A stretch of 64,000 bases of DNA from a virus (lineage: Duplodnaviria > Heunggongvirae > Uroviricota > Caudoviricetes). The notes beneath the pieces were generated by a model that worked only from the letters and a program-made list of their open reading frames with translations, was not told the DNA's origin and searched no databases. Shown one piece after another: positions 1 to 64,000 of the stretch. The stretch spans positions 1 to 64,000 of the IMG/VR virus record IMGVR_UViG_3300035670_000056; one strand, given 5' to 3'. The translations under genes were made by a program, and so were the position numbers. How positions within the stretch are numbered: the stretch's first letter is position 1; every line of letters begins with the position of its first letter.

Positions 1-552
1 AACCACGATATTCATTATCTGTATTACAACAATAGTGCAATGTGCAGTGGTTATGAAGAATGGAAGTATAGAACTATTGACGAAGTGCTGGGTAAAGACC
101 GTGGAACTGTTCGTAATAAGTTTCATTGGTTTATTGTGTTGGATGATATTCTATTGACCCACGCTGGATTGGATACTAGACTATTACCGCCACAGATTAA
201 AACTAACACGGATATATTTAATTATCTTGATGAACAGTCAAAACAAGCATCTTCCAAGTTGCTTTCAAATGATCTTCATTGGTTTTATCAAGTTGGACGT
301 AGTAGAGGCGGTATGAATAGAACTGGTGGCATTGTTTGGTGTGATTTTGATCATGAGTTTAGTCCTATTGATGATTTGAAACAAATTGTGGGTCATACTA
401 GTCAATGGGAAACTGGTAGAGCTAAACAACACAATAGTGAAGGATACATTAATATTACAGATGCAAATAATATTTGTATTGATTGTCATATGAATCAGTA
501 TCTTGTAATGACCGATGGAAAGTTGGAGTTAAAAAATTACATAGATCTGTAA
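1..552 (+). CDS. Calcineurin-like metallophosphoesterase, 5'-partial (continues upstream of the window)
   Basis: Frame is open from nt 1. It carries the GNHD-like motif (NHDIHY) and a later VGHT motif typical of Ser/Thr phosphatase-type phosphoesterases. Confidence 0.5.
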   Translation, partial: NHDIHYLYYNNSAMCSGYEEWKYRTIDEVLGKDRGTVRNKFHWFIVLDDILLTHAGLDTRLLPPQIKTNTDIFNYLDEQSKQASSKLLSNDLHWFYQVGRSRGGMNRTGGIVWCDFDHEFSPIDDLKQIVGHTSQWETGRAKQHNSEGYINITDANNICIDCHMNQYLVMTDGKLELKNYIDL

Positions 553-600
553 GTAATAAAGGTTTATTTGTAACAAATTACAGAGGGATGTTACGTAACT

Positions 601-843
601 GTGACATCCCTTTACTTTTGCATTGTTTATGATATTTTAAAGTATATGGACGACCTTCAAATTACTTGTAACTATTGTGACACCGCAGCTAAAATAAAAC
701 GGGATAAGATTTATATGCAATGTCATTGTGATGATGACCGTCGTATAATTGATATACGAGAGTATCTTTTAGAAGACAAACATCACGATTATTTATATTC
801 TATGTTCAGTGATAATTTTGTGTATAATGAAGCCAAAGCTTGA
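601..843 (+). CDS. Small cysteine-rich hypothetical protein (CxxC...CHC); start may be the internal Met
   Basis: ORF track only; contains CNYC and CHCDDD. Confidence 0.3.
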   Translation: MTSLYFCIVYDILKYMDDLQITCNYCDTAAKIKRDKIYMQCHCDDDRRIIDIREYLLEDKHHDYLYSMFSDNFVYNEAKA

Positions 844-872
844 TAGTTATACTTAAAGAAAGGTATAACATT

Positions 873-1097
873 ATGTCAGGTCTTTATTTGGGAATCAAAA
901 CACAAAATCCAGTAGTTGGTATTACCAGCAACAATCCAGGCGCAGCAAATGCTATGTTAGCCGCACAACAAATGGCACAAGCACAACAACAACCACAACC
1001 AGTTCATCAAGATTCAAAGTGGAATCAAGGACAAGGTACTGTTGTACACGAAATGCCTTGGCACAAAGCACATCCTGGTTTAAAGAACACTAAATAA
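873..1097 (+). CDS. Gln-rich small hypothetical protein (start taken at the internal Met after an AAAGG SD-like box)
   Basis: ORF 840..1097; its stop is followed by the terminator at 1126. Confidence 0.35.
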   Translation: MSGLYLGIKTQNPVVGITSNNPGAANAMLAAQQMAQAQQQPQPVHQDSKWNQGQGTVVHEMPWHKAHPGLKNTK

Positions 1098-1125
1098 TTT
1101 CATTTGTTTGTTTATTCATCACACA

Positions 1126-1154
1126 CCCCACAGTAAAATGTGGGGTTTTTGTTT
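1126..1154 (+). terminator. Rho-independent terminator
   Basis: CCCCACAgtaaaaTGTGGGG hairpin followed by TTTTTGTTT. Confidence 0.7.
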
Positions 1155-1180
1155 GACAGTCAAATATACTATGATATGAT
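1153..1180 (+). promoter_or_regulatory. Sigma70-like early promoter (TTGACA-16-TATGAT); ATG 8 nt downstream
   Basis: -35 TTGACA at 1153-1158, -10 TATGAT at 1175-1180, start codon at 1189. Confidence 0.55.
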
Positions 1181-1188
1181 ATAATAAT

Positions 1189-1752
1189 ATGGATCTCAAC
1201 GCTAAAAAAATCAACGAAAGCTTAGAAAAATCTGAAGCTACTGAATTGAAACCTTGGTACAGAACCAACAAATATGGCGATTGGATATTGGATCATATTG
1301 CCTATGGATGGCGTGTATATTACAAATATTATGATGTAAAACGATGGATTATTAGTACCTATCAACGTATGCGTTATGGTGTAAGTGATAGTGAATGTTG
1401 GAGTTTGGACTGGACACTTACAAATTTTATTCTTCCCAGACTAAAGCATTTCAAGAAGATTAACGTTCATACACACCCACCGCAGGTTACACCTGAACAA
1501 TGGGACAAAATCTTGGATGAATTGATTTGGACATTTGAATATATGCATGATGAAGAAAAGTTCAATCCAACTCCTATGTTTAGATATGAAGTTGACAATA
1601 TGGATGATTACTTTAAAAATATCAAACGTGAAAAAACACCAGAACAAAAACAAGCTTGGGATGAATATCTGAAGAAAAATGAAGAACTAGAAGAACGTCG
1701 TAAAAAAGGAATGTTATTGTTCGCTGAATATTATTCCCAACTTTGGGACTGA
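1189..1752 (+). CDS. Hypothetical protein (187 aa)
   Basis: ORF with its own promoter; no motif recognised. Confidence 0.5.
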   Translation: MDLNAKKINESLEKSEATELKPWYRTNKYGDWILDHIAYGWRVYYKYYDVKRWIISTYQRMRYGVSDSECWSLDWTLTNFILPRLKHFKKINVHTHPPQVTPEQWDKILDELIWTFEYMHDEEKFNPTPMFRYEVDNMDDYFKNIKREKTPEQKQAWDEYLKKNEELEERRKKGMLLFAEYYSQLWD

Positions 1753-2559
1753 CTTACAGTTATTTTGGTGATTTCTAAAAAAGTTAGGCGTTTTGTTACT
1801 AGAAAATCCACATTTATAACAAGAAATTAATTCTAGTTTTCTTTGTTTTTTATTAGGATTTTCTTTGCAGAAATCAAAATGCCATCTTTTCATATTTTTA
1901 TATTCGCCGATTTTATGACAATATATACATTCTGTATTCAAATTGTTTTGAGGACGTAACTTCATTTTTTCCACGTGTTGTTTAGTTTTTTTTACTCCAG
2001 ACTGCGTTTGACTCATTCTAATTTTGGTTTCCACCGAATGTTTTCTGCCTGAAAATCCTCTTTTAACATTCGGGTTGTTTTTATAATATGAAATTAAACT
2101 ATCTTTTCTTTTTGTTATATGTTCAATAGACTGTTTTTTACCAAGTATTTTTAGTCTTTGTTTTTGAATTGATTCTTCAGATTTACTTTTGCCATACAAT
2201 GGATGATTTTTACCTACGAAATATTTTTTTGATAAAAAAACAAATTTTTCAAAAAGTCTGCTATTTAAATACCTAACTTTTTTTCCATTTTTTGTTTTAA
2301 CAAACGCCGACATACACTTGAATGCATATGCTGTTTTTTTGTTTCGGTAAGATTTCCATAACAAATAATGAGCTAAAAAATGAGCTCTAGCTGTTAAATT
2401 AACCAAATTATCGTCGTGGTTTAATCCGCCCATAGATCTTGGAAGAATATGATGTTCTTCAAAATATTTGTTTGTGTCTATTGGATGTTTTTTGTAATAC
2501 TCAATAAATTTAACATATCTGTTGTAATAATGATAATTTTTTATTTTATATGTTTTCAT
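1714..2559 (-). CDS. HNH homing endonuclease with C-terminal Cys-rich (zinc-finger-like) region
   Basis: HHILPRSMGG...N..LTARAH HNH motif, plus CIYCH...CYKCGF. Start taken at the internal Met so that the promoter of the downstream plus-strand gene stays clear; the ORF track extends to 2622. Confidence 0.6.
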   Translation of the reverse strand: MKTYKIKNYHYYNRYVKFIEYYKKHPIDTNKYFEEHHILPRSMGGLNHDDNLVNLTARAHFLAHYLLWKSYRNKKTAYAFKCMSAFVKTKNGKKVRYLNSRLFEKFVFLSKKYFVGKNHPLYGKSKSEESIQKQRLKILGKKQSIEHITKRKDSLISYYKNNPNVKRGFSGRKHSVETKIRMSQTQSGVKKTKQHVEKMKLRPQNNLNTECIYCHKIGEYKNMKRWHFDFCKENPNKKQRKLELISCYKCGFSSNKTPNFFRNHQNNCKSVPKLGIIFSEQ

Positions 2560-2587
2560 ATATAATATATAGTTAAGATTTATGGGA

Positions 2588-2616
2588 TTGACAAAAAATA
2601 TATACGATTGTAGTAT
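2588..2616 (+). promoter_or_regulatory. Sigma70-like promoter (TTGACA-17-TAGTAT); ATG 6 nt downstream
   Basis: -35 at 2588-2593, -10 at 2611-2616. Confidence 0.5.
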
Positions 2617-2622
2617 TATCAT

Positions 2623-3147
2623 ATGAATGAATTAAGAAATTATACACCACCGGATTGGAACGAATGGTTTTTGCAAGGAGTTTATTGGGTTGCTAGTAAA
2701 TCCAAAGATCCCAAGACCAAGATTGGCGCTCTTATTGTAAAAGACAAACGAATCATTTCCACAGGCTACAATGGTATTCCTATCGGAGTAGATGACAAAA
2801 ATGAATTACGTCACGAAAGACCAGAAAAATACAAATGGTATGAACACGGAGAACGTAATGCAATTTACGCAGCCGCCAAGTATGGTATAAACACCGATGG
2901 CGCAATTCTTTATACCAATGCTTTACCTTGTGCTGACTGTGCTAGGGGAATCATCCAAAGTGGAATCAAATGTGTTTATATACATCAACAATTCAATGAT
3001 TTGTGTAATACAACACAAAGAGAACAATGGAAGGGACATGACAATGCCACTTTCACAATGTTTAATGAATCTGGGGTAGAAGTACATACCGTTGATAGAA
3101 TTTTAGGATGTAAAGCATATTTTGACGGAAAAGTGTTTGACATTTAA
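2623..3147 (+). CDS. dCMP deaminase (zinc-dependent cytidine/deoxycytidylate deaminase)
   Basis: HGERNAI (HxE) and PCADCA zinc-binding motifs; the size is typical of T4 Cd or ComEB-like enzymes. Confidence 0.75.
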   Translation: MNELRNYTPPDWNEWFLQGVYWVASKSKDPKTKIGALIVKDKRIISTGYNGIPIGVDDKNELRHERPEKYKWYEHGERNAIYAAAKYGINTDGAILYTNALPCADCARGIIQSGIKCVYIHQQFNDLCNTTQREQWKGHDNATFTMFNESGVEVHTVDRILGCKAYFDGKVFDI

Positions 3148-3165
3148 AAAAAGGTGTGGTAGAGT
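3137..3165 (+). promoter_or_regulatory. Sigma70-like promoter (TTGACA-17-GTGTGGTAGAGT)
   Basis: -35 at 3137-3142, extended -10 TGG TAGAGT at 3160-3165, ATG at 3172. Confidence 0.5.
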
Positions 3166-3171
3166 TTATCT

Positions 3172-3384
3172 ATGATCAATAATAATGAGTTGTTCGCTAA
3201 GGTACTGGCTGATAATCCTCTTCCGTATCGTTGTGGTGATAAGGTAAATACCAATCGTGGTATTGGTTATATCAGTGGTTATAACTTCAAGGACCGTGAA
3301 AAGACTTGGAAGTTTACTATTCGTCCATATGGACTGCCTAATTATTATATTGATGTTGAAACTGTATATGGAAAGGTAGAATAA
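3172..3384 (+). CDS. Hypothetical protein (70 aa)
   Basis: ORF track plus upstream promoter. Confidence 0.4.
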   Translation: MINNNELFAKVLADNPLPYRCGDKVNTNRGIGYISGYNFKDREKTWKFTIRPYGLPNYYIDVETVYGKVE

Positions 3385-3385
3385 T

Positions 3386-3547
3386 ATGGAATTTGAAAGT
3401 AACGAACAAATTTTACAAGATTTGATGGATCAATTACACACATTACATAAAGAAAATGCTAGGTTGCTTCAAAAAATTGAAGCGTTGGAGAAACACAATG
3501 AAGAATTGAATCGTAAGTTAAAAAGCATTCAAGCATTATTTCTATGA
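3386..3547 (+). CDS. Small coiled-coil protein (53 aa), not in the ORF track because it is under 60 aa
   Basis: MEFESNEQILQDLMDQLHTLHKENARLLQKIEALEKHNEELNRKLKSIQALFL; tightly packed with its neighbours. Confidence 0.3.
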   Translation: MEFESNEQILQDLMDQLHTLHKENARLLQKIEALEKHNEELNRKLKSIQALFL

Positions 3548-3714
3548 AAATCTTTTTAGTATTTTTTATTAATTTGGCAGTATCATTGTTAACCAGTATA
3601 TTGCTTTATAAGTTATTTAAAGTGGATGTATCACCTACAATTATTTCTATTGGATTGATTGTTGTGTATATGTTTTTACCACAACGATTTCACGATTGGA
3701 TTGCGGAAAAATGA
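3544..3714 (+). CDS. Small hydrophobic membrane protein (56 aa)
   Basis: MKIFLVFFINLAVSLLTSILLYKLF...; ATGA start/stop overlap on both sides. Confidence 0.3.
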   Translation: MKIFLVFFINLAVSLLTSILLYKLFKVDVSPTIISIGLIVVYMFLPQRFHDWIAEK

Positions 3715-3941
3715 ATATTAGGCCATCACAATGTTTTGAATGTGAGACTGGTACATACAAAGACGTTACTATCAACTACTTTTCAGAATTAAGTGACGGT
3801 AGAACTTGTATAACCAAAGATGTAACCATACAACGATGTGACACTTGTGGTGCTGAAATCTTTGATTCAAAAGCATCACAACTGGTTGAAAATAATATTA
3901 GACAACAATATCCAGATTATTATGAACATTCACGTTCCTGA
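3711..3941 (+). CDS. Zinc-ribbon protein (CFEC...CDTC)
   Basis: Two CxxC pairs; start taken at the Met whose ATG overlaps the stop of the previous ORF. Confidence 0.35.
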   Translation: MNIRPSQCFECETGTYKDVTINYFSELSDGRTCITKDVTIQRCDTCGAEIFDSKASQLVENNIRQQYPDYYEHSRS

Positions 3942-4122
3942 AGAAATTAAATCTAAATATCCTCATATGGAATTTAGGGGTAAACAGCGTCAGTTAAACG
4001 ATAGAACCGTGATTGAAGCGTACAATCATGCAATTAATCAGAACTTTTTTTATAGTTTTGATGAAGATTTCTTTTGGTTTCCCGGTCAAATTCCCGACTA
4101 CAAACTGCCAAAAGTATCTTGA
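3922..4122 (+). CDS. Hypothetical protein (66 aa); start taken at the internal Met of ORF 3838..4122
   Basis: ORF track; overlap logic only. Confidence 0.25.
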   Translation: MNIHVPEEIKSKYPHMEFRGKQRQLNDRTVIEAYNHAINQNFFYSFDEDFFWFPGQIPDYKLPKVS

Positions 4123-4147
4123 CTTGTTATAAAGTGTGTGGTAATCT
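4119..4147 (+). promoter_or_regulatory. Sigma70-like promoter (TTGACTTGTTATAAA...GTGGTAATCT)
   Basis: -35 at 4119-4124, -10 at 4142-4147. Near-identical to the promoter at 9082. Confidence 0.55.
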
Positions 4148-4154
4148 AGAACTT

Positions 4155-4676
4155 ATGACTGAACAAATCTATATGAACCTAAAAGATGCAGTAAAGCGTC
4201 CTAAGTTTGATCTTAAAAATATCAATCGTGCGAATACCCAATTCAAACGATTGGTTGATAATTACCAGAAATGGAATGAAGATGAGGGTGTTAATGAACC
4301 TCGTTCGACATATGAAGACGACATTATTGAGTGTCTTGGTCATTATGATTTGGATGGTTATCAACTTGCTGAATATTTGCATGATTACAAATATGTTGAA
4401 CCAAACACTGAACTGGTAGATATTCTGGATGATGCTCTTTTTGTGAAGAGTTCGCTTGAAAGAGAAATGTTTGCTCAATGGGTTAAAGAAAACTTTTTGA
4501 CCATTCCAGAGGATGTGATTGGCAAGAAGGTTAATGCGAAACAGAATCTTCGTAAATATGAAGATCATTACATTACTGGAATTAGACCAGACACTTATCA
4601 AGTAACTGTTAGTGAAAATGCTACCAAGCAAGGTGGTTGGATTGTTGGATTTGAAAATGTAACTTTTGTTAATTAA
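4155..4676 (+). CDS. Hypothetical protein (start at the internal Met after the promoter)
   Basis: ORF 4074..4676 in the track; Met at 4155 lies 7 nt after the -10 hexamer. Confidence 0.45.
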   Translation: MTEQIYMNLKDAVKRPKFDLKNINRANTQFKRLVDNYQKWNEDEGVNEPRSTYEDDIIECLGHYDLDGYQLAEYLHDYKYVEPNTELVDILDDALFVKSSLEREMFAQWVKENFLTIPEDVIGKKVNAKQNLRKYEDHYITGIRPDTYQVTVSENATKQGGWIVGFENVTFVN

Positions 4677-4902
4677 TATGAATGTGAATCAATTGATTAA
4701 ACGACTACAAATGTACCCACCAGATTTGCGTGTGGTTGTTCGTGGTTATGAAGGTGGATACAATGATGTAGACACTTTTGAAAATCTCAAGCTTGTGCTT
4801 AACTATCATAGTGCATGGTATTATGGCAAACATGAGGATGCGTCAACCATCTATAATGAAGAAGTTAAAGCTAATGTCGTTGATGCATTACAAATTGGAT
4901 AA
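4666..4902 (+). CDS. Hypothetical protein (78 aa)
   Basis: ORF track; 11-nt overlap with the upstream ORF. Confidence 0.4.
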   Translation: MLINMNVNQLIKRLQMYPPDLRVVVRGYEGGYNDVDTFENLKLVLNYHSAWYYGKHEDASTIYNEEVKANVVDALQIG

Positions 4903-4910
4903 AAACAAGA

Positions 4911-5327
4911 TTGGGTTATATGGAACAGTTATTGGTACATTTAGTAGCAGACTATTACTTTCAAAGTGATTGGATGGCTTTAAACAAAAACAAGCGATCC
5001 ATTCCTTGTTTGGTTCATTGTTTGTTATATACTGTACCATTTTTGTTGCTTACCCAAAATTTATTGGCATTATTTCTAATATTTGCTACCCACTTCGTTC
5101 AAGACAGATGGTGTATCATCAAATACTTCGTGTGGTATAAAAATCGTATAGGTCCAGACTGGTCCTATCCATCATATGACAAATGTAATGTAACTGGTTA
5201 TTATGATGATTGGAAAAATACCGATCCAGATGCTAGACCCAAGTTTATTAGTACTTGGCTATACATTATAAGCGATAATACCTACCATCTAGTTTGCAAT
5301 TATTTGATTCTGAAATATTTGGCTTGA
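4911..5327 (+). CDS. Putative membrane protein (138 aa)
   Basis: Hydrophobic segments (VPFLLLTQNLLALFLIFATHF). Confidence 0.4.
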   Translation: MGYMEQLLVHLVADYYFQSDWMALNKNKRSIPCLVHCLLYTVPFLLLTQNLLALFLIFATHFVQDRWCIIKYFVWYKNRIGPDWSYPSYDKCNVTGYYDDWKNTDPDARPKFISTWLYIISDNTYHLVCNYLILKYLA

Positions 5328-5357
5328 GTTTCTTTAAAGTCTTGATGAATTGATTTT

Positions 5358-5690
5358 ATGAAAAATACTCGTAGATATCGTGAGAAGTGTAATGCTAACA
5401 CTATTGGTATATCTTCTACATACGCAAATAAGCGTATCCATGACTTTCTCAAGGGTTGGGGAACTATATCCAAAGATGGTAAATCTGTTCTTTGGGATAC
5501 GTGGCGACCATTAACCAAAAATCAACGTGAAAAGGTGGATCGTCATTGGAAGAAAAATCCTCCGTTCTCAAAGATCATTTTCCCAGTTATCAACAAAGTA
5601 ATGCCTACTATAAGTGCCGCCGAAATTGCGTCTGTCCAACCAATGATGAATCCACCTTCTGGTTCTAAATTTTTCGTTGACTTTCCGTAA
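5358..5690 (+). CDS. Basic hypothetical protein (110 aa)
   Basis: ORF track. Confidence 0.35.
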   Translation: MKNTRRYREKCNANTIGISSTYANKRIHDFLKGWGTISKDGKSVLWDTWRPLTKNQREKVDRHWKKNPPFSKIIFPVINKVMPTISAAEIASVQPMMNPPSGSKFFVDFP

Positions 5691-5704
5691 AGTCGTGGTA
5701 AATT
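5677..5704 (+). promoter_or_regulatory. Sigma70-like promoter (TTGACT-16-GTCGTGGTAAATT)
   Basis: -35 at 5677-5682, -10 at 5699-5704, ATG at 5711. Confidence 0.5.
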
Positions 5705-5710
5705 AGACAT

Positions 5711-6808
5711 ATGAAGATTGACATAGAAAAGGTTGACCTCACCCAATTTATGGTGCATGAACATTCACTTAATGGTGAAATCGTTCATTTGATTCAACCT
5801 CAACATATCGGCACCAAGTGGACTCAAGACAACAAGCACATGCGTAGTGTGGTTGTGAATTATGCCGGTGAAGTTATCAGTGCAGGCTTTCCTAAGTTTA
5901 CTAACTGGGGTGAGAATCCTGATCACTTTCCTGTTCCTAACTCATTAAAGAATGCAACTGTGGTTGAAAAGCTTGATGGTTCATTGTTGATTGTTAGCAA
6001 GTATAATGGACAATATATTCTGCGTACCCGTGGAACTGTTGATGCTTCTACTATGGCTAATGGCCACGAACTTGAAATTTTCAAGAACACTATTTTGTCC
6101 AAGTTGAGTCACATATACACCAGTGATACTTGGAATTATTCTTGGCTTTTTGAGTGGGTTAGCCCTATCAACAAGATTGTTCTCAATTATGGTGATGAAC
6201 CTGATTGGTATTTGGTTGGTGTGATTAACCACGATGACTACTCACTTGCAAATCAATTCTCTTTGGATAGATATGCAACGAACCTAGAACTAAAGCGTCC
6301 TCCTACTTATACTTTTTCTGATGTTCAAGATCTGTTAAAGGATGTTGACCAATGGAGAGGTAAGGAAGGTGTGGTTGTTTATTCAAAGAATGACCAAATG
6401 CTTCACAAATGTAAATCTGAATGGTATCTAAAATTACATTATTTAAAGTCTGAGCTAAGCAATATAGAAAAAGTATTAGATGTTTGGCTAGAACAATGTA
6501 TGCCTGACTATCAGACTTTCTATAACTATATCTTTACCACTTTTGATTACGAATTGGCTGAGCAGTGCCGTGGTATGATTAGCCGTATTTGTGATGCAAA
6601 GAAGGAAGTGGATATGATTGTGGTTGGTATGAATGAGTTTGTGAATAACCGACTCAAGATTCTACCTACTCGTAAGTTACAGGCTGAGCAAGTAATTTCA
6701 GCTTATGGTAATACTAATAGAGCTTCATTTTTGTTCAAAATTTTGGATAATCGTCCATTGGGCAAGGAAGAATATAAAAAGTTACTATTTCAAGTGTTGA
6801 AGAATTAA
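5711..6808 (+). CDS. RNA ligase, T4 Rnl1-like
   Basis: Nucleotidyltransferase motif I VEKLDGSL (KxDG), motif IV-like KEGVVVYSKNDQMLHKCKSEWY resembling the T4 Rnl1 C-region, and 365 aa versus 374 aa in T4 Rnl1. Confidence 0.6.
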   Translation: MKIDIEKVDLTQFMVHEHSLNGEIVHLIQPQHIGTKWTQDNKHMRSVVVNYAGEVISAGFPKFTNWGENPDHFPVPNSLKNATVVEKLDGSLLIVSKYNGQYILRTRGTVDASTMANGHELEIFKNTILSKLSHIYTSDTWNYSWLFEWVSPINKIVLNYGDEPDWYLVGVINHDDYSLANQFSLDRYATNLELKRPPTYTFSDVQDLLKDVDQWRGKEGVVVYSKNDQMLHKCKSEWYLKLHYLKSELSNIEKVLDVWLEQCMPDYQTFYNYIFTTFDYELAEQCRGMISRICDAKKEVDMIVVGMNEFVNNRLKILPTRKLQAEQVISAYGNTNRASFLFKILDNRPLGKEEYKKLLFQVLKN

Positions 6809-6815
6809 AACATTA

Positions 6816-6851
6816 ACCCTACTGATTATAATAAATTGGTAGGGTTTTTTC
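6816..6851 (+). terminator. Rho-independent terminator
   Basis: CCCTAC...GTAGGG hairpin followed by TTTTTTCTT. Confidence 0.55.
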
Positions 6852-6913
6852 TTGTATATGTATGTGTGATAGTCAATAGTGGCTATCATAACACACAAAC
6901 ACAAAGGAAAAAT

Positions 6914-7129
6914 ATGGCAGATAATAATAAAACTCCCTACGAACTACGTTGGGAAATTCTAAAAGAAATGCTCTCTATTACCAGAGAAGAGTGGGCTACC
7001 AAAAAAGAGTTAGCTCACTACAACGCTGAAAAAAGCGGTAAATCAGTTGAATATATCGGTGATATTCCGTTACACGATGCGTTGCAACGTGCAGAAAATG
7101 TATATACATCGTTTATTTGTAAGAAGTAA
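6914..7129 (+). CDS. Small hypothetical protein (start at the internal Met; the track ORF 6836..7129 would overlap the terminator)
   Basis: MADNNKTPYELRW... Confidence 0.35.
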   Translation: MADNNKTPYELRWEILKEMLSITREEWATKKELAHYNAEKSGKSVEYIGDIPLHDALQRAENVYTSFICKK

Positions 7130-7150
7130 TCACTTAAAGAACTAACACTA

Positions 7151-7184
7151 ACCCCGCTATTAATTTAGTGGGGTTTTATTTTTT
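7151..7184 (+). terminator. Rho-independent terminator (copy 1 of a repeated hairpin)
   Basis: CCCCGCTAttaattTAGTGGGG followed by TTTTATTTTTTG. Confidence 0.65.
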
Positions 7185-7220
7185 GTATATATTTATATAT
7201 AACACAAAAAATCATAAATT

Positions 7221-7424
7221 ATGAGCAATAAACTTAACGAAACATTTCAAAAGCATTTAGGTCTTTTCCACAAAAAGATTAATGAAGTAACTACAGAAGG
7301 CACTGAACCAGCTGGTTTAAAAGGCGCTACGGTAATTGATGTAATCACATCAAGTGATGGCAAAGTACATCTTCGATTGGCAGCTGCAAATTCAACCCAG
7401 TTATATGACGCTGTATTAGTATAA
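7221..7424 (+). CDS. Small hypothetical protein (67 aa) flanked by two near-identical terminator hairpins
   Basis: ORF track. Confidence 0.4.
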   Translation: MSNKLNETFQKHLGLFHKKINEVTTEGTEPAGLKGATVIDVITSSDGKVHLRLAAANSTQLYDAVLV

Positions 7425-7450
7425 AAATACACATCACATTAAAATTAAAA

Positions 7451-7484
7451 ACCCCACTATTAATTTAGTGGGGTTATTTGTTTA
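7451..7484. terminator. Bidirectional rho-independent terminator (copy 2 of the repeated hairpin)
   Basis: CCCCACTAttaattTAGTGGGG with an A-run on the left and TTATTTGTTT on the right. It ends both 7221..7424 (+) and 7485..7808 (-). Confidence 0.65.
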
Positions 7485-7808
7485 TTAGTCTTTCTTGTGT
7501 GGTTTGGTTGGTCTATCACCATCTTTTGTTGGAGGAGGACCATCATGTTTTGGACCTTTTGGTCCGCCTGGTGGTGGTCCAAAACTTCTCATTAATTTAC
7601 GATCATCATCACTAATTTTGGTACGTTCTTCTTTATCTAACTTACCATCTTTATTTACATCATATTTAGCAATCAAAGCAGTACGTTGTGCTTTTTGTTC
7701 CTCTGTCAACTTTGGACGAGGAGGACGATTGCCTGGAGGTGGACCTTTTGGACCTTCTTGAGCATTTAGAGCAAATGCTGCGGTTAATACTAATAGATAC
7801 TTTAACAT
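7485..7808 (-). CDS. Secreted proline-rich protein with an EF-hand-like calcium-binding loop
   Basis: N-terminal signal peptide MLKYLLVLTAAFALNAQ, PPGxxPP repeats, and DVNKDGKLDKEE matching the DxNxDGxIxxxE EF-hand loop. Confidence 0.5.
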   Translation of the reverse strand: MLKYLLVLTAAFALNAQEGPKGPPPGNRPPRPKLTEEQKAQRTALIAKYDVNKDGKLDKEERTKISDDDRKLMRSFGPPPGGPKGPKHDGPPPTKDGDRPTKPHKKD

Positions 7809-7908
7809 ATATTTCCTTTGTTTACGTAACCACCATTGATTACATTACATATATACTATATCAATCACACCAAATAAACATCTTTTACCTACCCTTTACA
7901 ATTTTCTC

Positions 7909-7937
7909 TTGACTTTATAACAAGTAGATGTTAATCT
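7909..7937 (+). promoter_or_regulatory. Sigma70-like promoter (TTGACTTTATAACAA...TAATCT)
   Basis: -35 at 7909-7914, -10 at 7932-7937, ATG at 7944. Confidence 0.45.
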
Positions 7938-7943
7938 ACATAT

Positions 7944-8402
7944 ATGAATAATACAATTTATATCGCCGTTGGCTTGCCTGGAAGTGGTAAGTCAACCTAT
8001 GCAAAGAACTTCATTAAAGGAAAAGATATTGAATATCTCAGTAGTGATGAACTACGTGCTGTATTTGGTAAAAGTGAAGAAGATCAAACGGTAACGCCAC
8101 TTGTTTTTGGCCATATCAAAAGAAAGGTTGACGAATACCTAAAGAATGGTAAAAATGTATTGGTAGACGCAACCAGCGTAAATCGCAAGGAACGAGCTGA
8201 CTACATCAATTCAGCCAAGAAGTATGGTGCAAAAGTAGTTGCTCTTGTATTCAAGATGGATCGTGCTGGATTAATTGCAAGAAACCAAAAGAGGGGACAA
8301 GAGGGTGGCAGAGTTGTACCTGATTGGGTAATTGACAAGATGTTGGCAAAGTATGAAGAACCTTCTACCAGTGAAGGTATTGATGAGGTAATTTATGTTT
8401 GA
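7944..8402 (+). CDS. P-loop kinase, polynucleotide 5'-kinase (Pnk)-like
   Basis: Walker A GLPGSGKST very close to the N-terminus, as in the T4 Pnk kinase domain; 152 aa. Confidence 0.6.
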   Translation: MNNTIYIAVGLPGSGKSTYAKNFIKGKDIEYLSSDELRAVFGKSEEDQTVTPLVFGHIKRKVDEYLKNGKNVLVDATSVNRKERADYINSAKKYGAKVVALVFKMDRAGLIARNQKRGQEGGRVVPDWVIDKMLAKYEEPSTSEGIDEVIYV

Positions 8403-9042
8403 AAGACCACTAAAATTAATTCATAATGAAGATCACCGAGTGTATTTCACCAGTGATACTCATTTTAACCACGACAAGGTTTTTATCTACGAATCCCGTG
8501 GATATAAGAACCGTTATGAACACGATGATGCTTTGATTGCAAAGATCAATGAAGTGGTGCGTCCAGAAGATACACTAATTCATCTAGGTGATTTTTGTCT
8601 TAATATTACCCCGCCTGAGTTCAATGAAATTCTGGCTAGAATCAATTGTCGTAATATTGCTTATATTTGGGGTAATCATAACAGCTGTATTCGTAAGAAT
8701 TATGAAGACGTAGTTGCACTTGAGTATCAGCGTAAGGATATTGAAGTATACCCATATGCAGTTGGTAAGCTTACTTATCTGGGTTATTACAAGGAAGTGA
8801 TTGTGAATGGTCAAATGATTGTTCTACATCACTATCCTCACCAAATCTTTAATCAAATGCAAAAAGGTGCTTGGCAATTGAGTGGTCACAGCCACTACAC
8901 CAATCCAACCACTCAACTTGATAGTACAGACAATAAAATTCTGGATGTAGGTTGGGATGGTCACGGTAAGCCGCTGTCATTCCCAGAAATTCAGAAGATT
9001 ATGATGAATAAGAGTCACGTTAAGCAAGATAAACATCATTAA
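8395..9042 (+). CDS. Calcineurin-like metallophosphoesterase (candidate 2',3'/3'-phosphatase partner of the kinase)
   Basis: FTSDTHFNH, HLGDFC (GDxx) and WGNHN motifs; overlaps the kinase gene by 8 nt. Confidence 0.6.
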   Translation: MFERPLKLIHNEDHRVYFTSDTHFNHDKVFIYESRGYKNRYEHDDALIAKINEVVRPEDTLIHLGDFCLNITPPEFNEILARINCRNIAYIWGNHNSCIRKNYEDVVALEYQRKDIEVYPYAVGKLTYLGYYKEVIVNGQMIVLHHYPHQIFNQMQKGAWQLSGHSHYTNPTTQLDSTDNKILDVGWDGHGKPLSFPEIQKIMMNKSHVKQDKHH

Positions 9043-9049
9043 GTATACA

Positions 9050-9085
9050 AATCCCCTCCGTAAAAAGAGGGGATTTTTGTTTTGA
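9050..9085 (+). terminator. Rho-independent terminator
   Basis: ATCCCCTCcgtaaaaaGAGGGGAT followed by TTTTTGTTTTG. Confidence 0.7.
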
Positions 9086-9111
9086 CTTGTTATAAAACCC
9101 GTGGTAGATTG
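9082..9111 (+). promoter_or_regulatory. Sigma70-like promoter (TTGACTTGTTATAAAACCCGTGGTAGATT)
   Basis: -35 at 9082-9087, -10 at 9106-9111, ATG at 9120. The terminator's T-run overlaps the -35 box. Confidence 0.55.
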
Positions 9112-9119
9112 AGTTTGTT

Positions 9120-9596
9120 ATGTCAAAACCATACATTCACGCTCAAAGTTCAGTTCGTAAGTTCGGCGGTAAGCCAGAAGACTACGAACCAATTCATGCT
9201 TTTATGGATTGTAGTAAGGGTGCCATTGCAGATAACCGACATCGTGCTCTAACACACAATAGTTGGTTTCTTAGTAATATTCTGGAACGAGTAAAGTTTG
9301 CCAATAGTGGACCTGAAACTAGTGATCATCGTTTTCCTACTATTATTAATAGTGATGGACGCAGTGTAAGTGTGCGGGATATTGGTGAACAACACTGCCT
9401 GGAAGACTTTGCTAATAAGTTTATTCCTTCAGCCCAAGACTATTTGGCTGAAATGGAGTTCAAGAGTTGGATGCAGAATGGCATTTCACATCCTCCCAGC
9501 TTTGTGAAGATTGATGAAGGTCGTAAATCCCGTGCTAAAAATGGTTTGACTTCTAAAACTTTCGGTGGTAGTATTAAAAATGTAATCGGAGACTAA
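9120..9596 (+). CDS. Hypothetical protein (158 aa)
   Basis: ORF track plus promoter. Confidence 0.45.
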   Translation: MSKPYIHAQSSVRKFGGKPEDYEPIHAFMDCSKGAIADNRHRALTHNSWFLSNILERVKFANSGPETSDHRFPTIINSDGRSVSVRDIGEQHCLEDFANKFIPSAQDYLAEMEFKSWMQNGISHPPSFVKIDEGRKSRAKNGLTSKTFGGSIKNVIGD

Positions 9597-9609
9597 TAAA
9601 ACAAAACAT

Positions 9610-9996
9610 ATGAAGGAATCACTTAAGAAAATTGAAGAGCTAAAGAATCAACTCAACACAGTTAAGTCAGAACTCCAGAAGGAGTTTAAGGCTGAACTAA
9701 AGAAGATCTTTGTTGCTAATCCTACGCTGGATAGCATTGAGATGTATCTTAATAACCACGAATTTAATGACGGTGACGCAACCTCATTCTATATTGGATA
9801 CGAAGATATGAATCTTATGATTGATGGTGAAGAAGTTGAACGTGAATGGGATAATGCAACTAAGGAATATAAGCCAAATCCCTTGCTTGAATCACTAATT
9901 GAACTATTTGGTGATACTCAGTGTATCCACGAAGACCTATATGGTGACGAATGGGAACATCTGTCTATTACCCGTGAAGACGTTCTAAAGTATTAA
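9610..9996 (+). CDS. Hypothetical protein with N-terminal coiled coil (128 aa)
   Basis: ORF track. Confidence 0.45.
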   Translation: MKESLKKIEELKNQLNTVKSELQKEFKAELKKIFVANPTLDSIEMYLNNHEFNDGDATSFYIGYEDMNLMIDGEEVEREWDNATKEYKPNPLLESLIELFGDTQCIHEDLYGDEWEHLSITREDVLKY

Positions 9997-9999
9997 TAT

Positions 10000-10389
10000 A
10001 TGAGTACATATCGTAGAGCAACATTACAGGATCTAGCCAAGATTGGTTACGTTCCTAATACACAAAAGTATAGTATACACATTGCATTTGCCAAGAAGTA
10101 TTATCCTCCTGAGGCAACCACAATGGTTATGGTAGTTCATAGCGAATACAACGATTGTACCTATGATAATAGTTTTCAGTATATCATTGTATATGACAAG
10201 GATGGTAATGAACTTCCTCCATTGAAGAAGACCGCCAAGGAATGTCGTGAACATTGGACTACCGAGTATCTGACTATTCCTAACACACACCACGGTCATT
10301 ATGGTGGAGCTGAATCAGACCAACCTTTGGATGATGTAGTTATTCCATTGACTGTGGATATTCCAGAACTTTATATCAAGGAAAATTAA
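10000..10389 (+). CDS. Hypothetical protein (129 aa)
   Basis: ORF track. Confidence 0.45.
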   Translation: MSTYRRATLQDLAKIGYVPNTQKYSIHIAFAKKYYPPEATTMVMVVHSEYNDCTYDNSFQYIIVYDKDGNELPPLKKTAKECREHWTTEYLTIPNTHHGHYGGAESDQPLDDVVIPLTVDIPELYIKEN

Positions 10390-10392
10390 TAT

Positions 10393-10629
10393 ATGTTTAG
10401 TAATAAAAATATTGTAAAGTATTGTGCAAAGTATTTTGTTCTTTTGACGGTGGGTGCTTACGTTTTTAACACATCCGTAATATTCATTAATCAAAAGAGT
10501 GACGTTGCAAATCTTATCGGGTCCGCACTTTTTGCTGGACTTTTTATCGGGTCGCTGTTAATCTTAAAGAGTGATGTGACCAAGTTGGTCAAGAAACTAG
10601 AAGAAAATAAAAACAAAGAAAATGAATAA
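10393..10629 (+). CDS. Small membrane protein (two hydrophobic helices)
   Basis: YFVLLTVGAYVF and IGSALFAGLFIGSLLIL segments. Confidence 0.4.
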   Translation: MFSNKNIVKYCAKYFVLLTVGAYVFNTSVIFINQKSDVANLIGSALFAGLFIGSLLILKSDVTKLVKKLEENKNKENE

Positions 10630-11527
10630 GAAGATCGTTAGTGTAATCGCCGGTATCGTCGCCATTGCATCCTTTACTGGTTGTGATAGGGTTGAGCCTG
10701 GTTATGTTGGTATCAAGGTGAACCAATGGGGTAGCCAGAAGGGAGTCAATGACTTTCCGTTGGTTACTGGTGGTGTATTCTATAATCCTCTCACTGAGGA
10801 TATCTATAAGTTCCCCACATTTATGCAGAATGCTGTGTGGGATCGTGAACGTGGTAGCAAGGAAAGTCCTGGCGATGACAGTGTGACCTTCAACAGCATC
10901 GAAGGTGCTGTGGTTAATGCAGATATTGCTCTGGCTTACACGTTCGTAGCTGAGAAGGTTCCTCAGATCTTTGTGGAGTTTCGTCAGTCACCAGAGATTA
11001 TTACCCACGGATTTATGAGGAACGAGGTGAATAACGCATTCAATCGTGTTGCTAGTACTATGAAGGCTAGTGATATCTTTGGTGAGAGGAAGCAGTACCT
11101 TCTTGATAATGTTAAGAGCAATCTCAACGTCCAACTTGGACCCAAGGGATTTAGGTTTGAGTTGATCAGCTTCCACGGTGGTCTTCGTGTTGATCAGAGT
11201 GTTCAGACTCGTATCAATGCTGTACTAGAGGCGAGTCAGAAGGCTATTGAGGCTGAAACCAAGGTGCGTCAAAGTAAGGCTGAGGCGGATCAGGTGATTG
11301 AGAAGGCTCGTGGTGAGAAGGAAAGTAACATTGCCAAGGCAGAGGGTGAGGCTCGGAGTATTGCTCTTAAGGCAGAGGCTCAGTCCAAGGCTAACTTGGT
11401 GTTGGCTCAGTCTCTAACTCCGGCACTAGTTCAGTATGAAGCGCTTCAGAGGTGGGATGGTAAGTTGCCGGTATATAATGGCGGAGGAGTGGTTCCGTTC
11501 ATTAATGTTGGAAATACCAACCGATAA
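10622..11527 (+). CDS. SPFH/band-7 (prohibitin/stomatin-like) lipoprotein
   Basis: Lipobox FTGC. The 301 aa carry a band-7 core and a C-terminal Ala/Glu/Lys-rich coiled coil (AEAEAQSKA) typical of SPFH proteins. Confidence 0.55.
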   Translation: MNKKIVSVIAGIVAIASFTGCDRVEPGYVGIKVNQWGSQKGVNDFPLVTGGVFYNPLTEDIYKFPTFMQNAVWDRERGSKESPGDDSVTFNSIEGAVVNADIALAYTFVAEKVPQIFVEFRQSPEIITHGFMRNEVNNAFNRVASTMKASDIFGERKQYLLDNVKSNLNVQLGPKGFRFELISFHGGLRVDQSVQTRINAVLEASQKAIEAETKVRQSKAEADQVIEKARGEKESNIAKAEGEARSIALKAEAQSKANLVLAQSLTPALVQYEALQRWDGKLPVYNGGGVVPFINVGNTNR

Positions 11528-11546
11528 GTGGTAGGATAAGTGGAGA

Positions 11547-11580
11547 AACCCGCTAGAGAAATCTGGCGGGTTTTTTGTTG
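11547..11580 (+). terminator. Rho-independent terminator
   Basis: CCCGCTAGAgaaaTCTGGCGGG followed by TTTTTTGTTG. Confidence 0.7.
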
Positions 11581-11606
11581 ACTTTGTTTAAACTACGTGG
11601 TAGAGT
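11578..11606 (+). promoter_or_regulatory. Sigma70-like promoter (TTGACT-17-GTGGTAGAGT)
   Basis: -35 at 11578-11583, -10 at 11601-11606. An AAGGAG lies just before the ATG at 11616. Confidence 0.5.
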
Positions 11607-11615
11607 TAAGGAGTA

Positions 11616-11933
11616 ATGAATATCGTAGATTACATTGTAAAGAATTGGGACACTCTTCCTAAGAGCAAGTTTGATGATGACCATATCGTAATTTTCAAGG
11701 AAATTGAGAATTGGGATGGTGGTTATGGTCACCACTCTTATGAGGGGATTGGTGTTGACAAGGATGGTAACGTCACTTGGTGTTACAGCTCTGGTTGTAG
11801 CTGTAGTGGTGGACCCTCGCTTGATACCAAGAAGGACTTGAAGGTGTTTGTTGTAAATGATGGAATTGATTTGAATGTAGATCCGTCTACTATTAATTTC
11901 AAGTCACTTGAGGTTGAGTTTACCAGTTATTAA
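11616..11933 (+). CDS. Hypothetical protein (105 aa)
   Basis: ORF track. Confidence 0.45.
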   Translation: MNIVDYIVKNWDTLPKSKFDDDHIVIFKEIENWDGGYGHHSYEGIGVDKDGNVTWCYSSGCSCSGGPSLDTKKDLKVFVVNDGIDLNVDPSTINFKSLEVEFTSY

Positions 11934-11991
11934 TTTAGAAAAATAAGATAGCAAGTTGTAATTAACAATATTCATTTTCATACTTATTAGT

Positions 11992-12723
11992 ATGAAGAAA
12001 TGGATTATATATAAAACAACTTGTACAGTCAATAATAAAATATACATAGGTCAACATAAAACTGATAACATTGATGATGGATACATTGGTAGTGGAAAAC
12101 TAATTACCAGTGCAATTAAAAAATATGGAAAAAATAGTTTTAACCGAGAAATATTAGAAGAATGTTTTACATTTAACGACGCTAGAGAAAAAGAAGAATT
12201 TTATATTAAAAAATTTAATTCTACAAATAGAGACATAGGTTATAATATAACTCCATATGCATGGGGAGGTCAACCTATGACAGCTGAAACAAGATTAAAA
12301 ATAAGTCAACTAAATAAAGGAAAAACTCGTTCGATTGAAACGAGAGAAAAAATGAGAAAAGCTAAAACAGGTACCACTTGGTCAGTACAACATAAATTAA
12401 ATCAAATTAAATCTAAAATCGGTAAAAAATGGTATCATAATCCCATAACACTAGAATCTAAAAAATTCAAAGATGATGAGGGTATACCAAATGGATGGTT
12501 GTTTGGTAGAGGCAATACTCAAAAAATAGGACCTGAAAGGAAAAAACAATCTTTTTCTAAAGATGCACTTGAAAACATCAGAAATGCAAATCTAAATCCG
12601 GAAAAAAGAAGAAAAACATCTTGTACTTTGAAGGGACATAGTGTATCGTTAGAGACGAGAGAAAAAATAAAAAATAGTTTAAAAAAATTTTATGAGAAAA
12701 CTAGCGTCAATCAAAAAAATTGA
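11992..12723 (+). CDS. GIY-YIG homing endonuclease
   Basis: KIYIGQH...GYIGSGK GIY-YIG motif and basic K/R-rich C-terminal DNA-binding tail. Free-standing between a hypothetical gene and the ligase gene. Confidence 0.7.
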   Translation: MKKWIIYKTTCTVNNKIYIGQHKTDNIDDGYIGSGKLITSAIKKYGKNSFNREILEECFTFNDAREKEEFYIKKFNSTNRDIGYNITPYAWGGQPMTAETRLKISQLNKGKTRSIETREKMRKAKTGTTWSVQHKLNQIKSKIGKKWYHNPITLESKKFKDDEGIPNGWLFGRGNTQKIGPERKKQSFSKDALENIRNANLNPEKRRKTSCTLKGHSVSLETREKIKNSLKKFYEKTSVNQKN

Positions 12724-13702
12724 AGAAATCAAGTTAATTGAAGGAGCAGATAAAATTTGCGCATATCGTGTGGGGGGTTGGTGGGTAGTAGATTCTGTGA
12801 CTAAATACAAGGTGGGTGATTTGGCTGTTTATTACGAAATTGACAGCTTTTTGCCGATCCGCCCTCAATTTGAATTTCTACGCAAGAGTAGCTTCAAGCG
12901 TATGGGTTCTAGTGAGGGATTTCGTCTCAAGACCATTAGGTTGCGTGGACAAATTAGTCAAGGTCTATTGACTCCAATTCCAGAGGGTATTAGTAATCCA
13001 AAGGAAGGTGATGATTTGACTGAGGCTCTTGATATTGTCAAGTATGAACCTCCTATTCCCGCTCAATTGGCTGGAAAGATCAAGGGAACATTTCCTAGCT
13101 TTATTCCAAAGACTGAGGAAATTCGTATTCAGAACTTTGAGAGTGAAGTTGGATTTAGTCCAGTTGGTGAACGTGCTTATGTAACTGAAAAGTTGGATGG
13201 TACTAGTTTCACTTGTTACTTCAAGGATGGAGTATTTGGGGTTTGTGGCCGTAATTGGGAGTTGTCTGAAACTGATGACAATAGTCTATGGCGTATGGCC
13301 AAGGTGCTTGAATTGAAGGACAAGATGACTAAACACGGCAAGAATATTGCTTTGCAGGGAGAACTAATTGGTGCTGGTATCAATGGTAATTTGTATGGAA
13401 TGAGTGACCACAAGTTGTTCTTCTTTACTGGTTATGACATTGATAAGGGTCGCCGTATGTTCTTTGATGAACTTGAGTGGGTATTGTTTGGTTTGCAATT
13501 GCAGATGGTGCCTGTACTTGAGAAGTATGGGTTTGTGATTCCAAATGAAAACAATATTGTTGACTATATGTTGAAGTATGCTGAAGGTAAGAGTGTATTG
13601 AATATGGAAGTTGATAGGGAAGGTGTGGTTGTACGTGGTCTTGAGAAGGAGTTTAGTTTCAAGGCTATTAGCAATACGTATCTTCTAGGAAGCAAGGACT
13701 GA
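12692..13702 (+). CDS. ATP-dependent nucleic-acid ligase (RNA ligase-like) with an N-terminal extension
   Basis: Motif I TEKLDGTSF (KxDG) around aa 178 and motif IV-like REGVVVRG...FKAIS. Overlaps the 3' end of the GIY-YIG gene by 32 nt. Confidence 0.5.
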   Translation: MRKLASIKKIEEIKLIEGADKICAYRVGGWWVVDSVTKYKVGDLAVYYEIDSFLPIRPQFEFLRKSSFKRMGSSEGFRLKTIRLRGQISQGLLTPIPEGISNPKEGDDLTEALDIVKYEPPIPAQLAGKIKGTFPSFIPKTEEIRIQNFESEVGFSPVGERAYVTEKLDGTSFTCYFKDGVFGVCGRNWELSETDDNSLWRMAKVLELKDKMTKHGKNIALQGELIGAGINGNLYGMSDHKLFFFTGYDIDKGRRMFFDELEWVLFGLQLQMVPVLEKYGFVIPNENNIVDYMLKYAEGKSVLNMEVDREGVVVRGLEKEFSFKAISNTYLLGSKD

Positions 13703-13706
13703 TTAA

Positions 13707-13741
13707 AAGGGAGGTATGTAACAGTACTTCCCTTATTTTTA
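13707..13741 (+). terminator. Rho-independent terminator
   Basis: GGGAGGTAtgtaacaGTACTTCCC followed by TTATTTTT. Confidence 0.55.
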
Positions 13742-13977
13742 TGAAAAAGTATAGTATCAAGACAAATGATATTGGTATGTGTATGAGTGTAGGTTGTGAT
13801 TTTTATCAGACTTGCACCAATAACAGTGTAAATATGTTTTACAAGACCAAACGAAAGTTTGAACCAGTGATTGACCAATCAATTTGTTTGAGTTATAGTA
13901 GTGGAAAGAATAGTAAAGACTACCCAGACAACTGTTATCCTAATGTATTGAAGAAGATTTATGAATCTGGATATTAA
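13741..13977 (+). CDS. Small cysteine-rich protein (78 aa)
   Basis: ORF track; CMSVGCDFYQTC, CL, CYP cysteines. Confidence 0.35.
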   Translation: MKKYSIKTNDIGMCMSVGCDFYQTCTNNSVNMFYKTKRKFEPVIDQSICLSYSSGKNSKDYPDNCYPNVLKKIYESGY

Positions 13978-14686
13978 ATTTGTGGAACTACCACAAGAAC
14001 CATATAAAGTTCCAATGAAACTAGAAAAGACCACGTTAAATTTGTTTTTAAAGCATTTACCCACATCAAGTGTGTTGGAATACTTGATTGAGTTATTGCC
14101 TAAGTGTACTGAAAATGGACCTTGGATTGCTGGTGGTTGTTTACATAGAACCTATCGTAAGTTACCATTAACAAATGCTGACGTAGATGTGTTCTTTAAA
14201 AACAAAGAACAATTTGAAAAGTTTGTATATGATCTGAGTGTAAGCAGTGTTACTGCGGGATATATAAAAATTGAATCTACCATATACAGTGAGTGGCATT
14301 GTACACTTACAATTAAGTATATGGATGTTGATTGGAAGATTCAGTGCGTAACATTCAAGTATTTTGATAACATTGAAGAACTATTTAAGTCATTTGATAT
14401 CAATGTATGTCGCATTGCTTATGATGGTACCAATGTAGTTTATGAAAATGGCATTTTAGATGATATCAAGACTAATAAATTGAAGTTTAATGAAGGTAGT
14501 ATTTACTATCCTAGTGTAACTTTAAAGAGGTTGGTTAAGTATATTAAGATGGGATATGACGTTGAAGATGTGGATCTTAAATTGTTGACCCACGCTTTTT
14601 ATAAGTCTAAGAAAAAAGCAATTGACATTCTTGACCAAGACTTGGCTACAAAAAAACCAATTGAAACTTATAAAGGCTTAAAATAA
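13961..14686 (+). CDS. Hypothetical protein; possible minimal pol-beta-type nucleotidyltransferase
   Basis: AGGCLHRTYRKLPLTNADVDVFF approximates G[GS]-x(9-14)-DhDh. This is a weak, motif-only call. Confidence 0.35.
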   Translation: MNLDIKFVELPQEPYKVPMKLEKTTLNLFLKHLPTSSVLEYLIELLPKCTENGPWIAGGCLHRTYRKLPLTNADVDVFFKNKEQFEKFVYDLSVSSVTAGYIKIESTIYSEWHCTLTIKYMDVDWKIQCVTFKYFDNIEELFKSFDINVCRIAYDGTNVVYENGILDDIKTNKLKFNEGSIYYPSVTLKRLVKYIKMGYDVEDVDLKLLTHAFYKSKKKAIDILDQDLATKKPIETYKGLK

Positions 14687-14692
14687 GCTGTT

Positions 14693-14720
14693 GACATTTT
14701 GAAAAAAGGTGGTAGATTGG
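14693..14720 (+). promoter_or_regulatory. Sigma70-like promoter (TTGACA-16-GGTGGTAGATT) embedded in the terminator hairpin
   Basis: -35 at 14693-14698, -10 at 14715-20, ATG at 14731. Confidence 0.45.
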
Positions 14721-14757
14721 TACTTGTGATGAGCACCAAATCTACCACCTTTTTTAG
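14704..14757. terminator. Strong bidirectional hairpin terminator
   Basis: AAAAAAGGTGGTAGATTgg...ccAAATCTACCACCTTTTTT. Confidence 0.65.
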
Positions 14758-15577
14758 CAATCAAATCAAAAATGGACTTCTCAAGCTTGAGAAGAAAAAC
14801 AAGTCTGAGTCTCACCTTTCTAGGGTTGACCACTTGGTTGCATCGTTGACTGACATTGGCATCAACAAGCTTCCTCAATTTGACAGTGTGGATGAATTCC
14901 TCAAGGAAGTGAATGATGTTAATAGTGATGCACATAAAATTGACAATGTGCTTGCGTTGCCTGAAAACATCAAGCATCAAACTGGTCGTGGTGAGTTGTC
15001 TATGTTTTTGATGCTTGGTGATTCACGCAAGAGCAATATCAAACGTGGTGAAACTGGTGATGTAACACTTAATAACAAGTCGTATGAATTGAAGAAGGAA
15101 AGTGGCATTATTGATTTTGCTATCAAAACGAGGGGTGAAGTCACTGATCGTTACAATGAACTTGTTATGATTCGTTCGTTTTGTGATAAGATTTTGAATG
15201 CCTATTTTGTTGACAGTAACGTTACCAAATATTTCAATCAATATTTTCGTAAGAAGATCACTGAGTTTTCCAGTGCTGATTTTGAATTGTTTGATAATTT
15301 GTTGGTTATGATCAAATCTGATACTGATATTCGTAACAAGATTACTGGTACTATTTTGATTGATGTTATCAATAACTTTTCAGCTTACGAATGGCGTAAG
15401 AAAGTTGCGCAACTGATTGTTAAAAGTTATAGTGGTGGTGTTATTGTGTATCGTAAGAGCAAGAAGGGTAATCGTAAAGTAAAGCGAGTGGATAGCAAGT
15501 ATGAATTGCTTGATGCTAAGAATGTTATTGTGCAGAATCTTACACTGGGTAATATTCAGTTAAAGATTATTAATTAA
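14731..15577 (+). CDS. Hypothetical protein; possible PD-(D/E)xK-type nuclease fold
   Basis: Spacing of ...GELSMFLMLGD...(22 aa)...YELKK is compatible with an E...D...ExK motif. Start taken at the Met 10 nt after the -10 hexamer (the track ORF starts at 14699). Confidence 0.35.
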
Positions 15578-16277
15578 ATTCTATTATTGTTTCTTTATCT
15601 GATTTGAGTTTGGGATATTCTATAATGGGATAATTCAAACTTTTAATCAGATTTTTCTTTTCCACTTTGCTTCCCAGTGGATAGATATATCTTTCTTTAA
15701 CTGACAATTCTTTGATTTTAAATGGTCTAGGTAATACTTCTATTAATTTGTTATAGTTAAACGTACCATATTTGTTAAATAGTGTACGTGAATGTTGCCA
15801 TTTAACACCACCATCAAAACTAACAATATAACCACTGGTACCTTTGGGTCTTTCAATATTTTGATACAGCCAATTAGTAGCTTGATATATGGTACCAATG
15901 TGTCCAGCATCAGGATCCGCATAACTGATCAAACATTTTATTTCAGGATGATTGAGTTTGATATATTTCAAACATTGACCAATAACCCAACTTTCAGTAT
16001 TTTTACCCAAATCATCTTCTACCCACAATCGTTTCAACTCCCATAAATTGGAATGATTTAGTAAAGGTGATACACTTCTAGCCACATTAGCACCAGCAGT
16101 TGGTCCAAATACAACCGCCCCAACCAGCTTAGGCGCTTCAAAAAATACACTACCTTTGCTTTTGTCGAAGATTCCTATACACAACTCAGCTATGGTCCAT
16201 TTGTGTGTATAATGATGTTTAACAATCAATTCTTTGGCAGTCAAATTGTTTACTTTTTCAACATAAAGATTTTCCAT
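15570..16277 (-). CDS. Hypothetical protein (235 aa); possible Mom-like/GNAT-fold modification enzyme
   Basis: Motifs VKHHYTHKW, VVFGPTAGANVARS and YADPDAGHIGTIYQATNW. The Mom assignment rests on my unverified recollection of the Mu Mom family. Confidence 0.4.
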   Translation of the reverse strand: MENLYVEKVNNLTAKELIVKHHYTHKWTIAELCIGIFDKSKGSVFFEAPKLVGAVVFGPTAGANVARSVSPLLNHSNLWELKRLWVEDDLGKNTESWVIGQCLKYIKLNHPEIKCLISYADPDAGHIGTIYQATNWLYQNIERPKGTSGYIVSFDGGVKWQHSRTLFNKYGTFNYNKLIEVLPRPFKIKELSVKERYIYPLGSKVEKKNLIKSLNYPIIEYPKLKSDKETIIEFN

Positions 16278-16283
16278 AAATAT

Positions 16284-16312
16284 ATCATATCATACCCACC
16301 TCGAAATTTCAA
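16284..16312 (-). promoter_or_regulatory. Sigma70-like promoter on the minus strand (TTGAAA-17-TATGAT) for 15570..16277
   Basis: Reverse complement reads TTGAAAtttcgaggtgggtatgaTATGATatatttATG; ATG 6 nt after the -10 hexamer. Confidence 0.45.
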
Positions 16313-16328
16313 AATATAAAAAAGGTTG

Positions 16329-16357
16329 TTGACTTTTTATAAAGTCGCTGGTATTAT
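16329..16357 (+). promoter_or_regulatory. Sigma70-like promoter (TTGACTTTTTATAAAGTCGCTGGTATTAT)
   Basis: -35 at 16329-16334, -10 at 16352-16357. Divergent from the minus-strand promoter 20 nt away. Confidence 0.55.
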
Positions 16358-16367
16358 GAATTTAGTA

Positions 16368-16760
16368 ATGAACAGTAAGATTTTGAAGCGTACCATTGAC
16401 ATTGCCAAAGCTATGTGTCCGCTTAACCTAGAGCATAGGTGTAGTCATATAGCTTTTTTGATTAAGTGTGGAAAGATTGTACATATTGGTACAAATAGCT
16501 GTAAGAGTCATCCTGAGACACTTAAATACGATTATAAGAACCATCAACTGGTTGGTTTGCACGCTGAGTTGAGTGTGTGTATGAAGAGTGGCAAGGAGGA
16601 TCTTAGGGATTTTAAAATGGTTGTTCTTAGGGTGGATCGAACTGGCAAGTTGAACAACAGCAAGCCGTGTTGTGGTTGTCAAAGTGTGATCAAGCAATTT
16701 AATGTGGGTGAAGTGTGGTATAGCGATTCTAATGGAGATGTAATTAAAAATGAAAATTGA
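16368..16760 (+). CDS. Zinc-dependent CDA-fold deaminase-like protein
   Basis: HAELSVC (HAE) and PCCGCQ (PCxxC) motifs. Start taken at the Met after the promoter (the track ORF starts at 16326, inside the promoter). Confidence 0.5.
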   Translation: MNSKILKRTIDIAKAMCPLNLEHRCSHIAFLIKCGKIVHIGTNSCKSHPETLKYDYKNHQLVGLHAELSVCMKSGKEDLRDFKMVVLRVDRTGKLNNSKPCCGCQSVIKQFNVGEVWYSDSNGDVIKNEN

Positions 16761-17271
16761 ATTCAAATCTGAGGTTTATAGTCTGGGAGAAATTTCTCTT
16801 AAAGAACTGAAACGATACAAGATGATTAATGACTATGTTTACAATCAAGTTAGAGTTGGCGGATGTGGGGAATTGATTGAACGAATCATATTGGATTATT
16901 TGACCACCAAAAGCGGTTATACCAATATCAAAAAGAGTCCAGCAAACAGCAAGTGGGATTTTGAATTAACAGATGATCCCACCGTTCGTGTAGACGTTCG
17001 TCGTGTATCTCCGACAAATACAATTTATCTTGGACATACATCAGGCAATCTTAAAAAATTGATTTGGGAAGACAAAGCCGAAGTTCTCAACAACGGTGGG
17101 TATTTTTGTATCAAGCTGTGTGAGGATAAAATGGTGTTGTTTTATATTTCAGCAAAAAGTTTGCTCAATTATGTGTATGAACATCCTAATTTCGAGTTAA
17201 AAAACGAAGTACCTGTAAAAATTCTCAACGAAAAATTTTGGAAGACGCTCAACGTTCCGCTTGACAATTAA
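16750..17271 (+). CDS. Hypothetical protein (173 aa)
   Basis: ORF track; 11-nt overlap with the deaminase gene. Confidence 0.45.
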   Translation: MKIEFKSEVYSLGEISLKELKRYKMINDYVYNQVRVGGCGELIERIILDYLTTKSGYTNIKKSPANSKWDFELTDDPTVRVDVRRVSPTNTIYLGHTSGNLKKLIWEDKAEVLNNGGYFCIKLCEDKMVLFYISAKSLLNYVYEHPNFELKNEVPVKILNEKFWKTLNVPLDN

Positions 17272-17421
17272 AGAAACCAATGTTAAGATGATTTTGTTGT
17301 GAGGAACTGGTTCACAACTCTTAATTTAAATCCAAAAAGCACTTACGCTGTCTGTGATAAAAATTATTAATTAGACAATTATGTCATAACCCAAATCCAG
17401 TAATAAAAGGAAAATAATAAT

Positions 17422-18603
17422 ATGATCGGTACAAATGAAAAGACAATTAAGTCCACAACTGAAAACTGGGAACTCTCCAATGTAAAGAAGTTTCTCGATA
17501 GCGTCTTTATCGACGATAGTTTTCAAAGTCCTGCACGTTGGGACGGTGCAAAGTCACGCAGTTATCTTGATTCGCTATTTAAGGGAATCGCTCCAAGCAA
17601 GTTTATTTTTGCTGATGTAGTTGAATGCCGGAAGAATTCACTGTCAACGGAAGATATCAACTATTATTCCGATTGGCTTTCCGAGGGAGCTAACTATCTT
17701 AACCTTGATAGCAACAACCGTTTTACTACCCTACGATTGTTGTTTACTAACCAACTGGAATTGCGTGCTGGAACATATTGTGACAATCTAGGCAATAAGT
17801 TTACTATCAAGCGTGAACAGCGGTGGGCTGATCTAAACGAATCAGTTAAGGATTTTATTCTTACTCGTACAATTACACTGGAAGTGTATACCAAGGCTAC
17901 TCGTTCACAGTTGAGTGACATTTTCATCGCTGTAAATAGTGGATGTGAATTGAACGCTGCTGAAAAGCGTAACGCTATTATTAGTCCCATCTCAAAGATT
18001 TGTCGGGAATTGGGTGAGAACTATTACAAGAATTTCAGCACCCGTAGTTGGATTCTTTCAATCTTTTCAGAACAGGATTATAACCGTCGTAAGATTGACT
18101 CACAGTTTGCTGGTATGGCATTCTTCCATAGTTTTGGATTCAAGAAGAACATCAGTGACGGTATTCTTTATAGTGAATATGAAACTGGCTCTGAGCTAAA
18201 TAGCAAGTCAAATTGTTTTAAGAATGACGTAGATGAATTCTTTAATACGTGGGTTGCTCCAAATGAAGATATCTTCAAGGAAAGTATGAAGCTAAGTAAG
18301 CAAACTGTGTTTGACTTGTTTGTGTTTTATCACCGTCATCGTAATCAGATCAAGGATGTGAATATGTTTCTGAAAAAGTTTGTGGAAATCAACACTCTTT
18401 TGAAGAAGAATCCTGAAGCTGACCACAAGGTTGGCGACAAAAAGATGACATACGCAGCGTTGCTCCGTGGTCGTGAAACCCCAAAGTGTCAGAAGCGATA
18501 TGAACTGTTGGCCAATGGATTGGTTAAGTCAAAGGTAATGACAGACGAAAACGTAACAGCAGTTTATAAGTATAAAACAAAAATCAATACAGTGTCAGCT
18601 TAA
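17422..18603 (+). CDS. DUF262 (ParB/Srx-like)-related protein with a degenerate DGQQR box
   Basis: ARWDG...YLNLDSNNRFTTLRLLF matches the layout of the DUF262 QR...W...DGQQRLTTL region, but reads DSNNR. SD-like AAAGGAAAA lies upstream. Confidence 0.35.
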   Translation: MIGTNEKTIKSTTENWELSNVKKFLDSVFIDDSFQSPARWDGAKSRSYLDSLFKGIAPSKFIFADVVECRKNSLSTEDINYYSDWLSEGANYLNLDSNNRFTTLRLLFTNQLELRAGTYCDNLGNKFTIKREQRWADLNESVKDFILTRTITLEVYTKATRSQLSDIFIAVNSGCELNAAEKRNAIISPISKICRELGENYYKNFSTRSWILSIFSEQDYNRRKIDSQFAGMAFFHSFGFKKNISDGILYSEYETGSELNSKSNCFKNDVDEFFNTWVAPNEDIFKESMKLSKQTVFDLFVFYHRHRNQIKDVNMFLKKFVEINTLLKKNPEADHKVGDKKMTYAALLRGRETPKCQKRYELLANGLVKSKVMTDENVTAVYKYKTKINTVSA

Positions 18604-18612
18604 ACCACACCA

Positions 18613-18650
18613 AAGTCAAGGACGATGAAAATCTCCTTGACTTTTTTCTT
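18613..18650 (+). terminator. Rho-independent terminator
   Basis: GTCAAGGAcgatgaaaatcTCCTTGAC followed by TTTTTTCTTG. Confidence 0.65.
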
Positions 18651-18666
18651 GCGCCGTGGTAATATT
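18638..18666 (+). promoter_or_regulatory. Sigma70-like promoter (TTGACT-17-GCCGTGGTAATAT)
   Basis: -35 at 18638-43 overlaps the terminator's right arm; -10 at 18661-66; ATG at 18676. Confidence 0.5.
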
Positions 18667-18675
18667 ATAAAAGAT

Positions 18676-19767
18676 ATGAAACTACCTATGTTATTCGCTC
18701 GTACCAATACGGGTGCTATTCAAACTTGGACCATTGAAATTAGTGGTAACAAATATCGTACACATTATGGACAAGTTGATGGGGCTCTCCAGACAACTGA
18801 ATGGACCATTTGTGAGGGTAAAAATACTGGCAAGAAGAATGCTACTTCTGCCGAAGATCAAGCTACAAAAGAAGCCAAAGCCACTTGGAAGAAAAAGAAA
18901 GAAAGTGGTTATGTTGAAAATATAACCAAGATTGATGAAATCTCTTTCACCGAACCTATGTTGGCAAAGAACTATGATGACTACAAAGATGACTTGAAGT
19001 ATCCTGTTTATAGCCAACCTAAGTTGGATGGTATTCGTTGCGTTGTAAAGCGTGATGGTATGTGGAGTCGTAATGGTAAAGCCATTATTTCAGCTCCCCA
19101 TGTACTAGTTGCATTGAAACCATTCTTTGATAGGTTTCCAGATGCAATTCTTGATGGTGAATTGTATGCTGATAAGTTTGCCAATGACTTTAATGCTATT
19201 TGTAGTTTGGTAAAGAAGACTAAACCTACCGTTGAAGATTTGGCTGAGAGTGAAAAGAATATTCAATACTGGATATATGACTGGATTTTACCGAAGACTT
19301 TTGGTGACCGTAATAGTGACATTACTACTTATATTGTTAATAACAATGTGGTTCGTCGTGTTCCGACTCACCTTGTGGACACGATTACACATTTAAATGA
19401 GTTGTATGAAAAGTATGTTGACGAAGGATACGAAGGTCAGATGGTTCGTACTGACGGACCTTATGAAAACAAGCGTAGCAAACACCTCCTCAAGCGTAAA
19501 GAGTTTCAGGATTCTGAATTCAAAATTCTTGACATTGTTGAGGGTGTAGGAAACAAGAGCGGTATGGCTGGTCATATGGTATTCAAGAACCACAAGGGTA
19601 TTGAGTTCCATAGCAACATTAAGGGTGACCGTGAATATTTAAAGGATCTTCTAAAGAACAAGAATAAGTATATTGGAAAGAGTGCTACGGTGAAGTATTT
19701 TAATCTTACACCAGATGATGAAATTCCACGTTTCCCTTATACAATTGCTATTCGGGATTATGAATAA
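18676..19767 (+). CDS. ATP-dependent DNA ligase
   Basis: Motif I QPKLDGIRC (KxDGxR), motif-V-like GYEGQMVRT...KRSKHLLKRKEF, and an OB-like C-terminal region. The track start at 18625 lies inside the terminator, so the Met at 18676 is used. Confidence 0.65.
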   Translation: MKLPMLFARTNTGAIQTWTIEISGNKYRTHYGQVDGALQTTEWTICEGKNTGKKNATSAEDQATKEAKATWKKKKESGYVENITKIDEISFTEPMLAKNYDDYKDDLKYPVYSQPKLDGIRCVVKRDGMWSRNGKAIISAPHVLVALKPFFDRFPDAILDGELYADKFANDFNAICSLVKKTKPTVEDLAESEKNIQYWIYDWILPKTFGDRNSDITTYIVNNNVVRRVPTHLVDTITHLNELYEKYVDEGYEGQMVRTDGPYENKRSKHLLKRKEFQDSEFKILDIVEGVGNKSGMAGHMVFKNHKGIEFHSNIKGDREYLKDLLKNKNKYIGKSATVKYFNLTPDDEIPRFPYTIAIRDYE

Positions 19768-20458
19768 GAATCCAATTTTTTACAGATTTAATTCTTTTCA
19801 TACAAAGAGCCCAAACATTACTTCTATATAAATTATATTTTGTATATAACTCATTCATTGTACAATGCTCTGTAATATTTGTTTTTCTATTATAAAATGT
19901 ATATTTCATTGAATTGTACAATGGATGATTTTTTCCAAGTCTGGTTTCTTTAAATTCAATATTAGCCCATTGTTTTTTAGAAATATCACTGGCAATCTTT
20001 CTATTCTTTGGATTTTTAAAAAAATTAATTCTACCCAATCTAATTTTTTCAATGCTATGGATACTGTGATCACCTCCACAAGATTCAAAATTTAAATTGT
20101 AATTATTATTTTGATTAGACTTTGCTATGTCTAAATATTTTTGTTCTACATCTTTTAAATTTTCAACTAAACATTTTTCTATTATAACAAATTCAAAATT
20201 TATTTCACCGTGTAAATTGAAAGCGTTTTGAAGATAGTCGTTTATATGTTTATTGTGTCTAAGAAGGGATTTATGTTTTCTCCATCTTTTGTAGATATTT
20301 TTACTACTTCCTACATAATATTTATTATCAATCTTGTTTATTATTTTGTAAATTCCGCTTATTTTCCCAATATTTCTGCATTGACTTTTCATTGAGTCTT
20401 TGTTTGTGTCGTTGATAATATTTTTTTGCACGATTTCGTTGTTGTTCAAGTAGTTCAT
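19748..20458 (-). CDS. GIY-YIG homing endonuclease
   Basis: GIYKIINKIDNKYYVGSS...KRWRKH GIY-YIG motif. Convergent with, and overlapping, the 3' end of the DNA ligase gene. Confidence 0.65.
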   Translation of the reverse strand: MNYLNNNEIVQKNIINDTNKDSMKSQCRNIGKISGIYKIINKIDNKYYVGSSKNIYKRWRKHKSLLRHNKHINDYLQNAFNLHGEINFEFVIIEKCLVENLKDVEQKYLDIAKSNQNNNYNLNFESCGGDHSIHSIEKIRLGRINFFKNPKNRKIASDISKKQWANIEFKETRLGKNHPLYNSMKYTFYNRKTNITEHCTMNELYTKYNLYRSNVWALCMKRIKSVKNWILIHNPE

Positions 20459-20534
20459 CTTTTGTTCTATTTAATTTTTTTCTTCCCATAACAATAATAA
20501 ATAGTTTGTCATAGAATAAATTGTCAAAAAAATA

Positions 20535-20562
20535 TTGACATCAACCATTTTTGTTGTATCAT
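20535..20562 (+). promoter_or_regulatory. Sigma70-like promoter (TTGACA-16-TATCAT) inside the imperfect palindrome TTGTCAAaaaaatatTGACA
   Basis: -35 at 20535-40, -10 at 20557-62, ATG at 20569. Confidence 0.45.
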
Positions 20563-20568
20563 AAATTT

Positions 20569-20754
20569 ATGAATAAAACAAAATCAGTTAGAATTGTACT
20601 GGACATTGAATGGGAATGCGCAGATGATAGTGATCTTCCATCATTGTGGGATTGGAAACGTATCAAAATTCCTATGGATTTGACCAAGGTAAAGTATGTT
20701 GGTATCCAACAATCAAATGGACCTGAGAATGTAACAAATTGGATGGAAAATTAA
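20569..20754 (+). CDS. Small hypothetical protein
   Basis: Internal Met of ORF 20551..20754. Confidence 0.35.
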   Translation: MNKTKSVRIVLDIEWECADDSDLPSLWDWKRIKIPMDLTKVKYVGIQQSNGPENVTNWMEN

Positions 20755-20948
20755 ATTATATGACTAATGTAAAAAAAGCAGATATTGTTGACTGGCTTAA
20801 AAACGTAGTGGAAAAAAAGATGGTTAGGGAACTAAATATTCCTAATGCTAAGGTATATCTTAGCTGTGACCGTCCACATCCAGATGTAATTCTTGAAACC
20901 AAGAATGCTGATGGTGATCTACAAATTGTACGGTTTCTGATCATATGA
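20739..20948 (+). CDS. Small hypothetical protein (69 aa)
   Basis: ORF track. Confidence 0.35.
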   Translation: MDGKLNYMTNVKKADIVDWLKNVVEKKMVRELNIPNAKVYLSCDRPHPDVILETKNADGDLQIVRFLII

Positions 20949-21183
20949 ATGATACGTGGATTTTTTATTCTTACAAAAGATGACAACCAATAAATTTTTC
21001 TTGACATTGGCTAGAACTATTGACCACCGTGTAGGTCATACAGATGAATGCAAGCCTGATGTGCCTGTGTTGCCTGTAAATTATGCTCTTGCTAGTTTTC
21101 TCTTGAGGTTTATCATTGTTCTGGTAAACTTTATTACGTGTGGATTTATTATATCAAATATTATTCACCACTGGTAAAAAATT

Positions 21184-21786
21184 ATGAATAAAAAAAATAA
21201 AAAAGCTAATAACATTGGTACAGCTATGCATACTGTATCTTATTTGTCTCAACCATATATCAAGAGTGACTATAAGAAACCGTTGACTCTTCAAGAAATC
21301 ATAGAGAATCAAGAAAAACATATAATGTTGATTCCAAGATCTGAAGAGGATCAAGAATATATTAAAAAACTTGAATCATTGATTATAAAGGATATTCCAA
21401 ATGATATAGTATTAGAAAAATTTGAAGACTACTATGTTAAACATAACCCCACAGGTTGTGGTTCAATTAGAATAGGCAAATCAGAGTCAGTTGAATATTT
21501 TTATGGAGATAAACTAAAAACTGAACCACTTACTTGTGATGAAAAGTTGAATTTAATGTGTCATTGTCATAACTGTGACAGTTTCTTTCCACTAAGAAAT
21601 CTTAAGTGGGTTGATCATCCAATTATACGAGAGTCAGATCAAAAACCAGTAGAATACTATGATAGTATGACACCAATGTGTGCTAAATATCCAATATGTC
21701 CGTCTTCTTGGTCATGTTTTGATATACACGTTTTGAACAAACAATATTCTTTAGAAGATCATAAAAAAGGAAAGTATGACCAATAA
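21184..21786 (+). CDS. Cysteine/histidine-rich hypothetical protein (200 aa)
   Basis: CGS, CDEKLNLMCHCHNCD, CAKYPICPSSWSC. Confidence 0.4.
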   Translation: MNKKNKKANNIGTAMHTVSYLSQPYIKSDYKKPLTLQEIIENQEKHIMLIPRSEEDQEYIKKLESLIIKDIPNDIVLEKFEDYYVKHNPTGCGSIRIGKSESVEYFYGDKLKTEPLTCDEKLNLMCHCHNCDSFFPLRNLKWVDHPIIRESDQKPVEYYDSMTPMCAKYPICPSSWSCFDIHVLNKQYSLEDHKKGKYDQ

Positions 21787-21970
21787 TCCAAAATATTACT
21801 TAACAGTAAATCTACCACCAAACTTTGATAATGTAGATGCAGAAGCCATTAAAACAGATTTAATGGCTTATATTAACAGCAAGAATCAATATGGAGCTAT
21901 GTATGGTCCCAAGTCACATAAAAAGGGAATTACAATTGATAAAGTAATTTATAGAACCAATGAAGACTAA
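21776..21970 (+). CDS. Small hypothetical protein
   Basis: ORF track. Confidence 0.3.
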   Translation: MTNNPKYYLTVNLPPNFDNVDAEAIKTDLMAYINSKNQYGAMYGPKSHKKGITIDKVIYRTNED

Positions 21971-22199
21971 CAAAATAGTAATTGATAGACTACGAGAATT
22001 TACACAAAAAAATTGTAATACCACAATTGATCCCAAGTTGTGTGAAGATATTCGTTATCTATGTGACGAAGTGGAACGATTTGGTCGTGAGATTGTAAAA
22101 GCTAATGATCATATGGATGAAGATTTTATCACAATTCAAAGATACAAAAACAAGTTGGAACGATGTCAAGCTAAACTAAGTAATTATGAACCGTTTTAA
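21960..22199 (+). CDS. Small hypothetical protein
   Basis: ORF track. Confidence 0.3.
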   Translation: MKTNKIVIDRLREFTQKNCNTTIDPKLCEDIRYLCDEVERFGREIVKANDHMDEDFITIQRYKNKLERCQAKLSNYEPF

Positions 22200-22410
22200 T
22201 AAAATTATGTTGGGTGGTCTTGCAGCAATTCTATTGACTGCTATGACAGTAGAACCACCGAAGATTAAGTTATATCTAATCACCTCATATAGAGGAAATG
22301 ATCTGATAATTGAAAAGATATATTTAAAAAAAGAAAATGCTGAAAAATACCGTGATATGTTCAAAGACAGTCATAATTATACAGTAGAAGAACGTGAGTT
22401 AACAGAATGA
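22186..22410 (+). CDS. Small protein with N-terminal hydrophobic segment
   Basis: MNRFNKIMLGGLAAILLTAMT. Confidence 0.3.
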   Translation: MNRFNKIMLGGLAAILLTAMTVEPPKIKLYLITSYRGNDLIIEKIYLKKENAEKYRDMFKDSHNYTVEERELTE

Positions 22411-22655
22411 AGAAACTATTGATTATTGCATTGTTGTCTACTGGATGCACCAGTGGAATGTTGTTGAGATACAGTTATAATAAAGCACTAGAAACACTAC
22501 CACCTTGTAGTAGAGTGCATGCTATCAATAACAACTATATTACTTATAGTATGATTGAAACCTCTACAAATAATGTATACACCACATATACAAATTATTA
22601 CAGAGCTTATTACAATTGTGACGGTAAAATTATCAAAACCACACCCAACAAATAA
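22407..22655 (+). CDS. Small putative lipoprotein
   Basis: MKKLLIIALLSTGC lipobox. Confidence 0.35.
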   Translation: MKKLLIIALLSTGCTSGMLLRYSYNKALETLPPCSRVHAINNNYITYSMIETSTNNVYTTYTNYYRAYYNCDGKIIKTTPNK

Positions 22656-22864
22656 TGCAAGAACAAATCGATACTATTATTAAGGATTATACAGAAAAGA
22701 TGAGGGGGGTAGATAATACCAAAAGTATACCTATGGTAGTAAAAGAATTGGATGGTATAGTGTATAGTATGTACAGAGAACTATATGGTTTAAGAGATAT
22801 TAGACACAACAACTATTATTTGAATAGTTTTGTTGCGGATGATAAAAAAGGTCATTGTTGTTAA
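22655..22864 (+). CDS. Small hypothetical protein
   Basis: ORF track. Confidence 0.3.
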   Translation: MQEQIDTIIKDYTEKMRGVDNTKSIPMVVKELDGIVYSMYRELYGLRDIRHNNYYLNSFVADDKKGHCC

Positions 22865-23148
22865 TTATGAAAAAGAAACAAACTCCAGTATGTCAGAAAG
22901 TGGAACTAGACAATTGTTTTAGTTGCAAAGTTGTTGCTGGCAAACCACACAAGAAAAAGTGTGACATTGAAAGATGTAGTGTATGTGGTGGTCAAAAGTT
23001 AGGATGTGAGTGTGTTGACCACGATAAACAATTTGCTAGATGGACTGGCTTTTGGCCTGGGGAATTGGAATGTAAATCCTTGAATATGGATTTAAATACT
23101 TTTTATATTACTGGAATGCATAAGATATTCTTTGTCAAACCACAATAA
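22855..23148 (+). CDS. Cys-rich zinc-finger-like small protein
   Basis: CQKVELDNCFSC...CDIERCSVCGG...CEC. Confidence 0.35.
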   Translation: MLLIMKKKQTPVCQKVELDNCFSCKVVAGKPHKKKCDIERCSVCGGQKLGCECVDHDKQFARWTGFWPGELECKSLNMDLNTFYITGMHKIFFVKPQ

Positions 23149-23153
23149 ATTAT

Positions 23154-23417
23154 ATGGCTACAAAAATTACAGAACACAATGAACTAATTGCTACCAGAGT
23201 ACCACCTGGCGACAGATGGACTCTTGTCAATGATACCCGCAAAATAATTCATCCAAGTATCACTGAAGCGCTTGAATCTTATTTCAAAGAAACCAAGATC
23301 AAGTGTGAGTATAGATTGGCCCCACTAGATAGCAAATTGTATGCTATTAAGATGATTGAGGAAGAAATACTACCTCAACCACCCAAGGGCTTTAATATTT
23401 ACGGCGATCCCGTTTAA
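23154..23417 (+). CDS. Hypothetical protein (87 aa); last plus-strand gene before the strand switch
   Basis: ORF track. Confidence 0.35.
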   Translation: MATKITEHNELIATRVPPGDRWTLVNDTRKIIHPSITEALESYFKETKIKCEYRLAPLDSKLYAIKMIEEEILPQPPKGFNIYGDPV

Positions 23418-23608
23418 ATGATTTCACTATTACTGACGGGGGGGCTAGTAAAATCACCAGTTGTTTGTTGTGACTGAGATTGTATACGATTGGTGATTTC
23501 TTGATTCAAAAGTCGAATGTTATTTTGTGCCAATTCGATTTTTGCAAGTTCATCGTATGCCAAACTTTTCAATTCAACCACGGTAAAATCAGATATTTGT
23601 TTTTGCAT
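23414..23608 (-). CDS. Small coiled-coil protein, paralogue 1
   Basis: VVELKSLAYDELAKIELAQNNIRLLNQEITNR resembles its neighbour. Confidence 0.35.
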   Translation of the reverse strand: MQKQISDFTVVELKSLAYDELAKIELAQNNIRLLNQEITNRIQSQSQQTTGDFTSPPVSNSEII

Positions 23609-23618
23609 ATAACTTATA

Positions 23619-23807
23619 TTATTGTTTTGTTGCAGTTGTTACTGGTGACGCATTTTCCACACCTTGTTGTTGACGGGCAGAAAGTTCTTGGTTGATAATT
23701 CTCAAATTGTTTTGTGAAAAGTTTAACTTAACAACTTCGTCGTAAGCAAAAGCTTTCAATTCAACTAATGTGAGATCTGATAAATTAATTTGTTTTTGTT
23801 CTTCCAT
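23619..23807 (-). CDS. Small coiled-coil protein, paralogue 2
   Basis: LVELKAFAYDEVVKLNFSQNNLRIINQELSAR. Confidence 0.35.
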   Translation of the reverse strand: MEEQKQINLSDLTLVELKAFAYDEVVKLNFSQNNLRIINQELSARQQQGVENASPVTTATKQ

Positions 23808-23870
23808 ATGTTTATAACTTTGTTAAATAACTAGAACACTACTACTCAATAGTTATTATTTTAATTGTTG

Positions 23871-24248
23871 TCAATTACCCATAGAACCTGTTGTTACCCA
23901 AGGCAATGGAGGTTGTACAACAGGTGGATTTATTTGATTGTATAAACTAGATATAGCACCCGCTTCAATATTAGCTTTGCTACCACTACCCATACTATCA
24001 AATGTCCATCCCAATACCACATTCTCAGTCAATTGATCATATGGTATAAATGATGAACCACTGTGGTATTGTACACCTGTGGTACCGTATAATCTACTGT
24101 TATATACACTGCCACTCAAACTGCCCGTACCAACTACGATGTTGCCTAAACAGTCCCAGTGTACAGTAAATACAACGTCGGTTTCTTGATCATATTTTGG
24201 GTAACAGTCTAGGTTTGTTACTTTCCAAGTAATTGTTGGTTGATTCAT
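23871..24248 (-). CDS. Hypothetical structural-region protein (125 aa)
   Basis: ORF track. Confidence 0.45.
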   Translation of the reverse strand: MNQPTITWKVTNLDCYPKYDQETDVVFTVHWDCLGNIVVGTGSLSGSVYNSRLYGTTGVQYHSGSSFIPYDQLTENVVLGWTFDSMGSGSKANIEAGAISSLYNQINPPVVQPPLPWVTTGSMGN

Positions 24249-24253
24249 ATTTT

Positions 24254-24583
24254 TTAAGCTTGATATCTGCTATCAGTTTGTTTCCAATTTGGTACTTTGT
24301 TTTCCCAATAATCAATTCGTTCTTGTACTTTGTTCCAATCTTCAGGTGCTCTCAAATATTCAATGCTACCTTCGATTGTGGTTACTGTCCCATTTTCATC
24401 TGTATCTTCATAAGATGGTGTGGGTATTACAACAGTAGGAAATGCGCTGATATAAGGAAATGCTAGACGAACTTTTAATCCATCGTCTTCTAATACAGTA
24501 ACGTCGTTTCTGTTACCATATGCAGCAACAAATTCTCTACTCGCTTTGTCGTGAATATTATGTATTATTATTGTGTCTTTCAT
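24254..24583 (-). CDS. Hypothetical structural-region protein (109 aa)
   Basis: ORF track. Confidence 0.45.
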   Translation of the reverse strand: MKDTIIIHNIHDKASREFVAAYGNRNDVTVLEDDGLKVRLAFPYISAFPTVVIPTPSYEDTDENGTVTTIEGSIEYLRAPEDWNKVQERIDYWENKVPNWKQTDSRYQA

Positions 24584-24628
24584 AGTCTATTATAAATATT
24601 GTTATATATCAAAAATCTTTTTTTATTT

Positions 24629-25885
24629 TTAAACGTGTACTTTTCTAACACGAAGTGAGCCTGCACCACCTGAACCTCCAACTCCGCCGCCACCTGGACC
24701 ATTCGACCCACCGGCTCCACCATTTGCAACTATAGTTCCCGTATTTGAATATGTGTCACCATATATTATTAAAATGCACCCACCACCACTACCACCACCA
24801 CCACCACCAGCTTGAGGTCCAAAAGGAGCTTGATTTCCAAAACCACCAGATGAACCGTTCGCAGATATAGTACCGTTATTTGTAAAATTACCTCTAACTA
24901 TAAAAACAACGGTTCCACCCACTCCGGTACCTCCTAAACCTGATCCAGGAGTATTGGTACCTGCTGGATCACCCGCTCCGCCTCCTCCTTTTCCTGAATT
25001 CGGCTGATGTCCTGATCCGCCAGCTTCAAATAAACCAGCTGCACCACTACCTGCACTACCACCACCTCCTCCTCCGCCACCTCCTCCGCCTGAAAAAATA
25101 GTTCCACGACCACCAGCGCCGCCGGATCCGAAAGATGGTGGTCCTGGCTGGCCTGCTCCGCCGCCACCACCGCCGCCACAACAAAATATTCCAGCTGTAC
25201 CGGAATTTCCTGTACCATTGCCTGTAGTAGATCCTGCGCCACCAGCCACACTTCCACTCAATGGAATTCTTATCTTATAGTTGTTAAACCAAGCACTTCC
25301 ACTAGGCGCCCAATTCCAATGTGTAGGTATTCCATAACCACCAGCTGTACTTGATGAAAAATTATTAAAATATAATGTAGCATCAACCAAATCATATCTG
25401 GAATCAGTACTTGTTGCAATTCCAATAGGTGCAGCGATCCTTCTAACAACACCGCCGCCTTTGCCAGTCATACTTACAGTGCCATTAATAGTTAAATTGC
25501 CTGTGCAATATATAATCATTCCTCTACAAGCTCTTAACGGACTAAATAATACGCCGCTATTGATGGTTAAGTTTTGAAAGTTTTTTACAATTGTATCACC
25601 AAATTGAGTGGAAATATTATTTAATCCAGCAGGCGATGTGGATGAACTTATCTGTGCACTGCTGCTTATGGTTACACTACCGTCTTTGCCTGTACCAAAA
25701 TAATTACTATAACTATTTAAACTAGCTACAGCAAAGTTGTTGCTAAACATTTCATTGTGGGTACTTATTCTGACTTTAACATTACGTGAATCTAGTGCCA
25801 ACGTTGGATCTACCAATGGCAAAAAACAATCATAACTGTTTACGCCATTAACTAGTGTTGTTAAACTTGATATTTGTGTAGCCAT
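24629..25885 (-). CDS. Glycine-rich fibre-like protein, paralogue 1 of 5
   Basis: Conserved domain SSAQISSSTSPAGLNNIS...LTINSGVLFSPLRACRGMIIYCTGNLT followed by long GGxGG/SGG tracts. Confidence 0.6.
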   Translation of the reverse strand: MATQISSLTTLVNGVNSYDCFLPLVDPTLALDSRNVKVRISTHNEMFSNNFAVASLNSYSNYFGTGKDGSVTISSSAQISSSTSPAGLNNISTQFGDTIVKNFQNLTINSGVLFSPLRACRGMIIYCTGNLTINGTVSMTGKGGGVVRRIAAPIGIATSTDSRYDLVDATLYFNNFSSSTAGGYGIPTHWNWAPSGSAWFNNYKIRIPLSGSVAGGAGSTTGNGTGNSGTAGIFCCGGGGGGGAGQPGPPSFGSGGAGGRGTIFSGGGGGGGGGGGSAGSGAAGLFEAGGSGHQPNSGKGGGGAGDPAGTNTPGSGLGGTGVGGTVVFIVRGNFTNNGTISANGSSGGFGNQAPFGPQAGGGGGGSGGGCILIIYGDTYSNTGTIVANGGAGGSNGPGGGGVGGSGGAGSLRVRKVHV

Positions 25886-25891
25886 ATAATA

Positions 25892-27127
25892 TTATATATT
25901 AACCTTTCTTATAGTTATAGCACCTGCTCCACCTGCACCGCCCGCCGTCCATGCAGGAGCTCCTGCACCACCATTTCCTCCATTCGTAACAACAGTGCCA
26001 ACATTTGTATAGGTGCCGCCATATGTTATAATTATTCTACCTCCTCCACTACCACCACCTCCCCCTGCGCCTCCAAATGGGTTTGGATTACCAGAACCAC
26101 CCGCTCCTCCATTTGAACTTATAGTTCCATTTACCGTTACATTGCCCTTAACAATTAAAATTAACAATCCTCCAACTCCTGCGGTACCTGTTCCTGGAGA
26201 TGCTGGGCCAGCTGGATTACCTGCTCCACCGCCACCATTTGAATTAGGTGCGCCAGAACCACCAGCACCTCCTCTTTCAAATATTCCATTTCCACCAGCA
26301 GAAGCCGAAGTTCCGCCTCCACCACCTCCACCACCTCCAGCAAATATTGTACCTCTTCCACCTGATCCACCAGAACTGCCAACAGCTGGTCCACCACTTT
26401 GACCAGATGCTCCTCCACCGCCTCCACCACAACAAAATATACCAGCAGTACCAGCTGTAGCTATACCACCACCAGCTACACTTCCACTCAATGGCACTCT
26501 AATCTTATAATTGCTAAACCAAACACTCCCACTAGGCGCCCAATTCCAATGCGTAGGTATTCCTCTGCCACCAGAGGCGCTTGATGAAAAATTGTTGAAA
26601 TATAATGTAGCATCCACCAAATCATATCTTGAATCGGTACTTGTAGCAATTCCCAATGGAGCTGCAATGCTATTAGCTACGCCACCACCCTTACCTGTCA
26701 TACTTATAGTCCCATTCACAGTCAAATTGCCAGTACAATATATTATCATTCCTCTACAAGCTCTTAGTGGACTAAATAATACACCACTATTGATGGTTAA
26801 GTTATTATAATTCTTTACAATTACATCACCGTGTTCTTTGGAAATGTTGTTTAATCCAGCAGGCGATGTGGATGAACTTATTTGAGCACTGCTGCTTATG
26901 GTCACACTACCATCTACACCTGTACCGAAGTAATTATTATAAGTACCTTGATTTAAACCAATATTGTTGTTGCTATAAAATTGTTCGTGGGTACTTATTC
27001 TTGCTTTTAAATTTTGATTAACACTAGATGATATTAGTGCATTGTATAATGTAAATAAACAATTGTCATTACGATTACTACCTACCAAGGTAGTCATTTG
27101 AGATATTGCTTGTGATGGTATTGCCAT
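25892..27127 (-). CDS. Glycine-rich fibre-like protein, paralogue 2 of 5
   Basis: N-terminal and middle domains near-identical to 24629..25885. Confidence 0.6.
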   Translation of the reverse strand: MAIPSQAISQMTTLVGSNRNDNCLFTLYNALISSSVNQNLKARISTHEQFYSNNNIGLNQGTYNNYFGTGVDGSVTISSSAQISSSTSPAGLNNISKEHGDVIVKNYNNLTINSGVLFSPLRACRGMIIYCTGNLTVNGTISMTGKGGGVANSIAAPLGIATSTDSRYDLVDATLYFNNFSSSASGGRGIPTHWNWAPSGSVWFSNYKIRVPLSGSVAGGGIATAGTAGIFCCGGGGGGASGQSGGPAVGSSGGSGGRGTIFAGGGGGGGGGTSASAGGNGIFERGGAGGSGAPNSNGGGGAGNPAGPASPGTGTAGVGGLLILIVKGNVTVNGTISSNGGAGGSGNPNPFGGAGGGGGSGGGRIIITYGGTYTNVGTVVTNGGNGGAGAPAWTAGGAGGAGAITIRKVNI

Positions 27128-27144
27128 ATAACTTTATAAATATT

Positions 27145-28179
27145 TTACCAAATTCCTATTTCTCTTATTGTTATGCTACCGGCTCCTCCACTACCACCAG
27201 CAGTTGGAGCAGTTCCTCCACCAGCTCCACCATTTGCAGTAATAGTACCACCGTTGTTTGTATATCCTTGATTGTATAATATAATAATTCTACCACCACC
27301 ACTTCCTCCCCCACCTCCAGCGCTACCATTTCCACCCGCAACACCATTTGCAGTTATTGCACCTGTATTTCCCAATGTAAATGTGCCTTTTACCACAAAA
27401 ATAATCAAACCACCTGTACCAGTACCACCAGCTATACCACCTGGACCAGCACTGCCACCACCATTACCAGCACCTCCACCAGTATTCGCAGCTGTACCAT
27501 TACCACCAGCACCGGCATTTATAGCACCCGCAGTTGCAGATGGTCCACCGCCTCCACCAGATCCACCACTCCAACTGGTGCCTGCTGCACCAGCCCCACC
27601 AGTTCCACCTCCACCGCCTCCACCACCTGTATAACCTTCACCTGCAGATCTACCAGCAGTATTTGCAGGTCCACCGGCACTGCCAGATCCATATAATTTT
27701 ACGCTGTTAAATTGATATTGGGGAATAAAGTTGCCATAGTAATTTTTAGATTGATATACATAATGAGCAGCTGTTCCAACCGAGTTGGCTCCTTTGCCTG
27801 ACATTGTTACTGTACCATTTATAGTACAATCTCCCCCAACATATATCAACAATCCTCTACATCTGTTGCTTACAGTCATTGTATGACCAGCATTTACTGT
27901 GAGAGATGTAAAATTTCTAACAAATACTTCTTGATCATTTGTGGTGGTAAAAGTAGCACTAGAAGTTGTATTTAAAGCACCATTTGCGCCTGTACCAAAC
28001 CAAGTGATGGCTGATTGACTCACTTGGGTACAAATATTTTTTAGTTTTACTTTTTTATTAAAATCAGTATAACCGTCAGCATTTTGATCTTGTGTAGCTG
28101 TTGGATCATACACAACATAAAAATTACTTGCACTTACAAAAGTTGCTTCGGTTAAATCTGTTATACGTTTATTTGCCAT
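27145..28179 (-). CDS. Glycine-rich fibre-like protein, paralogue 3 of 5 (divergent N-terminus)
   Basis: Shares the RCRGLLIY...CTINGTVTMSGKGA core and the Gly tracts. Confidence 0.55.
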   Translation of the reverse strand: MANKRITDLTEATFVSASNFYVVYDPTATQDQNADGYTDFNKKVKLKNICTQVSQSAITWFGTGANGALNTTSSATFTTTNDQEVFVRNFTSLTVNAGHTMTVSNRCRGLLIYVGGDCTINGTVTMSGKGANSVGTAAHYVYQSKNYYGNFIPQYQFNSVKLYGSGSAGGPANTAGRSAGEGYTGGGGGGGGTGGAGAAGTSWSGGSGGGGGPSATAGAINAGAGGNGTAANTGGGAGNGGGSAGPGGIAGGTGTGGLIIFVVKGTFTLGNTGAITANGVAGGNGSAGGGGGSGGGRIIILYNQGYTNNGGTITANGGAGGGTAPTAGGSGGAGSITIREIGIW

Positions 28180-28192
28180 ATATTATTAAATA

Positions 28193-29347
28193 TTAGTTTG
28201 CTACTGGAAATGCAACGTTTAGTTTTGATATTATCGCAGTTCCAGCACCACCTGCTGCACCCGCGCCTCCACCAAATGGACTTGGAGCGCCTGCACTACC
28301 CCCGCTTGCAGTTACAGTACCATTATTGGTTAATGTACCGCCATAATATATATAAACAATCCCACCTCCACTTCCACCACCTGCTCCAGCACTTGCAATT
28401 GCAAATGCAGAATTACCCGCACTACCATTAGCAGTTATACTACCATTAGGACCAATTCTTAAATTGCCTCGTACAATTAATATTAATAATCCTCCTGTGC
28501 CATTTGCTGTTTGACTACCACCCGATCCATTTGGATTTCCGGCTCCTCCGCCAGAATTAGTAACTCCGTTTCCTCCAGCACCACCATTCGCAGTTCCCGC
28601 AGATCCATTGCCGACAGGATTACCACACCCAGCCCCACCTCCTGAACCACCACTAAAAGATGTCCCCGCTGCACCTGCTCCTCCTGTGTTTGAGGGGGCT
28701 CCTCCTCCTCCTCCGCCACCTCCAGATCTTCCTAAACCACCCGCCACGCCGGGATTTCCACTTCCATTGACTGTGCCTCCTCCCGATCCTCCACCACTGC
28801 CAGCAGCAAATACTCTGCTCAAATAACTCGCAGACGGAAACAATTGCGCACTCCAATAATCTCCTAAATACGGAGGATTTATTGTTGTAAATGAAGCATC
28901 TGCACCCACAGCAGAAGCGCCTCTACCGGTCATTCTCAGACTACCACTGATGGTTGCATCACCATCCACAAATATCAACATTCCTCTACATCTATTTGTT
29001 GGACTCACCACCACACTTCGGGAAATGAATAGTGAGCTAAAGTTCTTGACTACAGGTGGTCCATCTTGAGTGCTTGCGAACGATCTGCTTACAAAAGTTC
29101 TGACGTTGGTTATGGAGCCTGTTAAGTTAAGAGGTCCATCGCTGTTATCGCCAAAGTAATAAAAGCCTGGGGTATGTTCTGTGAATGAACTGCTGGTGGT
29201 TGTGCCTGTGAAAAAATATTTTCTTAAATCGTCAATTCTTATTTTTTTATTTTTGGAAGCTACTAATTCATTAACATCAACAATAGGCATAAATGCTGAT
29301 GCTGTTATTGTTGTATATTCGGGTAAATCTGATATTCTTGTAGGCAT
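28193..29347 (-). CDS. Glycine-rich fibre-like protein, paralogue 4 of 5
   Basis: N-terminal 160 aa near-identical to 29360..30514. Confidence 0.6.
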   Translation of the reverse strand: MPTRISDLPEYTTITASAFMPIVDVNELVASKNKKIRIDDLRKYFFTGTTTSSSFTEHTPGFYYFGDNSDGPLNLTGSITNVRTFVSRSFASTQDGPPVVKNFSSLFISRSVVVSPTNRCRGMLIFVDGDATISGSLRMTGRGASAVGADASFTTINPPYLGDYWSAQLFPSASYLSRVFAAGSGGGSGGGTVNGSGNPGVAGGLGRSGGGGGGGGAPSNTGGAGAAGTSFSGGSGGGAGCGNPVGNGSAGTANGGAGGNGVTNSGGGAGNPNGSGGSQTANGTGGLLILIVRGNLRIGPNGSITANGSAGNSAFAIASAGAGGGSGGGIVYIYYGGTLTNNGTVTASGGSAGAPSPFGGGAGAAGGAGTAIISKLNVAFPVAN

Positions 29348-29359
29348 ATAAATAATTAT

Positions 29360-30514
29360 TTAGTTTGCTACACTAAATGCAACGTTTAGTTTTGATATTA
29401 TCGCAGTTCCAGCTCCTCCCGCCCCCCCTGCATATGAATTTGTAGGACCTGCTGTTCCACCACTTCCACCATTTGAAACGATTGTACCATTATTTGTTAA
29501 AGTGCCGCCATAATATACATATATTACTCCACCACCACTTCCTCCTCCTCCCCCAGATTGGGATGGAGATCCAGCAAAATTACCTCCAGCACTACCATTT
29601 GTAACAATTGATCCATTTGGTCCTATTTTCAAATTACCTCTTACAATCAATATCAACAATCCACCTGTGCCAGTTGCACCCGCATTGCCAGCTGGACTTG
29701 TTCCCCCAGGGTTACCCGCTCCACCTGCTCCGAAGTTAGATCCTATACCGCCTCGTCCACCGAATCCATTTGCACTACCACCAACAGTTGGACCACCGCC
29801 GCCACCGCCTGATCCTCCACTAAATGATGTACCGGCTGCTCCTACTCCGCCGCCGCTAGGACCACTGCCACCACCTCCACCACCACCACCACTTCTTCCC
29901 AATATTCCAGTACCGCCTGTACCCCCAGCAGACGTAGCACCTCCAGCAGGGCCACCACTCGCGCCTACAGCAAATACTCTGCTCAAATAACTCGCAGATG
30001 GAAACAACTGCGTACTCCAGTAATCACCCAAATATGGCGGATTAATTGTTGTGAAGGAAGCGTCGCTTCCAGTAAACCTCGCTCCTCTAGCTGTCATACT
30101 AATACTACCACTGATGGTTGCATCGCCATCCACAAATATCAACATTCCTCTACATCTGTTGGTTGGACTCACCACCACACTTCGGGAAATAAACAACGAA
30201 CTAAAGTTCTTGATTACAGGTGGTCCATCTTGAGTGCTTGCGAACGATCTGCTTACAAAAGTTCTGACGTTGGTTATGGAGCCTGTTAAGTTAAGACGAC
30301 CATCACGATTGTCACCAAAATAATAAAAACCCGGCGTATGTTCTGTGAAAGAAGATGAAAGAAGAACTCCACTTTTAAAGAAAGTTTTTCTCAAATCGTC
30401 TATACTAATCTTTTTGTTTTTCGATGATACTGTTTCATTAACATCAATAATAGGCACAAATGCGGATCCTGTTATTGTTGTATAGTCTGCTAATTGTGAT
30501 ATTGGTTGTGGCAT
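29360..30514 (-). CDS. Glycine-rich fibre-like protein, paralogue 5 of 5
   Basis: See paralogue 4; shares the C-terminal ...AGTAIISKLNVAF.VAN tail. Confidence 0.6.
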   Translation of the reverse strand: MPQPISQLADYTTITGSAFVPIIDVNETVSSKNKKISIDDLRKTFFKSGVLLSSSFTEHTPGFYYFGDNRDGRLNLTGSITNVRTFVSRSFASTQDGPPVIKNFSSLFISRSVVVSPTNRCRGMLIFVDGDATISGSISMTARGARFTGSDASFTTINPPYLGDYWSTQLFPSASYLSRVFAVGASGGPAGGATSAGGTGGTGILGRSGGGGGGGGSGPSGGGVGAAGTSFSGGSGGGGGGPTVGGSANGFGGRGGIGSNFGAGGAGNPGGTSPAGNAGATGTGGLLILIVRGNLKIGPNGSIVTNGSAGGNFAGSPSQSGGGGGSGGGVIYVYYGGTLTNNGTIVSNGGSGGTAGPTNSYAGGAGGAGTAIISKLNVAFSVAN

Positions 30515-30534
30515 ATAACTTATAACTATTAATA

Positions 30535-31902
30535 TTAAAATATTCTATTCCAAGTAAACGATTGAGATATTGCTAACAAATATCCATTTTGTTTATTTTG
30601 AGTAGCACCAAATACAAATGACATCAAATTACTAGCTGTATGTACACCCACGCCAAAACTGTTCCAAGTTGCATTTATAGATTCAGTATCATTGAATGTA
30701 GCCACTTTGGTTAATGTATAACCATAACTGCTTGTGGGATATACTCTACTATACACAGGTGTTTTATCAATTGATTTGGTGACAAAACTACTATTTCTAG
30801 TTATATTTGTACCCCACGTAGGACTTGCAGTGTCAGTTGCAGATGTAAATATATACAGTGGTCTAAAAACTGTATCGGGTAGTCCGTATCTACTTCTTTG
30901 ATTAAAATAATATGGTTCATTGCCGTGTAATCCACCATCAAAATAAGTTGTTAGTCCGCTGCTACTTACTTTACTCAATCCATAAAGATTCATTTGAGAA
31001 TTACCACCTTTGTTACTACCAGTTATATTAACAGAACCAGTTGTAGCTGTGGTAGGCGACATACCGACGTTTAGTGAATAATATACAACAACGTTTTGTC
31101 CAGCCAATACAGCAGGTATCGCATTACCAGCACTGCCTTCGGTCAAACGAATTCTGCTAAACAATGCTGGACTTCTATAAAATGGTAACCAACTCAAGCC
31201 AACTTCAGTGATTGTATTTGTGTCATCAACCAATGCGGTTGAAAAATTAAATTGACGACTGTGAATTATACCGCTGCTATAAATTTGACTATTACAATTT
31301 GTGCCATAACTGCCTGATGCAGCAGGAAAGTTATTACCATCTGATGTTCTACCACATCTTTGTGTTTCATTTGACATACTCACTTGATTAGTAAAAAATA
31401 TAGTATAATTATTATCACTGGATGATCCTGTTGGCACGGTACCATCAATATTTAACACACTACAACTTCTGGCTGTATTAATACCAGTTTGCTCTCTTAT
31501 TCTAAAAGTATTATCATTATTTATTTTAATAATATTGCCCACATCACTGGCTCTGATAACACTGCCTGATATAGGAAATGACGGACTTGTTCTGGGAAAT
31601 GTTACCAATGATCCAGATCTACGAGAAACACTACCTCTTAAATTAATATCAAAACCATTGCCTGATGTTATGGAACCAGTTATGGGAACATTGGTTTTTT
31701 TGGTATCAGCAGTTCCAGTTCCAATTGCACAACAAGCGAATAATTCAGCAAATGGTCTATTTGCAACTTCATCCATACCTTGATTGGTGATCATATTTTT
31801 TATTTCACCAGTGTCGTGTATGATTTTGTCTTTTTCCATAACCACAACACGAACTTTGCCTTGCAATTTACAATCAATATTGTTGTTTATTCCTGTTGAC
31901 AT
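30535..31902 (-). CDS. Structural hypothetical protein (455 aa)
   Basis: ORF track; Ser/Thr/Asn/Gly-rich. Confidence 0.5.
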   Translation of the reverse strand: MSTGINNNIDCKLQGKVRVVVMEKDKIIHDTGEIKNMITNQGMDEVANRPFAELFACCAIGTGTADTKKTNVPITGSITSGNGFDINLRGSVSRRSGSLVTFPRTSPSFPISGSVIRASDVGNIIKINNDNTFRIREQTGINTARSCSVLNIDGTVPTGSSSDNNYTIFFTNQVSMSNETQRCGRTSDGNNFPAASGSYGTNCNSQIYSSGIIHSRQFNFSTALVDDTNTITEVGLSWLPFYRSPALFSRIRLTEGSAGNAIPAVLAGQNVVVYYSLNVGMSPTTATTGSVNITGSNKGGNSQMNLYGLSKVSSSGLTTYFDGGLHGNEPYYFNQRSRYGLPDTVFRPLYIFTSATDTASPTWGTNITRNSSFVTKSIDKTPVYSRVYPTSSYGYTLTKVATFNDTESINATWNSFGVGVHTASNLMSFVFGATQNKQNGYLLAISQSFTWNRIF

Positions 31903-31964
31903 TTTATAAAATTACTGTTTCTGTTTATAAATATAAAGAACATTATATTATATACTTTATTTTA

Positions 31965-33332
31965 TTATGGCTCCAAAACAAATACATCTGCCAAATTCTC
32001 CAAATATATAGATCTATCGTTTTGATAACCCAGAAAACTACTAGATGCAGCAATACTTTCACTAATATAATAACGTGTAACAAGTGACAAATCATTTGAA
32101 CCAGTATCAGTCAATAAACTACTTGTGGCAGTATACTCTATAACAAATGGATTTGCAGTATTTTCCAAGTATATAGCTCTGTCATTTTGATATCCCAAAT
32201 AAGTAACATCCACTTTACTTTCACTAATATAATAACGTGTAACAAGTGACAAATCATTTGATCCGGTATCAGTTAATAAACTGCTTGTACCACTATATTC
32301 TATTACAAATGGATTTGCAGTATTTTCCAAGTATATAGCTCTATCATTTTGATATCCAAGATATATACTTGACGCTTTACTTTCACTAGTATAATAACGT
32401 GTTCTAAACAACAAAGCATTTGAACCAGTATCAGTCAATAAACTGCTTGTACCACTATATTCTATTACAAATGGATTTGCTGTGTTCTCCAAATATACAG
32501 CTCTGTCATTTTGATAGCCAAGATATATACTTGATGCTTTACTTTCACTGGTATAATATCTGATACGAAATGTAAGAACACTTGAACCAGTTTCTTGTAA
32601 ACTAGCGGATGTGCCTACTGGTACAACATCACCATCGTACAACAAGAGCAAACTAGTTCCATCTTGCAAATATACAGATCTAGTATTTTGATATAAAATT
32701 GAACCAACACTAGATAAAGCTTTACTTTCACTCGCATAATAACGTGTTCTTAATGATAAAGCATTTGAGCCTGTGTCACTTAACAAGCTGGAAGTGGATG
32801 CGTATTCAAGCAAATAAATGTCAGGAATAACTTGAGTATACATTGATCTACTATTTTGATATAGTATGTAACCAAAGTCACCGACTGCTTTACTTTCGCT
32901 GACATAATAACGTGTTCTTAATGATAATGTATTTGAGCCTGTATCATTTAATAAACTGGAAGTAGATGAATATTCAAGCAAATAAATGTCAGGAATAGCT
33001 TGGGCATACATTGATCTACTATTTTGATATAGTATATAACCAAAATCGCCAGTAGCTTTGCTTTCGCTAGCATAATAACGTATTCTGAGGTTGTTATTTT
33101 GAGTGGATCTATCAGCTGTAAATTTATTATAGTAACTGTTATAAGATAAAGCGATTGCGGCGGGATATTCTAGTACATATGTACCGCTTAAATCTTGTAG
33201 ATATAGTGATTGGCTATTTTGTAAATAAAACGAGCCTGATGAAAGTGGTAGGCCAAAGAGTCTGGACTCAATGTTTTGAGTTTTGTTATTGGCATATACT
33301 AGACTATTTCTGGTTATTCTTGATATAGGCAT
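31965..33332 (-). CDS. Tandem-repeat structural protein (about eight 43-54-aa repeats)
   Basis: Repeated RTRYYxSESKA...GYQNDRAIYLENTANPFVIEYSGTSSLLTDTGSN units. Confidence 0.55.
   Translation of the reverse strand: MPISRITRNSLVYANNKTQNIESRLFGLPLSSGSFYLQNSQSLYLQDLSGTYVLEYPAAIALSYNSYYNKFTADRSTQNNNLRIRYYASESKATGDFGYILYQNSRSMYAQAIPDIYLLEYSSTSSLLNDTGSNTLSLRTRYYVSESKAVGDFGYILYQNSRSMYTQVIPDIYLLEYASTSSLLSDTGSNALSLRTRYYASESKALSSVGSILYQNTRSVYLQDGTSLLLLYDGDVVPVGTSASLQETGSSVLTFRIRYYTSESKASSIYLGYQNDRAVYLENTANPFVIEYSGTSSLLTDTGSNALLFRTRYYTSESKASSIYLGYQNDRAIYLENTANPFVIEYSGTSSLLTDTGSNDLSLVTRYYISESKVDVTYLGYQNDRAIYLENTANPFVIEYTATSSLLTDTGSNDLSLVTRYYISESIAASSSFLGYQNDRSIYLENLADVFVLEP
31980..33150. repeat. About 130-160-bp degenerate tandem repeats within 31965..33332
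   Basis: Recurrent tattacaaatggatttgcagtattttccaagtatatagctctgtcattttgata units. Confidence 0.6.
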
Positions 33333-33340
33333 ATAACATA

Positions 33341-36300
33341 CTATTGATAGTTTTCAGTGCTACTACCCAGAACATATAATCTAGTTCTTACAAATGTATA
33401 AATTGAAGTTGCGTTTGATAATATGTTTGTGGGTGGCAAAGTATTGGCCCATTTAACACTATTAGGAAATGTAGCCAATATACTATTACTACCTGTATTG
33501 TTTAGTATAACCACGATTGAACTGCCAGTAGTTACATTTGTAAATGTATAAGTTTCGCCAGTAGAAACATTTTTTTCATATGTTGGATTGTTCCAATTTA
33601 TAACAGAACCGGATAATACAATAATACTACCCGCAATGTTTATCGCAAAAGTAGCATAACTACTTGTAATTGGATAAGTGCTGCCAGTTTGTAAAGAAGA
33701 TCCACCTCCACCTCCAGCAGAAGTTAAAGCATAACTTGCAGTAATAGCTCTACGTGCCCAACTTGCAGTAATTGGATAAGTACTACCTGTTTGTAAAGAT
33801 GAACCACCCCCACCACTTCCATTCAATGCATAACTCGCAGTAATAGATCTAAGTGCCCAACTGCTTGTAATTGGATATGTACTTCCAGTTATTAAAGCAG
33901 CACCACTTGTGCCGCTACTGCCACTTGTTCCACTTGAACCATTTTCACCACTTGTTCCACTTGAACCATTTTCACCACTTGTGCCGCTACTGCCACTTGT
34001 TCCACTTGAACCATTTTCACCACTCGAACCGCTACTACCATTATTTCCGTCGGCACCACTTGATCCGCTAGTACCGCTTGTGCCATTTTCACCACTTGTT
34101 CCGTTAGTTCCACTGTTACCACTTGTTCCGTTAGTTCCACCTCCTCCACCACCTCCTCCAGCCGCACTACCTAAAAATCTAACATCAATTTTTGAATTTA
34201 ATGGTGGGGCTGATGCCAATGTAAGTGTAGATCCAGTTATAGTATAACTTGAACTGTAATTTTGAACCACACCATTAATAGCAACTATGATGTCATAACT
34301 ACGCACTACACTTTGTGTAAGCGCATATTGTGTAGCAATACCATTGCTTGTAAATGTTTGCGCATTGGCAATACCAACTATACCACTGGTGCCACTTGTA
34401 CCGTTTGCACCACCGCCAGTAAATTTAACAACGTGTATTTCTTCATTTAATAGTGGTGGCGAAGTAAATGTCAATATACCTGAACTGAGTGTATAATCAA
34501 TACCATTATTTAAAGTAATACCGCCAAGAAATACCAATGAATTTGTGCCGGTAAATGTACTATTATTTAAATTAAAAACAGATCCACTACCATTACCACT
34601 ACGAGTTATATTTGTTAAATTCAATGAAGCAGTGCCACTCGTACCATTTACCACATACAGTGCCCAACTTGCAGTTATAGGATAACTACTTCCAGTATAA
34701 AGTGAACTACCACCACCGGTAGCATTTAAAGCATAACTAGCAGTTATAGCTCTACTAGCAGTAATTGGATATGTGCTTCCTGTTATTAAAAGAGTACCAC
34801 TGTTTCCACTAGATCCGCTACTTCCAGTTTCACCACTACTTCCACTACTACCATTAGTTCCACTAAATCCACTGCTTCCGCTTGTACCAGTTTGACCACT
34901 AGTACCACTGGTACCAGTAGCGCCACTGGTTCCACTAGATCCACTTGTGCCGCTCGTACCAAATGTTTCACCGCTTGTACCGGCAGTAGCCGCAGTACCA
35001 CTACTACCACCACTTCCACTACTACCACTACTTCCGCTACTACCACTAGATCCACTGGTACCGCTACTACCGCTTGTACCACTAGATCCACTTGTACCGC
35101 TTGTACCAAATGTTTCACCACTCGTACCAGCAGTAGCTGCAGTACCACTGGTGCCACTACTTCCTCCTGTACCACTACTTCCACTTGATCCGCTACTACC
35201 ACTTGTACCATTAACTCCAGAAGTGCCACTGGTACCACTTGTACCGTCACTGCCTGATGTACCGCTTGATCCACCTGTACCACTACTGCCACTGCTTCCA
35301 GCGGTACCACTTGTTCCACTACTACCGCTACTTCCACTTGTTCCGCTTTGACCACTGCTACCACTGCTTCCAGTAGTACCACTTGTTCCGCTAGTACCAC
35401 TGGTGCCATTTGTATCTACTATGTTGATTGTACCAATCATAGAACTATGATTTGCACATTGATAAACTATACTGTTCGGCGCATTCAGTGGAACATCATA
35501 TATTATTGTAACATTGTAAGCTCCATTTACAGGATCATTATTTGTTGTTCCTGGCACAACAGATGTATCACCATTTGACAATCTTAAAGCAAACGGATGT
35601 GTTGATGATACAGATGTAAGATTAAAATAGTGTTTTAATCCACGTACTACGGTGATGGTTGGATTACTACCGGATATATTATTAAAAGTATAATAAAATC
35701 CAGGTGAATTTACTACAAACGTTTTACCGCCTTCCAATCCACTTGTACCACTGGTACCGCTAGATCCACTACTACCACTGCTTCCGCTACTGCCACTTGT
35801 TCCATTTACGCCACTTGTGCCAGATGTTCCACTTGTACCATCACTTCCGCTTGTACCACTAGTACCACTTGAGCCTGTTAATCCACTTGTGCCACTTGTA
35901 CCAGATGAACCACTGCTTCCACTGCTACCACTACTACCGCTAGATCCACTACTTCCACTGGTACCTGATGTACCACTTGTACCGCTGGTGCCACTACTTC
36001 CAGCTGTTCCCGATGTACCTGATGTACCACTGGTTGTTTGATTTAAAGCGTAACTTGCGGTTACTGCCCAACTTGCAGTTATGGGATATGTACTTGATGT
36101 AAACAGTTTGGTACCACTGTTTAATGCCCAACTTGCGGTTATAGGATAGGTACTACCTGTATATAATTTGGTGCCACCGTTTATGGCCCAACTTGCAGTT
36201 ATTGGATAAACACTACCTGTATATATTTTTGTACCACCGTTTAAAGCGTAACTTGCGGTGGTTGTTCTAAGAGCATAACTTGATGATCTAGCTGTTAATG

Positions 36301-36556
36301 CGTAACTAGCTGTTGTGGATCTTCTAGCATAACTTGCTGATGTTGCATTAAATGAATAACTGGAAGATAAAGAGTAACTAGCTGAAATTGCTTTTCTTGA
36401 GAAACTGGCAGTTATGTTTGGGGAAGAAAAAAGAGTACTGATATCAATCTTTTTACTCGACCCAGAAAAAAAGCTGCCTGTATCACTTACATCAATTACA
36501 TACAGCAAATCGTTTATAGACGCTGTAAATAATTGTGGTAGATCTGTTATTCTCAT
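33341..36556 (-). CDS. Large fibre protein with collagen-like G-S/T-S triplet blocks (1071 aa)
   Basis: Three long (GTS/GSS)n blocks, the repeated motif YPITASWA, and a final glycine run. Confidence 0.6.
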   Translation of the reverse strand: MRITDLPQLFTASINDLLYVIDVSDTGSFFSGSSKKIDISTLFSSPNITASFSRKAISASYSLSSSYSFNATSASYARRSTTASYALTARSSSYALRTTTASYALNGGTKIYTGSVYPITASWAINGGTKLYTGSTYPITASWALNSGTKLFTSSTYPITASWAVTASYALNQTTSGTSGTSGTAGSSGTSGTSGTSGTSGSSGSSGSSGSSGSSGSSGTSGTSGLTGSSGTSGTSGSDGTSGTSGTSGVNGTSGSSGSSGSSGSSGTSGTSGLEGGKTFVVNSPGFYYTFNNISGSNPTITVVRGLKHYFNLTSVSSTHPFALRLSNGDTSVVPGTTNNDPVNGAYNVTIIYDVPLNAPNSIVYQCANHSSMIGTINIVDTNGTSGTSGTSGTTGSSGSSGQSGTSGSSGSSGTSGTAGSSGSSGTGGSSGTSGSDGTSGTSGTSGVNGTSGSSGSSGSSGTGGSSGTSGTAATAGTSGETFGTSGTSGSSGTSGSSGTSGSSGSSGSSGSSGSGGSSGTAATAGTSGETFGTSGTSGSSGTSGATGTSGTSGQTGTSGSSGFSGTNGSSGSSGETGSSGSSGNSGTLLITGSTYPITASRAITASYALNATGGGSSLYTGSSYPITASWALYVVNGTSGTASLNLTNITRSGNGSGSVFNLNNSTFTGTNSLVFLGGITLNNGIDYTLSSGILTFTSPPLLNEEIHVVKFTGGGANGTSGTSGIVGIANAQTFTSNGIATQYALTQSVVRSYDIIVAINGVVQNYSSSYTITGSTLTLASAPPLNSKIDVRFLGSAAGGGGGGGGTNGTSGNSGTNGTSGENGTSGTSGSSGADGNNGSSGSSGENGSSGTSGSSGTSGENGSSGTSGENGSSGTSGSSGTSGAALITGSTYPITSSWALRSITASYALNGSGGGGSSLQTGSTYPITASWARRAITASYALTSAGGGGGSSLQTGSTYPITSSYATFAINIAGSIIVLSGSVINWNNPTYEKNVSTGETYTFTNVTTGSSIVVILNNTGSNSILATFPNSVKWANTLPPTNILSNATSIYTFVRTRLYVLGSSTENYQ
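33890..34150. repeat. Collagen-like (GGT/ACT/AGT)n triplet-repeat DNA block
   Basis: 9-nt periodic CCACTxGTxCC on the plus strand. Similar blocks at about 34790-35410, 35760-36065, 46000-46300, 47380-47565, 50455-50780, 53580-53730 and 55290-55443. Confidence 0.7.
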
Positions 36557-36580
36557 TCTTTAATAAATATTAAAACACTA

Positions 36581-38977
36581 TTATATATCTATACTAAATC
36601 CATATTCATCCACCAATGTTCCGCCATCTTCTAATGCTGCTTCTACCCAAATACCTGAAGTTGCGCTTATTTTTCTTTCATTGTTGGAACAATTGAGTAT
36701 TACAGGTAATTTCCAGTTGGAACCTGTATCATATTGATATACCGGCCAGTTTTTTGTAACAAAACTAGCTCTATAAGGTGTGTTATAATCATAATTGGTT
36801 ACATATAAACCAGGATTAGAATTACCTATTACTTGAAATGCCAGATCCTCACCATAATTTACTATACTTTGTGTTAAATTACCCCCACTCATATAATAAA
36901 CTATATTGACTTGATTTACATAATTTGTGGGAGAATCACTATTAAACGTTACAGTTGAAGCGGTACTATATGGTCTAAATGTTGTATTTGAACCCAATAC
37001 AGTTTCACTAATATTAGGTGTATATGATATATCTTTAAATGAACCAGACAATTTTGTCTTGTTATTTATATTACTTTCACTTCGTAATGATGATAATCTA
37101 TTGTTTGCACTAACATTTACTTCAAATCTAATATCATCATATTTCAATGATTTTAAGTCTGATGATTGATTTACCAACTTATTATTAGATTCATCTTCAT
37201 ATACCAATTTGCGCAAATTGTCTGTGGTATTAACCAATCTACCATATTCAGTCATTGAATAATTCAAACTATTTAATGCCACATTGTATGTCATATTATT
37301 TGAATATGGTCCTTGAAACATACTCAAATTGGTCAATACACTGCTATTTTGCGTAACTGTTCTGATATATTCGTTGGGTACAAATGTTATGGAACTCAAA
37401 GAAGTTGCAAATGAAACATTATCACCATAATCAGATAGTTTTAGTAGTAAACTATTTAAACCATTGTTTTGCGCAACCAAATCAATCTCATATTGATTGT
37501 AATTTAAACTACTAATAGTGAGATTTTCATTTACAATTTCAAGTTGTACATTATTATGACTTAAACTACCCAAAACATTATTTGAAATTGAATTATCACC
37601 AAAATTAATATAGTTACTTAAACCATTTAAAGCTATAGAGTTATTGGATATATCAGAAAAGTTTGCGTAATTGTTTAAACCAATTATATTACTTGTATTA
37701 ATTGATGTATCATTATAATTTACATAATACCCAGAGGATTTTAGTACTAATGAATTATTAGATGTATCAGCATAATTTATATAATATCCAGAAGATTTTA
37801 ATGTTAATGCGTTATTAGACGAATCAGTATAGTTAACATAATACTGCGATCCTAACGTAGATACAGCATTTTGTGATGCATCATAAAAATTTACATAGTA
37901 CTGTGAACCCACTGTAGATATTGCGTTTTGAGATGCATCATAAAAGTCTACATAATATTGCGAACCCAATACCGCTAATGCATTATTAGATGTGTCGTTA
38001 TAGTTAATATAATACTGCGAACCCACAGTGGATACTGCGGTTTGTGACGCATCATAAAAATCAATATAGTATTCTGAGCCAGCTACTGATACAGCTATTT
38101 GAGATAAATCGGTATAGTCTATATAATACTGTGAACCAGCTGTGGATACAGAGGTTTGCGATGCATCAAATAGATTTGTGTAATAAGATGATCCAAATAG
38201 CTGTAAATTATTGTTTCCAATATCAATTTGAGATGGTAAATGTAATATGCTATATAAGTTAACACTATTAACTGAATTATCAATATCAGGTTTATAATTT
38301 GTGATACTGTTAAGTGACGTATTAGTATTACCACCATCTAATATATCTGTGTAATAATTTGAACCATTTAATGCTATATTTGTTATTATTTGATCAGATA
38401 GATTTTTGTAGTGATCTACACTGTTTAGTGTATTGTATATAACACTTGAATTTAATATTGGAGTATCATATACGGTACTATTTAGTGTTATATTTTGATT
38501 ACCAACATTTATTTTTGGATCAACTAATTGAACGTTTGAAACATTAATCGAATTAAAAACGGGATCACTTTCAAGTTTTAAACTTGTGTTATTTAATGTG
38601 GGTAATACTGTAGCTGATTCTACAGATGCGTTTGCGTATACAACACTGTTCAGTGATTGTGCATAATCAATTTTATCCCCTATTGATAATTGTTTAGATA
38701 CATTATTGACCGAACTGTATAATGTAGCTGGATTATATAGTGGGATAGCATTAGCTGAACGTAATGTTATGTTATTGGTAGATAATTCTGTATCTACTAA
38801 TTTAGTAAGTTCAGAGTTTAGTGTGAGGTTTAAACTTGCACTTTCAACTACTTTGACTCTGAAAATAAGATTGCGTCTATTTAATGAAAGAGGAGTACCC
38901 AAATACTTTCTGGTGAGAAAGACTGGGTAGATCGGATTAAATAGAAACGACGCTGAATTTGTAGCTCTAAATATCAT
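36581..38977 (-). CDS. Large repeat protein (798 aa) with ~17-aa GSQYYVNFYDASQNAVST repeats
   Basis: More than ten degenerate repeats in the central region. Confidence 0.55.
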   Translation of the reverse strand: MIFRATNSASFLFNPIYPVFLTRKYLGTPLSLNRRNLIFRVKVVESASLNLTLNSELTKLVDTELSTNNITLRSANAIPLYNPATLYSSVNNVSKQLSIGDKIDYAQSLNSVVYANASVESATVLPTLNNTSLKLESDPVFNSINVSNVQLVDPKINVGNQNITLNSTVYDTPILNSSVIYNTLNSVDHYKNLSDQIITNIALNGSNYYTDILDGGNTNTSLNSITNYKPDIDNSVNSVNLYSILHLPSQIDIGNNNLQLFGSSYYTNLFDASQTSVSTAGSQYYIDYTDLSQIAVSVAGSEYYIDFYDASQTAVSTVGSQYYINYNDTSNNALAVLGSQYYVDFYDASQNAISTVGSQYYVNFYDASQNAVSTLGSQYYVNYTDSSNNALTLKSSGYYINYADTSNNSLVLKSSGYYVNYNDTSINTSNIIGLNNYANFSDISNNSIALNGLSNYINFGDNSISNNVLGSLSHNNVQLEIVNENLTISSLNYNQYEIDLVAQNNGLNSLLLKLSDYGDNVSFATSLSSITFVPNEYIRTVTQNSSVLTNLSMFQGPYSNNMTYNVALNSLNYSMTEYGRLVNTTDNLRKLVYEDESNNKLVNQSSDLKSLKYDDIRFEVNVSANNRLSSLRSESNINNKTKLSGSFKDISYTPNISETVLGSNTTFRPYSTASTVTFNSDSPTNYVNQVNIVYYMSGGNLTQSIVNYGEDLAFQVIGNSNPGLYVTNYDYNTPYRASFVTKNWPVYQYDTGSNWKLPVILNCSNNERKISATSGIWVEAALEDGGTLVDEYGFSIDI

Positions 38978-39016
38978 TGGTTTATATACATATTACAAAC
39001 CAATTGGATAAATATG

Positions 39017-39289
39017 TTAGAATGGAGGATTAGGATCTGTCCATTCAGGTGTAGCCAGTATATTTAATATTTCTGGATAAGTGTATGGACCTTCTTTGGT
39101 GGTCACTTCGTTGAAGAATTCAGGTGTTGCACCATCCCATTTACAAAATGTTTTGGTTTTATCTACTGATAGCCTCACAGTATCAATTGAAGTTTCTTCT
39201 ACTTTAGTGAAATCTACAAGATTCAATTCACTTACATTGAATATCATAAATTCTCTATCCTCATATATTGTTACATTTGTTTCACTCAT
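39017..39289 (-). CDS. Small structural-region protein (90 aa)
   Basis: ORF track. Confidence 0.4.
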   Translation of the reverse strand: MSETNVTIYEDREFMIFNVSELNLVDFTKVEETSIDTVRLSVDKTKTFCKWDGATPEFFNEVTTKEGPYTYPEILNILATPEWTDPNPPF

Positions 39290-39294
39290 AAATT

Positions 39295-39954
39295 TTATAA
39301 TCCGTATCTAGCTCTTGTAATATTATAATTTTGTAATATTTCCGTAACACTTAATACTCTGTTGTATATTTGTACGACCCCGATAGTACCCGGTAAAAGT
39401 TGACTTCCATCACCTCCTGTACTAATACCTAAATTGTAATCATCACTAGTTTTATACATTGTTGTTGTGTATACTAACACACCGTTTATATATACTGTTG
39501 CGTTGTTTGGTGAATTGCTAGAAAACGTCAATGTAATGAATCTCCAATTTCCATTAGAAATAGATATACCTGAATTTCTATTAGTTCCAGTACCCCAATC
39601 GTAAAGTAGTAAATTGCCTCCATAATTATATATCCCGTAGTTTAAAGCCTTAACTACTATACCTTGATAAACTACAGATGTAGAAGTAGTCTTCATCCAC
39701 ACATTTACTGTTCCTGAAGTTAATTTCAGAGAGGCGCCATTACCACAATTTACATAATCATCAGTACCATCAAACACAATGCTTCCTTGATTAGCTGCGT
39801 TAAATGTGGGGCCATTAATAAGAGTGCCTGTATTGTTATTACCGCTTAAATCTCGCCAAGTGGTACCTGTGCCAGGATAACTAAGTTTATCAGCAGCATC
39901 TAGTGCTAATACCACTCCGCTTGTTACAATTTTTGGACCTCTAGCTATTCCCAT
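39295..39954 (-). CDS. LamG/ConA-like jelly-roll protein, triplet A member 3
   Basis: PKIVTSGVVLALDAADKLSY...WRDLSGNNN...GPTFNAANQGSIVFDGTDDY and a C-terminal LQNYNITRARYG. Confidence 0.55.
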   Translation of the reverse strand: MGIARGPKIVTSGVVLALDAADKLSYPGTGTTWRDLSGNNNTGTLINGPTFNAANQGSIVFDGTDDYVNCGNGASLKLTSGTVNVWMKTTSTSVVYQGIVVKALNYGIYNYGGNLLLYDWGTGTNRNSGISISNGNWRFITLTFSSNSPNNATVYINGVLVYTTTMYKTSDDYNLGISTGGDGSQLLPGTIGVVQIYNRVLSVTEILQNYNITRARYGL

Positions 39955-39963
39955 ATAGTATAA

Positions 39964-40665
39964 TTAGTATCCAAATCTGTTTTTAGTTGCGTTATAGTTT
40001 TGTAACACCTCCGAAGCGGATAATGCTCTGTTGTAAAATGAAGTCATATATATATTGCCACTTATATATTCTCCAGCTGGAACGCTGCCTTGATCTGCTC
40101 CAATCAACACATCATTTGTTGTATAATTTATAGTTGCAACAATATTTGATGAATTGATTAGTGAGGTATTGATGTAACTAATCATATTCGATCCATTATA
40201 AGTTGATACTATATTATATATTACGCCCGTTGAAAATGAGTATGATGTTGCTGTTTGATGGTATGTCGATGCCGATCCAATACTAAATTCCAATGTATTA
40301 TTACTATTTATTCTTAATAACCACGACAAAAATGGACTTGACCACGGAGGACCATTTTGTGCTTTTGAGATTATACAATTATAAGCTGAAAACCCATTGA
40401 ATTTTACCCACGCGCTTATTGTTAAATTTTGTGCGTAAAAAATAGAACTATTCGGTATAGTAGCATAATCATTTGTGCCATCAAATAAAATACTACCCAT
40501 ATTAGCAGCACTAAATGTAGGTCCGTTGTTTAGTGTGGCTATATTGTTATTACCACTTAAATCACGCCAACTGGTGCCACTGCCTTTATAACTAAGTTTA
40601 TCAGCTGCATCTAGTGATAAAACACATCCGCTTGTAATTATTTTGGGTCCTGATATACCAGACAT
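39964..40665 (-). CDS. LamG/ConA-like protein, triplet A member 2
   Basis: Same N- and C-terminal conserved blocks. Confidence 0.55.
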   Translation of the reverse strand: MSGISGPKIITSGCVLSLDAADKLSYKGSGTSWRDLSGNNNIATLNNGPTFSAANMGSILFDGTNDYATIPNSSIFYAQNLTISAWVKFNGFSAYNCIISKAQNGPPWSSPFLSWLLRINSNNTLEFSIGSASTYHQTATSYSFSTGVIYNIVSTYNGSNMISYINTSLINSSNIVATINYTTNDVLIGADQGSVPAGEYISGNIYMTSFYNRALSASEVLQNYNATKNRFGY

Positions 40666-40676
40666 ATATACTATAA

Positions 40677-41363
40677 TTATCTACCAAATCTACTTTTAGT
40701 TGCGTTATAATTTTGCAACACTTCATTTACAGATAATGATCTATTATTAATTAATATACTTGACATTCTACCATTTAAATACCAAAGAGCGCCACTACTT
40801 CTTATAAATCCAACATATAAATTACTTTGTTGAGATACAGCATAATTTACATTTCCAGATGCAACCGAAACACCATTTAGATAAACAGTTATTACGCCAC
40901 TATTACGAACCGCAGCAAAATTATACCAATTTCCTACAGTAACTAACCCAGCAGCACTTGTAAATGCATCGCCTACAGTACTACCAACTGTAACTAAAGA
41001 AACAGAACCATCAGAATTACCAGCTATTTGAACTCTGTTTGTATTTGAACCAGTGCTTCCATTAAAAAAAAGGCCATAACCATTTGCACCACCAAGTGAA
41101 GATGGAGTAAACCAAAATTGTATTGTAAAATCCGCATTATAATTCCAAACCAAAGAACTAATTAGTAAATAATCATCTGTGCCATCAAATACTATCCCCC
41201 CCATATTAGCAGCGCTAAATGTGGGTCCGTTAATTAATGAAAAATTATTATTATTACCACTTAAATCTCGCCACGTTGTGCCTGTGCGAGGATAGCTAAG
41301 ACGTTCAGCTGCATCTAGTGCCAATACCAAACCGCTTGTGACTATTCGTGGGCTATAGTACAT
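40677..41363 (-). CDS. LamG/ConA-like protein, triplet A member 1
   Basis: Same conserved blocks. Confidence 0.55.
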   Translation of the reverse strand: MYYSPRIVTSGLVLALDAAERLSYPRTGTTWRDLSGNNNNFSLINGPTFSAANMGGIVFDGTDDYLLISSLVWNYNADFTIQFWFTPSSLGGANGYGLFFNGSTGSNTNRVQIAGNSDGSVSLVTVGSTVGDAFTSAAGLVTVGNWYNFAAVRNSGVITVYLNGVSVASGNVNYAVSQQSNLYVGFIRSSGALWYLNGRMSSILINNRSLSVNEVLQNYNATKSRFGR

Positions 41364-41366
41364 AAA

Positions 41367-41615
41367 TTATGATTCGTTTAATATACTTGGCCAAATTGTT
41401 TTTAATTGATCTGGTGTAGTTACGGACGATAAATCGGTGGTTGTAACATCTCTTAGTGCTTGTTTTTTAGCTGCGATTTGTTGTTGTTTAACAGTATCAC
41501 CAGTTTCAACCGCACGCATAAATTCTGTATCTAATTTTTCTAAGATAGATTTTCTCGCGGTTCTCCATCTATTTTTTTGTATTTCTTTGGCTTTATCAAG
41601 GTTTATGGTTATCAT
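41367..41615 (-). CDS. Small conserved structural-region protein (82 aa)
   Basis: ORF track. Confidence 0.4.
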   Translation of the reverse strand: MITINLDKAKEIQKNRWRTARKSILEKLDTEFMRAVETGDTVKQQQIAAKKQALRDVTTTDLSSVTTPDQLKTIWPSILNES

Positions 41616-41619
41616 AATA

Positions 41620-41868
41620 TTATAGTGTATCTGTTGGATATTCCCAGGCGTTTCTGAATGTTCTATCTGTTGGTATATCTTCTACTGGCACAATTTTATA
41701 TGATGTTCCTGCGGGTACATCTTTTGCAGCAATTCGTTCAATAAATTCATCATATGTTTCATTGGAATTTTTTGCACTTATGGATGGAATTATTATAGCA
41801 ACTCCACCATTTTCCGTTGGGTATATTATTCGTTTTTCACTCATACTATTATATATAGTTAATTTCAA
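41620..41868 (-). CDS. Small conserved structural-region protein (82 aa)
   Basis: ORF track. Confidence 0.4.
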   Translation of the reverse strand: MKLTIYNSMSEKRIIYPTENGGVAIIIPSISAKNSNETYDEFIERIAAKDVPAGTSYKIVPVEDIPTDRTFRNAWEYPTDTL

Positions 41869-42926
41869 TTTCTAAATACAATTACAGAAACTACAGATTT
41901 ATCTGTGGGGATTCCGTTTTCTATGCAATATATCTGTACTGTAGAAGTTGTATGTGAATTTACATTTACACCAAAATTACTATTTGCTGCTTCATTACTC
42001 GTAGACGCTACTACAGTTGGAATTGTAGAAAAAGTTGAAGAAAAATTTACCCGATAATTACCAGTGTCTAAATCTGTTATGCTGCTTACATTATAACTAT
42101 CTCTTATAGCTACAGTACCTGTTCCATTAAAGTTGACCCAAGCTTTTGCTAATTGTGCGCCATTTATACCACCTGTTCCTATTGCAAATCCTGTTGCAGT
42201 ACTATTAACCACTACACTACTATTTGCATCACCAGCACTATCTAAAAATTGTGTTGTTTGTGGCGTAAAATTACTGGTATATCTAGCTATACCTTTAGTA
42301 ATTCTTAATTCATCTATATAACCCGCATAAGCATTTCCAGATAAAGTATCACCTATTATAAGTCCCGCAGTTCTGTTTAAATTAACAGTATATGCCGCAG
42401 AATAACCCTGTATACCATTAACAAATATTTTTAAGACTCCTGATGTTCTTACCCACGCCAAATGAACCCAAGAATTTAATGTAATTGGTACAGTTGAAAC
42501 ATATTGTGTGCCATCATAAAAATAAGGAAAATTGCTGCTATTTATTATCGCTATCCAAGGAATCGCATCGGCTGTTGCTCTAGCATCCAATACTGCTGCG
42601 GTGGATGCAACTGTTTTATATACCCAAGTTTCAATCGTAAAATCGTCAGTACCAAAGGAAAAATCTGGCGTAGGAGATGCTATAGTCAATCTATCTCCTG
42701 TACCGTCAAGATATAAGCTAGTACCACCAAATTTACTTTGAGCTGTACTTAATTGAGCATTACCGACCGCAGTAACCGTAGCATTATTTTTGCTATTATC
42801 TGTCATAGTGGTACTACCATTTGTACCATTAAAATGCATCAATAAGCTGGTTTGTGGATAATAAACATCACCTGTTGTTGTTCCAACAGGTACTGCGATT
42901 TGTGATAAAAAAGGTTTGGTTGCCAT
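41865..42926 (-). CDS. LamG-domain fibre protein (353 aa)
   Basis: AYAGYIDELRITKGIARYTSNFTP motif shared with the large fibre proteins. Confidence 0.55.
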   Translation of the reverse strand: MATKPFLSQIAVPVGTTTGDVYYPQTSLLMHFNGTNGSTTMTDNSKNNATVTAVGNAQLSTAQSKFGGTSLYLDGTGDRLTIASPTPDFSFGTDDFTIETWVYKTVASTAAVLDARATADAIPWIAIINSSNFPYFYDGTQYVSTVPITLNSWVHLAWVRTSGVLKIFVNGIQGYSAAYTVNLNRTAGLIIGDTLSGNAYAGYIDELRITKGIARYTSNFTPQTTQFLDSAGDANSSVVVNSTATGFAIGTGGINGAQLAKAWVNFNGTGTVAIRDSYNVSSITDLDTGNYRVNFSSTFSTIPTVVASTSNEAANSNFGVNVNSHTTSTVQIYCIENGIPTDKSVVSVIVFRN

Positions 42927-42932
42927 ATATTT

Positions 42933-45900
42933 TTATAATTCAGATGAAACAGAAACAGTTCCTAAAATTTCTGCAGGTGTGCCAGTAGCTCCCTGGGATG
43001 GTGACAGTGTATTAATATTAAAAATTATACCGGCCCTATTTGCAGTAATTGTAACATTAGAAGTAGATGTAGTTGAAGTTCCAACACCAAACAAATTAAT
43101 TGAAATTGAATTTCCTGTCGATAATGTAACTGTTTGATTATCTGTCCTCATCCAAGTAGATAATGGCAATTTTATGTATGCGGATGTAGTACCAAATTCG
43201 CTACCTGTCCCTGTAGATCCATTTATAGATACAAAATATCTTTGACATAATAATAGTTCCAAACCAAACAATCGTCTTTCAAATGGTGTTGCTAATGGAC
43301 CTGCTTCTAATTGAACATTGTCTATAGTCCAAGTACCAGATGTTTGAGCACCAACACTAAATACAATTTCAACGCCTGTAATAGCCGCAGATGGAATAAA
43401 TATTTGTGCGCTATATCTAGTCAATGTACTAGTTACAGTAAATGTACCCGTAGCTATTTGTGTTCTAGTTGGACTTGCCAATGTACCAAATGTATCCGCA
43501 GTATTAGCATAATAAGCTGTCCAAGTTACACTGGTCAATAAACTATTAGCCAAATCTACACCAAGTGTTGCAGTAGATCCTGCCAAATCAATACTATTAG
43601 CCGCTTCTATTCTTTGTCCAAATCCAATCGCAGTAACACTCGCCGCACCTGTAAATCTATAAGCAAATTGATTATTACCAGTACCAGCAACTCGTTGTCC
43701 AGTAACATTAGCCCCAGTACAATATGCATACCATCTATCCACTGTATAAGCTAATGCAGCCGCAGCAGTAATTGTTTGAGCTGCACCAGCATTTCTTTGG
43801 TCAACTGCCATAGCACCATTAATAATACGATTAATATTGCTAGAATTTAAATTAAAACCAGCGGTACCAATACTAACACCTGTAGCAGTACTATTTACTA
43901 CCAACGCTTTACCTACATCACCACCTGTATTAGAAAATGCAGTGGTAGATGGCGTAAAATTACCGGTATATCTTGCATAACCCTTAGTAATTCTTAATTC
44001 ATCTATATAACCTTGGAAAAAATAAGTAAGACTTGCATATACACCTATTAATAATGCTGCTGCTCCCGCTGGTAATGTAGCTGTTGATGTAAATGTAGAA
44101 ATTTGCGTGCCATTTTGAAATGTTCTAAAAGTATTTCCTTGTCGAGTTACTGCATAATGTGTCCAACTATTTGTTATTATAGAACCCATACTTACTGCAC
44201 TAGCAACATTCCAACTAGCTCCATCTGCACTTGAATAGAAATAAACATTACCAGTGTCACTCCACCCAATCATATATGGAGGATAACTACTATTATTTCT
44301 AGAAAGTACTGGTTTGTATATAGTACTTACTGTTCTGTATTCCCAATATTCAATCGTAAAATCTCCAGCACCAAAATCAAAATCTGTACTATTTGTTACA
44401 GAAACATAATCATTTGTACCGTCAAGAAATACACTAGCACCGCCAAATTTGCTTTGCGCAGTACTAATAAACGCACCATTAACTGAAGTAACAGCCAAGT
44501 TATTTTTGCTATTGTCTGTTATAGTGGTACTACCATTTACACCATCAAAGTGTAACAATGCAGCAACTTGTGGATAATAAGCATCACCAGTTGTTGTGCC
44601 TGTCAATACTATATTGGCTAAATTAACATCACTACTATTTGTAGCAGTTACCAAATATCTAGCATTAATTTTACTACCCGAAGGATAACTTTCAGTAAAT
44701 GTAACACTACTAGCACTTACAGTATAATCAGTTGTGGGAGTTTGTATAATACCATTTACACTCAACAACACATCACTTGGGGAAACTACACTTCGGCTTA
44801 AAGTATATAAATTACTACCACTGATATATCGCATCGTCTGATTTACAAGAGCAGTACCACCATTTAAAGCATAACTAGCCGTAACAGCTCTACGTGACCA
44901 ACTAGCAGTTATAGGATACAAACTACCTGTTCTTAATGTACTACCACCGCCACCAGAAGCATTTAAAGCATAACTTGCGGTCTTAGATAATAATGAATAA
45001 CTACTAGTTACACTCACACTAGTATAATCCAATACATTCACATACACTCTATTCACACTACCACTTAAAGACCCACTGCCAATTAAAGGCTGGTTTGGAT
45101 AAGTTAATCTGGTCAATTTAAGCGAAGTATCACTCAATTTCTGCACACCATAATCCACATATTTATCATCAATGCCGCCCACCAAACCCACATACTTGGT
45201 TAATATTTGATTTCTTGAATTTGGAAATGGTGAATTTCGAGGGGTAAAATTACTGGTATATCTTGCAACACCTTTCGTTACACGAACTTCATCAATATAT
45301 CCTGTTACTCCATTACCAGTTAAAGATGGATAATCTCCGATAGCACCAGGACCTTGAGGACAATTACGAGTAACAGTTCCAGATGAAATTAAATTACCAT
45401 TTGCAAAAATTCTAACAGTTCCACTTTGTCTTGTCGCTGTTAAATGCGTCCAAGTATTTGCAACTACTGTATAAGTAACTTGCAAATCATACGCTACTGC
45501 TCTAGCACCAATATAAACTTGGGTTTGATTAAATCCAAAAGTCGTACCCCCTGTAACATCTGTGGCGTAAATTAAATTTTCACCATTACGAATTGCTGTA
45601 GGATATATCCAAGCTTCAATAGTATAATCATCTGTACCAAATCCAAAACTAGAATTGCTTGTAGTTGTTAAGTAATCTCCTGTACCATCAAATAATCCAC
45701 TGCCTCCACCAAATTTATAAATATTATTATCTACCGTAACATTGCCGCTTGATGTTATCTTAAAATTGTTTCTACTATTATCAATAAATCTTCCCGCTGC
45801 ATTTAAACTATCAAAGTGACATAATAAGCTACAACTGTTATAATATTGATCCAATGTTGCAGCATCCCATTCTTCCACAACGCTTACATCCCACTTGTTG

Positions 45901-47660
45901 CTGCTCAAGCTTAATCCACTTATAGTATTTGTGCTGCCTGAAGTTACATTGGTCCAAAGTGTTTGTTTCGCAATGCTACCTGTTTGCAGTGTTGCAGTAC
46001 CACTTACACCACTACTACCGGCTGTACCACTGGTGCCTGGCGAACCCACTCCACTTGTACCGCTACTTCCACTAGATCCACTGCTACCAGCAGTTCCACT
46101 TGATCCACTACTACCACTGGTGCCGCTACTACCAGCAGTTCCACTTGATCCACTACTACCACTGGTGCCGCTACTACCAGCAGTGGCACTAGTACCAGAT
46201 GATCCACTCGTACCACTGTTTCCACTTGTACCACTTGATCCTGACGAACCAGAACCACCACTTGTACCGCTACTACCATTTGCACCACCACCCAATATGT
46301 AACTTGCAGTTAAAGCATTTCTAGCATAACTGCTGGTCACACTCACTCTAGTATAATCAAGCACATTGACATATACCCTATCCACACTACCACTTAAAGA
46401 CCCACTACCAATTAACGGCTGATTTGGATAAGTTAACCTAGTCAATTTAAGCGAAGTATCACTCAACTTTTGTACACCATAATCTACATACTTGTCATCA
46501 ATACCGCCCACCAAACCTACATACTTTGTAAGCACTTGATTTCTTGAATTTGGAAACGGCGAATTTTGAGGTGTAAAATTACTGGTATATCTTGCTACGC
46601 CTTTGGTAATTCTTAATTCATCTAAATATCCATTTAAAACAACTACTGGTGTAACACCCCAAGTATTAGCATAATTACTACCTATTGCTAATCCTCTCGC
46701 ATTTGGATTATATGGAGTTAGTGCCAAAGTTTGTGTATAACCTTGAACCCCATTAATATATCCTCTATATACATTTCCCTGTCTAGTAACTGCTATATGA
46801 TTCCAAGTATTTACACTAACCGTTCCTATTCTTCCAGTAGCACCTGTTTCAGAACCAATATCATATCCATTATTCGCAGAACTACCGGCGAAATTAATAC
46901 CATCTGTGTTATTAACCAATTCGTAACTTGCCCAAGCTATATTCAATCCACCTGCAAAATTTAAAATCATTCCACCATTTAAAGTAATCGGATAAAACCA
47001 AACTTCAATTGTAAAGTCGCCCGATAAATGTAGTGCGGTGTTATAGTTAATCAGAAGATTATCAGCCGTGCCATCAAAATATGCACTTGCACCGCCAAAT
47101 TTATATTGTGAAGTGCTTAATCTAGAATCTCCATTAGAAGTAACTGTAAAATTGTTTCTACTATTGTCAATAAATCTTCCTGCGGGATTCAAACTATCAA
47201 AATGACATAATAAGCTACAACTATTATAGTACTGATCCAATGTTGCAGCATCCCATTCTTCCACCACGCTTACATCCCACTTGTTGCTATTTAAGCTTAG
47301 TCCAGTTATAGTATTTGTACTACCTGAAGTTACATTGGTCCAAAGTGTTTGTTTCACAATACTACCAGTTTGCAATGTTGCAGTTGCGCTTACACCACTA
47401 CTACCGGCTGTACCACTGGTGCCTGGCGAACCCACTCCACTTGTACCGCTTGATCCACTTGAACCGCTACTTCCACTTGATCCACTTGCACCTGAAGTGC
47501 CTGATGTACCATTTGCGCCACTTGTGCCACTGGATCCAGCTGCGCCTCCCAATACATAACTAGCTGTTAGTGCTCTACGAGCATAACTGCCTGTACCACT
47601 AAAGGATCCTGTGAATGAACCTGAATTAATTAGATATGGTCGTATTTTTAATAATGACAT
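42933..47660 (-). CDS. Giant mosaic fibre/adhesin protein (1575 aa), three concatenated units
   Basis: N-terminal FTGSFSGTGSYARRALTASYVLGG anchor motif recurs internally twice; two collagen-like triplet blocks; two WDVSVVEEWDAATLDQYYNSCSLLCHFDS modules; three LamG domains with DELRITKG; and two LTKYVGLVGGIDDKYVDYGVQKLSD modules. Confidence 0.65.
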   Translation of the reverse strand: MSLLKIRPYLINSGSFTGSFSGTGSYARRALTASYVLGGAAGSSGTSGANGTSGTSGASGSSGSSGSSGSSGTSGVGSPGTSGTAGSSGVSATATLQTGSIVKQTLWTNVTSGSTNTITGLSLNSNKWDVSVVEEWDAATLDQYYNSCSLLCHFDSLNPAGRFIDNSRNNFTVTSNGDSRLSTSQYKFGGASAYFDGTADNLLINYNTALHLSGDFTIEVWFYPITLNGGMILNFAGGLNIAWASYELVNNTDGINFAGSSANNGYDIGSETGATGRIGTVSVNTWNHIAVTRQGNVYRGYINGVQGYTQTLALTPYNPNARGLAIGSNYANTWGVTPVVVLNGYLDELRITKGVARYTSNFTPQNSPFPNSRNQVLTKYVGLVGGIDDKYVDYGVQKLSDTSLKLTRLTYPNQPLIGSGSLSGSVDRVYVNVLDYTRVSVTSSYARNALTASYILGGGANGSSGTSGGSGSSGSSGTSGNSGTSGSSGTSATAGSSGTSGSSGSSGTAGSSGTSGSSGSSGTAGSSGSSGSSGTSGVGSPGTSGTAGSSGVSGTATLQTGSIAKQTLWTNVTSGSTNTISGLSLSSNKWDVSVVEEWDAATLDQYYNSCSLLCHFDSLNAAGRFIDNSRNNFKITSSGNVTVDNNIYKFGGGSGLFDGTGDYLTTTSNSSFGFGTDDYTIEAWIYPTAIRNGENLIYATDVTGGTTFGFNQTQVYIGARAVAYDLQVTYTVVANTWTHLTATRQSGTVRIFANGNLISSGTVTRNCPQGPGAIGDYPSLTGNGVTGYIDEVRVTKGVARYTSNFTPRNSPFPNSRNQILTKYVGLVGGIDDKYVDYGVQKLSDTSLKLTRLTYPNQPLIGSGSLSGSVNRVYVNVLDYTSVSVTSSYSLLSKTASYALNASGGGGSTLRTGSLYPITASWSRRAVTASYALNGGTALVNQTMRYISGSNLYTLSRSVVSPSDVLLSVNGIIQTPTTDYTVSASSVTFTESYPSGSKINARYLVTATNSSDVNLANIVLTGTTTGDAYYPQVAALLHFDGVNGSTTITDNSKNNLAVTSVNGAFISTAQSKFGGASVFLDGTNDYVSVTNSTDFDFGAGDFTIEYWEYRTVSTIYKPVLSRNNSSYPPYMIGWSDTGNVYFYSSADGASWNVASAVSMGSIITNSWTHYAVTRQGNTFRTFQNGTQISTFTSTATLPAGAAALLIGVYASLTYFFQGYIDELRITKGYARYTGNFTPSTTAFSNTGGDVGKALVVNSTATGVSIGTAGFNLNSSNINRIINGAMAVDQRNAGAAQTITAAAALAYTVDRWYAYCTGANVTGQRVAGTGNNQFAYRFTGAASVTAIGFGQRIEAANSIDLAGSTATLGVDLANSLLTSVTWTAYYANTADTFGTLASPTRTQIATGTFTVTSTLTRYSAQIFIPSAAITGVEIVFSVGAQTSGTWTIDNVQLEAGPLATPFERRLFGLELLLCQRYFVSINGSTGTGSEFGTTSAYIKLPLSTWMRTDNQTVTLSTGNSISINLFGVGTSTTSTSNVTITANRAGIIFNINTLSPSQGATGTPAEILGTVSVSSEL

Positions 47661-47661
47661 A

Positions 47662-48054
47662 TTATTCCGAAATTAATTTCCAAGATTGTGTTGTTTCATC
47701 CCAATTATATATATTTCCGTCATTTGGATATGGTATGGGTGATTCCCAATTACAGGTTTGTTCGTTTAATATCCAACTTGGATATGGTTGCGGTGGTATG
47801 AATGCATCTAAGTTCATATCATATTTAAATCCAATTCCAGCAAAATTTTTTCTAAATGCTTTAGATTGATCGCCATCTGGTAAATTTGTTATTGAATTAT
47901 AATATATACCCCCTTTAGTATTATAACTAGTTCGTTTACATATCTGTCCCTTTTTAATTGTATAATAATTTTCCCAATCAAAAAGTCTTTCGTCTTTACC
48001 GACAATCACTTCGGTAACTACATAATCTTCATTTAAAAATGCGTAATGTGCCAT
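47662..48054 (-). CDS. Trp/Tyr-rich small protein (130 aa)
   Basis: ORF track. Confidence 0.4.
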   Translation of the reverse strand: MAHYAFLNEDYVVTEVIVGKDERLFDWENYYTIKKGQICKRTSYNTKGGIYYNSITNLPDGDQSKAFRKNFAGIGFKYDMNLDAFIPPQPYPSWILNEQTCNWESPIPYPNDGNIYNWDETTQSWKLISE

Positions 48055-48058
48055 ATTT

Positions 48059-50881
48059 TTAAGAAATTGTTATTGTGTCTGAACCAGCTGTAAACGTAGT
48101 AATTTTATAACTCCCAGTAATAACAGTCGATGAGGTCAAACCCACCCCAATTGTTAAAGTTCTACTAGATAAATATTTTACAATTACAATACCTGATCCA
48201 CCATTATATCCATTTTCATTTGGATATCCGCCGCCACCTCCACCTCCTCCGCGTGATGCTTCGCCCGCAGATCCGTTTCCATTTCCATAGTTACCATTTC
48301 CACCTCCGCCTAGACCACCTGCTCCACGATTGGTGATACCAGCGTAACCACCATATACACCGCCGCCTCCGCCGCCAGCATAATATATTGGAGTGCTTGA
48401 AATATTAGATATAAGTCCATTTCCACCATTACCCCCTGAACCAGGAGTATAACTTCCGCCAATAGCACCAGCCCCACCTCCACCACCACCAGCATATGGC
48501 GGACTAGTAGGACTACCAGCTCCACCATTATTACCTTGAGACACAGTTCCAGATCCACCAGCACCCTGGGTTGCACCACCTCCACCTGAACCGCCTGGGT
48601 TAGCCGGTTTGTATTCAGATCCTCCTCCGCCGCCACCTGTCGATGTAATTGATGCAAATACACTGTTTCCTCCGTTTGTTCCATTTACGGATCTAGATGG
48701 TGAGCTAGATCCTCCTGATCCAACTGAAATAGTGTATGGTACAGATCGATTCAAACCTAAAGACCCGGTACGAAAACCACCGGCACCTCCACCACCAGCG
48801 TGTGCAATTCCGCCGCCGCCTCCACCTGCTAAAACCAAATATTGAAATTGGTCTTGGCTGGTAATATATGTTATAGCGTTTATTTTAAATGCAGATGCAC
48901 CATCAGTATTCATCAAATATATTGGATAAGTACCTTCATTTTTTGAAATTACATTCACATTAAGTTTGTTGCTATTCACATATGTAACCACTGATCCAGA
49001 CGTATTATCTATAAATATAGATGCACTGGGCTTAAAATTACTGCCTGATATAGTAATGTAACTGGTATTGGGTTTGAATAAATCTATAGCTGATGCTGTG
49101 GTTGGGGTATAACTACTGTTTGTATATATAATTGACTTTATTTTGGGTATATCTAATGAATTGATCGAATTTAAAGCATTTGTAGCATAACTGCTAGTTA
49201 CACTTACATTATTATAATCAAGCACATTCACATATACTCTATCAATACTAGCACTCAAAGATCCACTCGGTGGATTGCTAGGAACAGTCATCTTTACCAC
49301 TTTAAGCGAACTATCACTCAATTTTTGTACACCATAATCTACATTTGCATCATTCAATCCGCCTACTGTACCTATATATTTTGTTAGTGATTGATATGTA
49401 GAAACATTATTATAAAATTGAGAATTTGGAGGTGTAAAATTACTGGTATATCTAGCTACACCTTTGGTTATTCTCAATTCATCAATATAACCAATAAAAT
49501 ATCTACCATAAAATTGGTCCGCCCCTATTCTGGCGCCAGAACTAAGATTACTGATACCACCGCTAAAAGTGCCTGTCGCACGAGATGTTCCATCAACATA
49601 GCACACCCAAGCACTACCATTTCTTACTATAGCAATATGATGCCATACATCATCTCTAATACTTACAGCTGTTGTTAATAACAGAGGTGTAACATTTGAA
49701 TAATCAGCCACATATAATGCAATATCACCTGCAGTACTTGATGCAGCATTTATCATCAGCGACCACATACCACTGGTGAAACTATCCGGCATCCTAGAAT
49801 AAAGAGTAGCGTATTGAACACCACTTGTAGTTTTTATCCACATCTCCCAAGTCAAATTATTTGTACCTGGTTCTAAAGATTCATTATCTGGTACAGAAAG
49901 ATAATCATTTGTACCATCAAAATATACACTAGCACCGCCAAATTTGCTTTGTGCAGTGCTTATGGCTGCGCCATTGACTGAAGTAACAGTAAAGTTATTT
50001 TTACTATTATCTGTCATAGTGGTACTACCATTTGTACCATTAAAGTGCATCAATAAACTACAACTGTTGTAATATTGATCACCTGGTACAACTACAGCAT
50101 CCCATTCTTCAATTACATTTACATTCCACTTGTTACCGCTTAAATTTAAGCCGGTAATTACGTTTTGACTACCTGAGACTACATTATACAATATGGTTTG
50201 CTTGGCTAAGCTACCTGTTGTGACAATTCCACTTCCGCCGTTAATATAACGTATATCAATGATGCTACCATTTTGTGGTGGGGAGCTTAAAGTTAATGTG
50301 GTACCACTTACAGTATAATAATTACCACTTCTACCTTGCAACACACCATCTACATTTACCAATATTTGATCACGATTAGCTACACTTTGTGATAAAGCAT
50401 AAGTGGTAGTACTACCATTTCCTATATAAGTTTGACCCAACGATAAAGCTGGAGTGGTACTGGTTCCACTACTGCCACTACTACCTGGCGATCCAGCTCC
50501 ACTAGTGCCACTACTGCCTGTACCACCACTACTACCGCTTGTACCACTGTTTCCACTGGATCCTGATGTTCCACTAGATCCACTAGACCCACTAGTGCCT
50601 GGAGAACCTACACCACTGGTGCCGCTACTACCAGCAGTGGCACTAGTACCAGATGATCCACTCGTACCACTATTACCTGATGAACCTGAAGTGCCATTTG
50701 CACCGCTACTTCCGCTACTACCACTTGTACCATTTGCGCCACTTGTGCCTGATGAACCAGCTGCTCCACCTAATACATAACTAGCTGTTAGTGCTCTGCG
50801 AGCATAACTGCCTGTGCCACTGAAAGATCCTGTAAAAGATCCTTGAGATATTAAAGATGGTAATATTTTTAGTAATGGCAT
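48059..50881 (-). CDS. Mosaic fibre protein (940 aa) with a Gly-rich C-terminal half
   Basis: Same anchor, collagen-like block, LamG and LTKYIGTVGG modules, then long GGGxGG tracts. Confidence 0.6.
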   Translation of the reverse strand: MPLLKILPSLISQGSFTGSFSGTGSYARRALTASYVLGGAAGSSGTSGANGTSGSSGSSGANGTSGSSGNSGTSGSSGTSATAGSSGTSGVGSPGTSGSSGSSGTSGSSGNSGTSGSSGGTGSSGTSGAGSPGSSGSSGTSTTPALSLGQTYIGNGSTTTYALSQSVANRDQILVNVDGVLQGRSGNYYTVSGTTLTLSSPPQNGSIIDIRYINGGSGIVTTGSLAKQTILYNVVSGSQNVITGLNLSGNKWNVNVIEEWDAVVVPGDQYYNSCSLLMHFNGTNGSTTMTDNSKNNFTVTSVNGAAISTAQSKFGGASVYFDGTNDYLSVPDNESLEPGTNNLTWEMWIKTTSGVQYATLYSRMPDSFTSGMWSLMINAASSTAGDIALYVADYSNVTPLLLTTAVSIRDDVWHHIAIVRNGSAWVCYVDGTSRATGTFSGGISNLSSGARIGADQFYGRYFIGYIDELRITKGVARYTSNFTPPNSQFYNNVSTYQSLTKYIGTVGGLNDANVDYGVQKLSDSSLKVVKMTVPSNPPSGSLSASIDRVYVNVLDYNNVSVTSSYATNALNSINSLDIPKIKSIIYTNSSYTPTTASAIDLFKPNTSYITISGSNFKPSASIFIDNTSGSVVTYVNSNKLNVNVISKNEGTYPIYLMNTDGASAFKINAITYITSQDQFQYLVLAGGGGGGIAHAGGGGAGGFRTGSLGLNRSVPYTISVGSGGSSSPSRSVNGTNGGNSVFASITSTGGGGGGSEYKPANPGGSGGGGATQGAGGSGTVSQGNNGGAGSPTSPPYAGGGGGGAGAIGGSYTPGSGGNGGNGLISNISSTPIYYAGGGGGGVYGGYAGITNRGAGGLGGGGNGNYGNGNGSAGEASRGGGGGGGGYPNENGYNGGSGIVIVKYLSSRTLTIGVGLTSSTVITGSYKITTFTAGSDTITIS

Positions 50882-50896
50882 AAATTATTTATGTAT

Positions 50897-51724
50897 TTAA
50901 TTAGCAATATATAACCAAGCTCTTAATGTATTACTCGTTGAACCAGCATAATCTGTATAGCCAGCACTATATGATACATTTCCAATAGGTCCACCTCCTG
51001 CATTTTTAATTCCAATGCCTATCATTCTATCTCTACTATCACTTGAATCTTGATCGGCAGTCCAACCAAATCTACAATAACCAAACACTGTGGGGTCCGG
51101 CGTTCCGTGTTGCCAACCGTATCTATAAAAAGTTGAACCCCAATTCATAGCACTAAAACCTGCACTTATAATAGCGGCGCCCCATCCGCCAGGTCTAGCT
51201 GCACTTGATGGTGGAATTAAATTACCTCCTGCAATAGTTGTTCCGTTTGGCGTTACTGCAGTAGGAATGCTTATAACGCCATTTGCTAATGCTCTAGCAG
51301 TATAACTTGAATGGTCTAAATAATGTAAATATGAATTTGTATTTTGATATAATGCTAAAGCAGTTCTAGTTGTTGATGTATTATAAAAAGCTGTATGAAC
51401 TTGATTACTGGCACTAGTTGGATTTAATGCTGTGATTATTCCTCCTGTTGTATCTGTCCATACGGTTGAATCATAACCATATGTTGAACCTGCACCTGAA
51501 GTAGTCATTATTAATATGTACGGCCCACCATTTAATGAAAAATTCACGTAACATTCTGTACTTATTGAATTAATTAATATAAAATAATTACCATCAGTCG
51601 AAACGCCGAAATTTGCTAATTGTGTTGCGGAAGTGGCAGGATTACCTTGACTTCTACCAACTAAAACAGGATTAACAGCATTAGTACTGTTGTATCTTGA
51701 AGTGCTTAATGTTTTTACATTCAT
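50897..51724 (-). CDS. Structural hypothetical protein (275 aa)
   Basis: ORF track. Confidence 0.45.
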   Translation of the reverse strand: MNVKTLSTSRYNSTNAVNPVLVGRSQGNPATSATQLANFGVSTDGNYFILINSISTECYVNFSLNGGPYILIMTTSGAGSTYGYDSTVWTDTTGGIITALNPTSASNQVHTAFYNTSTTRTALALYQNTNSYLHYLDHSSYTARALANGVISIPTAVTPNGTTIAGGNLIPPSSAARPGGWGAAIISAGFSAMNWGSTFYRYGWQHGTPDPTVFGYCRFGWTADQDSSDSRDRMIGIGIKNAGGGPIGNVSYSAGYTDYAGSTSNTLRAWLYIAN

Positions 51725-51725
51725 A

Positions 51726-52055
51726 TTAACTTATTTCTGTACCAAATAAATTGAATGATTGACTAATTGACGATGCGTATACTTTTACTTTATCATATTG
51801 ACCCAACGTCATTCCTATAGTTAATGATATACTATCGTTTGCTGGTACTACAGTGTTATATGCTAAATAATTTTTTGCTTGCAATGATGATCCAGATGGT
51901 ACCACCGAAATTCTAAATGTTCCATTGGTAGCAGCTAAATTTGCAATATTTAATGTTGAACACACTGTGGATTTACCAGCGGGTACAGTATATAAATCAA
52001 CACTCGATGTTAAAGCCGGATTTGATTGTCCTAAAATTTTATAAACTGTTGCCAT
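51726..52055 (-). CDS. Small beta-rich structural protein (109 aa)
   Basis: ORF track. Confidence 0.4.
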   Translation of the reverse strand: MATVYKILGQSNPALTSSVDLYTVPAGKSTVCSTLNIANLAATNGTFRISVVPSGSSLQAKNYLAYNTVVPANDSISLTIGMTLGQYDKVKVYASSISQSFNLFGTEIS

Positions 52056-52083
52056 ATTCTATATATATTTTTTACATTTTGTT

Positions 52084-55000
52084 TTACGCCAACAAAAATG
52101 GATGAAACGATTCGCCAGTTCCGCCCCCACTTGCATTTAAAGAATAACTAGCAGTCAAAGCATTTGCAGCATAACTGCTGGTTACATTTACTTTATTATA
52201 GTCCAACACATTCACATACACCCTATCCACACTGCTGCTCAATGAACCACTTGGAAATGGTGATGTGGTTTGACTCATCTTTACCACTTTAAGCGAACTA
52301 TCACTCAACTTCTGCACACCATAATCTACACTTTTATCATTTAAACCACCAATCAAACCAACATATTTGGTTGCATATTGCGTTAGTCCTGTATTATCAG
52401 GAAATTGTGTAGTAGGCGGTGTAAAATTACTAGTATATCTAGCTACACCTTTGGTTACTCTTAAATCGTCAATATAACCGTTTAAAAAAGCTCCTTGACC
52501 AGTTTCACATCCAATATAAGTAGTTGCACCTGTGCCTACTGCACTTGAATAAGCTGCGGTGCCTTTTTGAACTCCGTCTACATATAGATATAAATTATTA
52601 CTATATCTTACGAATGCTAAATGATACCAAGTATTGGTTGTCATACCGTGTGTACCATTTACTGATTGACCATCATTATTTTGAATTATTAATTTGGTTT
52701 GACCAATTATAAATCCTATACCATCTCCCAAATTTGGAGTTCCTATTGTAATTACTATAAAGTGTGAACTATAATTTGTTGGCCAAGCATCACTTGTAGG
52801 CATTGCATTTAATCTGACCCAACATTCTACCGTAAAATCTGATGAAGCAAAATTAAGTATATTATTTCCAGAAATACTAACATAATCGTTTGTGCCGTCT
52901 AATGCTAAACTTGTACCTCCAAATTTACTTTGAACCGAACTAAGTGCAGCTCCATTTGTTGCGGTCAAAACAAAGTTATTTTTGCTATTATCTGTCATAG
53001 TGGTACTACCATTTGTACCATTAAAATGCATCAATAAACTACAGCTATTATAATATTGATCGCCAGGTACAACTACAGCATCCCATTCTTCTTTTATATC
53101 TATACCCCACTTGTTGCCGCTTAAATTCAATCCGGTTATAACATTCTGACTGCCAGATACAACATTATACAATATGGTTTGTTTAGCTAAACTGCCTGTT
53201 TGAACAGTACCATTTATACCACTTGTGCCACTTGAACCTTGACCAGCATTTATAAATCGAACATCAATCAATCCACCACTTTGAACGGGGTCACTCAAAG
53301 TTAAAGTTGTACCACTTACAGTATAATTGCTACCACTTCTGCTTTGAACCACACCATTAGTTACAACAAGTATTTGATCTCTATTTGCTGCGGTTTGACT
53401 CAAAGTATATACAGTTTGACTACCATTGCTTACAAATGTTTGTCCAACTGCAAGTGAAGATCCACCCCCACTAGCATTTAAAGCATAACTAGCTGTTAAA
53501 GATCTACGAGACCAACTGCTTGTAATAGGATAGGTACTACCAGTTGCTAATGAAGCACCCCCACCACTGGTACCACTACTACCACTAACACCAGTTGCGC
53601 CACTGGATCCCGATGTACCATTTGCACCACTGGTACCTGACGATCCACTACTTCCACTATTGCCTGAAGTACCTGACGTTCCAGTCGCTCCAGTTGCACC
53701 ACTGGTACCACTACTGCCATTTGCACCACCACCCAATATATAACTAGCAGTCAAAGCATTGGTAGCATAACTACTGGTCACACTAACGTTTGTGTAATTA
53801 AGCACGTTTACGTACACTCTATCCACTGATGAACTCAATGAACCACTTGGAAATGGTGTGGTTGTTTGAGACATTTTAACCACTTTAAGTGAACTGTCAC
53901 TTAGTTTTTGTACTCCATAATCTACATTTTTGTCATTTAATCCGCCAATCAATCCAATATATTTAGTTGCATATTGTGTTGATCCTACATTGGTTGGAAA
54001 TTGAGATGTAGCTGGGGTAAAATTGCCAGTGTATCTAGCCACACCGTTTGTAATTCTAATATTTGATAAATACCCAGGAAAATGCCATAGAGCACCATCA
54101 ACTGAACTGAATCCACTCTGTCTTCCGATATACAAGTTATTATTAGCAGCAGGAGTAACATTTAAATTAATTGAATTCCAAGATACAGAGCTATCTGTTC
54201 CTACAAGTGATCCATTATACCAAAATTTAATTTGATTTGAAGTTCTAGTTACCGCAACGTGTACCCACGTATTCAATGGAATATTAATAGCATTACTTGA
54301 AACACCATAATAATCGGGTGCACCAAAACTGTTTCCACCTTTCGTTGCAAAGGATAATCTATTTCCAGCTTGTACGTTATATATAAATGAATAAAAAACT
54401 CTACTGTTTGAGTTTTCTGAGAAATAATTTCCTAATTGTATTAATGGTGCATATGTTTCACCTACAGCTGTGGTGCCATTTTGCGTCAAATATAAGAAAC
54501 ACTCTATAGTAAAATCATTTGTACCTAATAACAACGAAGTTGTATTTGGTGTAGTAAGATAATCACCATTACCATCTAAATAAAGACTACCCCCACTAAA
54601 TTTACTTTGCGCCGTACTAATTTGAGCATTACCATTAGCAGTCATCGTTTTCGGCGATGAACTATTGTCAACAAATGTTGTACTTCCGTTGCTTCCGGTG
54701 AGACGTAATAATAAATTTACATTATTATAATATTGATCGCCTGGTACAACCGCATAGTCCCATTCTTCTTTAATATCTACACCCCACTTATTTCCGCTCA
54801 AATTCAACCCAGTGATTACGTTTTGACTGCCTGAGACCACATTGTATAATACGGTTTGTTTAGCAATACTGCCTGTTTGCAAACTTGCAGTGATACTTGT
54901 ACCACTTGTTCCTGATGTACCGGAACCACCACCAGACACATAACTAGCTGTTAATGATTTAAGTGCATAACTACTAGTTAATTGTATTGGCAAACCAGGC

Positions 55001-55560
55001 ACTTCAATTTGTTTGGATGCGGTATTTACCACAACAATTGGTAATGCATTTGCAAACACAATTGAAGCGGATGTGGACAATTTAACATCACCAATGTATA
55101 AGCTACCGGTGCTTACATATATATCTTTCCATCTAACATCGGATGTGCCTAAACTATAGGTATTGTTTTTAGCTGGTATTAAAGATTGGCTTATGGTGGT
55201 TAAATAACTCGCAGTAACTGCTTTTCTTGACCAACTGCTTGTTATAGGATATGCACTACCTGTATTTAATGAAGCTCCTCCACCACTTGTTCCACTTGAA
55301 CCATTATTTCCACTGGATCCACTTGAACCACTTGTGCCACTATTACCGCTAGTGCCGCTACTTCCACTATTACCACTTGTGCCACTTGTGCCACTTGTGC
55401 CTGTTGCACCACTGGTTCCACTGGTTCCACTGCCGCCACTCGCATTCAAAGCATAACTTGCGGTTAATGCTCTTTTTGAATAACTGCTGGTACCATAAAA
55501 TGAACCAGTAAAGCTACCACTTGAAATTAATGCGGGTAATACCTTCGTTAACGTCAACAT
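52084..55560 (-). CDS. Mosaic fibre protein (1158 aa), two concatenated units
   Basis: Two collagen-like blocks, two LamG domains, and two LQTGSLAKQT...WDAVVVPGDQYYN modules. Confidence 0.6.
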   Translation of the reverse strand: MLTLTKVLPALISSGSFTGSFYGTSSYSKRALTASYALNASGGSGTSGTSGATGTSGTSGTSGNSGSSGTSGNSGTSGSSGSSGNNGSSGTSGGGASLNTGSAYPITSSWSRKAVTASYLTTISQSLIPAKNNTYSLGTSDVRWKDIYVSTGSLYIGDVKLSTSASIVFANALPIVVVNTASKQIEVPGLPIQLTSSYALKSLTASYVSGGGSGTSGTSGTSITASLQTGSIAKQTVLYNVVSGSQNVITGLNLSGNKWGVDIKEEWDYAVVPGDQYYNNVNLLLRLTGSNGSTTFVDNSSSPKTMTANGNAQISTAQSKFSGGSLYLDGNGDYLTTPNTTSLLLGTNDFTIECFLYLTQNGTTAVGETYAPLIQLGNYFSENSNSRVFYSFIYNVQAGNRLSFATKGGNSFGAPDYYGVSSNAINIPLNTWVHVAVTRTSNQIKFWYNGSLVGTDSSVSWNSINLNVTPAANNNLYIGRQSGFSSVDGALWHFPGYLSNIRITNGVARYTGNFTPATSQFPTNVGSTQYATKYIGLIGGLNDKNVDYGVQKLSDSSLKVVKMSQTTTPFPSGSLSSSVDRVYVNVLNYTNVSVTSSYATNALTASYILGGGANGSSGTSGATGATGTSGTSGNSGSSGSSGTSGANGTSGSSGATGVSGSSGTSGGGASLATGSTYPITSSWSRRSLTASYALNASGGGSSLAVGQTFVSNGSQTVYTLSQTAANRDQILVVTNGVVQSRSGSNYTVSGTTLTLSDPVQSGGLIDVRFINAGQGSSGTSGINGTVQTGSLAKQTILYNVVSGSQNVITGLNLSGNKWGIDIKEEWDAVVVPGDQYYNSCSLLMHFNGTNGSTTMTDNSKNNFVLTATNGAALSSVQSKFGGTSLALDGTNDYVSISGNNILNFASSDFTVECWVRLNAMPTSDAWPTNYSSHFIVITIGTPNLGDGIGFIIGQTKLIIQNNDGQSVNGTHGMTTNTWYHLAFVRYSNNLYLYVDGVQKGTAAYSSAVGTGATTYIGCETGQGAFLNGYIDDLRVTKGVARYTSNFTPPTTQFPDNTGLTQYATKYVGLIGGLNDKSVDYGVQKLSDSSLKVVKMSQTTSPFPSGSLSSSVDRVYVNVLDYNKVNVTSSYAANALTASYSLNASGGGTGESFHPFLLA

Positions 55561-55605
55561 ATCATATAAATATCACAATTATACACATTTATCAAATTAA
55601 GATAT

Positions 55606-56310
55606 TTATCTTCCAAATCTACCTTTTACAGCATTATAATTTTGCAATATTTCAGTAGCTGTTAATACTCTATTATATAGTCTTACAATTGCTATATTAC
55701 CATTGAAATAACTAGGTGCCCAAGTAGCTGCTCCTATTTCTAGAGCAGTCGATGTATTAGGCAAAGTTGATGGTAAACTATTAACTCTACTACTATATGA
55801 AGTTTCTCTTCCATTAACAAAAGTTCTTAATTGAGCACTTGGTGTAGCCAAGCCAATTACTTGATTCCACGATCCCATAGTTACAACTCCTGTAACCGTT
55901 TCTAAATAAACGTCTGATCCCGGAGAACTCCAGTCAAAATATAATTGGCCCGTACTAATCGTTATAAATCTTGGATTATCAGGTGTAGCACCAGAATCAC
56001 TTGTTCCTCTATTTAAAAATGTGCCCGTTGTTGCAACAGTAGGTTTAATCCACGCTTCATATGTAGCACCTGTAGGAGTATTTAAAATAGCATTATAAGC
56101 AACACTTACATAATCATTGGTACCATCAAATACTATACTACCTTGATTACTCGCATTAAATGTAGGTCCATTAGTTAATGTACTATTATTGTTAACGCCA
56201 CTCAAATCCCTCCAAGTAGTACCAGTGCCACGATAACTATTTTTGTTAGCCGCATCTAATGCTAATATCAATCCATTTGTAACTATTTTTGGCCCTCTAG
56301 ATAATGACAT
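55606..56310 (-). CDS. LamG/ConA-like protein, triplet B member 3
   Basis: PKIVTNGLILALDAANKNSYRGTGTTWRDLSG...LQNYNAVKGRFG. Confidence 0.55.
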   Translation of the reverse strand: MSLSRGPKIVTNGLILALDAANKNSYRGTGTTWRDLSGVNNNSTLTNGPTFNASNQGSIVFDGTNDYVSVAYNAILNTPTGATYEAWIKPTVATTGTFLNRGTSDSGATPDNPRFITISTGQLYFDWSSPGSDVYLETVTGVVTMGSWNQVIGLATPSAQLRTFVNGRETSYSSRVNSLPSTLPNTSTALEIGAATWAPSYFNGNIAIVRLYNRVLTATEILQNYNAVKGRFGR

Positions 56311-56321
56311 ATATGTTATAA

Positions 56322-57035
56322 TTATCTATTAAATCTACTTTTAGTAGCATTATAGTTTTGAAGTACTTCTGTTGCAGTTAATGATCTGTTATATATTTGT
56401 GTATTAGCTATAGAACCCGCCCAATAATTTCCGGTTGGTCTTCTTGCAATTTGAACTGTATCTGTAGTTGTAGCATAAACGATTGTTCCCAATGTACCTG
56501 TACCGTTACTTAAAACGCCATCTATATATATTGATATTGTATTACTTCCAAGAGTTGATGTATTAGTTGTATAAATCGATACTATATTTCTCCAAGTATT
56601 ATTATTAACTGTTGCTGTACTCGTTCTGTTATAAGTATTAAAACCATCAGATCCTTTTGTAGTACCAGAAACTGTTCCTGCAGAGTCAAATTGAAACAGC
56701 CAACCAGCAGTAGAAGCAGTTGCACCTTTAGAAATAATAACACCACCTATAGAAGAAGTAGTTTTTATCCATAAACTCACAGTAAACGTGACATTTGCAA
56801 ATCGAAAATCTGTTCCAGTATTAGCCACATTAACATAATCATTTGTGCCATCAAATACAATACTTCCTTGATTACCAGCGCTAAATGTAGGTCCGTTGGT
56901 TAATGTGCCATTATTGCCATTTCCAGTTAAATCATTCCAAGTGGTACCTGATCCACGATAACTATTTTTATTAGCCGCATCCAAACACAAAACCAATCCG
57001 CTTTCAATTATATCTGGTCCAGTTTTTCCTGACAT
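56322..57035 (-). CDS. LamG/ConA-like protein, triplet B member 2
   Basis: Same conserved blocks. Confidence 0.55.
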   Translation of the reverse strand: MSGKTGPDIIESGLVLCLDAANKNSYRGSGTTWNDLTGNGNNGTLTNGPTFSAGNQGSIVFDGTNDYVNVANTGTDFRFANVTFTVSLWIKTTSSIGGVIISKGATASTAGWLFQFDSAGTVSGTTKGSDGFNTYNRTSTATVNNNTWRNIVSIYTTNTSTLGSNTISIYIDGVLSNGTGTLGTIVYATTTDTVQIARRPTGNYWAGSIANTQIYNRSLTATEVLQNYNATKSRFNR

Positions 57036-57046
57036 ATATATTATAA

Positions 57047-57727
57047 TTATAATGCAAATCTACTTTTAGTGGCATTATAGTTTTGAAGTATTTCGGTGGC
57101 AGTTAAAACTCTATTATAAATTAAAACTGAAGAAATTCTTCCGTTAAAAGGCCACTGAGATAAATTATTTTCATTACCTATGATACCATTAAATGGAGAA
57201 GATGTCATAGCGCTAAGAGTGAAAGGAGAACCTACTTGAAATCCATTAACATATAAAATAGTAGAAAATGTAGATGAATTGTATGTTACAGCTATTTGTA
57301 TCCAAGTATTAGTAGATATAACGTTAGTGACTTCTGCATTTACTGCTCCACCAGCATTAAAATATGTCAAATAACCAGCTACTCTATTCACTGTTAATAC
57401 CCAACCTGCGCCTGTAAGATTATTTGCATCTCTTGTTCCACATATTCCTGCTCTACTAGTAGTCGTGGGATAAATAAATGCACAAATTGTTTTTGAGCCC
57501 ACACCTGATATTTGTGTGGGAAAAGAACTAACATAATCATTGGTACCATCAAATACTATACTTCCTTGATTACCAGCGCTAAATGTAGGACCATTGGTTA
57601 ATGTACCATTGTTGTTATTACCGCTTAAATCGGTCCAAGTGGTACCAGTGCCACGATAACTGTTTTTGTTAGCAGCATCCAAACACAATACCAATCCATT
57701 TGATACAATTCTTGGTCCGTAATACAT
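57047..57727 (-). CDS. LamG/ConA-like protein, triplet B member 1
   Basis: Same conserved blocks. Confidence 0.55.
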   Translation of the reverse strand: MYYGPRIVSNGLVLCLDAANKNSYRGTGTTWTDLSGNNNNGTLTNGPTFSAGNQGSIVFDGTNDYVSSFPTQISGVGSKTICAFIYPTTTSRAGICGTRDANNLTGAGWVLTVNRVAGYLTYFNAGGAVNAEVTNVISTNTWIQIAVTYNSSTFSTILYVNGFQVGSPFTLSAMTSSPFNGIIGNENNLSQWPFNGRISSVLIYNRVLTATEILQNYNATKSRFAL

Positions 57728-57731
57728 AAAC

Positions 57732-58109
57732 TCAAGATTCCAATTTGGTATATTTATCTTTTACTGCAAGACACGCATCAAGATACACTTGCAATGCTTC
57801 GTTGTCATTTTTTACGATTGCATCTAAATAATTTGCCATTGGTGGATATGCATTTTTTCTTAGGTCAGATATGGTTCTTACAACTACTTCTTCATTTATT
57901 GTTAATCCCCATTGTTGACAATATGTAAAATCATATCCATCATAACCAGTAAAAGGTTCAAATGCAGAATAATTTGTTTTTGATAATACCAAGAAACTGG
58001 AACAATCTGGCGTTTGTGCAATTATTACAACATCATCGACTTGTTTTCTTTCTTCTGGTTTACCGAATAATAATTCGAAATTTTGAGATGGTAATTTATA
58101 AAGTTTCAT
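57732..58109 (-). CDS. Small structural-region protein (125 aa)
   Basis: ORF track. Confidence 0.4.
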   Translation of the reverse strand: MKLYKLPSQNFELLFGKPEERKQVDDVVIIAQTPDCSSFLVLSKTNYSAFEPFTGYDGYDFTYCQQWGLTINEEVVVRTISDLRKNAYPPMANYLDAIVKNDNEALQVYLDACLAVKDKYTKLES

Positions 58110-58110
58110 A

Positions 58111-58719
58111 TTATTGTATTAGTTTTGGTTCGTTTATGTTGTTTAACTTCAATGCATCAACAATATCTTTTTGTTCCAACAATATTGTTTCTTTTGGTAC
58201 TAACCCTACAAGTTTTAAAGATTCAAGTGTTTGTGGATTGCTCATTGCGTTTAACAATTTGGCTGGGGATGGTCTACCATTGGCAATAATTTCTGCTTGT
58301 ATTTCCCGTCCGATTGTTACAGTAAATTCGTTATTAGCATTGGCTTCAAACATTTGATCATCTGTATAACCAGGTATTCTGGTGGGTTCAACTATTGTAT
58401 ATAGTTCTGTTATTAGATTTTCTAAAATCTTTATTTCTTGACGGTTTAATTCAAATGCATGTTTTTGATCATCAAGATGTGATTCAAGTTCTAATATTTC
58501 TGCTTCTAAGTTTAAAATTACGTGGGGTAATGCTGGTAATTCTTTCAAATGTTTTAGTTCTGCTAATTTGGCTTTATATTTTAAATCCGCAACTTGTTCC
58601 AAAACAGCTGCTCTTTTTCTACCCACAAGAAAACCTTTTAATGTTTTTAACTTTTCCCAAGGGGTACTGCCTATAACTTGATAACGATAATTAAACTCCG
58701 AATTTAGATTTGATGCCAT
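58111..58719 (-). CDS. Coiled-coil protein (202 aa); possible assembly or chaperone role
   Basis: Heptad-rich LEQVADLKYKAKLAELKHLKE and similar segments. Confidence 0.4.
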   Translation of the reverse strand: MASNLNSEFNYRYQVIGSTPWEKLKTLKGFLVGRKRAAVLEQVADLKYKAKLAELKHLKELPALPHVILNLEAEILELESHLDDQKHAFELNRQEIKILENLITELYTIVEPTRIPGYTDDQMFEANANNEFTVTIGREIQAEIIANGRPSPAKLLNAMSNPQTLESLKLVGLVPKETILLEQKDIVDALKLNNINEPKLIQ

Positions 58720-58741
58720 ATGTTTGTTTAATATATATAGT

Positions 58742-59600
58742 TTATGTAGTTGAATAACCAGCAGCAGCTAACCAATATCTAGCAGTGCCAACTCCTAATG
58801 TGTCATTAGCAACTACACCTGTGTTGCTTACTAAATTTACAATAGATACTGCAGCGTTAGTATAACCATAACCAAATATAGCTTTATCAGTACCATATCC
58901 AGCCGCAGCTAAAGTATGTCTAGCAGTGCCTACACCAGTTGTATCTGTAGCAACTACACCTGTATTACTTACCAGATTAGTTATGGAAACATTTCCTGTA
59001 GTATAACCATAACCAAATATCGCTTTATTATTACCATAACCAGCCGCAGCTAAAGCTCGTCTAGCAGTACCTACCCCAGTTGTATCCGTTGCAACCACAC
59101 CTGTGTTACTTACCAAATTTGTCATAGATACAACTGCGCCTGTTGTGCCATAACCAAATATTGCTTTATCAGTACCATATCCTGCTGCAGCTAATTGTGA
59201 TCTAGCAGTGCCTACGCCAGTTGTGTCAGTTGCAACTACACCTGTGTTGCTTACTAAATTAGTCATAGACACATTCACACCAGTGCTCCCATAACCAAAT
59301 ATAGCTTTATCAGTACCATAACCAGCCGCAGCTAAAGTATCTCTAGCAGTGCCTACACCAGTTGTGTCATTAGCAACTACACCTGTATTACTTACTAAAT
59401 TTGTAATAGATACAACGGCAGAAGTAAAACCATAACCAAATATAGCTTTATCAGTACCATATCCAGTCGCAGCTAAAGTATGTCTAGCAGAACCAACGCC
59501 TGTAACATCATTCGCAACTACACCTGTGTTGTTTACTAAATTTGTAATAGATACTGCAGCACTAGTATAACCGTAACCAAATATAGCTTTGGTTGTATTA
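58742..59600. repeat. About 141-bp tandem repeats encoding the AIFGYG units
   Basis: Recurrent ccataaccaaatatagctttatcagtaccatatcc...gcagc units. A second array lies at about 62818-63690. Confidence 0.65.
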
Positions 59601-60781
59601 TTTGAAGTGGGTATTAAATAACTAGCTGATAAAGCATTTCTCGCATAACTGCTAGTAACACTAACCTTTGTATAATCAAGCACATTCACATACACTCTAC
59701 TAACACTACCACTCAATGATCCACTACCAACAATAGGTTGATTTGGATATGTAAGTCTTGTTAGTTTAAGTGAACTATCACTCAACTTCTGCACACCATA
59801 GTCTACATATTTATCATCAATACCACCAACCAATCCCACATACTTTGTAAGCACTTGATTTCTTGAATTTGGAAATGGTGCATTTGGCGGTGTAAAATTA
59901 CCGGTGTATCTGGCTACGCCTTTTGTTATACGGAGTTCATCCATATAACCAGCAAAATTTAAAGTATTAGTTTTGCTCGATCCAACATAAATTGCGGTTG
60001 AAGTATAATTTGTACTATCACTTACTGTTGATCCAACTTGCGTTCCATTAATGAATATTCTATTATTGCCAGACTGTCTGGTCCAGACTACATAGTTCCA
60101 ACTATTTAATGTTAATGTTCCAGAAGGCGCAATCAATTCTGTTCCGCCTTTCCACAAATTTAATTGATTATTATAACTATATAATGTCCATCCGCCAACT
60201 GAACTATATACATTGTCGCCTACTATTACTTTATACGCACCAACAGATGATACCGTTTGATATATCCATAGTTCAACTGTTAAATCATTTGTGCCAAATG
60301 TAAGCACCGATGTGGTGGGTGTAACTAAATAATCACCTGTTCCATCAAAATTAGCACTCGCGCCTCCAAATTTATATTGTGAAGTACTTAATCCAACATT
60401 GCCGCTACTAGTAATTGCTAAATTATTTCTACTACTATCTATAAATCTGCCAGCTGAATTTATAGTGTCAAAATGACACAACAAACTACAACTATTATAA
60501 TATTGATCCAAAGTTGCCGCATCCCATTCTTCAACCACATTTACATTCCACTTGTTGCTACTCAAACTTAAACCTGTAATAGTATTTGTACTACCCGAGG
60601 TTACATTGGTCCACAATGTTTGATTAGCAATACTGCCAGTTTGAACTGATCCACCACCGCCTCCACCTCCACTTGCATTCAAAGCGAATGAAGCGGTAAC
60701 AGCGTAACTGGATGTACCAAGAAATAATGATCCTGTTGAAATTAAACTGGGTGATACTTTTGTTTTTCCTAATGCAGGCAT
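58742..60781 (-). CDS. Fibre protein with LamG domain and six or more ~47-aa AIFGYG tandem repeats (679 aa)
   Basis: KAIFGYGYT..VS.TNLVSNTGVVATDTTGVGTAR..LAAAGYGTD repeats in the C-terminal half. Confidence 0.6.
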   Translation of the reverse strand: MPALGKTKVSPSLISTGSLFLGTSSYAVTASFALNASGGGGGGGSVQTGSIANQTLWTNVTSGSTNTITGLSLSSNKWNVNVVEEWDAATLDQYYNSCSLLCHFDTINSAGRFIDSSRNNLAITSSGNVGLSTSQYKFGGASANFDGTGDYLVTPTTSVLTFGTNDLTVELWIYQTVSSVGAYKVIVGDNVYSSVGGWTLYSYNNQLNLWKGGTELIAPSGTLTLNSWNYVVWTRQSGNNRIFINGTQVGSTVSDSTNYTSTAIYVGSSKTNTLNFAGYMDELRITKGVARYTGNFTPPNAPFPNSRNQVLTKYVGLVGGIDDKYVDYGVQKLSDSSLKLTRLTYPNQPIVGSGSLSGSVSRVYVNVLDYTKVSVTSSYARNALSASYLIPTSNNTTKAIFGYGYTSAAVSITNLVNNTGVVANDVTGVGSARHTLAATGYGTDKAIFGYGFTSAVVSITNLVSNTGVVANDTTGVGTARDTLAAAGYGTDKAIFGYGSTGVNVSMTNLVSNTGVVATDTTGVGTARSQLAAAGYGTDKAIFGYGTTGAVVSMTNLVSNTGVVATDTTGVGTARRALAAAGYGNNKAIFGYGYTTGNVSITNLVSNTGVVATDTTGVGTARHTLAAAGYGTDKAIFGYGYTNAAVSIVNLVSNTGVVANDTLGVGTARYWLAAAGYSTT

Positions 60782-60842
60782 ACTTTATAAATAGTTAATG
60801 TCGTTTTATTACCACATTCAAATAATTTGTCATCTTAGATTA

Positions 60843-62804
60843 TTAGACCTTTGTAATTGTTATAGAATTATAATAACCAGTAGTAGGAGCCGTTCCTATA
60901 TCCGGAGTTACAAAAAATGTGCTAGGAGGATTATTACCTGCGTGTGCCGCCTGTATGCCAGTAGTGTCGTTTGACCAATGAAAAAGTCCAAATCTATCTG
61001 ATATATCGGTTACACGATATAAACATTCAAATAATATACCCCAACGTGCCGGATCGGGCACTCCCGATCTATAACCGTTGCCTACAGGCAACGCAGTATT
61101 ATTATTTTTACACACCGATATCATATTCCATGAATCTGCTGTAGCTCTTACCTGATATACCAAACGGAATATTCCGGTAGTTGAATGTCGCCAATGATAC
61201 GCTTCAATACCACCCACAGGCGATGCCGTGGCATTAATTGTTATATTTTGTAAAATTATAGCAGTATTAAACGGCACAATCACTATATTTGCGTTAGGCA
61301 GTGTATATGTTACTGTACTGGCCAAATGACCACATTCTGTGATATTTTTTAAAGCATAACTAGCAGTGACAGCATAACTAGAAGTTACGGCATAACTAGC
61401 TGTTACAGCATTACTTATGCTACCAGATATTGAAACATTATCATAATCCAATACATTTACATATACTCTGCTTACACTACCACTCAATGATCCACTACCA
61501 ACTATAGGTTGATTTGGATATGTAAGCCTTGTCAATTTAAGCGAACTGTTGCTTAACTTTTGTACACCATAATCCACATACTTATCATCTATACCACCCA
61601 CCAAACCTACATATCTTGTAAGCACTTGATTACGTGAATTTGGAAATGGTGCAGAAGGCGGTGTAAAATTAGCGGTATATCTAGCTACACCTTTGGTAAT
61701 TCTAAATTCATCTATATAACCATTATAATTATTTTCTCCTGGGGTATGACCTCTAGTACCAATTATTGGCCTATTATCACCACATAAATAGTTATTAGTA
61801 TCGGTGTATGTTGATCCAACCTGTATGCCATTAACAAATAATTTGGTGCTTGATCCGGAACGAGTTAATGCTACGTGATACCATTGTCCGGTATTTAAAG
61901 TTGCCCCAGTTATTCTATCTGCGTTATTTACAAAATACCTAATTTGACCATTAAAAAAATAAATACAAGGATATAAACCATCTGTAGATAAAGGTCTACA
62001 ATCAAATATAATTTTTATATTGCTTACATCTGCAAAACTTACGGAGTTCATCCAAAATTCAACTGTAAAGTCGCCTGTATTAAATGCAAATAATGCATTA
62101 TTTTGCAGATTTAAGTAATCACCGTTTCCATCAAATAATACACTTGCTCCTCCAAATTTATATTGTGACGTGCTTAGTTTAACATCACCACTTGATGTAA
62201 TCGCAAAATTGTTTCTACTATTGTCAATAAATCTTCCCGCAGGATTCACACTATCAAAATGGCACAACAAGCTACAACTGTTATAATATTGATCAAGTGT
62301 TGCAGCATCCCATTCTTCTACAACACTTACATCCCACTTGTTGCTACTTAAGCTTAATCCAGTTATGGTGTTTGTGCTGCCTGAAGTTACATTTGTCCAA
62401 ACTGTTTGTTTCGCAATGCTACCTGTTTGTACGGTAGTACCACCATTTAAGAATCTTACATCAATTTCATCGCCGTCATCATATGGTTGATAAAAATTAA
62501 GTGTAGAACCAGTAACTGTATAACTTGAACTATAATTTTGTACAACGCCATTTACAGATACTAACAAATGTTCTGGATTAGTTACGTTTTGTATTAATGC
62601 ATACTGAGTTGTATTACTACCACTCACAACAATATATTGTCCAACCACAGGCGAACCTGTAATATAACTAATTGAACCTCCACTTGCATTCAAAGCATAA
62701 CTCGCGGTCAATGCTCTTCTTGAATAACTACTAGTGCCACTTAATGATCCTGTTATAGATCCATTTGGCTTAATCATTGATTGTCGTAATCTTGTAAATG
62801 GCAT
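60843..62804 (-). CDS. Mosaic fibre protein (653 aa) with a unique C-terminal domain
   Basis: Anchor motif, WDVSVVEEWD module, LamG with GYIDEFRITKG, and the LTRYVGLVGGIDDKYVDYGVQKLSN module. Confidence 0.6.
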   Translation of the reverse strand: MPFTRLRQSMIKPNGSITGSLSGTSSYSRRALTASYALNASGGSISYITGSPVVGQYIVVSGSNTTQYALIQNVTNPEHLLVSVNGVVQNYSSSYTVTGSTLNFYQPYDDGDEIDVRFLNGGTTVQTGSIAKQTVWTNVTSGSTNTITGLSLSSNKWDVSVVEEWDAATLDQYYNSCSLLCHFDSVNPAGRFIDNSRNNFAITSSGDVKLSTSQYKFGGASVLFDGNGDYLNLQNNALFAFNTGDFTVEFWMNSVSFADVSNIKIIFDCRPLSTDGLYPCIYFFNGQIRYFVNNADRITGATLNTGQWYHVALTRSGSSTKLFVNGIQVGSTYTDTNNYLCGDNRPIIGTRGHTPGENNYNGYIDEFRITKGVARYTANFTPPSAPFPNSRNQVLTRYVGLVGGIDDKYVDYGVQKLSNSSLKLTRLTYPNQPIVGSGSLSGSVSRVYVNVLDYDNVSISGSISNAVTASYAVTSSYAVTASYALKNITECGHLASTVTYTLPNANIVIVPFNTAIILQNITINATASPVGGIEAYHWRHSTTGIFRLVYQVRATADSWNMISVCKNNNTALPVGNGYRSGVPDPARWGILFECLYRVTDISDRFGLFHWSNDTTGIQAAHAGNNPPSTFFVTPDIGTAPTTGYYNSITITKV

Positions 62805-62817
62805 ATTATTTTATATT

Positions 62818-64000
62818 TTATGTCGTCGAATATCCAGCAGCAGCTAAACGCTCTCTAGCGGTACCTATACCAGTTGTATCATTTGCAACTACTCCAACGT
62901 TTGATACCAAATTAACCATTGATACATTTGTACTAGTAAAACCATATCCAAATATAGCCTTATCAGTTCCATATCCGGCAGCAGCTAAAGAATATCTTGC
63001 AGTACCTACTCCTGTTGTATCTGTAGCAACCACACCTGTGTTGCTTACTAAATTTGTAATAGATACTTGTGTACTTGTATAACCATAACCAAATATAGCT
63101 TTGTCACCACCATATCCAGCAGCGGCTAAAATTCTTCTAGCAGTACCTACGCCTGTTGTATCTGTTGCAACCACTCCAGTATTACTTACTAAGTTTGTCA
63201 TAGATACATTTGTACCAGTAGTACCATAACCAAATATAGCTTTATCAACGCCATATCCAGCAGCTGCTAAAGAATATCTTGCAGTACCTACGCCAGTTGT
63301 ATCTGTAGCAACCACACCTGTGTTGCTTACTAAATTTGTCATTGATACTCCAGCAGAAGTAAAACCATAACCAAATATAGCTTTATCGGTTCCATATCTG
63401 GCCGCAGCTAATGCTTGTCTTGCAGTACCTACACCTGTTGTGTCAGTAGCAACAACGCCTGTGTTGCTTACTAAGTTTGTCATAGATACAACTGCGCCAG
63501 TAGTACCATAACCAAATATAGCTTTATCACTGCTATATCCAGCAGCGGCTATGTTAGACCTAGCAGTACCTATACCGGTAACATCATTAGCAACAATTCC
63601 AATATTTGATACTAAATTTGTCATAGATACATTTACACCAGTATAACCATAACCAAATATAGCTTTTGTTGTGTTATTTGAAGCAGGTAGTAAATAACTC
63701 GCGGTCAATGCTCTTCTTGAAAAACTGCTGCTAGTAGAAGAACCACCACCAAAATATCTGATATCAACATTTGAACCTGAAAGCGCATTTTCTGTTAAAG
63801 TCAAAGTGGATCCTGAAACTGTATAACTACCTGATCTGGATTGAACCAACCCATCCAATATTACCAATATTTGATCCTTGTTTGCCACGCTTTGTGTCAA
63901 TTGAAATTGACTTACAGATGCAGTTAATACAAATGTTTGCGCCAAAGATAACGCTGGGGTAGAACTGGTACCACTAGTTCCACTGCTACCAGGAGATCCA
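62818..64000 (-). CDS. AIFGYG-repeat fibre protein, 5'-partial (continues beyond the window end)
   Basis: The track's start at 63945 is a TTG. The frame stays open to nt 64000 and encodes ...GSSGTSTTPALSLAQTF, which matches a module in 48059..50881. Confidence 0.55.
   Translation of the reverse strand, partial: GSPGSSGTSGTSSTPALSLAQTFVLTASVSQFQLTQSVANKDQILVILDGLVQSRSGSYTVSGSTLTLTENALSGSNVDIRYFGGGSSTSSSFSRRALTASYLLPASNNTTKAIFGYGYTGVNVSMTNLVSNIGIVANDVTGIGTARSNIAAAGYSSDKAIFGYGTTGAVVSMTNLVSNTGVVATDTTGVGTARQALAAARYGTDKAIFGYGFTSAGVSMTNLVSNTGVVATDTTGVGTARYSLAAAGYGVDKAIFGYGTTGTNVSMTNLVSNTGVVATDTTGVGTARRILAAAGYGGDKAIFGYGYTSTQVSITNLVSNTGVVATDTTGVGTARYSLAAAGYGTDKAIFGYGFTSTNVSMVNLVSNVGVVANDTTGIGTARERLAAAGYSTT

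Follow-up and report, generated by a model that had tools for sequence, protein, structure and literature searches.

Predicted sigma70-type promoters adjoining start codons point to leaderless first cistrons in a large uncultivated phage

Promoter sites in the non-structural gene block

The window analysed here, a stretch of 64,000 nt from an uncultivated large phage (Caudoviricetes; IMG/VR record IMGVR_UViG_3300035670_000056), carries a non-structural + strand block that encodes RNA and DNA ligases, a kinase/phosphatase, a dCMP deaminase, homing endonucleases and small ORFs. A recurrent promoter motif is limited to this block (Table 1). In its strict form, TTGACN-N13-15-TGNTANNNT, it has 12 matches in the 64-kb window, all on the + strand between 1153 and 18637, compared with a chance expectation for both strands together of 1.07 (mean) and 5 (maximum) in 200 dinucleotide shuffles. 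Three looser sites bring the total to 15. All 15 have a TAnnnT −10 hexamer at a spacing of 17 bp (11 sites) or 16 bp (four sites), and the −35 hexamer is TTGAC(A/T) in 14 and TTGAAA in one. The TG of an extended −10, one base 5′ of the hexamer, is present in 12 of the 15, nine of the sites having TGG proper; the TGn extension is absent at 2588, 20535 and the minus-strand site 16312–16284. The consensus reads TTGAC(T/A), a 16–17 bp spacer passing from T-rich sequence through TAAAG to GTGG, TGn and TAnnnT, often with an A-tract upstream. These elements support the assignment of a full sigma70-type promoter anatomy to the 15 sites, with an extended −10 in most.

All 13 sites listed in the original prediction exist, most at the coordinates given there; two were slightly displaced (TTGACA lies at 14691, not 14693, and TTGACT at 18637, not 18638), and the strict sites at 9546 and 17261 had been overlooked. 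The layout as literally described, a 16–18 nt spacer followed by TGGTA, has no match, the 16–18 nt spacer running to TAnnnT and not to TGG, and the near-identity ascribed to the 4119 and 9082 sites amounts to 22 of 29 positions. The check proposed along with the motif, a position-weight scan of both strands of the 64 kb, was run at a threshold chosen so that all 15 sites are caught. It returned only two extra matches (54823+ and 57208−) against a random expectation of 2.05, so the motif shows no excess in coding sequence and is not scattered through it.

Table 1. Predicted promoters and an associated hairpin in the window (gap, nt between the −10 hexamer and the ATG).
Feature	Coordinates	Strand	ATG	Gap (nt)	Gene and context
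Promoter TTGACA-16-TATGAT (TGA)	1153–1180	+	1189	8	187 aa ORF; directly after terminator 1125–1146
Promoter TTGACA-17-TAGTAT, no TGn	2588–2616	+	2623	6	dCMP deaminase
Promoter TTGACA-17-TAGAGT (TGG)	3137–3165	+	3172	6	70 aa ORF; overlaps 3′ end of upstream gene
Promoter TTGACT-17-TAATCT (TGG)	4119–4147	+	4155	7	173 aa ORF
Promoter TTGACT-16-TAAATT (TGG)	5677–5704	+	5711	6	T4 RnlA-type RNA ligase
Promoter TTGACT-17-TAATCT (TGT)	7909–7937	+	7944	6	AAA_33 kinase
Promoter TTGACT-17-TAGATT (TGG)	9082–9110	+	9120	9	DUF6915 protein; directly after terminator 9049–9076
Promoter, strict motif	9546–9574	+			Within 3′ end of ORF 9120–9596
Promoter TTGACT-17-TAGAGT (TGG)	11578–11606	+	11616	9	105 aa ORF; directly after terminator 11543–11576
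Promoter TTGACA-16-TAGATT (TGG)	14691–14718	+	14729	10	282 aa ORF
A6-hairpin-T6 structure	14702–14755				−29.3 kcal/mol, z −6.2
Promoter TTGAAA-17-TATGAT	16284–16312	−	16277	6	Mom-family protein, 15570–16277
Promoter TTGACT-17-TATTAT (TGG)	16329–16357	+	16368	10	130 aa deaminase-like ORF
Promoter, strict motif, TTGACA-17-TAAGAT (TGT)	17261–17289	+	17422		ATG after leader; hairpin 17296–17318
Promoter TTGACT-17-TAATAT (TGG)	18637–18665	+	18676	10	ATP-dependent DNA ligase
Promoter TTGACA-16-TATCAT	20535–20562	+	20569	6	61 aa ORF

Start codons, leaders and terminators

At 13 of the 15 promoters an ATG lies 6–10 nt past the −10 hexamer, as had been predicted, and each of these ATGs is in frame with an ORF of 61–365 aa; 9546 and 17261 are the only strict sites without an adjoining gene start. 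The gap is 6 nt at six sites, 7 and 8 nt at one site each, 9 nt at two and 10 nt at three. The canonical distance from a sigma70 −10 element to the transcription start is 6 nt, and gaps of 6–9 nt correspond to the usual start-site range. The 10-nt gaps are taken to fall outside this range, so that leaders of 1–4 nt are likely at those three sites. A Pribnow box at 6–8 nt from the start codon is the feature by which leaderless transcription is recognised (PMC6028130; PMC12340547). Metagenome contigs beginning at a promoter-adjacent ATG were looked for, and none was found.

Nine of the 13 promoter-adjacent ATGs have an in-frame stop 3–5 codons upstream with no alternative start between; at 5677 the TAA of the −10 hexamer is itself an in-frame stop, four codons before the RnlA ATG. 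Homology of RnlA and of the ligase begins at residue 1, which supports their assigned starts, and the P-loop motif GLPGSG at residues 10–15 of the AAA_33 kinase means that its start at 7944 cannot be further downstream. As also claimed earlier, the ORF-track starts at 4074, 14699, 16326, 18625 and 20551 lie within the promoters or upstream of them. The start codon of the dCMP deaminase gene abuts that of a divergent minus-strand homing-endonuclease gene (1714–2622), and the divergent 16312− and 16329+ promoters have their −35 hexamers 16 bp apart. The start codon is ATG, as leaderless initiation requires, in 13 of 13 promoter-adjacent genes; this discriminates weakly for leaderlessness because nearly all genes in the genome start with ATG. 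Structure at their 5′ coding ends is not reduced relative to internal genes and hence gives no folding signal specific to leaderlessness, and a T at −1 precedes both promoter-adjacent (10/13) and internal starts (41/48).

The promoter-adjacent genes are first cistrons and make up 13 of about 49 genes in 1–24 kb, the remainder being internal cistrons, and leaders are present in at least five units (9546 to 9610, 17261 to 17422, 6852 to 6914, 7183 to 7221, and that of a minus-strand gene starting at 7808); the statement that nearly every early gene is leaderless was therefore too broad. Past the 9546 promoter, an ATG-TAA mini-ORF lies 5 nt after the −10 hexamer and the real gene follows at 9610 after a predicted leader of about 29 nt, while the leader of about 126 nt from the 17261 promoter ends in AAAGGAAAA. 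Three leadered genes carry the Shine–Dalgarno (SD)-like element AAAGGAAA. The reported absence of an SD sequence upstream of the 13 promoter-adjacent ATGs is correct, but it is not diagnostic of leaderlessness, since an SD-like 4-mer precedes only 6 of 48 internal and late genes. The genome as a whole is therefore SD-independent.

Three promoters lie directly behind predicted intrinsic terminators. Composite terminator–promoter units can be delimited at 1125–1180, 9049–9110, 11543–11606 and 14691–14755, the last including the 14702–14755 hairpin, which from its predicted folding is probably a bidirectional terminator. Its 5′ arm includes the −10 of the 14691 promoter, and its loop and 3′ arm include the ATG and first nine codons of the following gene; a transcript begun at this promoter would include only the 3′ arm. 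At 3137, 4119 and 5677 the promoter lies partly within the 3′ end of the preceding gene, and no terminator separates the two.

Conservation of the layout and its interpretation

The relatives of this phage come from lakes and, as we presume from sample numbers, possibly also from soils or wetlands; SD sequences are lacking there too. Among 321 unique promoter–ATG instances from related viral and metagenome contigs, the gap is exactly 6 nt in 188. Strict sites in 147 IMG/VR loci are on the gene strand in 118 of 119 unique cases, with the ATG at exactly 6 nt in 54 and at 6–10 nt in 88 of the 119. In an independent collection of RnlA upstream regions the promoter is found in 45 of 49 unique sequences, 43 of them with a 6-nt gap, and ten different TAnnnT hexamers are used. 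The relatives' spacer measures 16 or 17 bp in 195 of 202 instances, and the TG extension is present in 103 of 202. At the orthologous sites of 3172, 4155, 7944, 16277 and 16368, TTGAC, TAnnnT and the gap are kept and other bases vary: relatives of the 3137 site retain TTGACA, TAnnnT and the 6-nt gap, those of the 16312− site have TACACT, TACAAT or TATGAT, each with a 6-nt gap, and most of those shown for the 4119 site have a gap of 6 nt, compared with 7 nt here. The predicted promoter-next-to-ATG layout is thus conserved across hundreds of environmental relatives, despite differing flanking genes, −10 hexamers and discriminators. Upstream of the −35, the sequences at RnlA (5677) and the ligase (18637) differ between close relatives, the breakpoint being the promoter; those at the ligase are unrelated there, yet retain the promoter and its 10-nt gap. 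Such breakpoints at promoters have been described for PeSLs (PMC4122927). The spacer itself is highly conserved, so an additional factor may be involved; distant relatives retain only the TTGAC, TG and TA...T positions.

We propose that the 15 promoters head the transcription units of the non-structural block and are read by RNA polymerase holoenzyme with a sigma70-type factor. In 13 units, the transcript would have the A of the ATG as its first base (gaps of 6–9 nt) or begin 1–4 nt before it (gaps of 10 nt), and the first cistron would be translated by ribosomes binding the 5′-terminal AUG of a leaderless or near-leaderless mRNA. Initiation at downstream cistrons and late genes would be internal, would not involve SD pairing and would take place in A/T-rich sequence with T at −1. 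Each promoter-plus-ATG head of about 40 nt would then be a self-contained expression signal. We consider it likely that the 15 sites are promoters of this kind and the 13 first cistrons leaderless or nearly so; about a dozen non-structural operons probably have messages whose 5′ end lies at the AUG or beside it, so that no leader for ribosome binding precedes the start codon. In silico, the leaderless reading is well supported, because the gap has its mode at 6 nt in relatives and TTGAC, TAnnnT and the gap are kept while other bases vary. The consensus form of the promoters and the gene content are what suggest assignment to the phage's early class. The original interpretation is partly supported: promoter anatomy, proximity to the start codon and conservation bear it out, but the extension to nearly every gene and the argument from missing SD sequences do not.

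It seems unlikely to us that these promoters, with their leaderless geometry accepted as real, depend on a sigma70-family factor supplied by the phage or on a host sigma factor that it has taken over, which would place them in a middle and not an immediate-early class, and that the host is an SD-independent member of the Bacteroidota whose own sigma-A recognises TTTG/TAnnTTTG. The primary sigma factor of such a host would be unlikely to recognise these sites (PMC6847099). SD sequences are indeed lacking genome-wide and in relatives, non-SD ribosome-binding motifs occurred mostly in the FCB group in the GeneMarkS-2 survey (PMC6028130), the spacer is conserved well beyond the needs of sigma70, and huge phages can encode their own sigma70 (PMC7162821). 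However, a Pfam scan of about 48 window products found no sigma-factor gene, the motif matches the plain housekeeping consensus, and three leadered genes carry an SD-like element. The best isolate matches for RnlB, a tail-fibre protein and the 17422 product are moreover cyanophages, and cyanobacteria use sigma70-type promoters. Cyanobacteria are likewise SD-poor (PMC6028130; PMC3160421).

Internal SD-less initiation clearly serves most genes here, so the same first genes could be internal cistrons of read-through transcripts. The short 5′ ends would then be a by-product of genome compaction, with protein made mainly from the longer transcripts and the leaderless RNAs translated poorly or not at all. 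The promoters that overlap an upstream gene without a terminator fit this picture, as does the T at −1 common to both classes of start; compaction alone does not predict a gap that peaks sharply at exactly 6 nt in divergent relatives and with different −10 hexamers. Read-through should also be low at the three units directly behind strong terminators, and leadered units exist where space evidently allowed, all of which makes this explanation quite improbable in our view. We give very little credence to the motif being a protein-binding or recombination site, such as a shuffling cassette, that merely resembles a promoter: the breakpoints at the motif and the conserved spacer would agree with it, but the conserved positions are exactly the sigma70 contacts (TTGAC, TG, TA...T) at 16–17 bp spacing and in one orientation to the genes, and those contacts are all that distant relatives retain. 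The two roles are compatible, as PeSL-type cassettes do work as promoters (PMC4122927).

Comparison with known systems

In bacterial genomes of group C (Actinobacteria, Deinococcus-Thermus), as here, the −10 element lies 6–8 nt before the ATG of first genes (PMC6028130; PMC12340547; PMC3160421). Internal cistrons and leadered first genes in that group are modelled with ribosome-binding sites (PMC6028130), whereas few internal and late genes of the phage carry an SD-like 4-mer; its first genes thus follow group C and its other genes group B/X. The Bacteroidota sigma-ABfr promoter (−33 TTTG/−7 TAnnTTTG) resembles the phage sites in the distance of about 20 nt from TTG to TA and a start 6–7 nt after TAnnTT. 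In its −7 element, TAHHTTTG, T-8, T-7, T-6 and G-5 are near-invariant, and G at −10 or −9 is virtually absent from F. johnsoniae promoters (PMC6847099). In the phage sites T-8, T-6 and G-5 are not conserved, TG at −6/−5 occurs in 0 of 15 and G at −10 or −9 in nine of 15, and this identity was rejected.

PeSL cassettes of T4-type phages are short composites of a terminator and an early sigma70-type promoter, punctuate blocks of small non-structural genes and mark recombination breakpoints (PMC4122927; PMC2839356). By layout, the units at 1125–1180, 9049–9110 and 11543–11606 may be PeSL-like, with context switches between relatives, and the promoter–ATG heads would similarly coincide with synteny breakpoints. 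T4-type early genes have leaders with SD sites. Unlike a PeSL, the cassette described here ends 6–10 nt before the ATG.

The arrangement, which had been called unusual in a low-GC genome, is not a first case and has precedents in other phages. In the lytic Thermus phages phiYS40 and Lalka27a, the initiator codon forms the 5′ end of most mapped transcripts (PMC3594737; bioRxiv 10.64898/2026.04.20.719267). As in those phages, promoters lie directly before the ORF, although leaderlessness was mapped there and is predicted from promoter geometry here, and their host phylum, Deinococcus-Thermus, is itself rich in leaderless genes. The promoters of the phiYS40 leaderless transcripts reportedly, in work by Sevostyanova et al. 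from 2007, have no −35 element. The phage described here differs from phiYS40 in that a full −35 and extended −10 consensus heads non-structural genes and internal genes are without SD sequences; leaderless transcripts of phiYS40 are middle and late (PMC3594737). For lambda cI transcribed from PRM and other single leaderless phage or transposon genes, the sigma70 start is the A of the AUG, and ribosomes recognise a 5′-terminal AUG (Brock et al. 2008, as cited in PMC5312081; PMC9031893). Those cases are isolated regulatory genes, whereas here the predicted layout would be standard in about 13 of 18 recognisable units and has been kept throughout a phage lineage.

Promoter motif and distance to the start codon

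All 13 early promoters that the original prediction had placed 6-10 nt before an ATG are present, here named by the first position of the -35 hexamer. The elements of the predicted layout hold, but its spacer does not end where stated: the 16-18 nt reach TAnnnT, not TGG, and the literal pattern, with its spacer measured to the wrong element, has 0 matches. The pattern TTGACN-N13-15-TGNTANNNT gives 12 matches, all on the + strand between 1153 and 18637, against 1.07 expected in shuffled sequence (both strands, maximum 5). Two of these strict-motif sites, 9546 and 17261, were absent from the predicted list, while the listed sites at 2588, 20535 and 16312 (- strand) have good -35 and -10 hexamers without the TGn extension. 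With a weight matrix built from the 15 sites and a threshold that recovers them all, both strands of the 64 kb yielded just two extra matches versus 2.05 in random sequence, so that the motif is not equally common inside coding sequence. Spacer elements common to the sites are a T-rich stretch, TAAAG and GTGG, and the spacer is strongly conserved among orthologues of RnlA, the T4-type RNA ligase.

Six sites (2588, 3137, 5677, 7909, 20535 and the - strand site) leave 6 nt between the -10 hexamer and the ATG. The gap widens to 7 nt at 4119 and 8 nt at 1153, to 9 nt at both 9082 and 11578, and to 10 nt at 14691, 16329 and 18637. With a 6-nt gap, the ATG begins at position seven after the -10, which is the preferred sigma70 start point; the usual start-site range covers gaps of 6-9 nt. 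A Pribnow box placed 6-8 nt ahead of the start codon is an accepted mark of leaderless transcription (PMC6028130; PMC12340547). T at -1 is combined with A at +1 in 10 of the 13 sites. In nine of the 13, an in-frame stop, often the TAA or TAG of the -10 hexamer itself, lies 3-5 codons 5′ of the ATG with no other start codon between, and five genes have no further in-frame ATG in their first 100 codons. The kinase starting at 7944 carries its P-loop at residues 10-15, and RnlA and the DNA ligase are homologous from residue 1 to relatives at 52-60% identity. As the original prediction had proposed in moving several starts to an internal Met, at least five starts in the window are misplaced by mechanical ORF extension, which thus affects gene calling.

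We also considered the -10 as a selected in-frame stop, but the signal is too slight to support this: 69% of the hexamers at in-frame gaps begin with TAA or TAG, versus 55% at other gaps (p = 0.02, on non-independent data). Predicted folding of the 5′ end (first 25 or 40 nt) shows no difference between genes next to a promoter and internal ones (p = 0.97 by Mann-Whitney test on 40 nt). No metagenome contig starts at the RnlA ATG, the nearest starting 10-40 nt upstream, in a collection that may include no RNA-derived assemblies.

Conservation in related phages

The window derives from a tailed phage, with about 45 mostly small genes on the + strand in its first 24 kb. By megablast, positions 1-20 kb have no DNA-level match among 50,697 phage records, and there is no close isolate; relatives are found by the hundreds in IMG/VR and public metagenomes, on contigs of up to ~300 kb. 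For the ligase, 158 relatives were confirmed in IMG/VR, and for RnlA the metagenomes searched gave 1428 homologues at E <= 1e-20. Together, these results indicate an uncultivated lineage of large phages, frequent in environmental metagenomes. To judge by their sample numbers, many of the relatives' samples probably come from freshwater lakes.

Principal annotated features of the window
Feature	Position	Strand
GIY-YIG/NUMOD3 homing endonuclease, antisense to the block	1714-2622	-
dCMP deaminase	2623-3147	+
T4 RnlA-type RNA ligase	5711-6808	+
AAA_33 kinase and phosphoesterase	7944-9042	+
GIY-YIG/NUMOD3 homing endonuclease	11992-12723	+
Rnl2-type RNA ligase	12692-13702	+
ATP-dependent DNA ligase	18676-19767	+
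GIY-YIG/NUMOD3 homing endonuclease, antisense to the block	19748-20458	-
SPFH protein	within the 1-24 kb block	+
Mom-family gene		-
Large tail-fibre and baseplate proteins with collagen repeats and Laminin_G_3 domains	24-64 kb	-

Comparison with these relatives provides the strongest support for the leaderless reading. In orthologues of the ligase and RnlA genes, the promoter and its distance to the ATG are kept, while close relatives have unrelated sequences 5′ of the -35; more distant relatives (52-62% protein identity, 42-44% GC) have kept only TTGACA, 16-17 nt, TAnnnT, 6-7 nt and ATG. Among 119 unique strict sites in 147 IMG/VR loci, 118 lie on the gene strand. An ATG that opens an ORF of 40 aa or more is found 6-10 nt after 88 of the sites, and in 54 of them the distance is exactly 6 nt. 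A looser pattern, with metagenome loci added, gives a 6-nt gap in 188 of 321 unique instances. A second, independent set of metagenomes gave 49 unique regions upstream of RnlA; 45 contain the promoter, 43 of them with a 6-nt gap and with ten different TAnnnT hexamers between them. Orthologues of the sites before the ATGs at 3172, 4155, 7944, 16368 and 16277 likewise keep the gap while other bases drift: at 7944 the hexamer reads TAATCT, TAATAT, TAAGAT, TATCTT or TAAACT, and the ATG is 6 nt away every time. The counts are phylogenetically non-independent, but what is kept and what drifts is as expected of a promoter that starts transcription at the start codon. Judged from the sequence, we consider a mechanism that joins promoter and leaderless start to be probable; we infer the 'early' timing, the type of sigma factor and the positions of the 5′ ends.

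Three distantly related contigs of 42-44% GC (L122, L131 and L134) have a higher promoter density than the window, with a TTGACA-16/17-TAnnnT-6/7-ATG head of their own before about half or more of the gene-strand ORFs (7 of 11 in L122). In the same contigs, a tRNA-Leu(UAA) gene (L122, 1217-1300; L131, 2015-2098; L134, 1994-2077) precedes an 87-aa ORF, with 5 nt between the tRNA gene and the ATG; tRNA 3′ processing would yield a near-leaderless mRNA, which recalls mitochondrial tRNA punctuation. In the window itself, no tRNAs and no Rfam families were found, the 17261 leader included.

Terminators and genes outside the probable leaderless layout

The original prediction that nearly every early gene is leaderless was too broad: the layout applies just to first cistrons, 13 of ~49 genes in 1-24 kb, and the remaining cistrons, which follow others at short distances, must initiate internally. 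The absence of Shine-Dalgarno (SD) sequences stands, not as a special property of promoter-adjacent genes but of the whole genome. In 48 start contexts from internal + strand genes and the late - strand genes at 24000-64000, any SD-like 4-mer occurs in only six; the common bases are T at -1 (41 genes), A at -5 (35) and A at -2 (29), and G is nearly absent. T at -1 is also seen in the upstream regions of many relatives. This T-1/A-5 context differs from that of Flavobacterium (A-3/A-6/A-12/A-13; PMC6847099).

Several units have leaders: 9546 to 9610 (~29 nt), 17261 to 17422 (~126 nt, containing a hairpin), 6852 to 6914 and 7183 to 7221, as well as, on the - strand, the gene that begins at 7808. 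In three of them, AAAGGAAA lies 5-10 nt upstream of the ATG (6890-6916; 7808-7835, - strand; 17395-17424), an SD-like element in an otherwise SD-free genome. At 9575-9612, a minimal ATG-TAA ORF stands at the predicted 9546 start point; the real ATG, at 9610, comes ~24 nt later. Both relatives that carry the gene (L121 and L144) conserve this leader. Two units that closely follow terminators lack the TTGAC motif and open, at 6852-6861 and 7183-7192, with TTGTATAT(G/A)T, later followed by TAACACA(C)AAA. They may represent a second promoter class; TTGTATATRT itself is not significantly enriched (4 occurrences versus 1.7 expected). The T4 late motif TATAAATA is by estimate about as frequent as base composition predicts. 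TATTTATA(A) lies 3-12 nt upstream of several - strand late-gene ATGs (24583-24600, 27127-27145, 55560-55575, 60781-60795), with no fixed distance to the ATG, and could be a late promoter or part of an A/T-rich initiation context.

Intrinsic terminators directly precede three promoters. A further, probable terminator at 14702-14755 is an A6-hairpin-T6 structure (-29.3 kcal/mol, z -6.2) with the -10 of the 14691 promoter as its 5′ arm and the first nine codons of the next gene as its 3′ arm, so that it would fold just in read-through RNA and not in the transcript of the 14691 promoter; it may also stop antisense transcription from the Mom gene. The promoters at 16312 (-) and 16329 (+) are divergent, with 16 bp between their -35 hexamers. 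Terminator-promoter pairs, shared spacer elements and context switches at the -35 make the arrangement resemble the promoter early stem-loop (PeSL) cassettes of T4-type phages, which shuffle promoters and terminators (PMC4122927; PMC2839356). The promoter-ATG head would be a compact, portable expression module. It also suggests a reason for the ability of promoter cassettes to serve as shuffling points, as a gene would need no accompanying ribosome-binding site. Near-identical terminator hairpins, AACCCCGCTATTAATTTAGTGGGGTT and AACCCCACTATTAATTTAGTGGGGTT, at 7150-7175 and 7450-7475 flank a 67-aa gene (7221-7424); the latter is also called on the - strand, just past the 3′ end of the gene at 7485-7808. 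At 2620-2625, the start codons of a homing endonuclease and the dCMP deaminase adjoin (CAT/ATG).

A full set of RNA-repair genes occupies 5711-9042 and 12692-14686 (RnlA, kinase and phosphoesterase as separate ORFs, Rnl2-type ligase, nucleotidyltransferase) and, by analogy with T4, may be a counter-measure to host tRNA/anticodon nucleases. In the late region, 141-nt (47-aa) tandem repeats in ~6 copies of ~79% identity (58754-59590 and 62830-63666) lie at the C-terminal ends of two neighbouring large - strand proteins. At least one of these, encoded at 58742-60781, is a tail-fibre protein with a Laminin_G_3 domain. Two triplets of paralogous ~230-aa genes with similar upstream sequences (39295-41363 and 55606-57727) and five genes in a row of similar size (344-455 aa) at 27145-33332, putative paralogues in the tail-fibre region, suggest duplicated fibre or adaptor modules.

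Host, sigma factor and known leaderless systems

Among isolates, RnlB, the tail fibre and the 17422 product match cyanophages best, and the ligase and the SPFH protein match alphaproteobacterial phages together with the huge phage LR756511; these matches are mixed and mutually inconsistent on the host. In LR756511, the top match for the ligase, about half of the ORFs have an SD-like motif upstream and the abutting-promoter architecture is missing, which makes it a poor proxy for this lineage. A search of a genome collection with RnlA found no match, and the one NCBI contig examined for a host clue is part of a bulk metagenome assembly. The SD-free genes point to a Bacteroidota or cyanobacteria-like "group X" host (PMC6028130; PMC3160421), and in combination with the sigma70 consensus offer a handle for host prediction. 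Bacteroidota-type promoters were rejected: TAHHTTTG is neither enriched nor positioned, and the 15 sites miss its invariant positions. They do not match this Bacteroidota sigma-ABfr consensus (PMC6847099), with TG at -6/-5 in 0 of 15 and G at -10 or -9 in 9 of 15. If the host belongs to the Bacteroidota, whose primary sigma factor is not expected to act on TTGACA/TAnnnT, a phage-supplied sigma70-like factor would be needed, and transcription and translation initiation would then form a system orthogonal to that of the host; no sigma-factor gene was found among the ~48 window products scanned against Pfam. The most far-reaching reading combines an abundant lineage with truly leaderless first cistrons in most non-structural operons, ~40-nt promoter-ATG heads that double as recombination joints, a host that does without SD pairing and, for a Bacteroidota host, a phage sigma70-like factor with orthogonal initiation; as a whole, we regard it as improbable.

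If the 5′ ends are confirmed, the probable promoter-coupled leaderless start would amount to a lineage-wide expression strategy in phages common in the searched metagenomes and, to judge by the SD-free internal genes, one outside the two bacterial phyla in which leaderless genes are the norm. Single leaderless phage messages, such as that of lambda cI, are known. A leaderless programme has been described for the Thermus phages phiYS40 and Lalka27a (PMC3594737; bioRxiv 10.64898/2026.04.20.719267), whereas phiKZ has no leaderless messages and AR9 has long leaders (PMC8244752; PMC5312081). Compared with the known cases, what is new here is the occurrence in a widespread environmental lineage, the full -35 and extended -10 consensus, and the SD-free background.

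What the first reader, a model, noticed from the sequence alone, without database searches (positions are those of the whole stretch)
39295..64000. A 25-kb array of mosaic fibre genes built from about 5 shuffled modules, with whole fibre units concatenated in frame
Seven large proteins of 350-1575 aa reuse the same building blocks in different numbers and orders. One is an N-terminal anchor motif (FTGSFSGTGSYARRALTASY.LGG). One is a collagen-like G-S/T-S triplet block. One is LQTGSIAKQT...WDVSVVEEWDAATLDQYYNSCSLLCHFDS. One is a LamG domain ending in GYIDELRITKGVARYT(S/G)NFTP. One is LTKYVGLVGGIDDKYVDYGVQKLSD...RVYVNVLDYT.VSVTSSYA. The anchor motif recurs inside the 1575-aa and 1158-aa proteins, so each appears to be 2-3 complete fibre units fused head to tail. 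Nucleotide identity between copies is high, so recombination between them is likely. This looks like a modular host-recognition cassette that diversifies by recombination.
Basis: seen in the sequence. Interest (0 to 1): 0.7.

Follow-up and report, generated by a model that had tools for sequence, protein, structure and literature searches.

The report
Phage fibre genes with swappable lectin cassettes
An uncultivated large phage devotes at least 25 kb (probably about 40 kb) to a family of fibre-like proteins built from repeated units, each a conserved frame around a lectin-type (LamG) core; related phages show that the cores, the fibre tips and whole units have been exchanged by recombination, a new variant of the well-known mosaic design of phage host-recognition genes.

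Summary
The repeated modules are real. One ORF (375 aa) is cut by the window end.

The main result is sharper than "shuffled modules". Each repeating unit is a conserved frame that encloses a hypervariable LamG core.
- The frame is a 65-aa C module plus the first LamG strands on one side, and the last LamG strand plus a 69-aa E module on the other.
- In the window, frames are 87-96% identical where cores are 26-47%.

Related IMG/VR phages share an 85-93% nt backbone and show four kinds of change.
- Core replacement: flanks up to 100% nt, core about 40%.
- The same unit sitting in different paralogs.
- Tip-domain swaps.
- Unit gain or loss, and a gene fusion or deletion between paralogs.

The six small LamG genes, in two triplets, follow the same design.

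The "anchor" motif is a junction motif found at almost every module boundary. Identity between copies is 64-89% nt, not high, but conversion-like exact tracts of 41-62 nt occur.

The fibre role rests on one tip domain. It is 61% identical to the cyanophage S-2L tail fibre.

Verdict: a real, new variant of a known kind. Interest is moderate.

The parts
62818..64000 (-). 3' part of a longer fibre gene cut by the window end. Reads collagen-like run, DUF4183/T7N-like module, junction motif, then 6 x 47-aa repeats.
   Evidence: The frame is open to base 63999. Modules. Orthologs are 1382 and 1958 aa. Tandem period 141 nt, 5.9 copies.
60843..62804 (-). 653-aa fibre: N-terminus, T7N-like module, C-LamG-E unit (61428-62432), two junction motifs, unique C-terminal domain (60846-61349).
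   Evidence: Against the L004 ortholog, nt identity is 95-100% in most of the first 400 nt and 80-98% from there to nt 660. It falls to 33-51% over gene nt 660-1050 (window about 61755-62145, the LamG core). It returns to 93-98% over nt 1095-1335, then falls to about 40% where the tip differs.
58742..60781 (-). 679-aa fibre: divergent N-terminus, C-LamG-E unit (59657-60646), junction motif, 6 x 47-aa repeats (58760-59599).
   Evidence: An identical public protein exists (P0001). AF2 gives pLDDT above 90 for most of the LamG (aa 100-300) and below 50 for C and E. Its core is 80% identical to a unit in L060 whose flanks are only 60% identical.
57732..58719 (-). Two small non-fibre genes (202 and 125 aa) between fibre genes. 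Conserved in relatives; function unknown.
   Evidence: No Pfam hit and only weak PHROG hits. 85-89% nt to L001, L004 and L061.
55606..57727 (-). Triplet B of small LamG genes (226, 237 and 234 aa), each with conserved termini and a variable core.
   Evidence: LamG module HMM; PHROGs. Across 24 such genes, termini have median 70% identity and cores 19%. The cores of s234 and s237 are 90% and 84% identical to genes in the other triplet locus of L061 and L057.
52084..55560 (-). 1158-aa fibre: N-terminus, collagen-like run, junction, X module, junction, unit 1 (53779-54882), junction, collagen-like run, junction, T7N-like module, unit 2 (52183-53205), junction. There is no tip domain.
   Evidence: The ortholog has three units in L004/L057. 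In L061 it is fused to the Gly-rich tip.
50897..52055 (-). Two accessory genes (109 and 275 aa) after the tip-less fibre. Missing in L057 and L061, present in L056 (88% aa).
48059..50881 (-). 940-aa fibre: N-terminus, collagen-like run, T7N-like module, unit (49199-50224), partial junction, an about 85-aa segment, Gly_rich_2 domain (48062-48901).
   Evidence: Pfam Gly_rich_2 74.5 bits against a cut-off of 24.3; Laminin_G_3 82.3 bits.
47662..48054 (-). 130-aa gene of phrog_7759 (unknown function) between two fibre genes.
   Evidence: Not homologous to the assembly-like genes that follow the related tip in S-2L, B23 and S-CRM01.
42933..47660 (-). 1575-aa fibre: N-terminus, collagen-like run, unit 1 (46338-47375), junction, collagen-like run, unit 2 (45009-45989), two junctions, T7N-like module, third LamG (43929-44519), tail-fibre tip domain (42936-43895).
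   Evidence: Orthologs in L057 and L061 lack unit 2. The tip matches phrog_4492 (tail fiber, E 5.8e-33) and is 61% identical to the S-2L tail fibre.
41865..42926 (-). 353-aa protein: end of a C module, LamG, and its own C-terminal domain.
   Evidence: It shares a 62-nt exact run with unit 2 of the 1158-aa gene, although the surrounding alignment is only 67% identical.
39295..41363 (-). Triplet A of small LamG genes (228, 233 and 219 aa).
   Evidence: The s219 core is 89% identical to a gene in triplet B of L004.
33341..36556 (-). Outside the given interval: a 1071-aa collagen-like fibre with more than 10 junction motifs and two T7N-like modules.
   Evidence: Pfam Collagen E 3.8e-42; PHROG tail-fibre families.

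Best explanation
These genes encode a family of virion fibre or adhesin proteins of an uncultivated large phage.

BUILD OF EACH PROTEIN
- A shared N-terminus that probably docks to the virion.
- Spacer segments: G-S/T-S collagen-like runs or a small DUF4183/T7N-like domain.
- One to three C-LamG-E units.
- A distal tip that differs between genes.
- A short junction motif (SSYAxxALTASYxLxG) that separates the modules.

LIKELY FUNCTION
The LamG domains most likely act as lectin knobs along the shaft. The tips most likely bind the specific receptor.

HOW THE LOCUS DIVERSIFIES
It diversifies by homologous recombination in the conserved parts. There are four outcomes.
- The about 130-aa LamG core is replaced as a cassette while its frame stays.
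- Whole units move between paralogs, or are gained and lost in frame.
- Tips are swapped.
- Paralogous genes are fused, with loss of the DNA between them.

The cores form discrete types drawn from a pool shared by related phages. The two triplets of small LamG genes follow the same design with a separate pool.

SHOWN VERSUS INFERRED
- Shown: the modular anatomy and the recombinant mosaics.
- Inferred: virion location, trimeric fibre structure, sugar binding and host-range effect.
For: ANATOMY
- Searches give the module map.

FRAME VERSUS CORE
- In the window, C and E are 87-96% identical among four units whose LamG domains are 42-47% identical.
- Over 123 units from the window, relatives and public proteins, the flanks form one cluster with median 64% identity.
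- The cores fall into 44 clusters at 60% identity, with median 27%.
- 235 pairs have flanks >= 90% and cores < 40% identical.
- Core identity is bimodal.
- C and E identities track each other (rho 0.64). Neither tracks the core (rho 0.05-0.08).

SHARP BREAKPOINTS
- The 653-aa gene against its L004 ortholog reads up to 100% nt identity, then 33-51% across the core, then 93-98%, then about 40% in the tip.
- The L001 '653' gene and the L004 '679' gene share 88-96% nt across most of one whole unit.

UNIT NUMBER, TIP SWAP AND FUSION
-.

INTRAGENOMIC CONVERSION-LIKE TRACTS
- Exact runs of 62, 60 and 41 nt occur in alignments that are 67-70% identical. They were reached in 0-1 of 20000 permutations.

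LECTIN FOLD
- AF2 gives pLDDT above 90 for most of the LamG.
- The top Foldseek matches are receptor-binding and carbohydrate-binding jelly rolls.

FIBRE ROLE
- The tip is 61% identical to the S-2L tail fibre, whose gene lies next to host specificity protein J.
- It is 49-55% identical to proteins of B3/B23 and S-CRM01; the S-CRM01 one is annotated tail fiber protein, the B3/B23 one hypothetical.
- PHROG tail-fibre families also match.

N-TERMINUS
- The N-termini are the best conserved parts between relatives, at 95-100% nt.
Against: - No virion protein, baseplate or tail gene lies in the window, so the link to the tail is indirect.
- Most PHROG hits run through the LamG domain only. They carry mixed labels: baseplate wedge, virion structural, unknown.
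- AF2 could not model the C and E modules (pLDDT below 50). It could not model the 47-aa repeats either (pLDDT 46). The fibre geometry is therefore unknown.
- G-S-S triplets lack proline, so a true collagen helix is unproven.
- Paralogs within the genome are old (dS 0.6-2). Recombination between them is occasional, not frequent.
- The host is unknown.
Confidence: 0.7

Rival explanations
1. The proteins are virion or particle surface lectins that are not the infection-determining tail fibres. Examples would be head fibres, whiskers or baseplate decorations that hold the phage on particles, mucus or non-host surfaces. In this reading the variation tracks environments rather than host receptors.
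For: - LamG-based PHROG hits are labelled baseplate wedge subunit or virion structural protein, not tail fibre.
- tblastn hits in T4-like cyanophages fall in giant structural proteins.
- Several proteins share one N-terminus, which would also fit decoration sites.
Against: - The tip of the 1575-aa protein is homologous to side tail fibres.
- Cassette-type variation with conserved docking ends is the pattern seen in receptor-binding proteins (PMC3157838).
- Gly_rich_2 and collagen-like modules are common in tail fibres.
Confidence: 0.2
2. The LamG cores differ because of fast point-mutational divergence under diversifying selection in place, without cassette exchange. The flanks are simply under purifying selection.
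For: - In the flanks dN/dS is about 0.1.
- dS is already 0.6-2, so purifying selection clearly acts there.
Against: - Orthologous genes that are 95-100% nt identical in the flanks have cores at chance-level identity, with abrupt edges.
- Core identity is bimodal, either below 40% or above 80%.
- The same core occurs in different paralogs and in different frames.
- The cores of small LamG genes move between two loci.
Confidence: 0.04
3. The long multi-unit ORFs are assembly artefacts caused by repeats, or by co-assembled strains.
For: - Exact repeats of up to 62 nt exist between units.
- They could confuse a short-read assembler.
Against: - The same multi-unit architectures occur in contigs from independent metagenomes: L001-L003, L004-L006 with L057-L059, and L061.
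- All units are intact and in frame.
- Unit 2 of the 1575-aa ORF has a unique core. Its flanks are only 82-89% identical to unit 1, so it is not a strain variant of the same site.
Confidence: 0.03
4. A diversity-generating retroelement or another targeted mutator creates the variation.
For: None found. This was considered only because phage receptor-binding proteins are classic DGR targets.
Against: - None of the window ORFs scanned matched a reverse-transcriptase family; not every ORF was scanned.
- The variation is whole-core replacement at about 27% identity, not substitutions at adenine-templated sites.
Confidence: 0.01

Closest known systems
gp38 adhesins and the distal tail-fibre locus of T-even phages (Trojet et al. 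2011, PMC3157838; Tetart et al. 1996 and 1998 as cited there)
   Same: - Conserved motifs form a structural frame around hypervariable segments.
- Exchanges occur in or next to the conserved motifs.
- There is an N-terminal attachment part and a C-terminal specificity part.
- Interchangeable segments are shared across related phages as a library.
- Duplication of a small domain expands the fibre.
   Different: - No sequence relation.
- Here the variable element is most of a about 200-aa LamG jelly roll, not short loops between glycine-rich motifs.
- The unit is repeated up to three times per protein, and there are nine LamG domains in large proteins within the window.
- The frame (C and E modules) is a separate conserved sequence outside the variable domain.
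Antireceptor genes of Streptococcus thermophilus phages, with the variable region VR2 and collagen-like repeats (Duplessis and Moineau 2001, as described in PMC5601072)
   Same: [quoted passage not shown]
- One variable region is proposed as the main host-range determinant.
   Different: - That system is a single gene of a small siphovirus with a different fold.
- There is no multigene family, no serial units, and no LamG.
LamG-bearing giant structural proteins of T4-like cyanophages (P-SSM3, P-SSM4, S-CAM8 and others)
   Same: - A Laminin_G_3 domain 37-43% identical to the window's.
- The same PHROG families match.
   Different: - Those proteins lack the C and E frame.
- The E module exists in only 77 of 1.84 billion representative clusters.
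- Among the 136 loci fetched, it occurs in only 12.
Tail fibres of freshwater Synechococcus phages S-2L (S2L_50), S-CRM01 (g18) and B3/B23 (gp21)
   Same: The C-terminal domain of the 1575-aa protein is 61%, 55% and 49% identical to theirs.
   Different: - In most other viral contigs this domain stands in an ORF that carries none of my other modules; the lengths listed run from 137 to 345 aa (82 of 90 cases).
- Here it caps a three-LamG fibre.
- The small gene that follows it in those phages has no homolog next to it here.
Multi-RBP jumbo phages with branched fibre sets (for example Klebsiella phages of the RaK2 / PhiK64-1 type; from my own knowledge, not checked here)
   Same: Many receptor-binding proteins are encoded in one long cluster. 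They have conserved docking ends and different distal domains.
   Different: Those carry enzymatic depolymerase domains, one per protein. Here the variable parts are non-enzymatic lectin-type domains in series, with cassette exchange inside a fixed frame.

Membership tests
Phage tail fibre / receptor-binding protein | Sequence homology to a protein established or annotated as a tail fibre | tested here: met
   Met for the tip of the 1575-aa protein only: phrog_4492 at E 5.8e-33 and 61% identity to S-2L S2L_50, whose gene lies beside host specificity protein J. Other proteins match tail-fibre PHROGs only through collagen-like or small modules.
Phage tail fibre / receptor-binding protein | Conserved proximal (docking) end with a variable distal end | tested here: met
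   N-termini are 95-100% nt identical between relatives, while cores and tips are replaced. Four of the proteins share the N-terminal 40 aa, and the 679-aa one has a divergent version.
Phage tail fibre / receptor-binding protein | Presence in the virion, attached to tail or baseplate, as a homotrimer | not testable with these tools
   No tail or baseplate gene lies in the window. Only monomer AF2 was available.
Laminin_G_3 / concanavalin A-like lectin-glucanase superfamily (PF13385) | Profile score above the curated cut-off | tested here: met
   57.6-170.7 bits against a cut-off of 27.6 in the seven proteins scanned that contain it: six of the large ORFs and the small gene s219.
Laminin_G_3 / concanavalin A-like lectin-glucanase superfamily (PF13385) | Jelly-roll beta-sandwich fold | tested here: met
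   AF2 gives pLDDT above 90 for most of aa 100-300. Foldseek matches neurotoxin HcN, NTNH and AbnA domain 4 at E of about 1e-9.
Laminin_G_3 / concanavalin A-like lectin-glucanase superfamily (PF13385) | Carbohydrate or receptor binding | not testable with these tools
   Inferred from the family only.
Collagen triple-helix repeat (PF01391) | G-X-Y repeats scoring above the cut-off | tested here: met
   51.8 and 34.7 bits against 27.2; 142.3 bits in the 1071-aa protein.
Collagen triple-helix repeat (PF01391) | Composition that supports a stable triple helix (Pro or charged residues at X/Y) | tested here: inconclusive
   X and Y are almost only S, T, A and N. Helix formation is unproven.
T7 tail fibre N-terminal domain (PF03906) / DUF4183 | Profile score above the curated cut-off | tested here: not met
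   22.9 bits against 25.2, and 19.2 or 16.1 bits against 25.1. Precomputed Pfam lists PF03906 for many public homologs. I treat this as a resemblance only.
Gly_rich_2 (PF21722) | Profile score above the cut-off | tested here: met
   74.5 bits against 24.3 in the C-terminus of the 940-aa protein.
Diversity-generating retroelement target | Reverse transcriptase plus template/variable repeat pair with adenine-specific differences | tested here: not met
   No reverse transcriptase among the window ORFs scanned. The variation is replacement of the whole core. The rest of the genome was not seen.
Silent-cassette antigenic variation (pilE/pilS type) | Unexpressed or separate donor copies whose sequence appears in the expressed gene | tested here: not met
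   The small LamG genes were tested as possible donors. Their best identity to any fibre-unit core is 27-39%.

The most novel reading that the evidence does not exclude
The C and E modules are two halves of one lineage-specific "socket" domain into which any LamG core can be inserted. A clade of uncultivated phages would then share a population-wide library of at least 44 LamG core types, plus a separate library for the small LamG genes. Recombination would slot these into standard frames, up to three in series on one fibre. That would give combinatorial lectin displays which reset host range faster than mutation could. It would be a natural plug-and-play receptor-binding scaffold, distinct from the loop-based gp38 design.
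Probability: 0.25. Interest if true: 0.7.

Novelty: new variant of a known kind. Interest (0 to 1): 0.5.

Why it matters
Mosaic receptor-binding genes are the main lever of phage host range, and they are the part that engineers try to reprogram.

This locus offers unusually clean natural boundaries.
- Frames reach up to 100% nt identity next to cores at chance-level identity.
- There are many core types.
- Units are arranged in series.

That gives a concrete map of where a LamG-type binding domain can be exchanged without breaking the fibre. It also shows how a large uncultivated phage can carry 15 lectin-type domains in 25 kb.

The frame modules C and E have no Pfam family and no solved relative, and they are rare in public data.

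If the tip homology to freshwater Synechococcus phages reflects the host, the system bears on cyanobacterial phage ecology.

Tried and rejected
- **Close phage relatives.** Megablast of the 1575-aa gene and of bases 1-24000 against 50,697 phage records gave no match.
- **Source contig.** Exact look-up of the 653-aa protein and of P0001 found nothing on record. The cluster look-up gave only "hypothetical protein" and a 115-kb JGI contig.
- **Host via prophages or MAGs.** The scan of 185,579 species genomes found only distant LamG domains at 24-43% identity. One 1.3-kb contig binned as Dolichospermum (P0068) is too short to trust.
- **Fold of the 6 x 47-aa repeats.** AF2 gave pLDDT 46. Foldseek found nothing at E <= 0.001. 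Propeller or solenoid remains open.
- **C and E modules.** AF2 gave pLDDT below 50. Profile searches of PDB sequences found nothing below E 0.6.
- **The 130-aa gene as a fibre-assembly chaperone.** It shows no similarity to the small genes that follow the related tip in S-CRM01, B23 or S-2L.
- **Small LamG genes as donor cassettes for the fibre units.** Rejected.
- **Promoter and terminator scan.** Counts equal those of shuffled sequence.
- **RNA genes.** No tRNA and no Rfam hit.
- **Literature.** Searches for a prior description of this family found none.
- **Recent duplication as the origin of unit 2 of the 1575-aa gene.** Rejected. The flanks have dS of 0.7-0.8 and the core is 26% identical.

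Full report
**1. Context**

The window has about 35% G+C.
- Bases 1-24 kb carry phage nucleic-acid genes.
  - An RnlA-like RNA ligase, an Rnl2-like ligase and an ATP DNA ligase.
  - dCMP deaminase, a Mom-family protein, and three homing-endonuclease-like ORFs.
- The ligase is closest to a 595-kb uncultured phage (47.6%), then to phages of Alphaproteobacteria.
- Megablast found no phage record.
- From 24.6 kb to the end, every sizeable ORF lies on the minus strand.
- Related IMG/VR contigs are 51-296 kb long. No relative exists in 185,579 species genomes.

This is therefore a large uncultivated virulent-type phage. Its host is unknown.

Yes, with corrections.
- The seven ORFs exist.
- I built HMMs from window copies and mapped them back. 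The resulting grammar is listed here.
  - **J**: a short junction motif, SSYAxxALTASYxLxG. It also occurs as a longer form, TGSxYPITASW..RAxTASYALNG.
  - **Col**: G-S/T-S triplet runs.
  - **T7N**: a about 68-aa module that falls just below the Pfam cut-offs for Phage_T7_tail and DUF4183.
  - **C**: 65 aa.
  - **LamG**: about 200 aa.
  - **E**: 69 aa.
  - **X**: a 75-aa module.
  - **Tips**: 6 x 47-aa repeats, Gly_rich_2, and three unrelated C-terminal domains.

The architectures are as follows.

| Protein | Architecture |
|---|---|
| 1575 aa | N/J - Col - [C-LamG-E] - J - Col - [C-LamG-E] - J - J - T7N - LamG - tip |
| 1158 aa | N/J - Col - J - X - J - [C-LamG-E] - J - Col - J - T7N - [C-LamG-E] - J |
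| 940 aa | N/J - Col - T7N - [C-LamG-E] - J - spacer - Gly-rich |
| 679 aa | N - [C-LamG-E] - J - 6 repeats |
| 653 aa | N/J - T7N - [C-LamG-E] - J - J - tip |
| 353 aa | LamG - tip |

Further points:
- The "375-aa" ORF is a fragment. Its frame is open to the last bases of the window. Its orthologs are 1382 and 1958 aa.
- Pfam confirms Laminin_G_3, Collagen and Gly_rich_2 above their cut-offs.
It marks joints, not the starts of whole fibres.
- What is specific to N-termini is the preceding about 16 residues (LKIxPxLISxGSFTGSF). Internal copies lack them.

**3. How similar are the copies?**

- Self-BLASTN gives 64-89% nt identity for module copies. The best is 89% over 349 nt between the two units of the 1575-aa gene.
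- In the conserved parts dN is 0.05-0.13 for the closest pairs. dS is 0.6-2.1, or saturated, across all pairs.
- The paralogs are therefore old and held by purifying selection. "High nucleotide identity" is an overstatement.
- Even so, 111 exact matches of at least 20 nt link paralogs.
- Runs of 62, 60 and 41 nt sit in alignments that are only 67-70% identical. Permutation within codon positions reached these lengths in 0, 0 and 1 of 20000 trials.
- These are conversion-like tracts. Some exchange between paralogs inside this genome has occurred.

**4. The central pattern: a conserved frame around a variable LamG core**

Within the window:
- C and E are 87-96% identical among four units: both full units of the 1575-aa protein, and those of the 679- and 653-aa proteins.
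- The LamG domains between them are 42-47% identical. With the conserved end strands removed, the cores are about 26-28% identical.
- The alignment shows conserved sequence through the first LamG strands (to FDGTxDYL). About 130 variable residues follow. Conservation returns from GYIDELRITKGVARYTSNFTP through E.

Over 123 units from the window, relatives and public proteins:
- The flanks form a single cluster, with median 64% identity.
- The cores fall into 44 clusters at 60% identity, with median 27%.
- 235 pairs have flanks at least 90% identical with cores below 40%.
- Intermediate core identities are rare, so the cores are discrete types.

C and E identities track each other (rho 0.64). 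Neither tracks the core (rho 0.05 and 0.08).

**5. Evidence that recombination makes the variants**

Relatives share an 85-93% nt backbone with the window.

- **Core replacement.** The 653-aa gene and its positional ortholog in L004 were compared along the gene.

| Gene position (nt) | nt identity | Region |
|---|---|---|
| 1-400 | 95-100% in most windows | N-terminus |
| 400-660 | 80-98% | up to the core |
| 660-1050 | 33-51% | LamG core |
| 1095-1335 | 93-98% | last LamG strand, E and J |
| 1425 onward | about 40% | tip |

- **Tip swap.** The L004 ortholog ends in the 6 x 47-aa repeats instead of the window's C-terminal domain.
- **Unit transfer between paralogs.** The L001 '653' gene and the L004 '679' gene are 88-96% nt identical over most of one whole unit. 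They are unrelated before and after it.
  - The 679-aa core is 80% identical to a unit in L060 whose flanks are 60% identical.
  - The L001 '679' core is 80% identical to the window's 940-aa core.
- **Unit number.**
  - The 1575-aa gene has an extra unit (about 45.0-46.3 kb) that is absent from its orthologs in L057 and L061 (1138 and 1122 aa).
  - The junction falls in the E module.
  - The 1158-aa ortholog has three units in L004/L057.
- **Fusion or deletion.** In L061 the 1158-aa ortholog runs straight into the E module and Gly-rich tip of the 940-aa ortholog. The 109-aa gene, the 275-aa gene and the 5' half of the 940-aa gene are missing. That is the product expected from recombination between paralogous units.

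Independent contigs from different metagenomes carry identical architectures: L001-L003, and L004-L006 with L057-L059. This argues against assembly artefacts.

**6. The small LamG genes**

- Two triplets (39295-41363 and 55606-57727) encode 219-237-aa LamG proteins.
- Across 24 such genes, termini have median 70% identity and cores 19%.
- Cores move between the two triplet loci in different phages.
  - s219 matches an L004 triplet-B gene at 89%.
  - s234 matches an L061 triplet-A gene at 90%.
  - s237 matches an L057 triplet-A gene at 84%.
- They do not share cores with the fibre units (best 27-39%). The two pools are separate. The idea that the small genes are donor cassettes is rejected.

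**7. What the parts are**

- **LamG.** AF2 models it with confidence, with pLDDT above 90 for most of aa 100-300 of the 679-aa protein. It matches receptor-binding and carbohydrate-binding jelly rolls.
- **C and E.**
  - Both come out below pLDDT 50.
  - They have no Pfam family and no PDB relative by profile.
  - The E profile hits only 77 of 1.84 billion representative clusters.
  - Among 136 fetched loci, C and E occur in 12.
  - The frame is therefore specific to a small phage clade.
- **47-aa repeats.** They are all-beta, but the fold is unresolved.
- **Tip of the 1575-aa protein.** This is the best functional anchor.
  - phrog_4492, tail fiber, E 5.8e-33.
  - 61% identity to S2L_50 of cyanophage S-2L, whose gene lies directly after host specificity protein J.
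  - 55% to S-CRM01 g18 and 49% to B3/B23 gp21.
  - All five phage records that match are freshwater Synechococcus phages.
  - 167 IMG/VR stretches carry the domain. Among the 90 ORFs with it in the loci held, 82 contain none of my other modules, and the lengths listed run from 137 to 345 aa.
  - It is therefore a mobile tip that this lineage has fused to a long LamG fibre.

**8. Mechanism proposed**

Shown by the evidence:
- The modular grammar.
- Conserved docking-type N-termini.
- Discrete LamG core types.
- Recombinant mosaics with sharp edges in conserved sequence.

Inferred:
- The proteins are trimeric virion fibres.
- LamG knobs bind surface glycans for reversible, multivalent attachment, and tips bind the specific receptor.
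- Exchanges shift host range.

Possible further readings:
- The C/E frame may be one split domain that carries the LamG as an insert.
- The tip-less 1158-aa fibre may use the downstream 109- and 275-aa proteins as separate distal pieces. In L056 the 275-aa gene again follows a tip-less two-unit fibre. In L061 the fibre is fused to a tip and those genes are gone.

**9. Comparison with known systems**

- The logic matches T-even gp38 and the distal fibre locus (PMC3157838). The shared features are:
  - conserved motifs forming a core around hypervariable segments;
  - exchange in or near the conserved motifs;
  - a shared library across phages.
- It also matches the S. thermophilus antireceptor, which has a variable region and collagen-like repeats (PMC5601072).
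- It is not a member of either family by sequence or fold.
- It differs in four ways.
  - The variable element is most of a LamG domain.
  - Units are arranged in series.
  - The family is large: nine LamG domains in large proteins plus six small LamG genes in 25 kb.
  - The frame modules have no described family.

**10. Verdict**

The feature is real and well supported. The anchor reading and the "high identity" argument do not.

- **Novelty:** a new variant of a known kind.
- **Interest:** 0.5. The principle is familiar to phage biologists. The clean cassette boundaries, the rare frame modules and the scale are useful and not previously described in the literature I could search.

Noticed in passing
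window 15570-16277 (minus strand): A Mom-family protein (PF25680, E 2.1e-43) sits alone on the minus strand among plus-strand genes. It suggests Mu-like DNA modification in this large phage.
   Followed up: no
window 24629-30514 (minus strand): Five tandem paralogous glycine-rich proteins of 344-418 aa; the two pairs that align are 71-74% nt identical. The Gly-rich region is of the same type as the C-terminus of the 940-aa fibre. Two of them start with the I(S/T)DLP tail-fibre-like N-terminus.
   Followed up: partly
window 33341-36556 (minus strand): A 1071-aa collagen-like fibre (Pfam Collagen E 3.8e-42) with more than 10 junction motifs and two T7N-like modules. It shows that the fibre cluster extends well beyond the given interval.
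   Followed up: partly
window 31965-33332 and 36581-38977 (minus strand): Two further repeat proteins with no family match. One is 455 aa and built from about 55-aa repeats (TRF period 162-168). The other is 798 aa with 19-aa GSQYYVNFYDASQNAVST-type repeats (period 57).
   Followed up: no
window 1714-2622, 11992-12723, 19748-20458: Three ORFs that PHROGs or Pfam class as homing endonucleases (one listed by PHROGs as homing and HNH endonuclease, one matching Pfam GIY-YIG). They are interspersed with RNA ligase and DNA ligase genes. One lies directly upstream of the Rnl2-like gene and overlaps its start.
   Followed up: no
window 42936-43895; loci L057-L136: The tail-fibre tip domain is very widespread. 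167 IMG/VR stretches encode relatives; the 80 kept are 58-95% identical. Most copies in the loci held stand in ORFs that carry none of my other modules. Among isolated phages it occurs only in freshwater Synechococcus phages, which is a hint about the host.
   Followed up: partly
window 50897-52055; L056 10001-10825: The 109- and 275-aa genes follow a fibre that has no tip, both here and in L056. They are absent where that fibre is fused to a tip (L061). They may be separately encoded distal fibre parts.
   Followed up: partly
L007 3836-8320; L064 12809-17257: More distant viral contigs encode proteins of about 1490 aa with six LamG domains in tandem and no C/E frame. They lie beside stand-alone Gly-rich genes; a stand-alone copy of the 1575-aa tip is seen in L064.
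   Followed up: no
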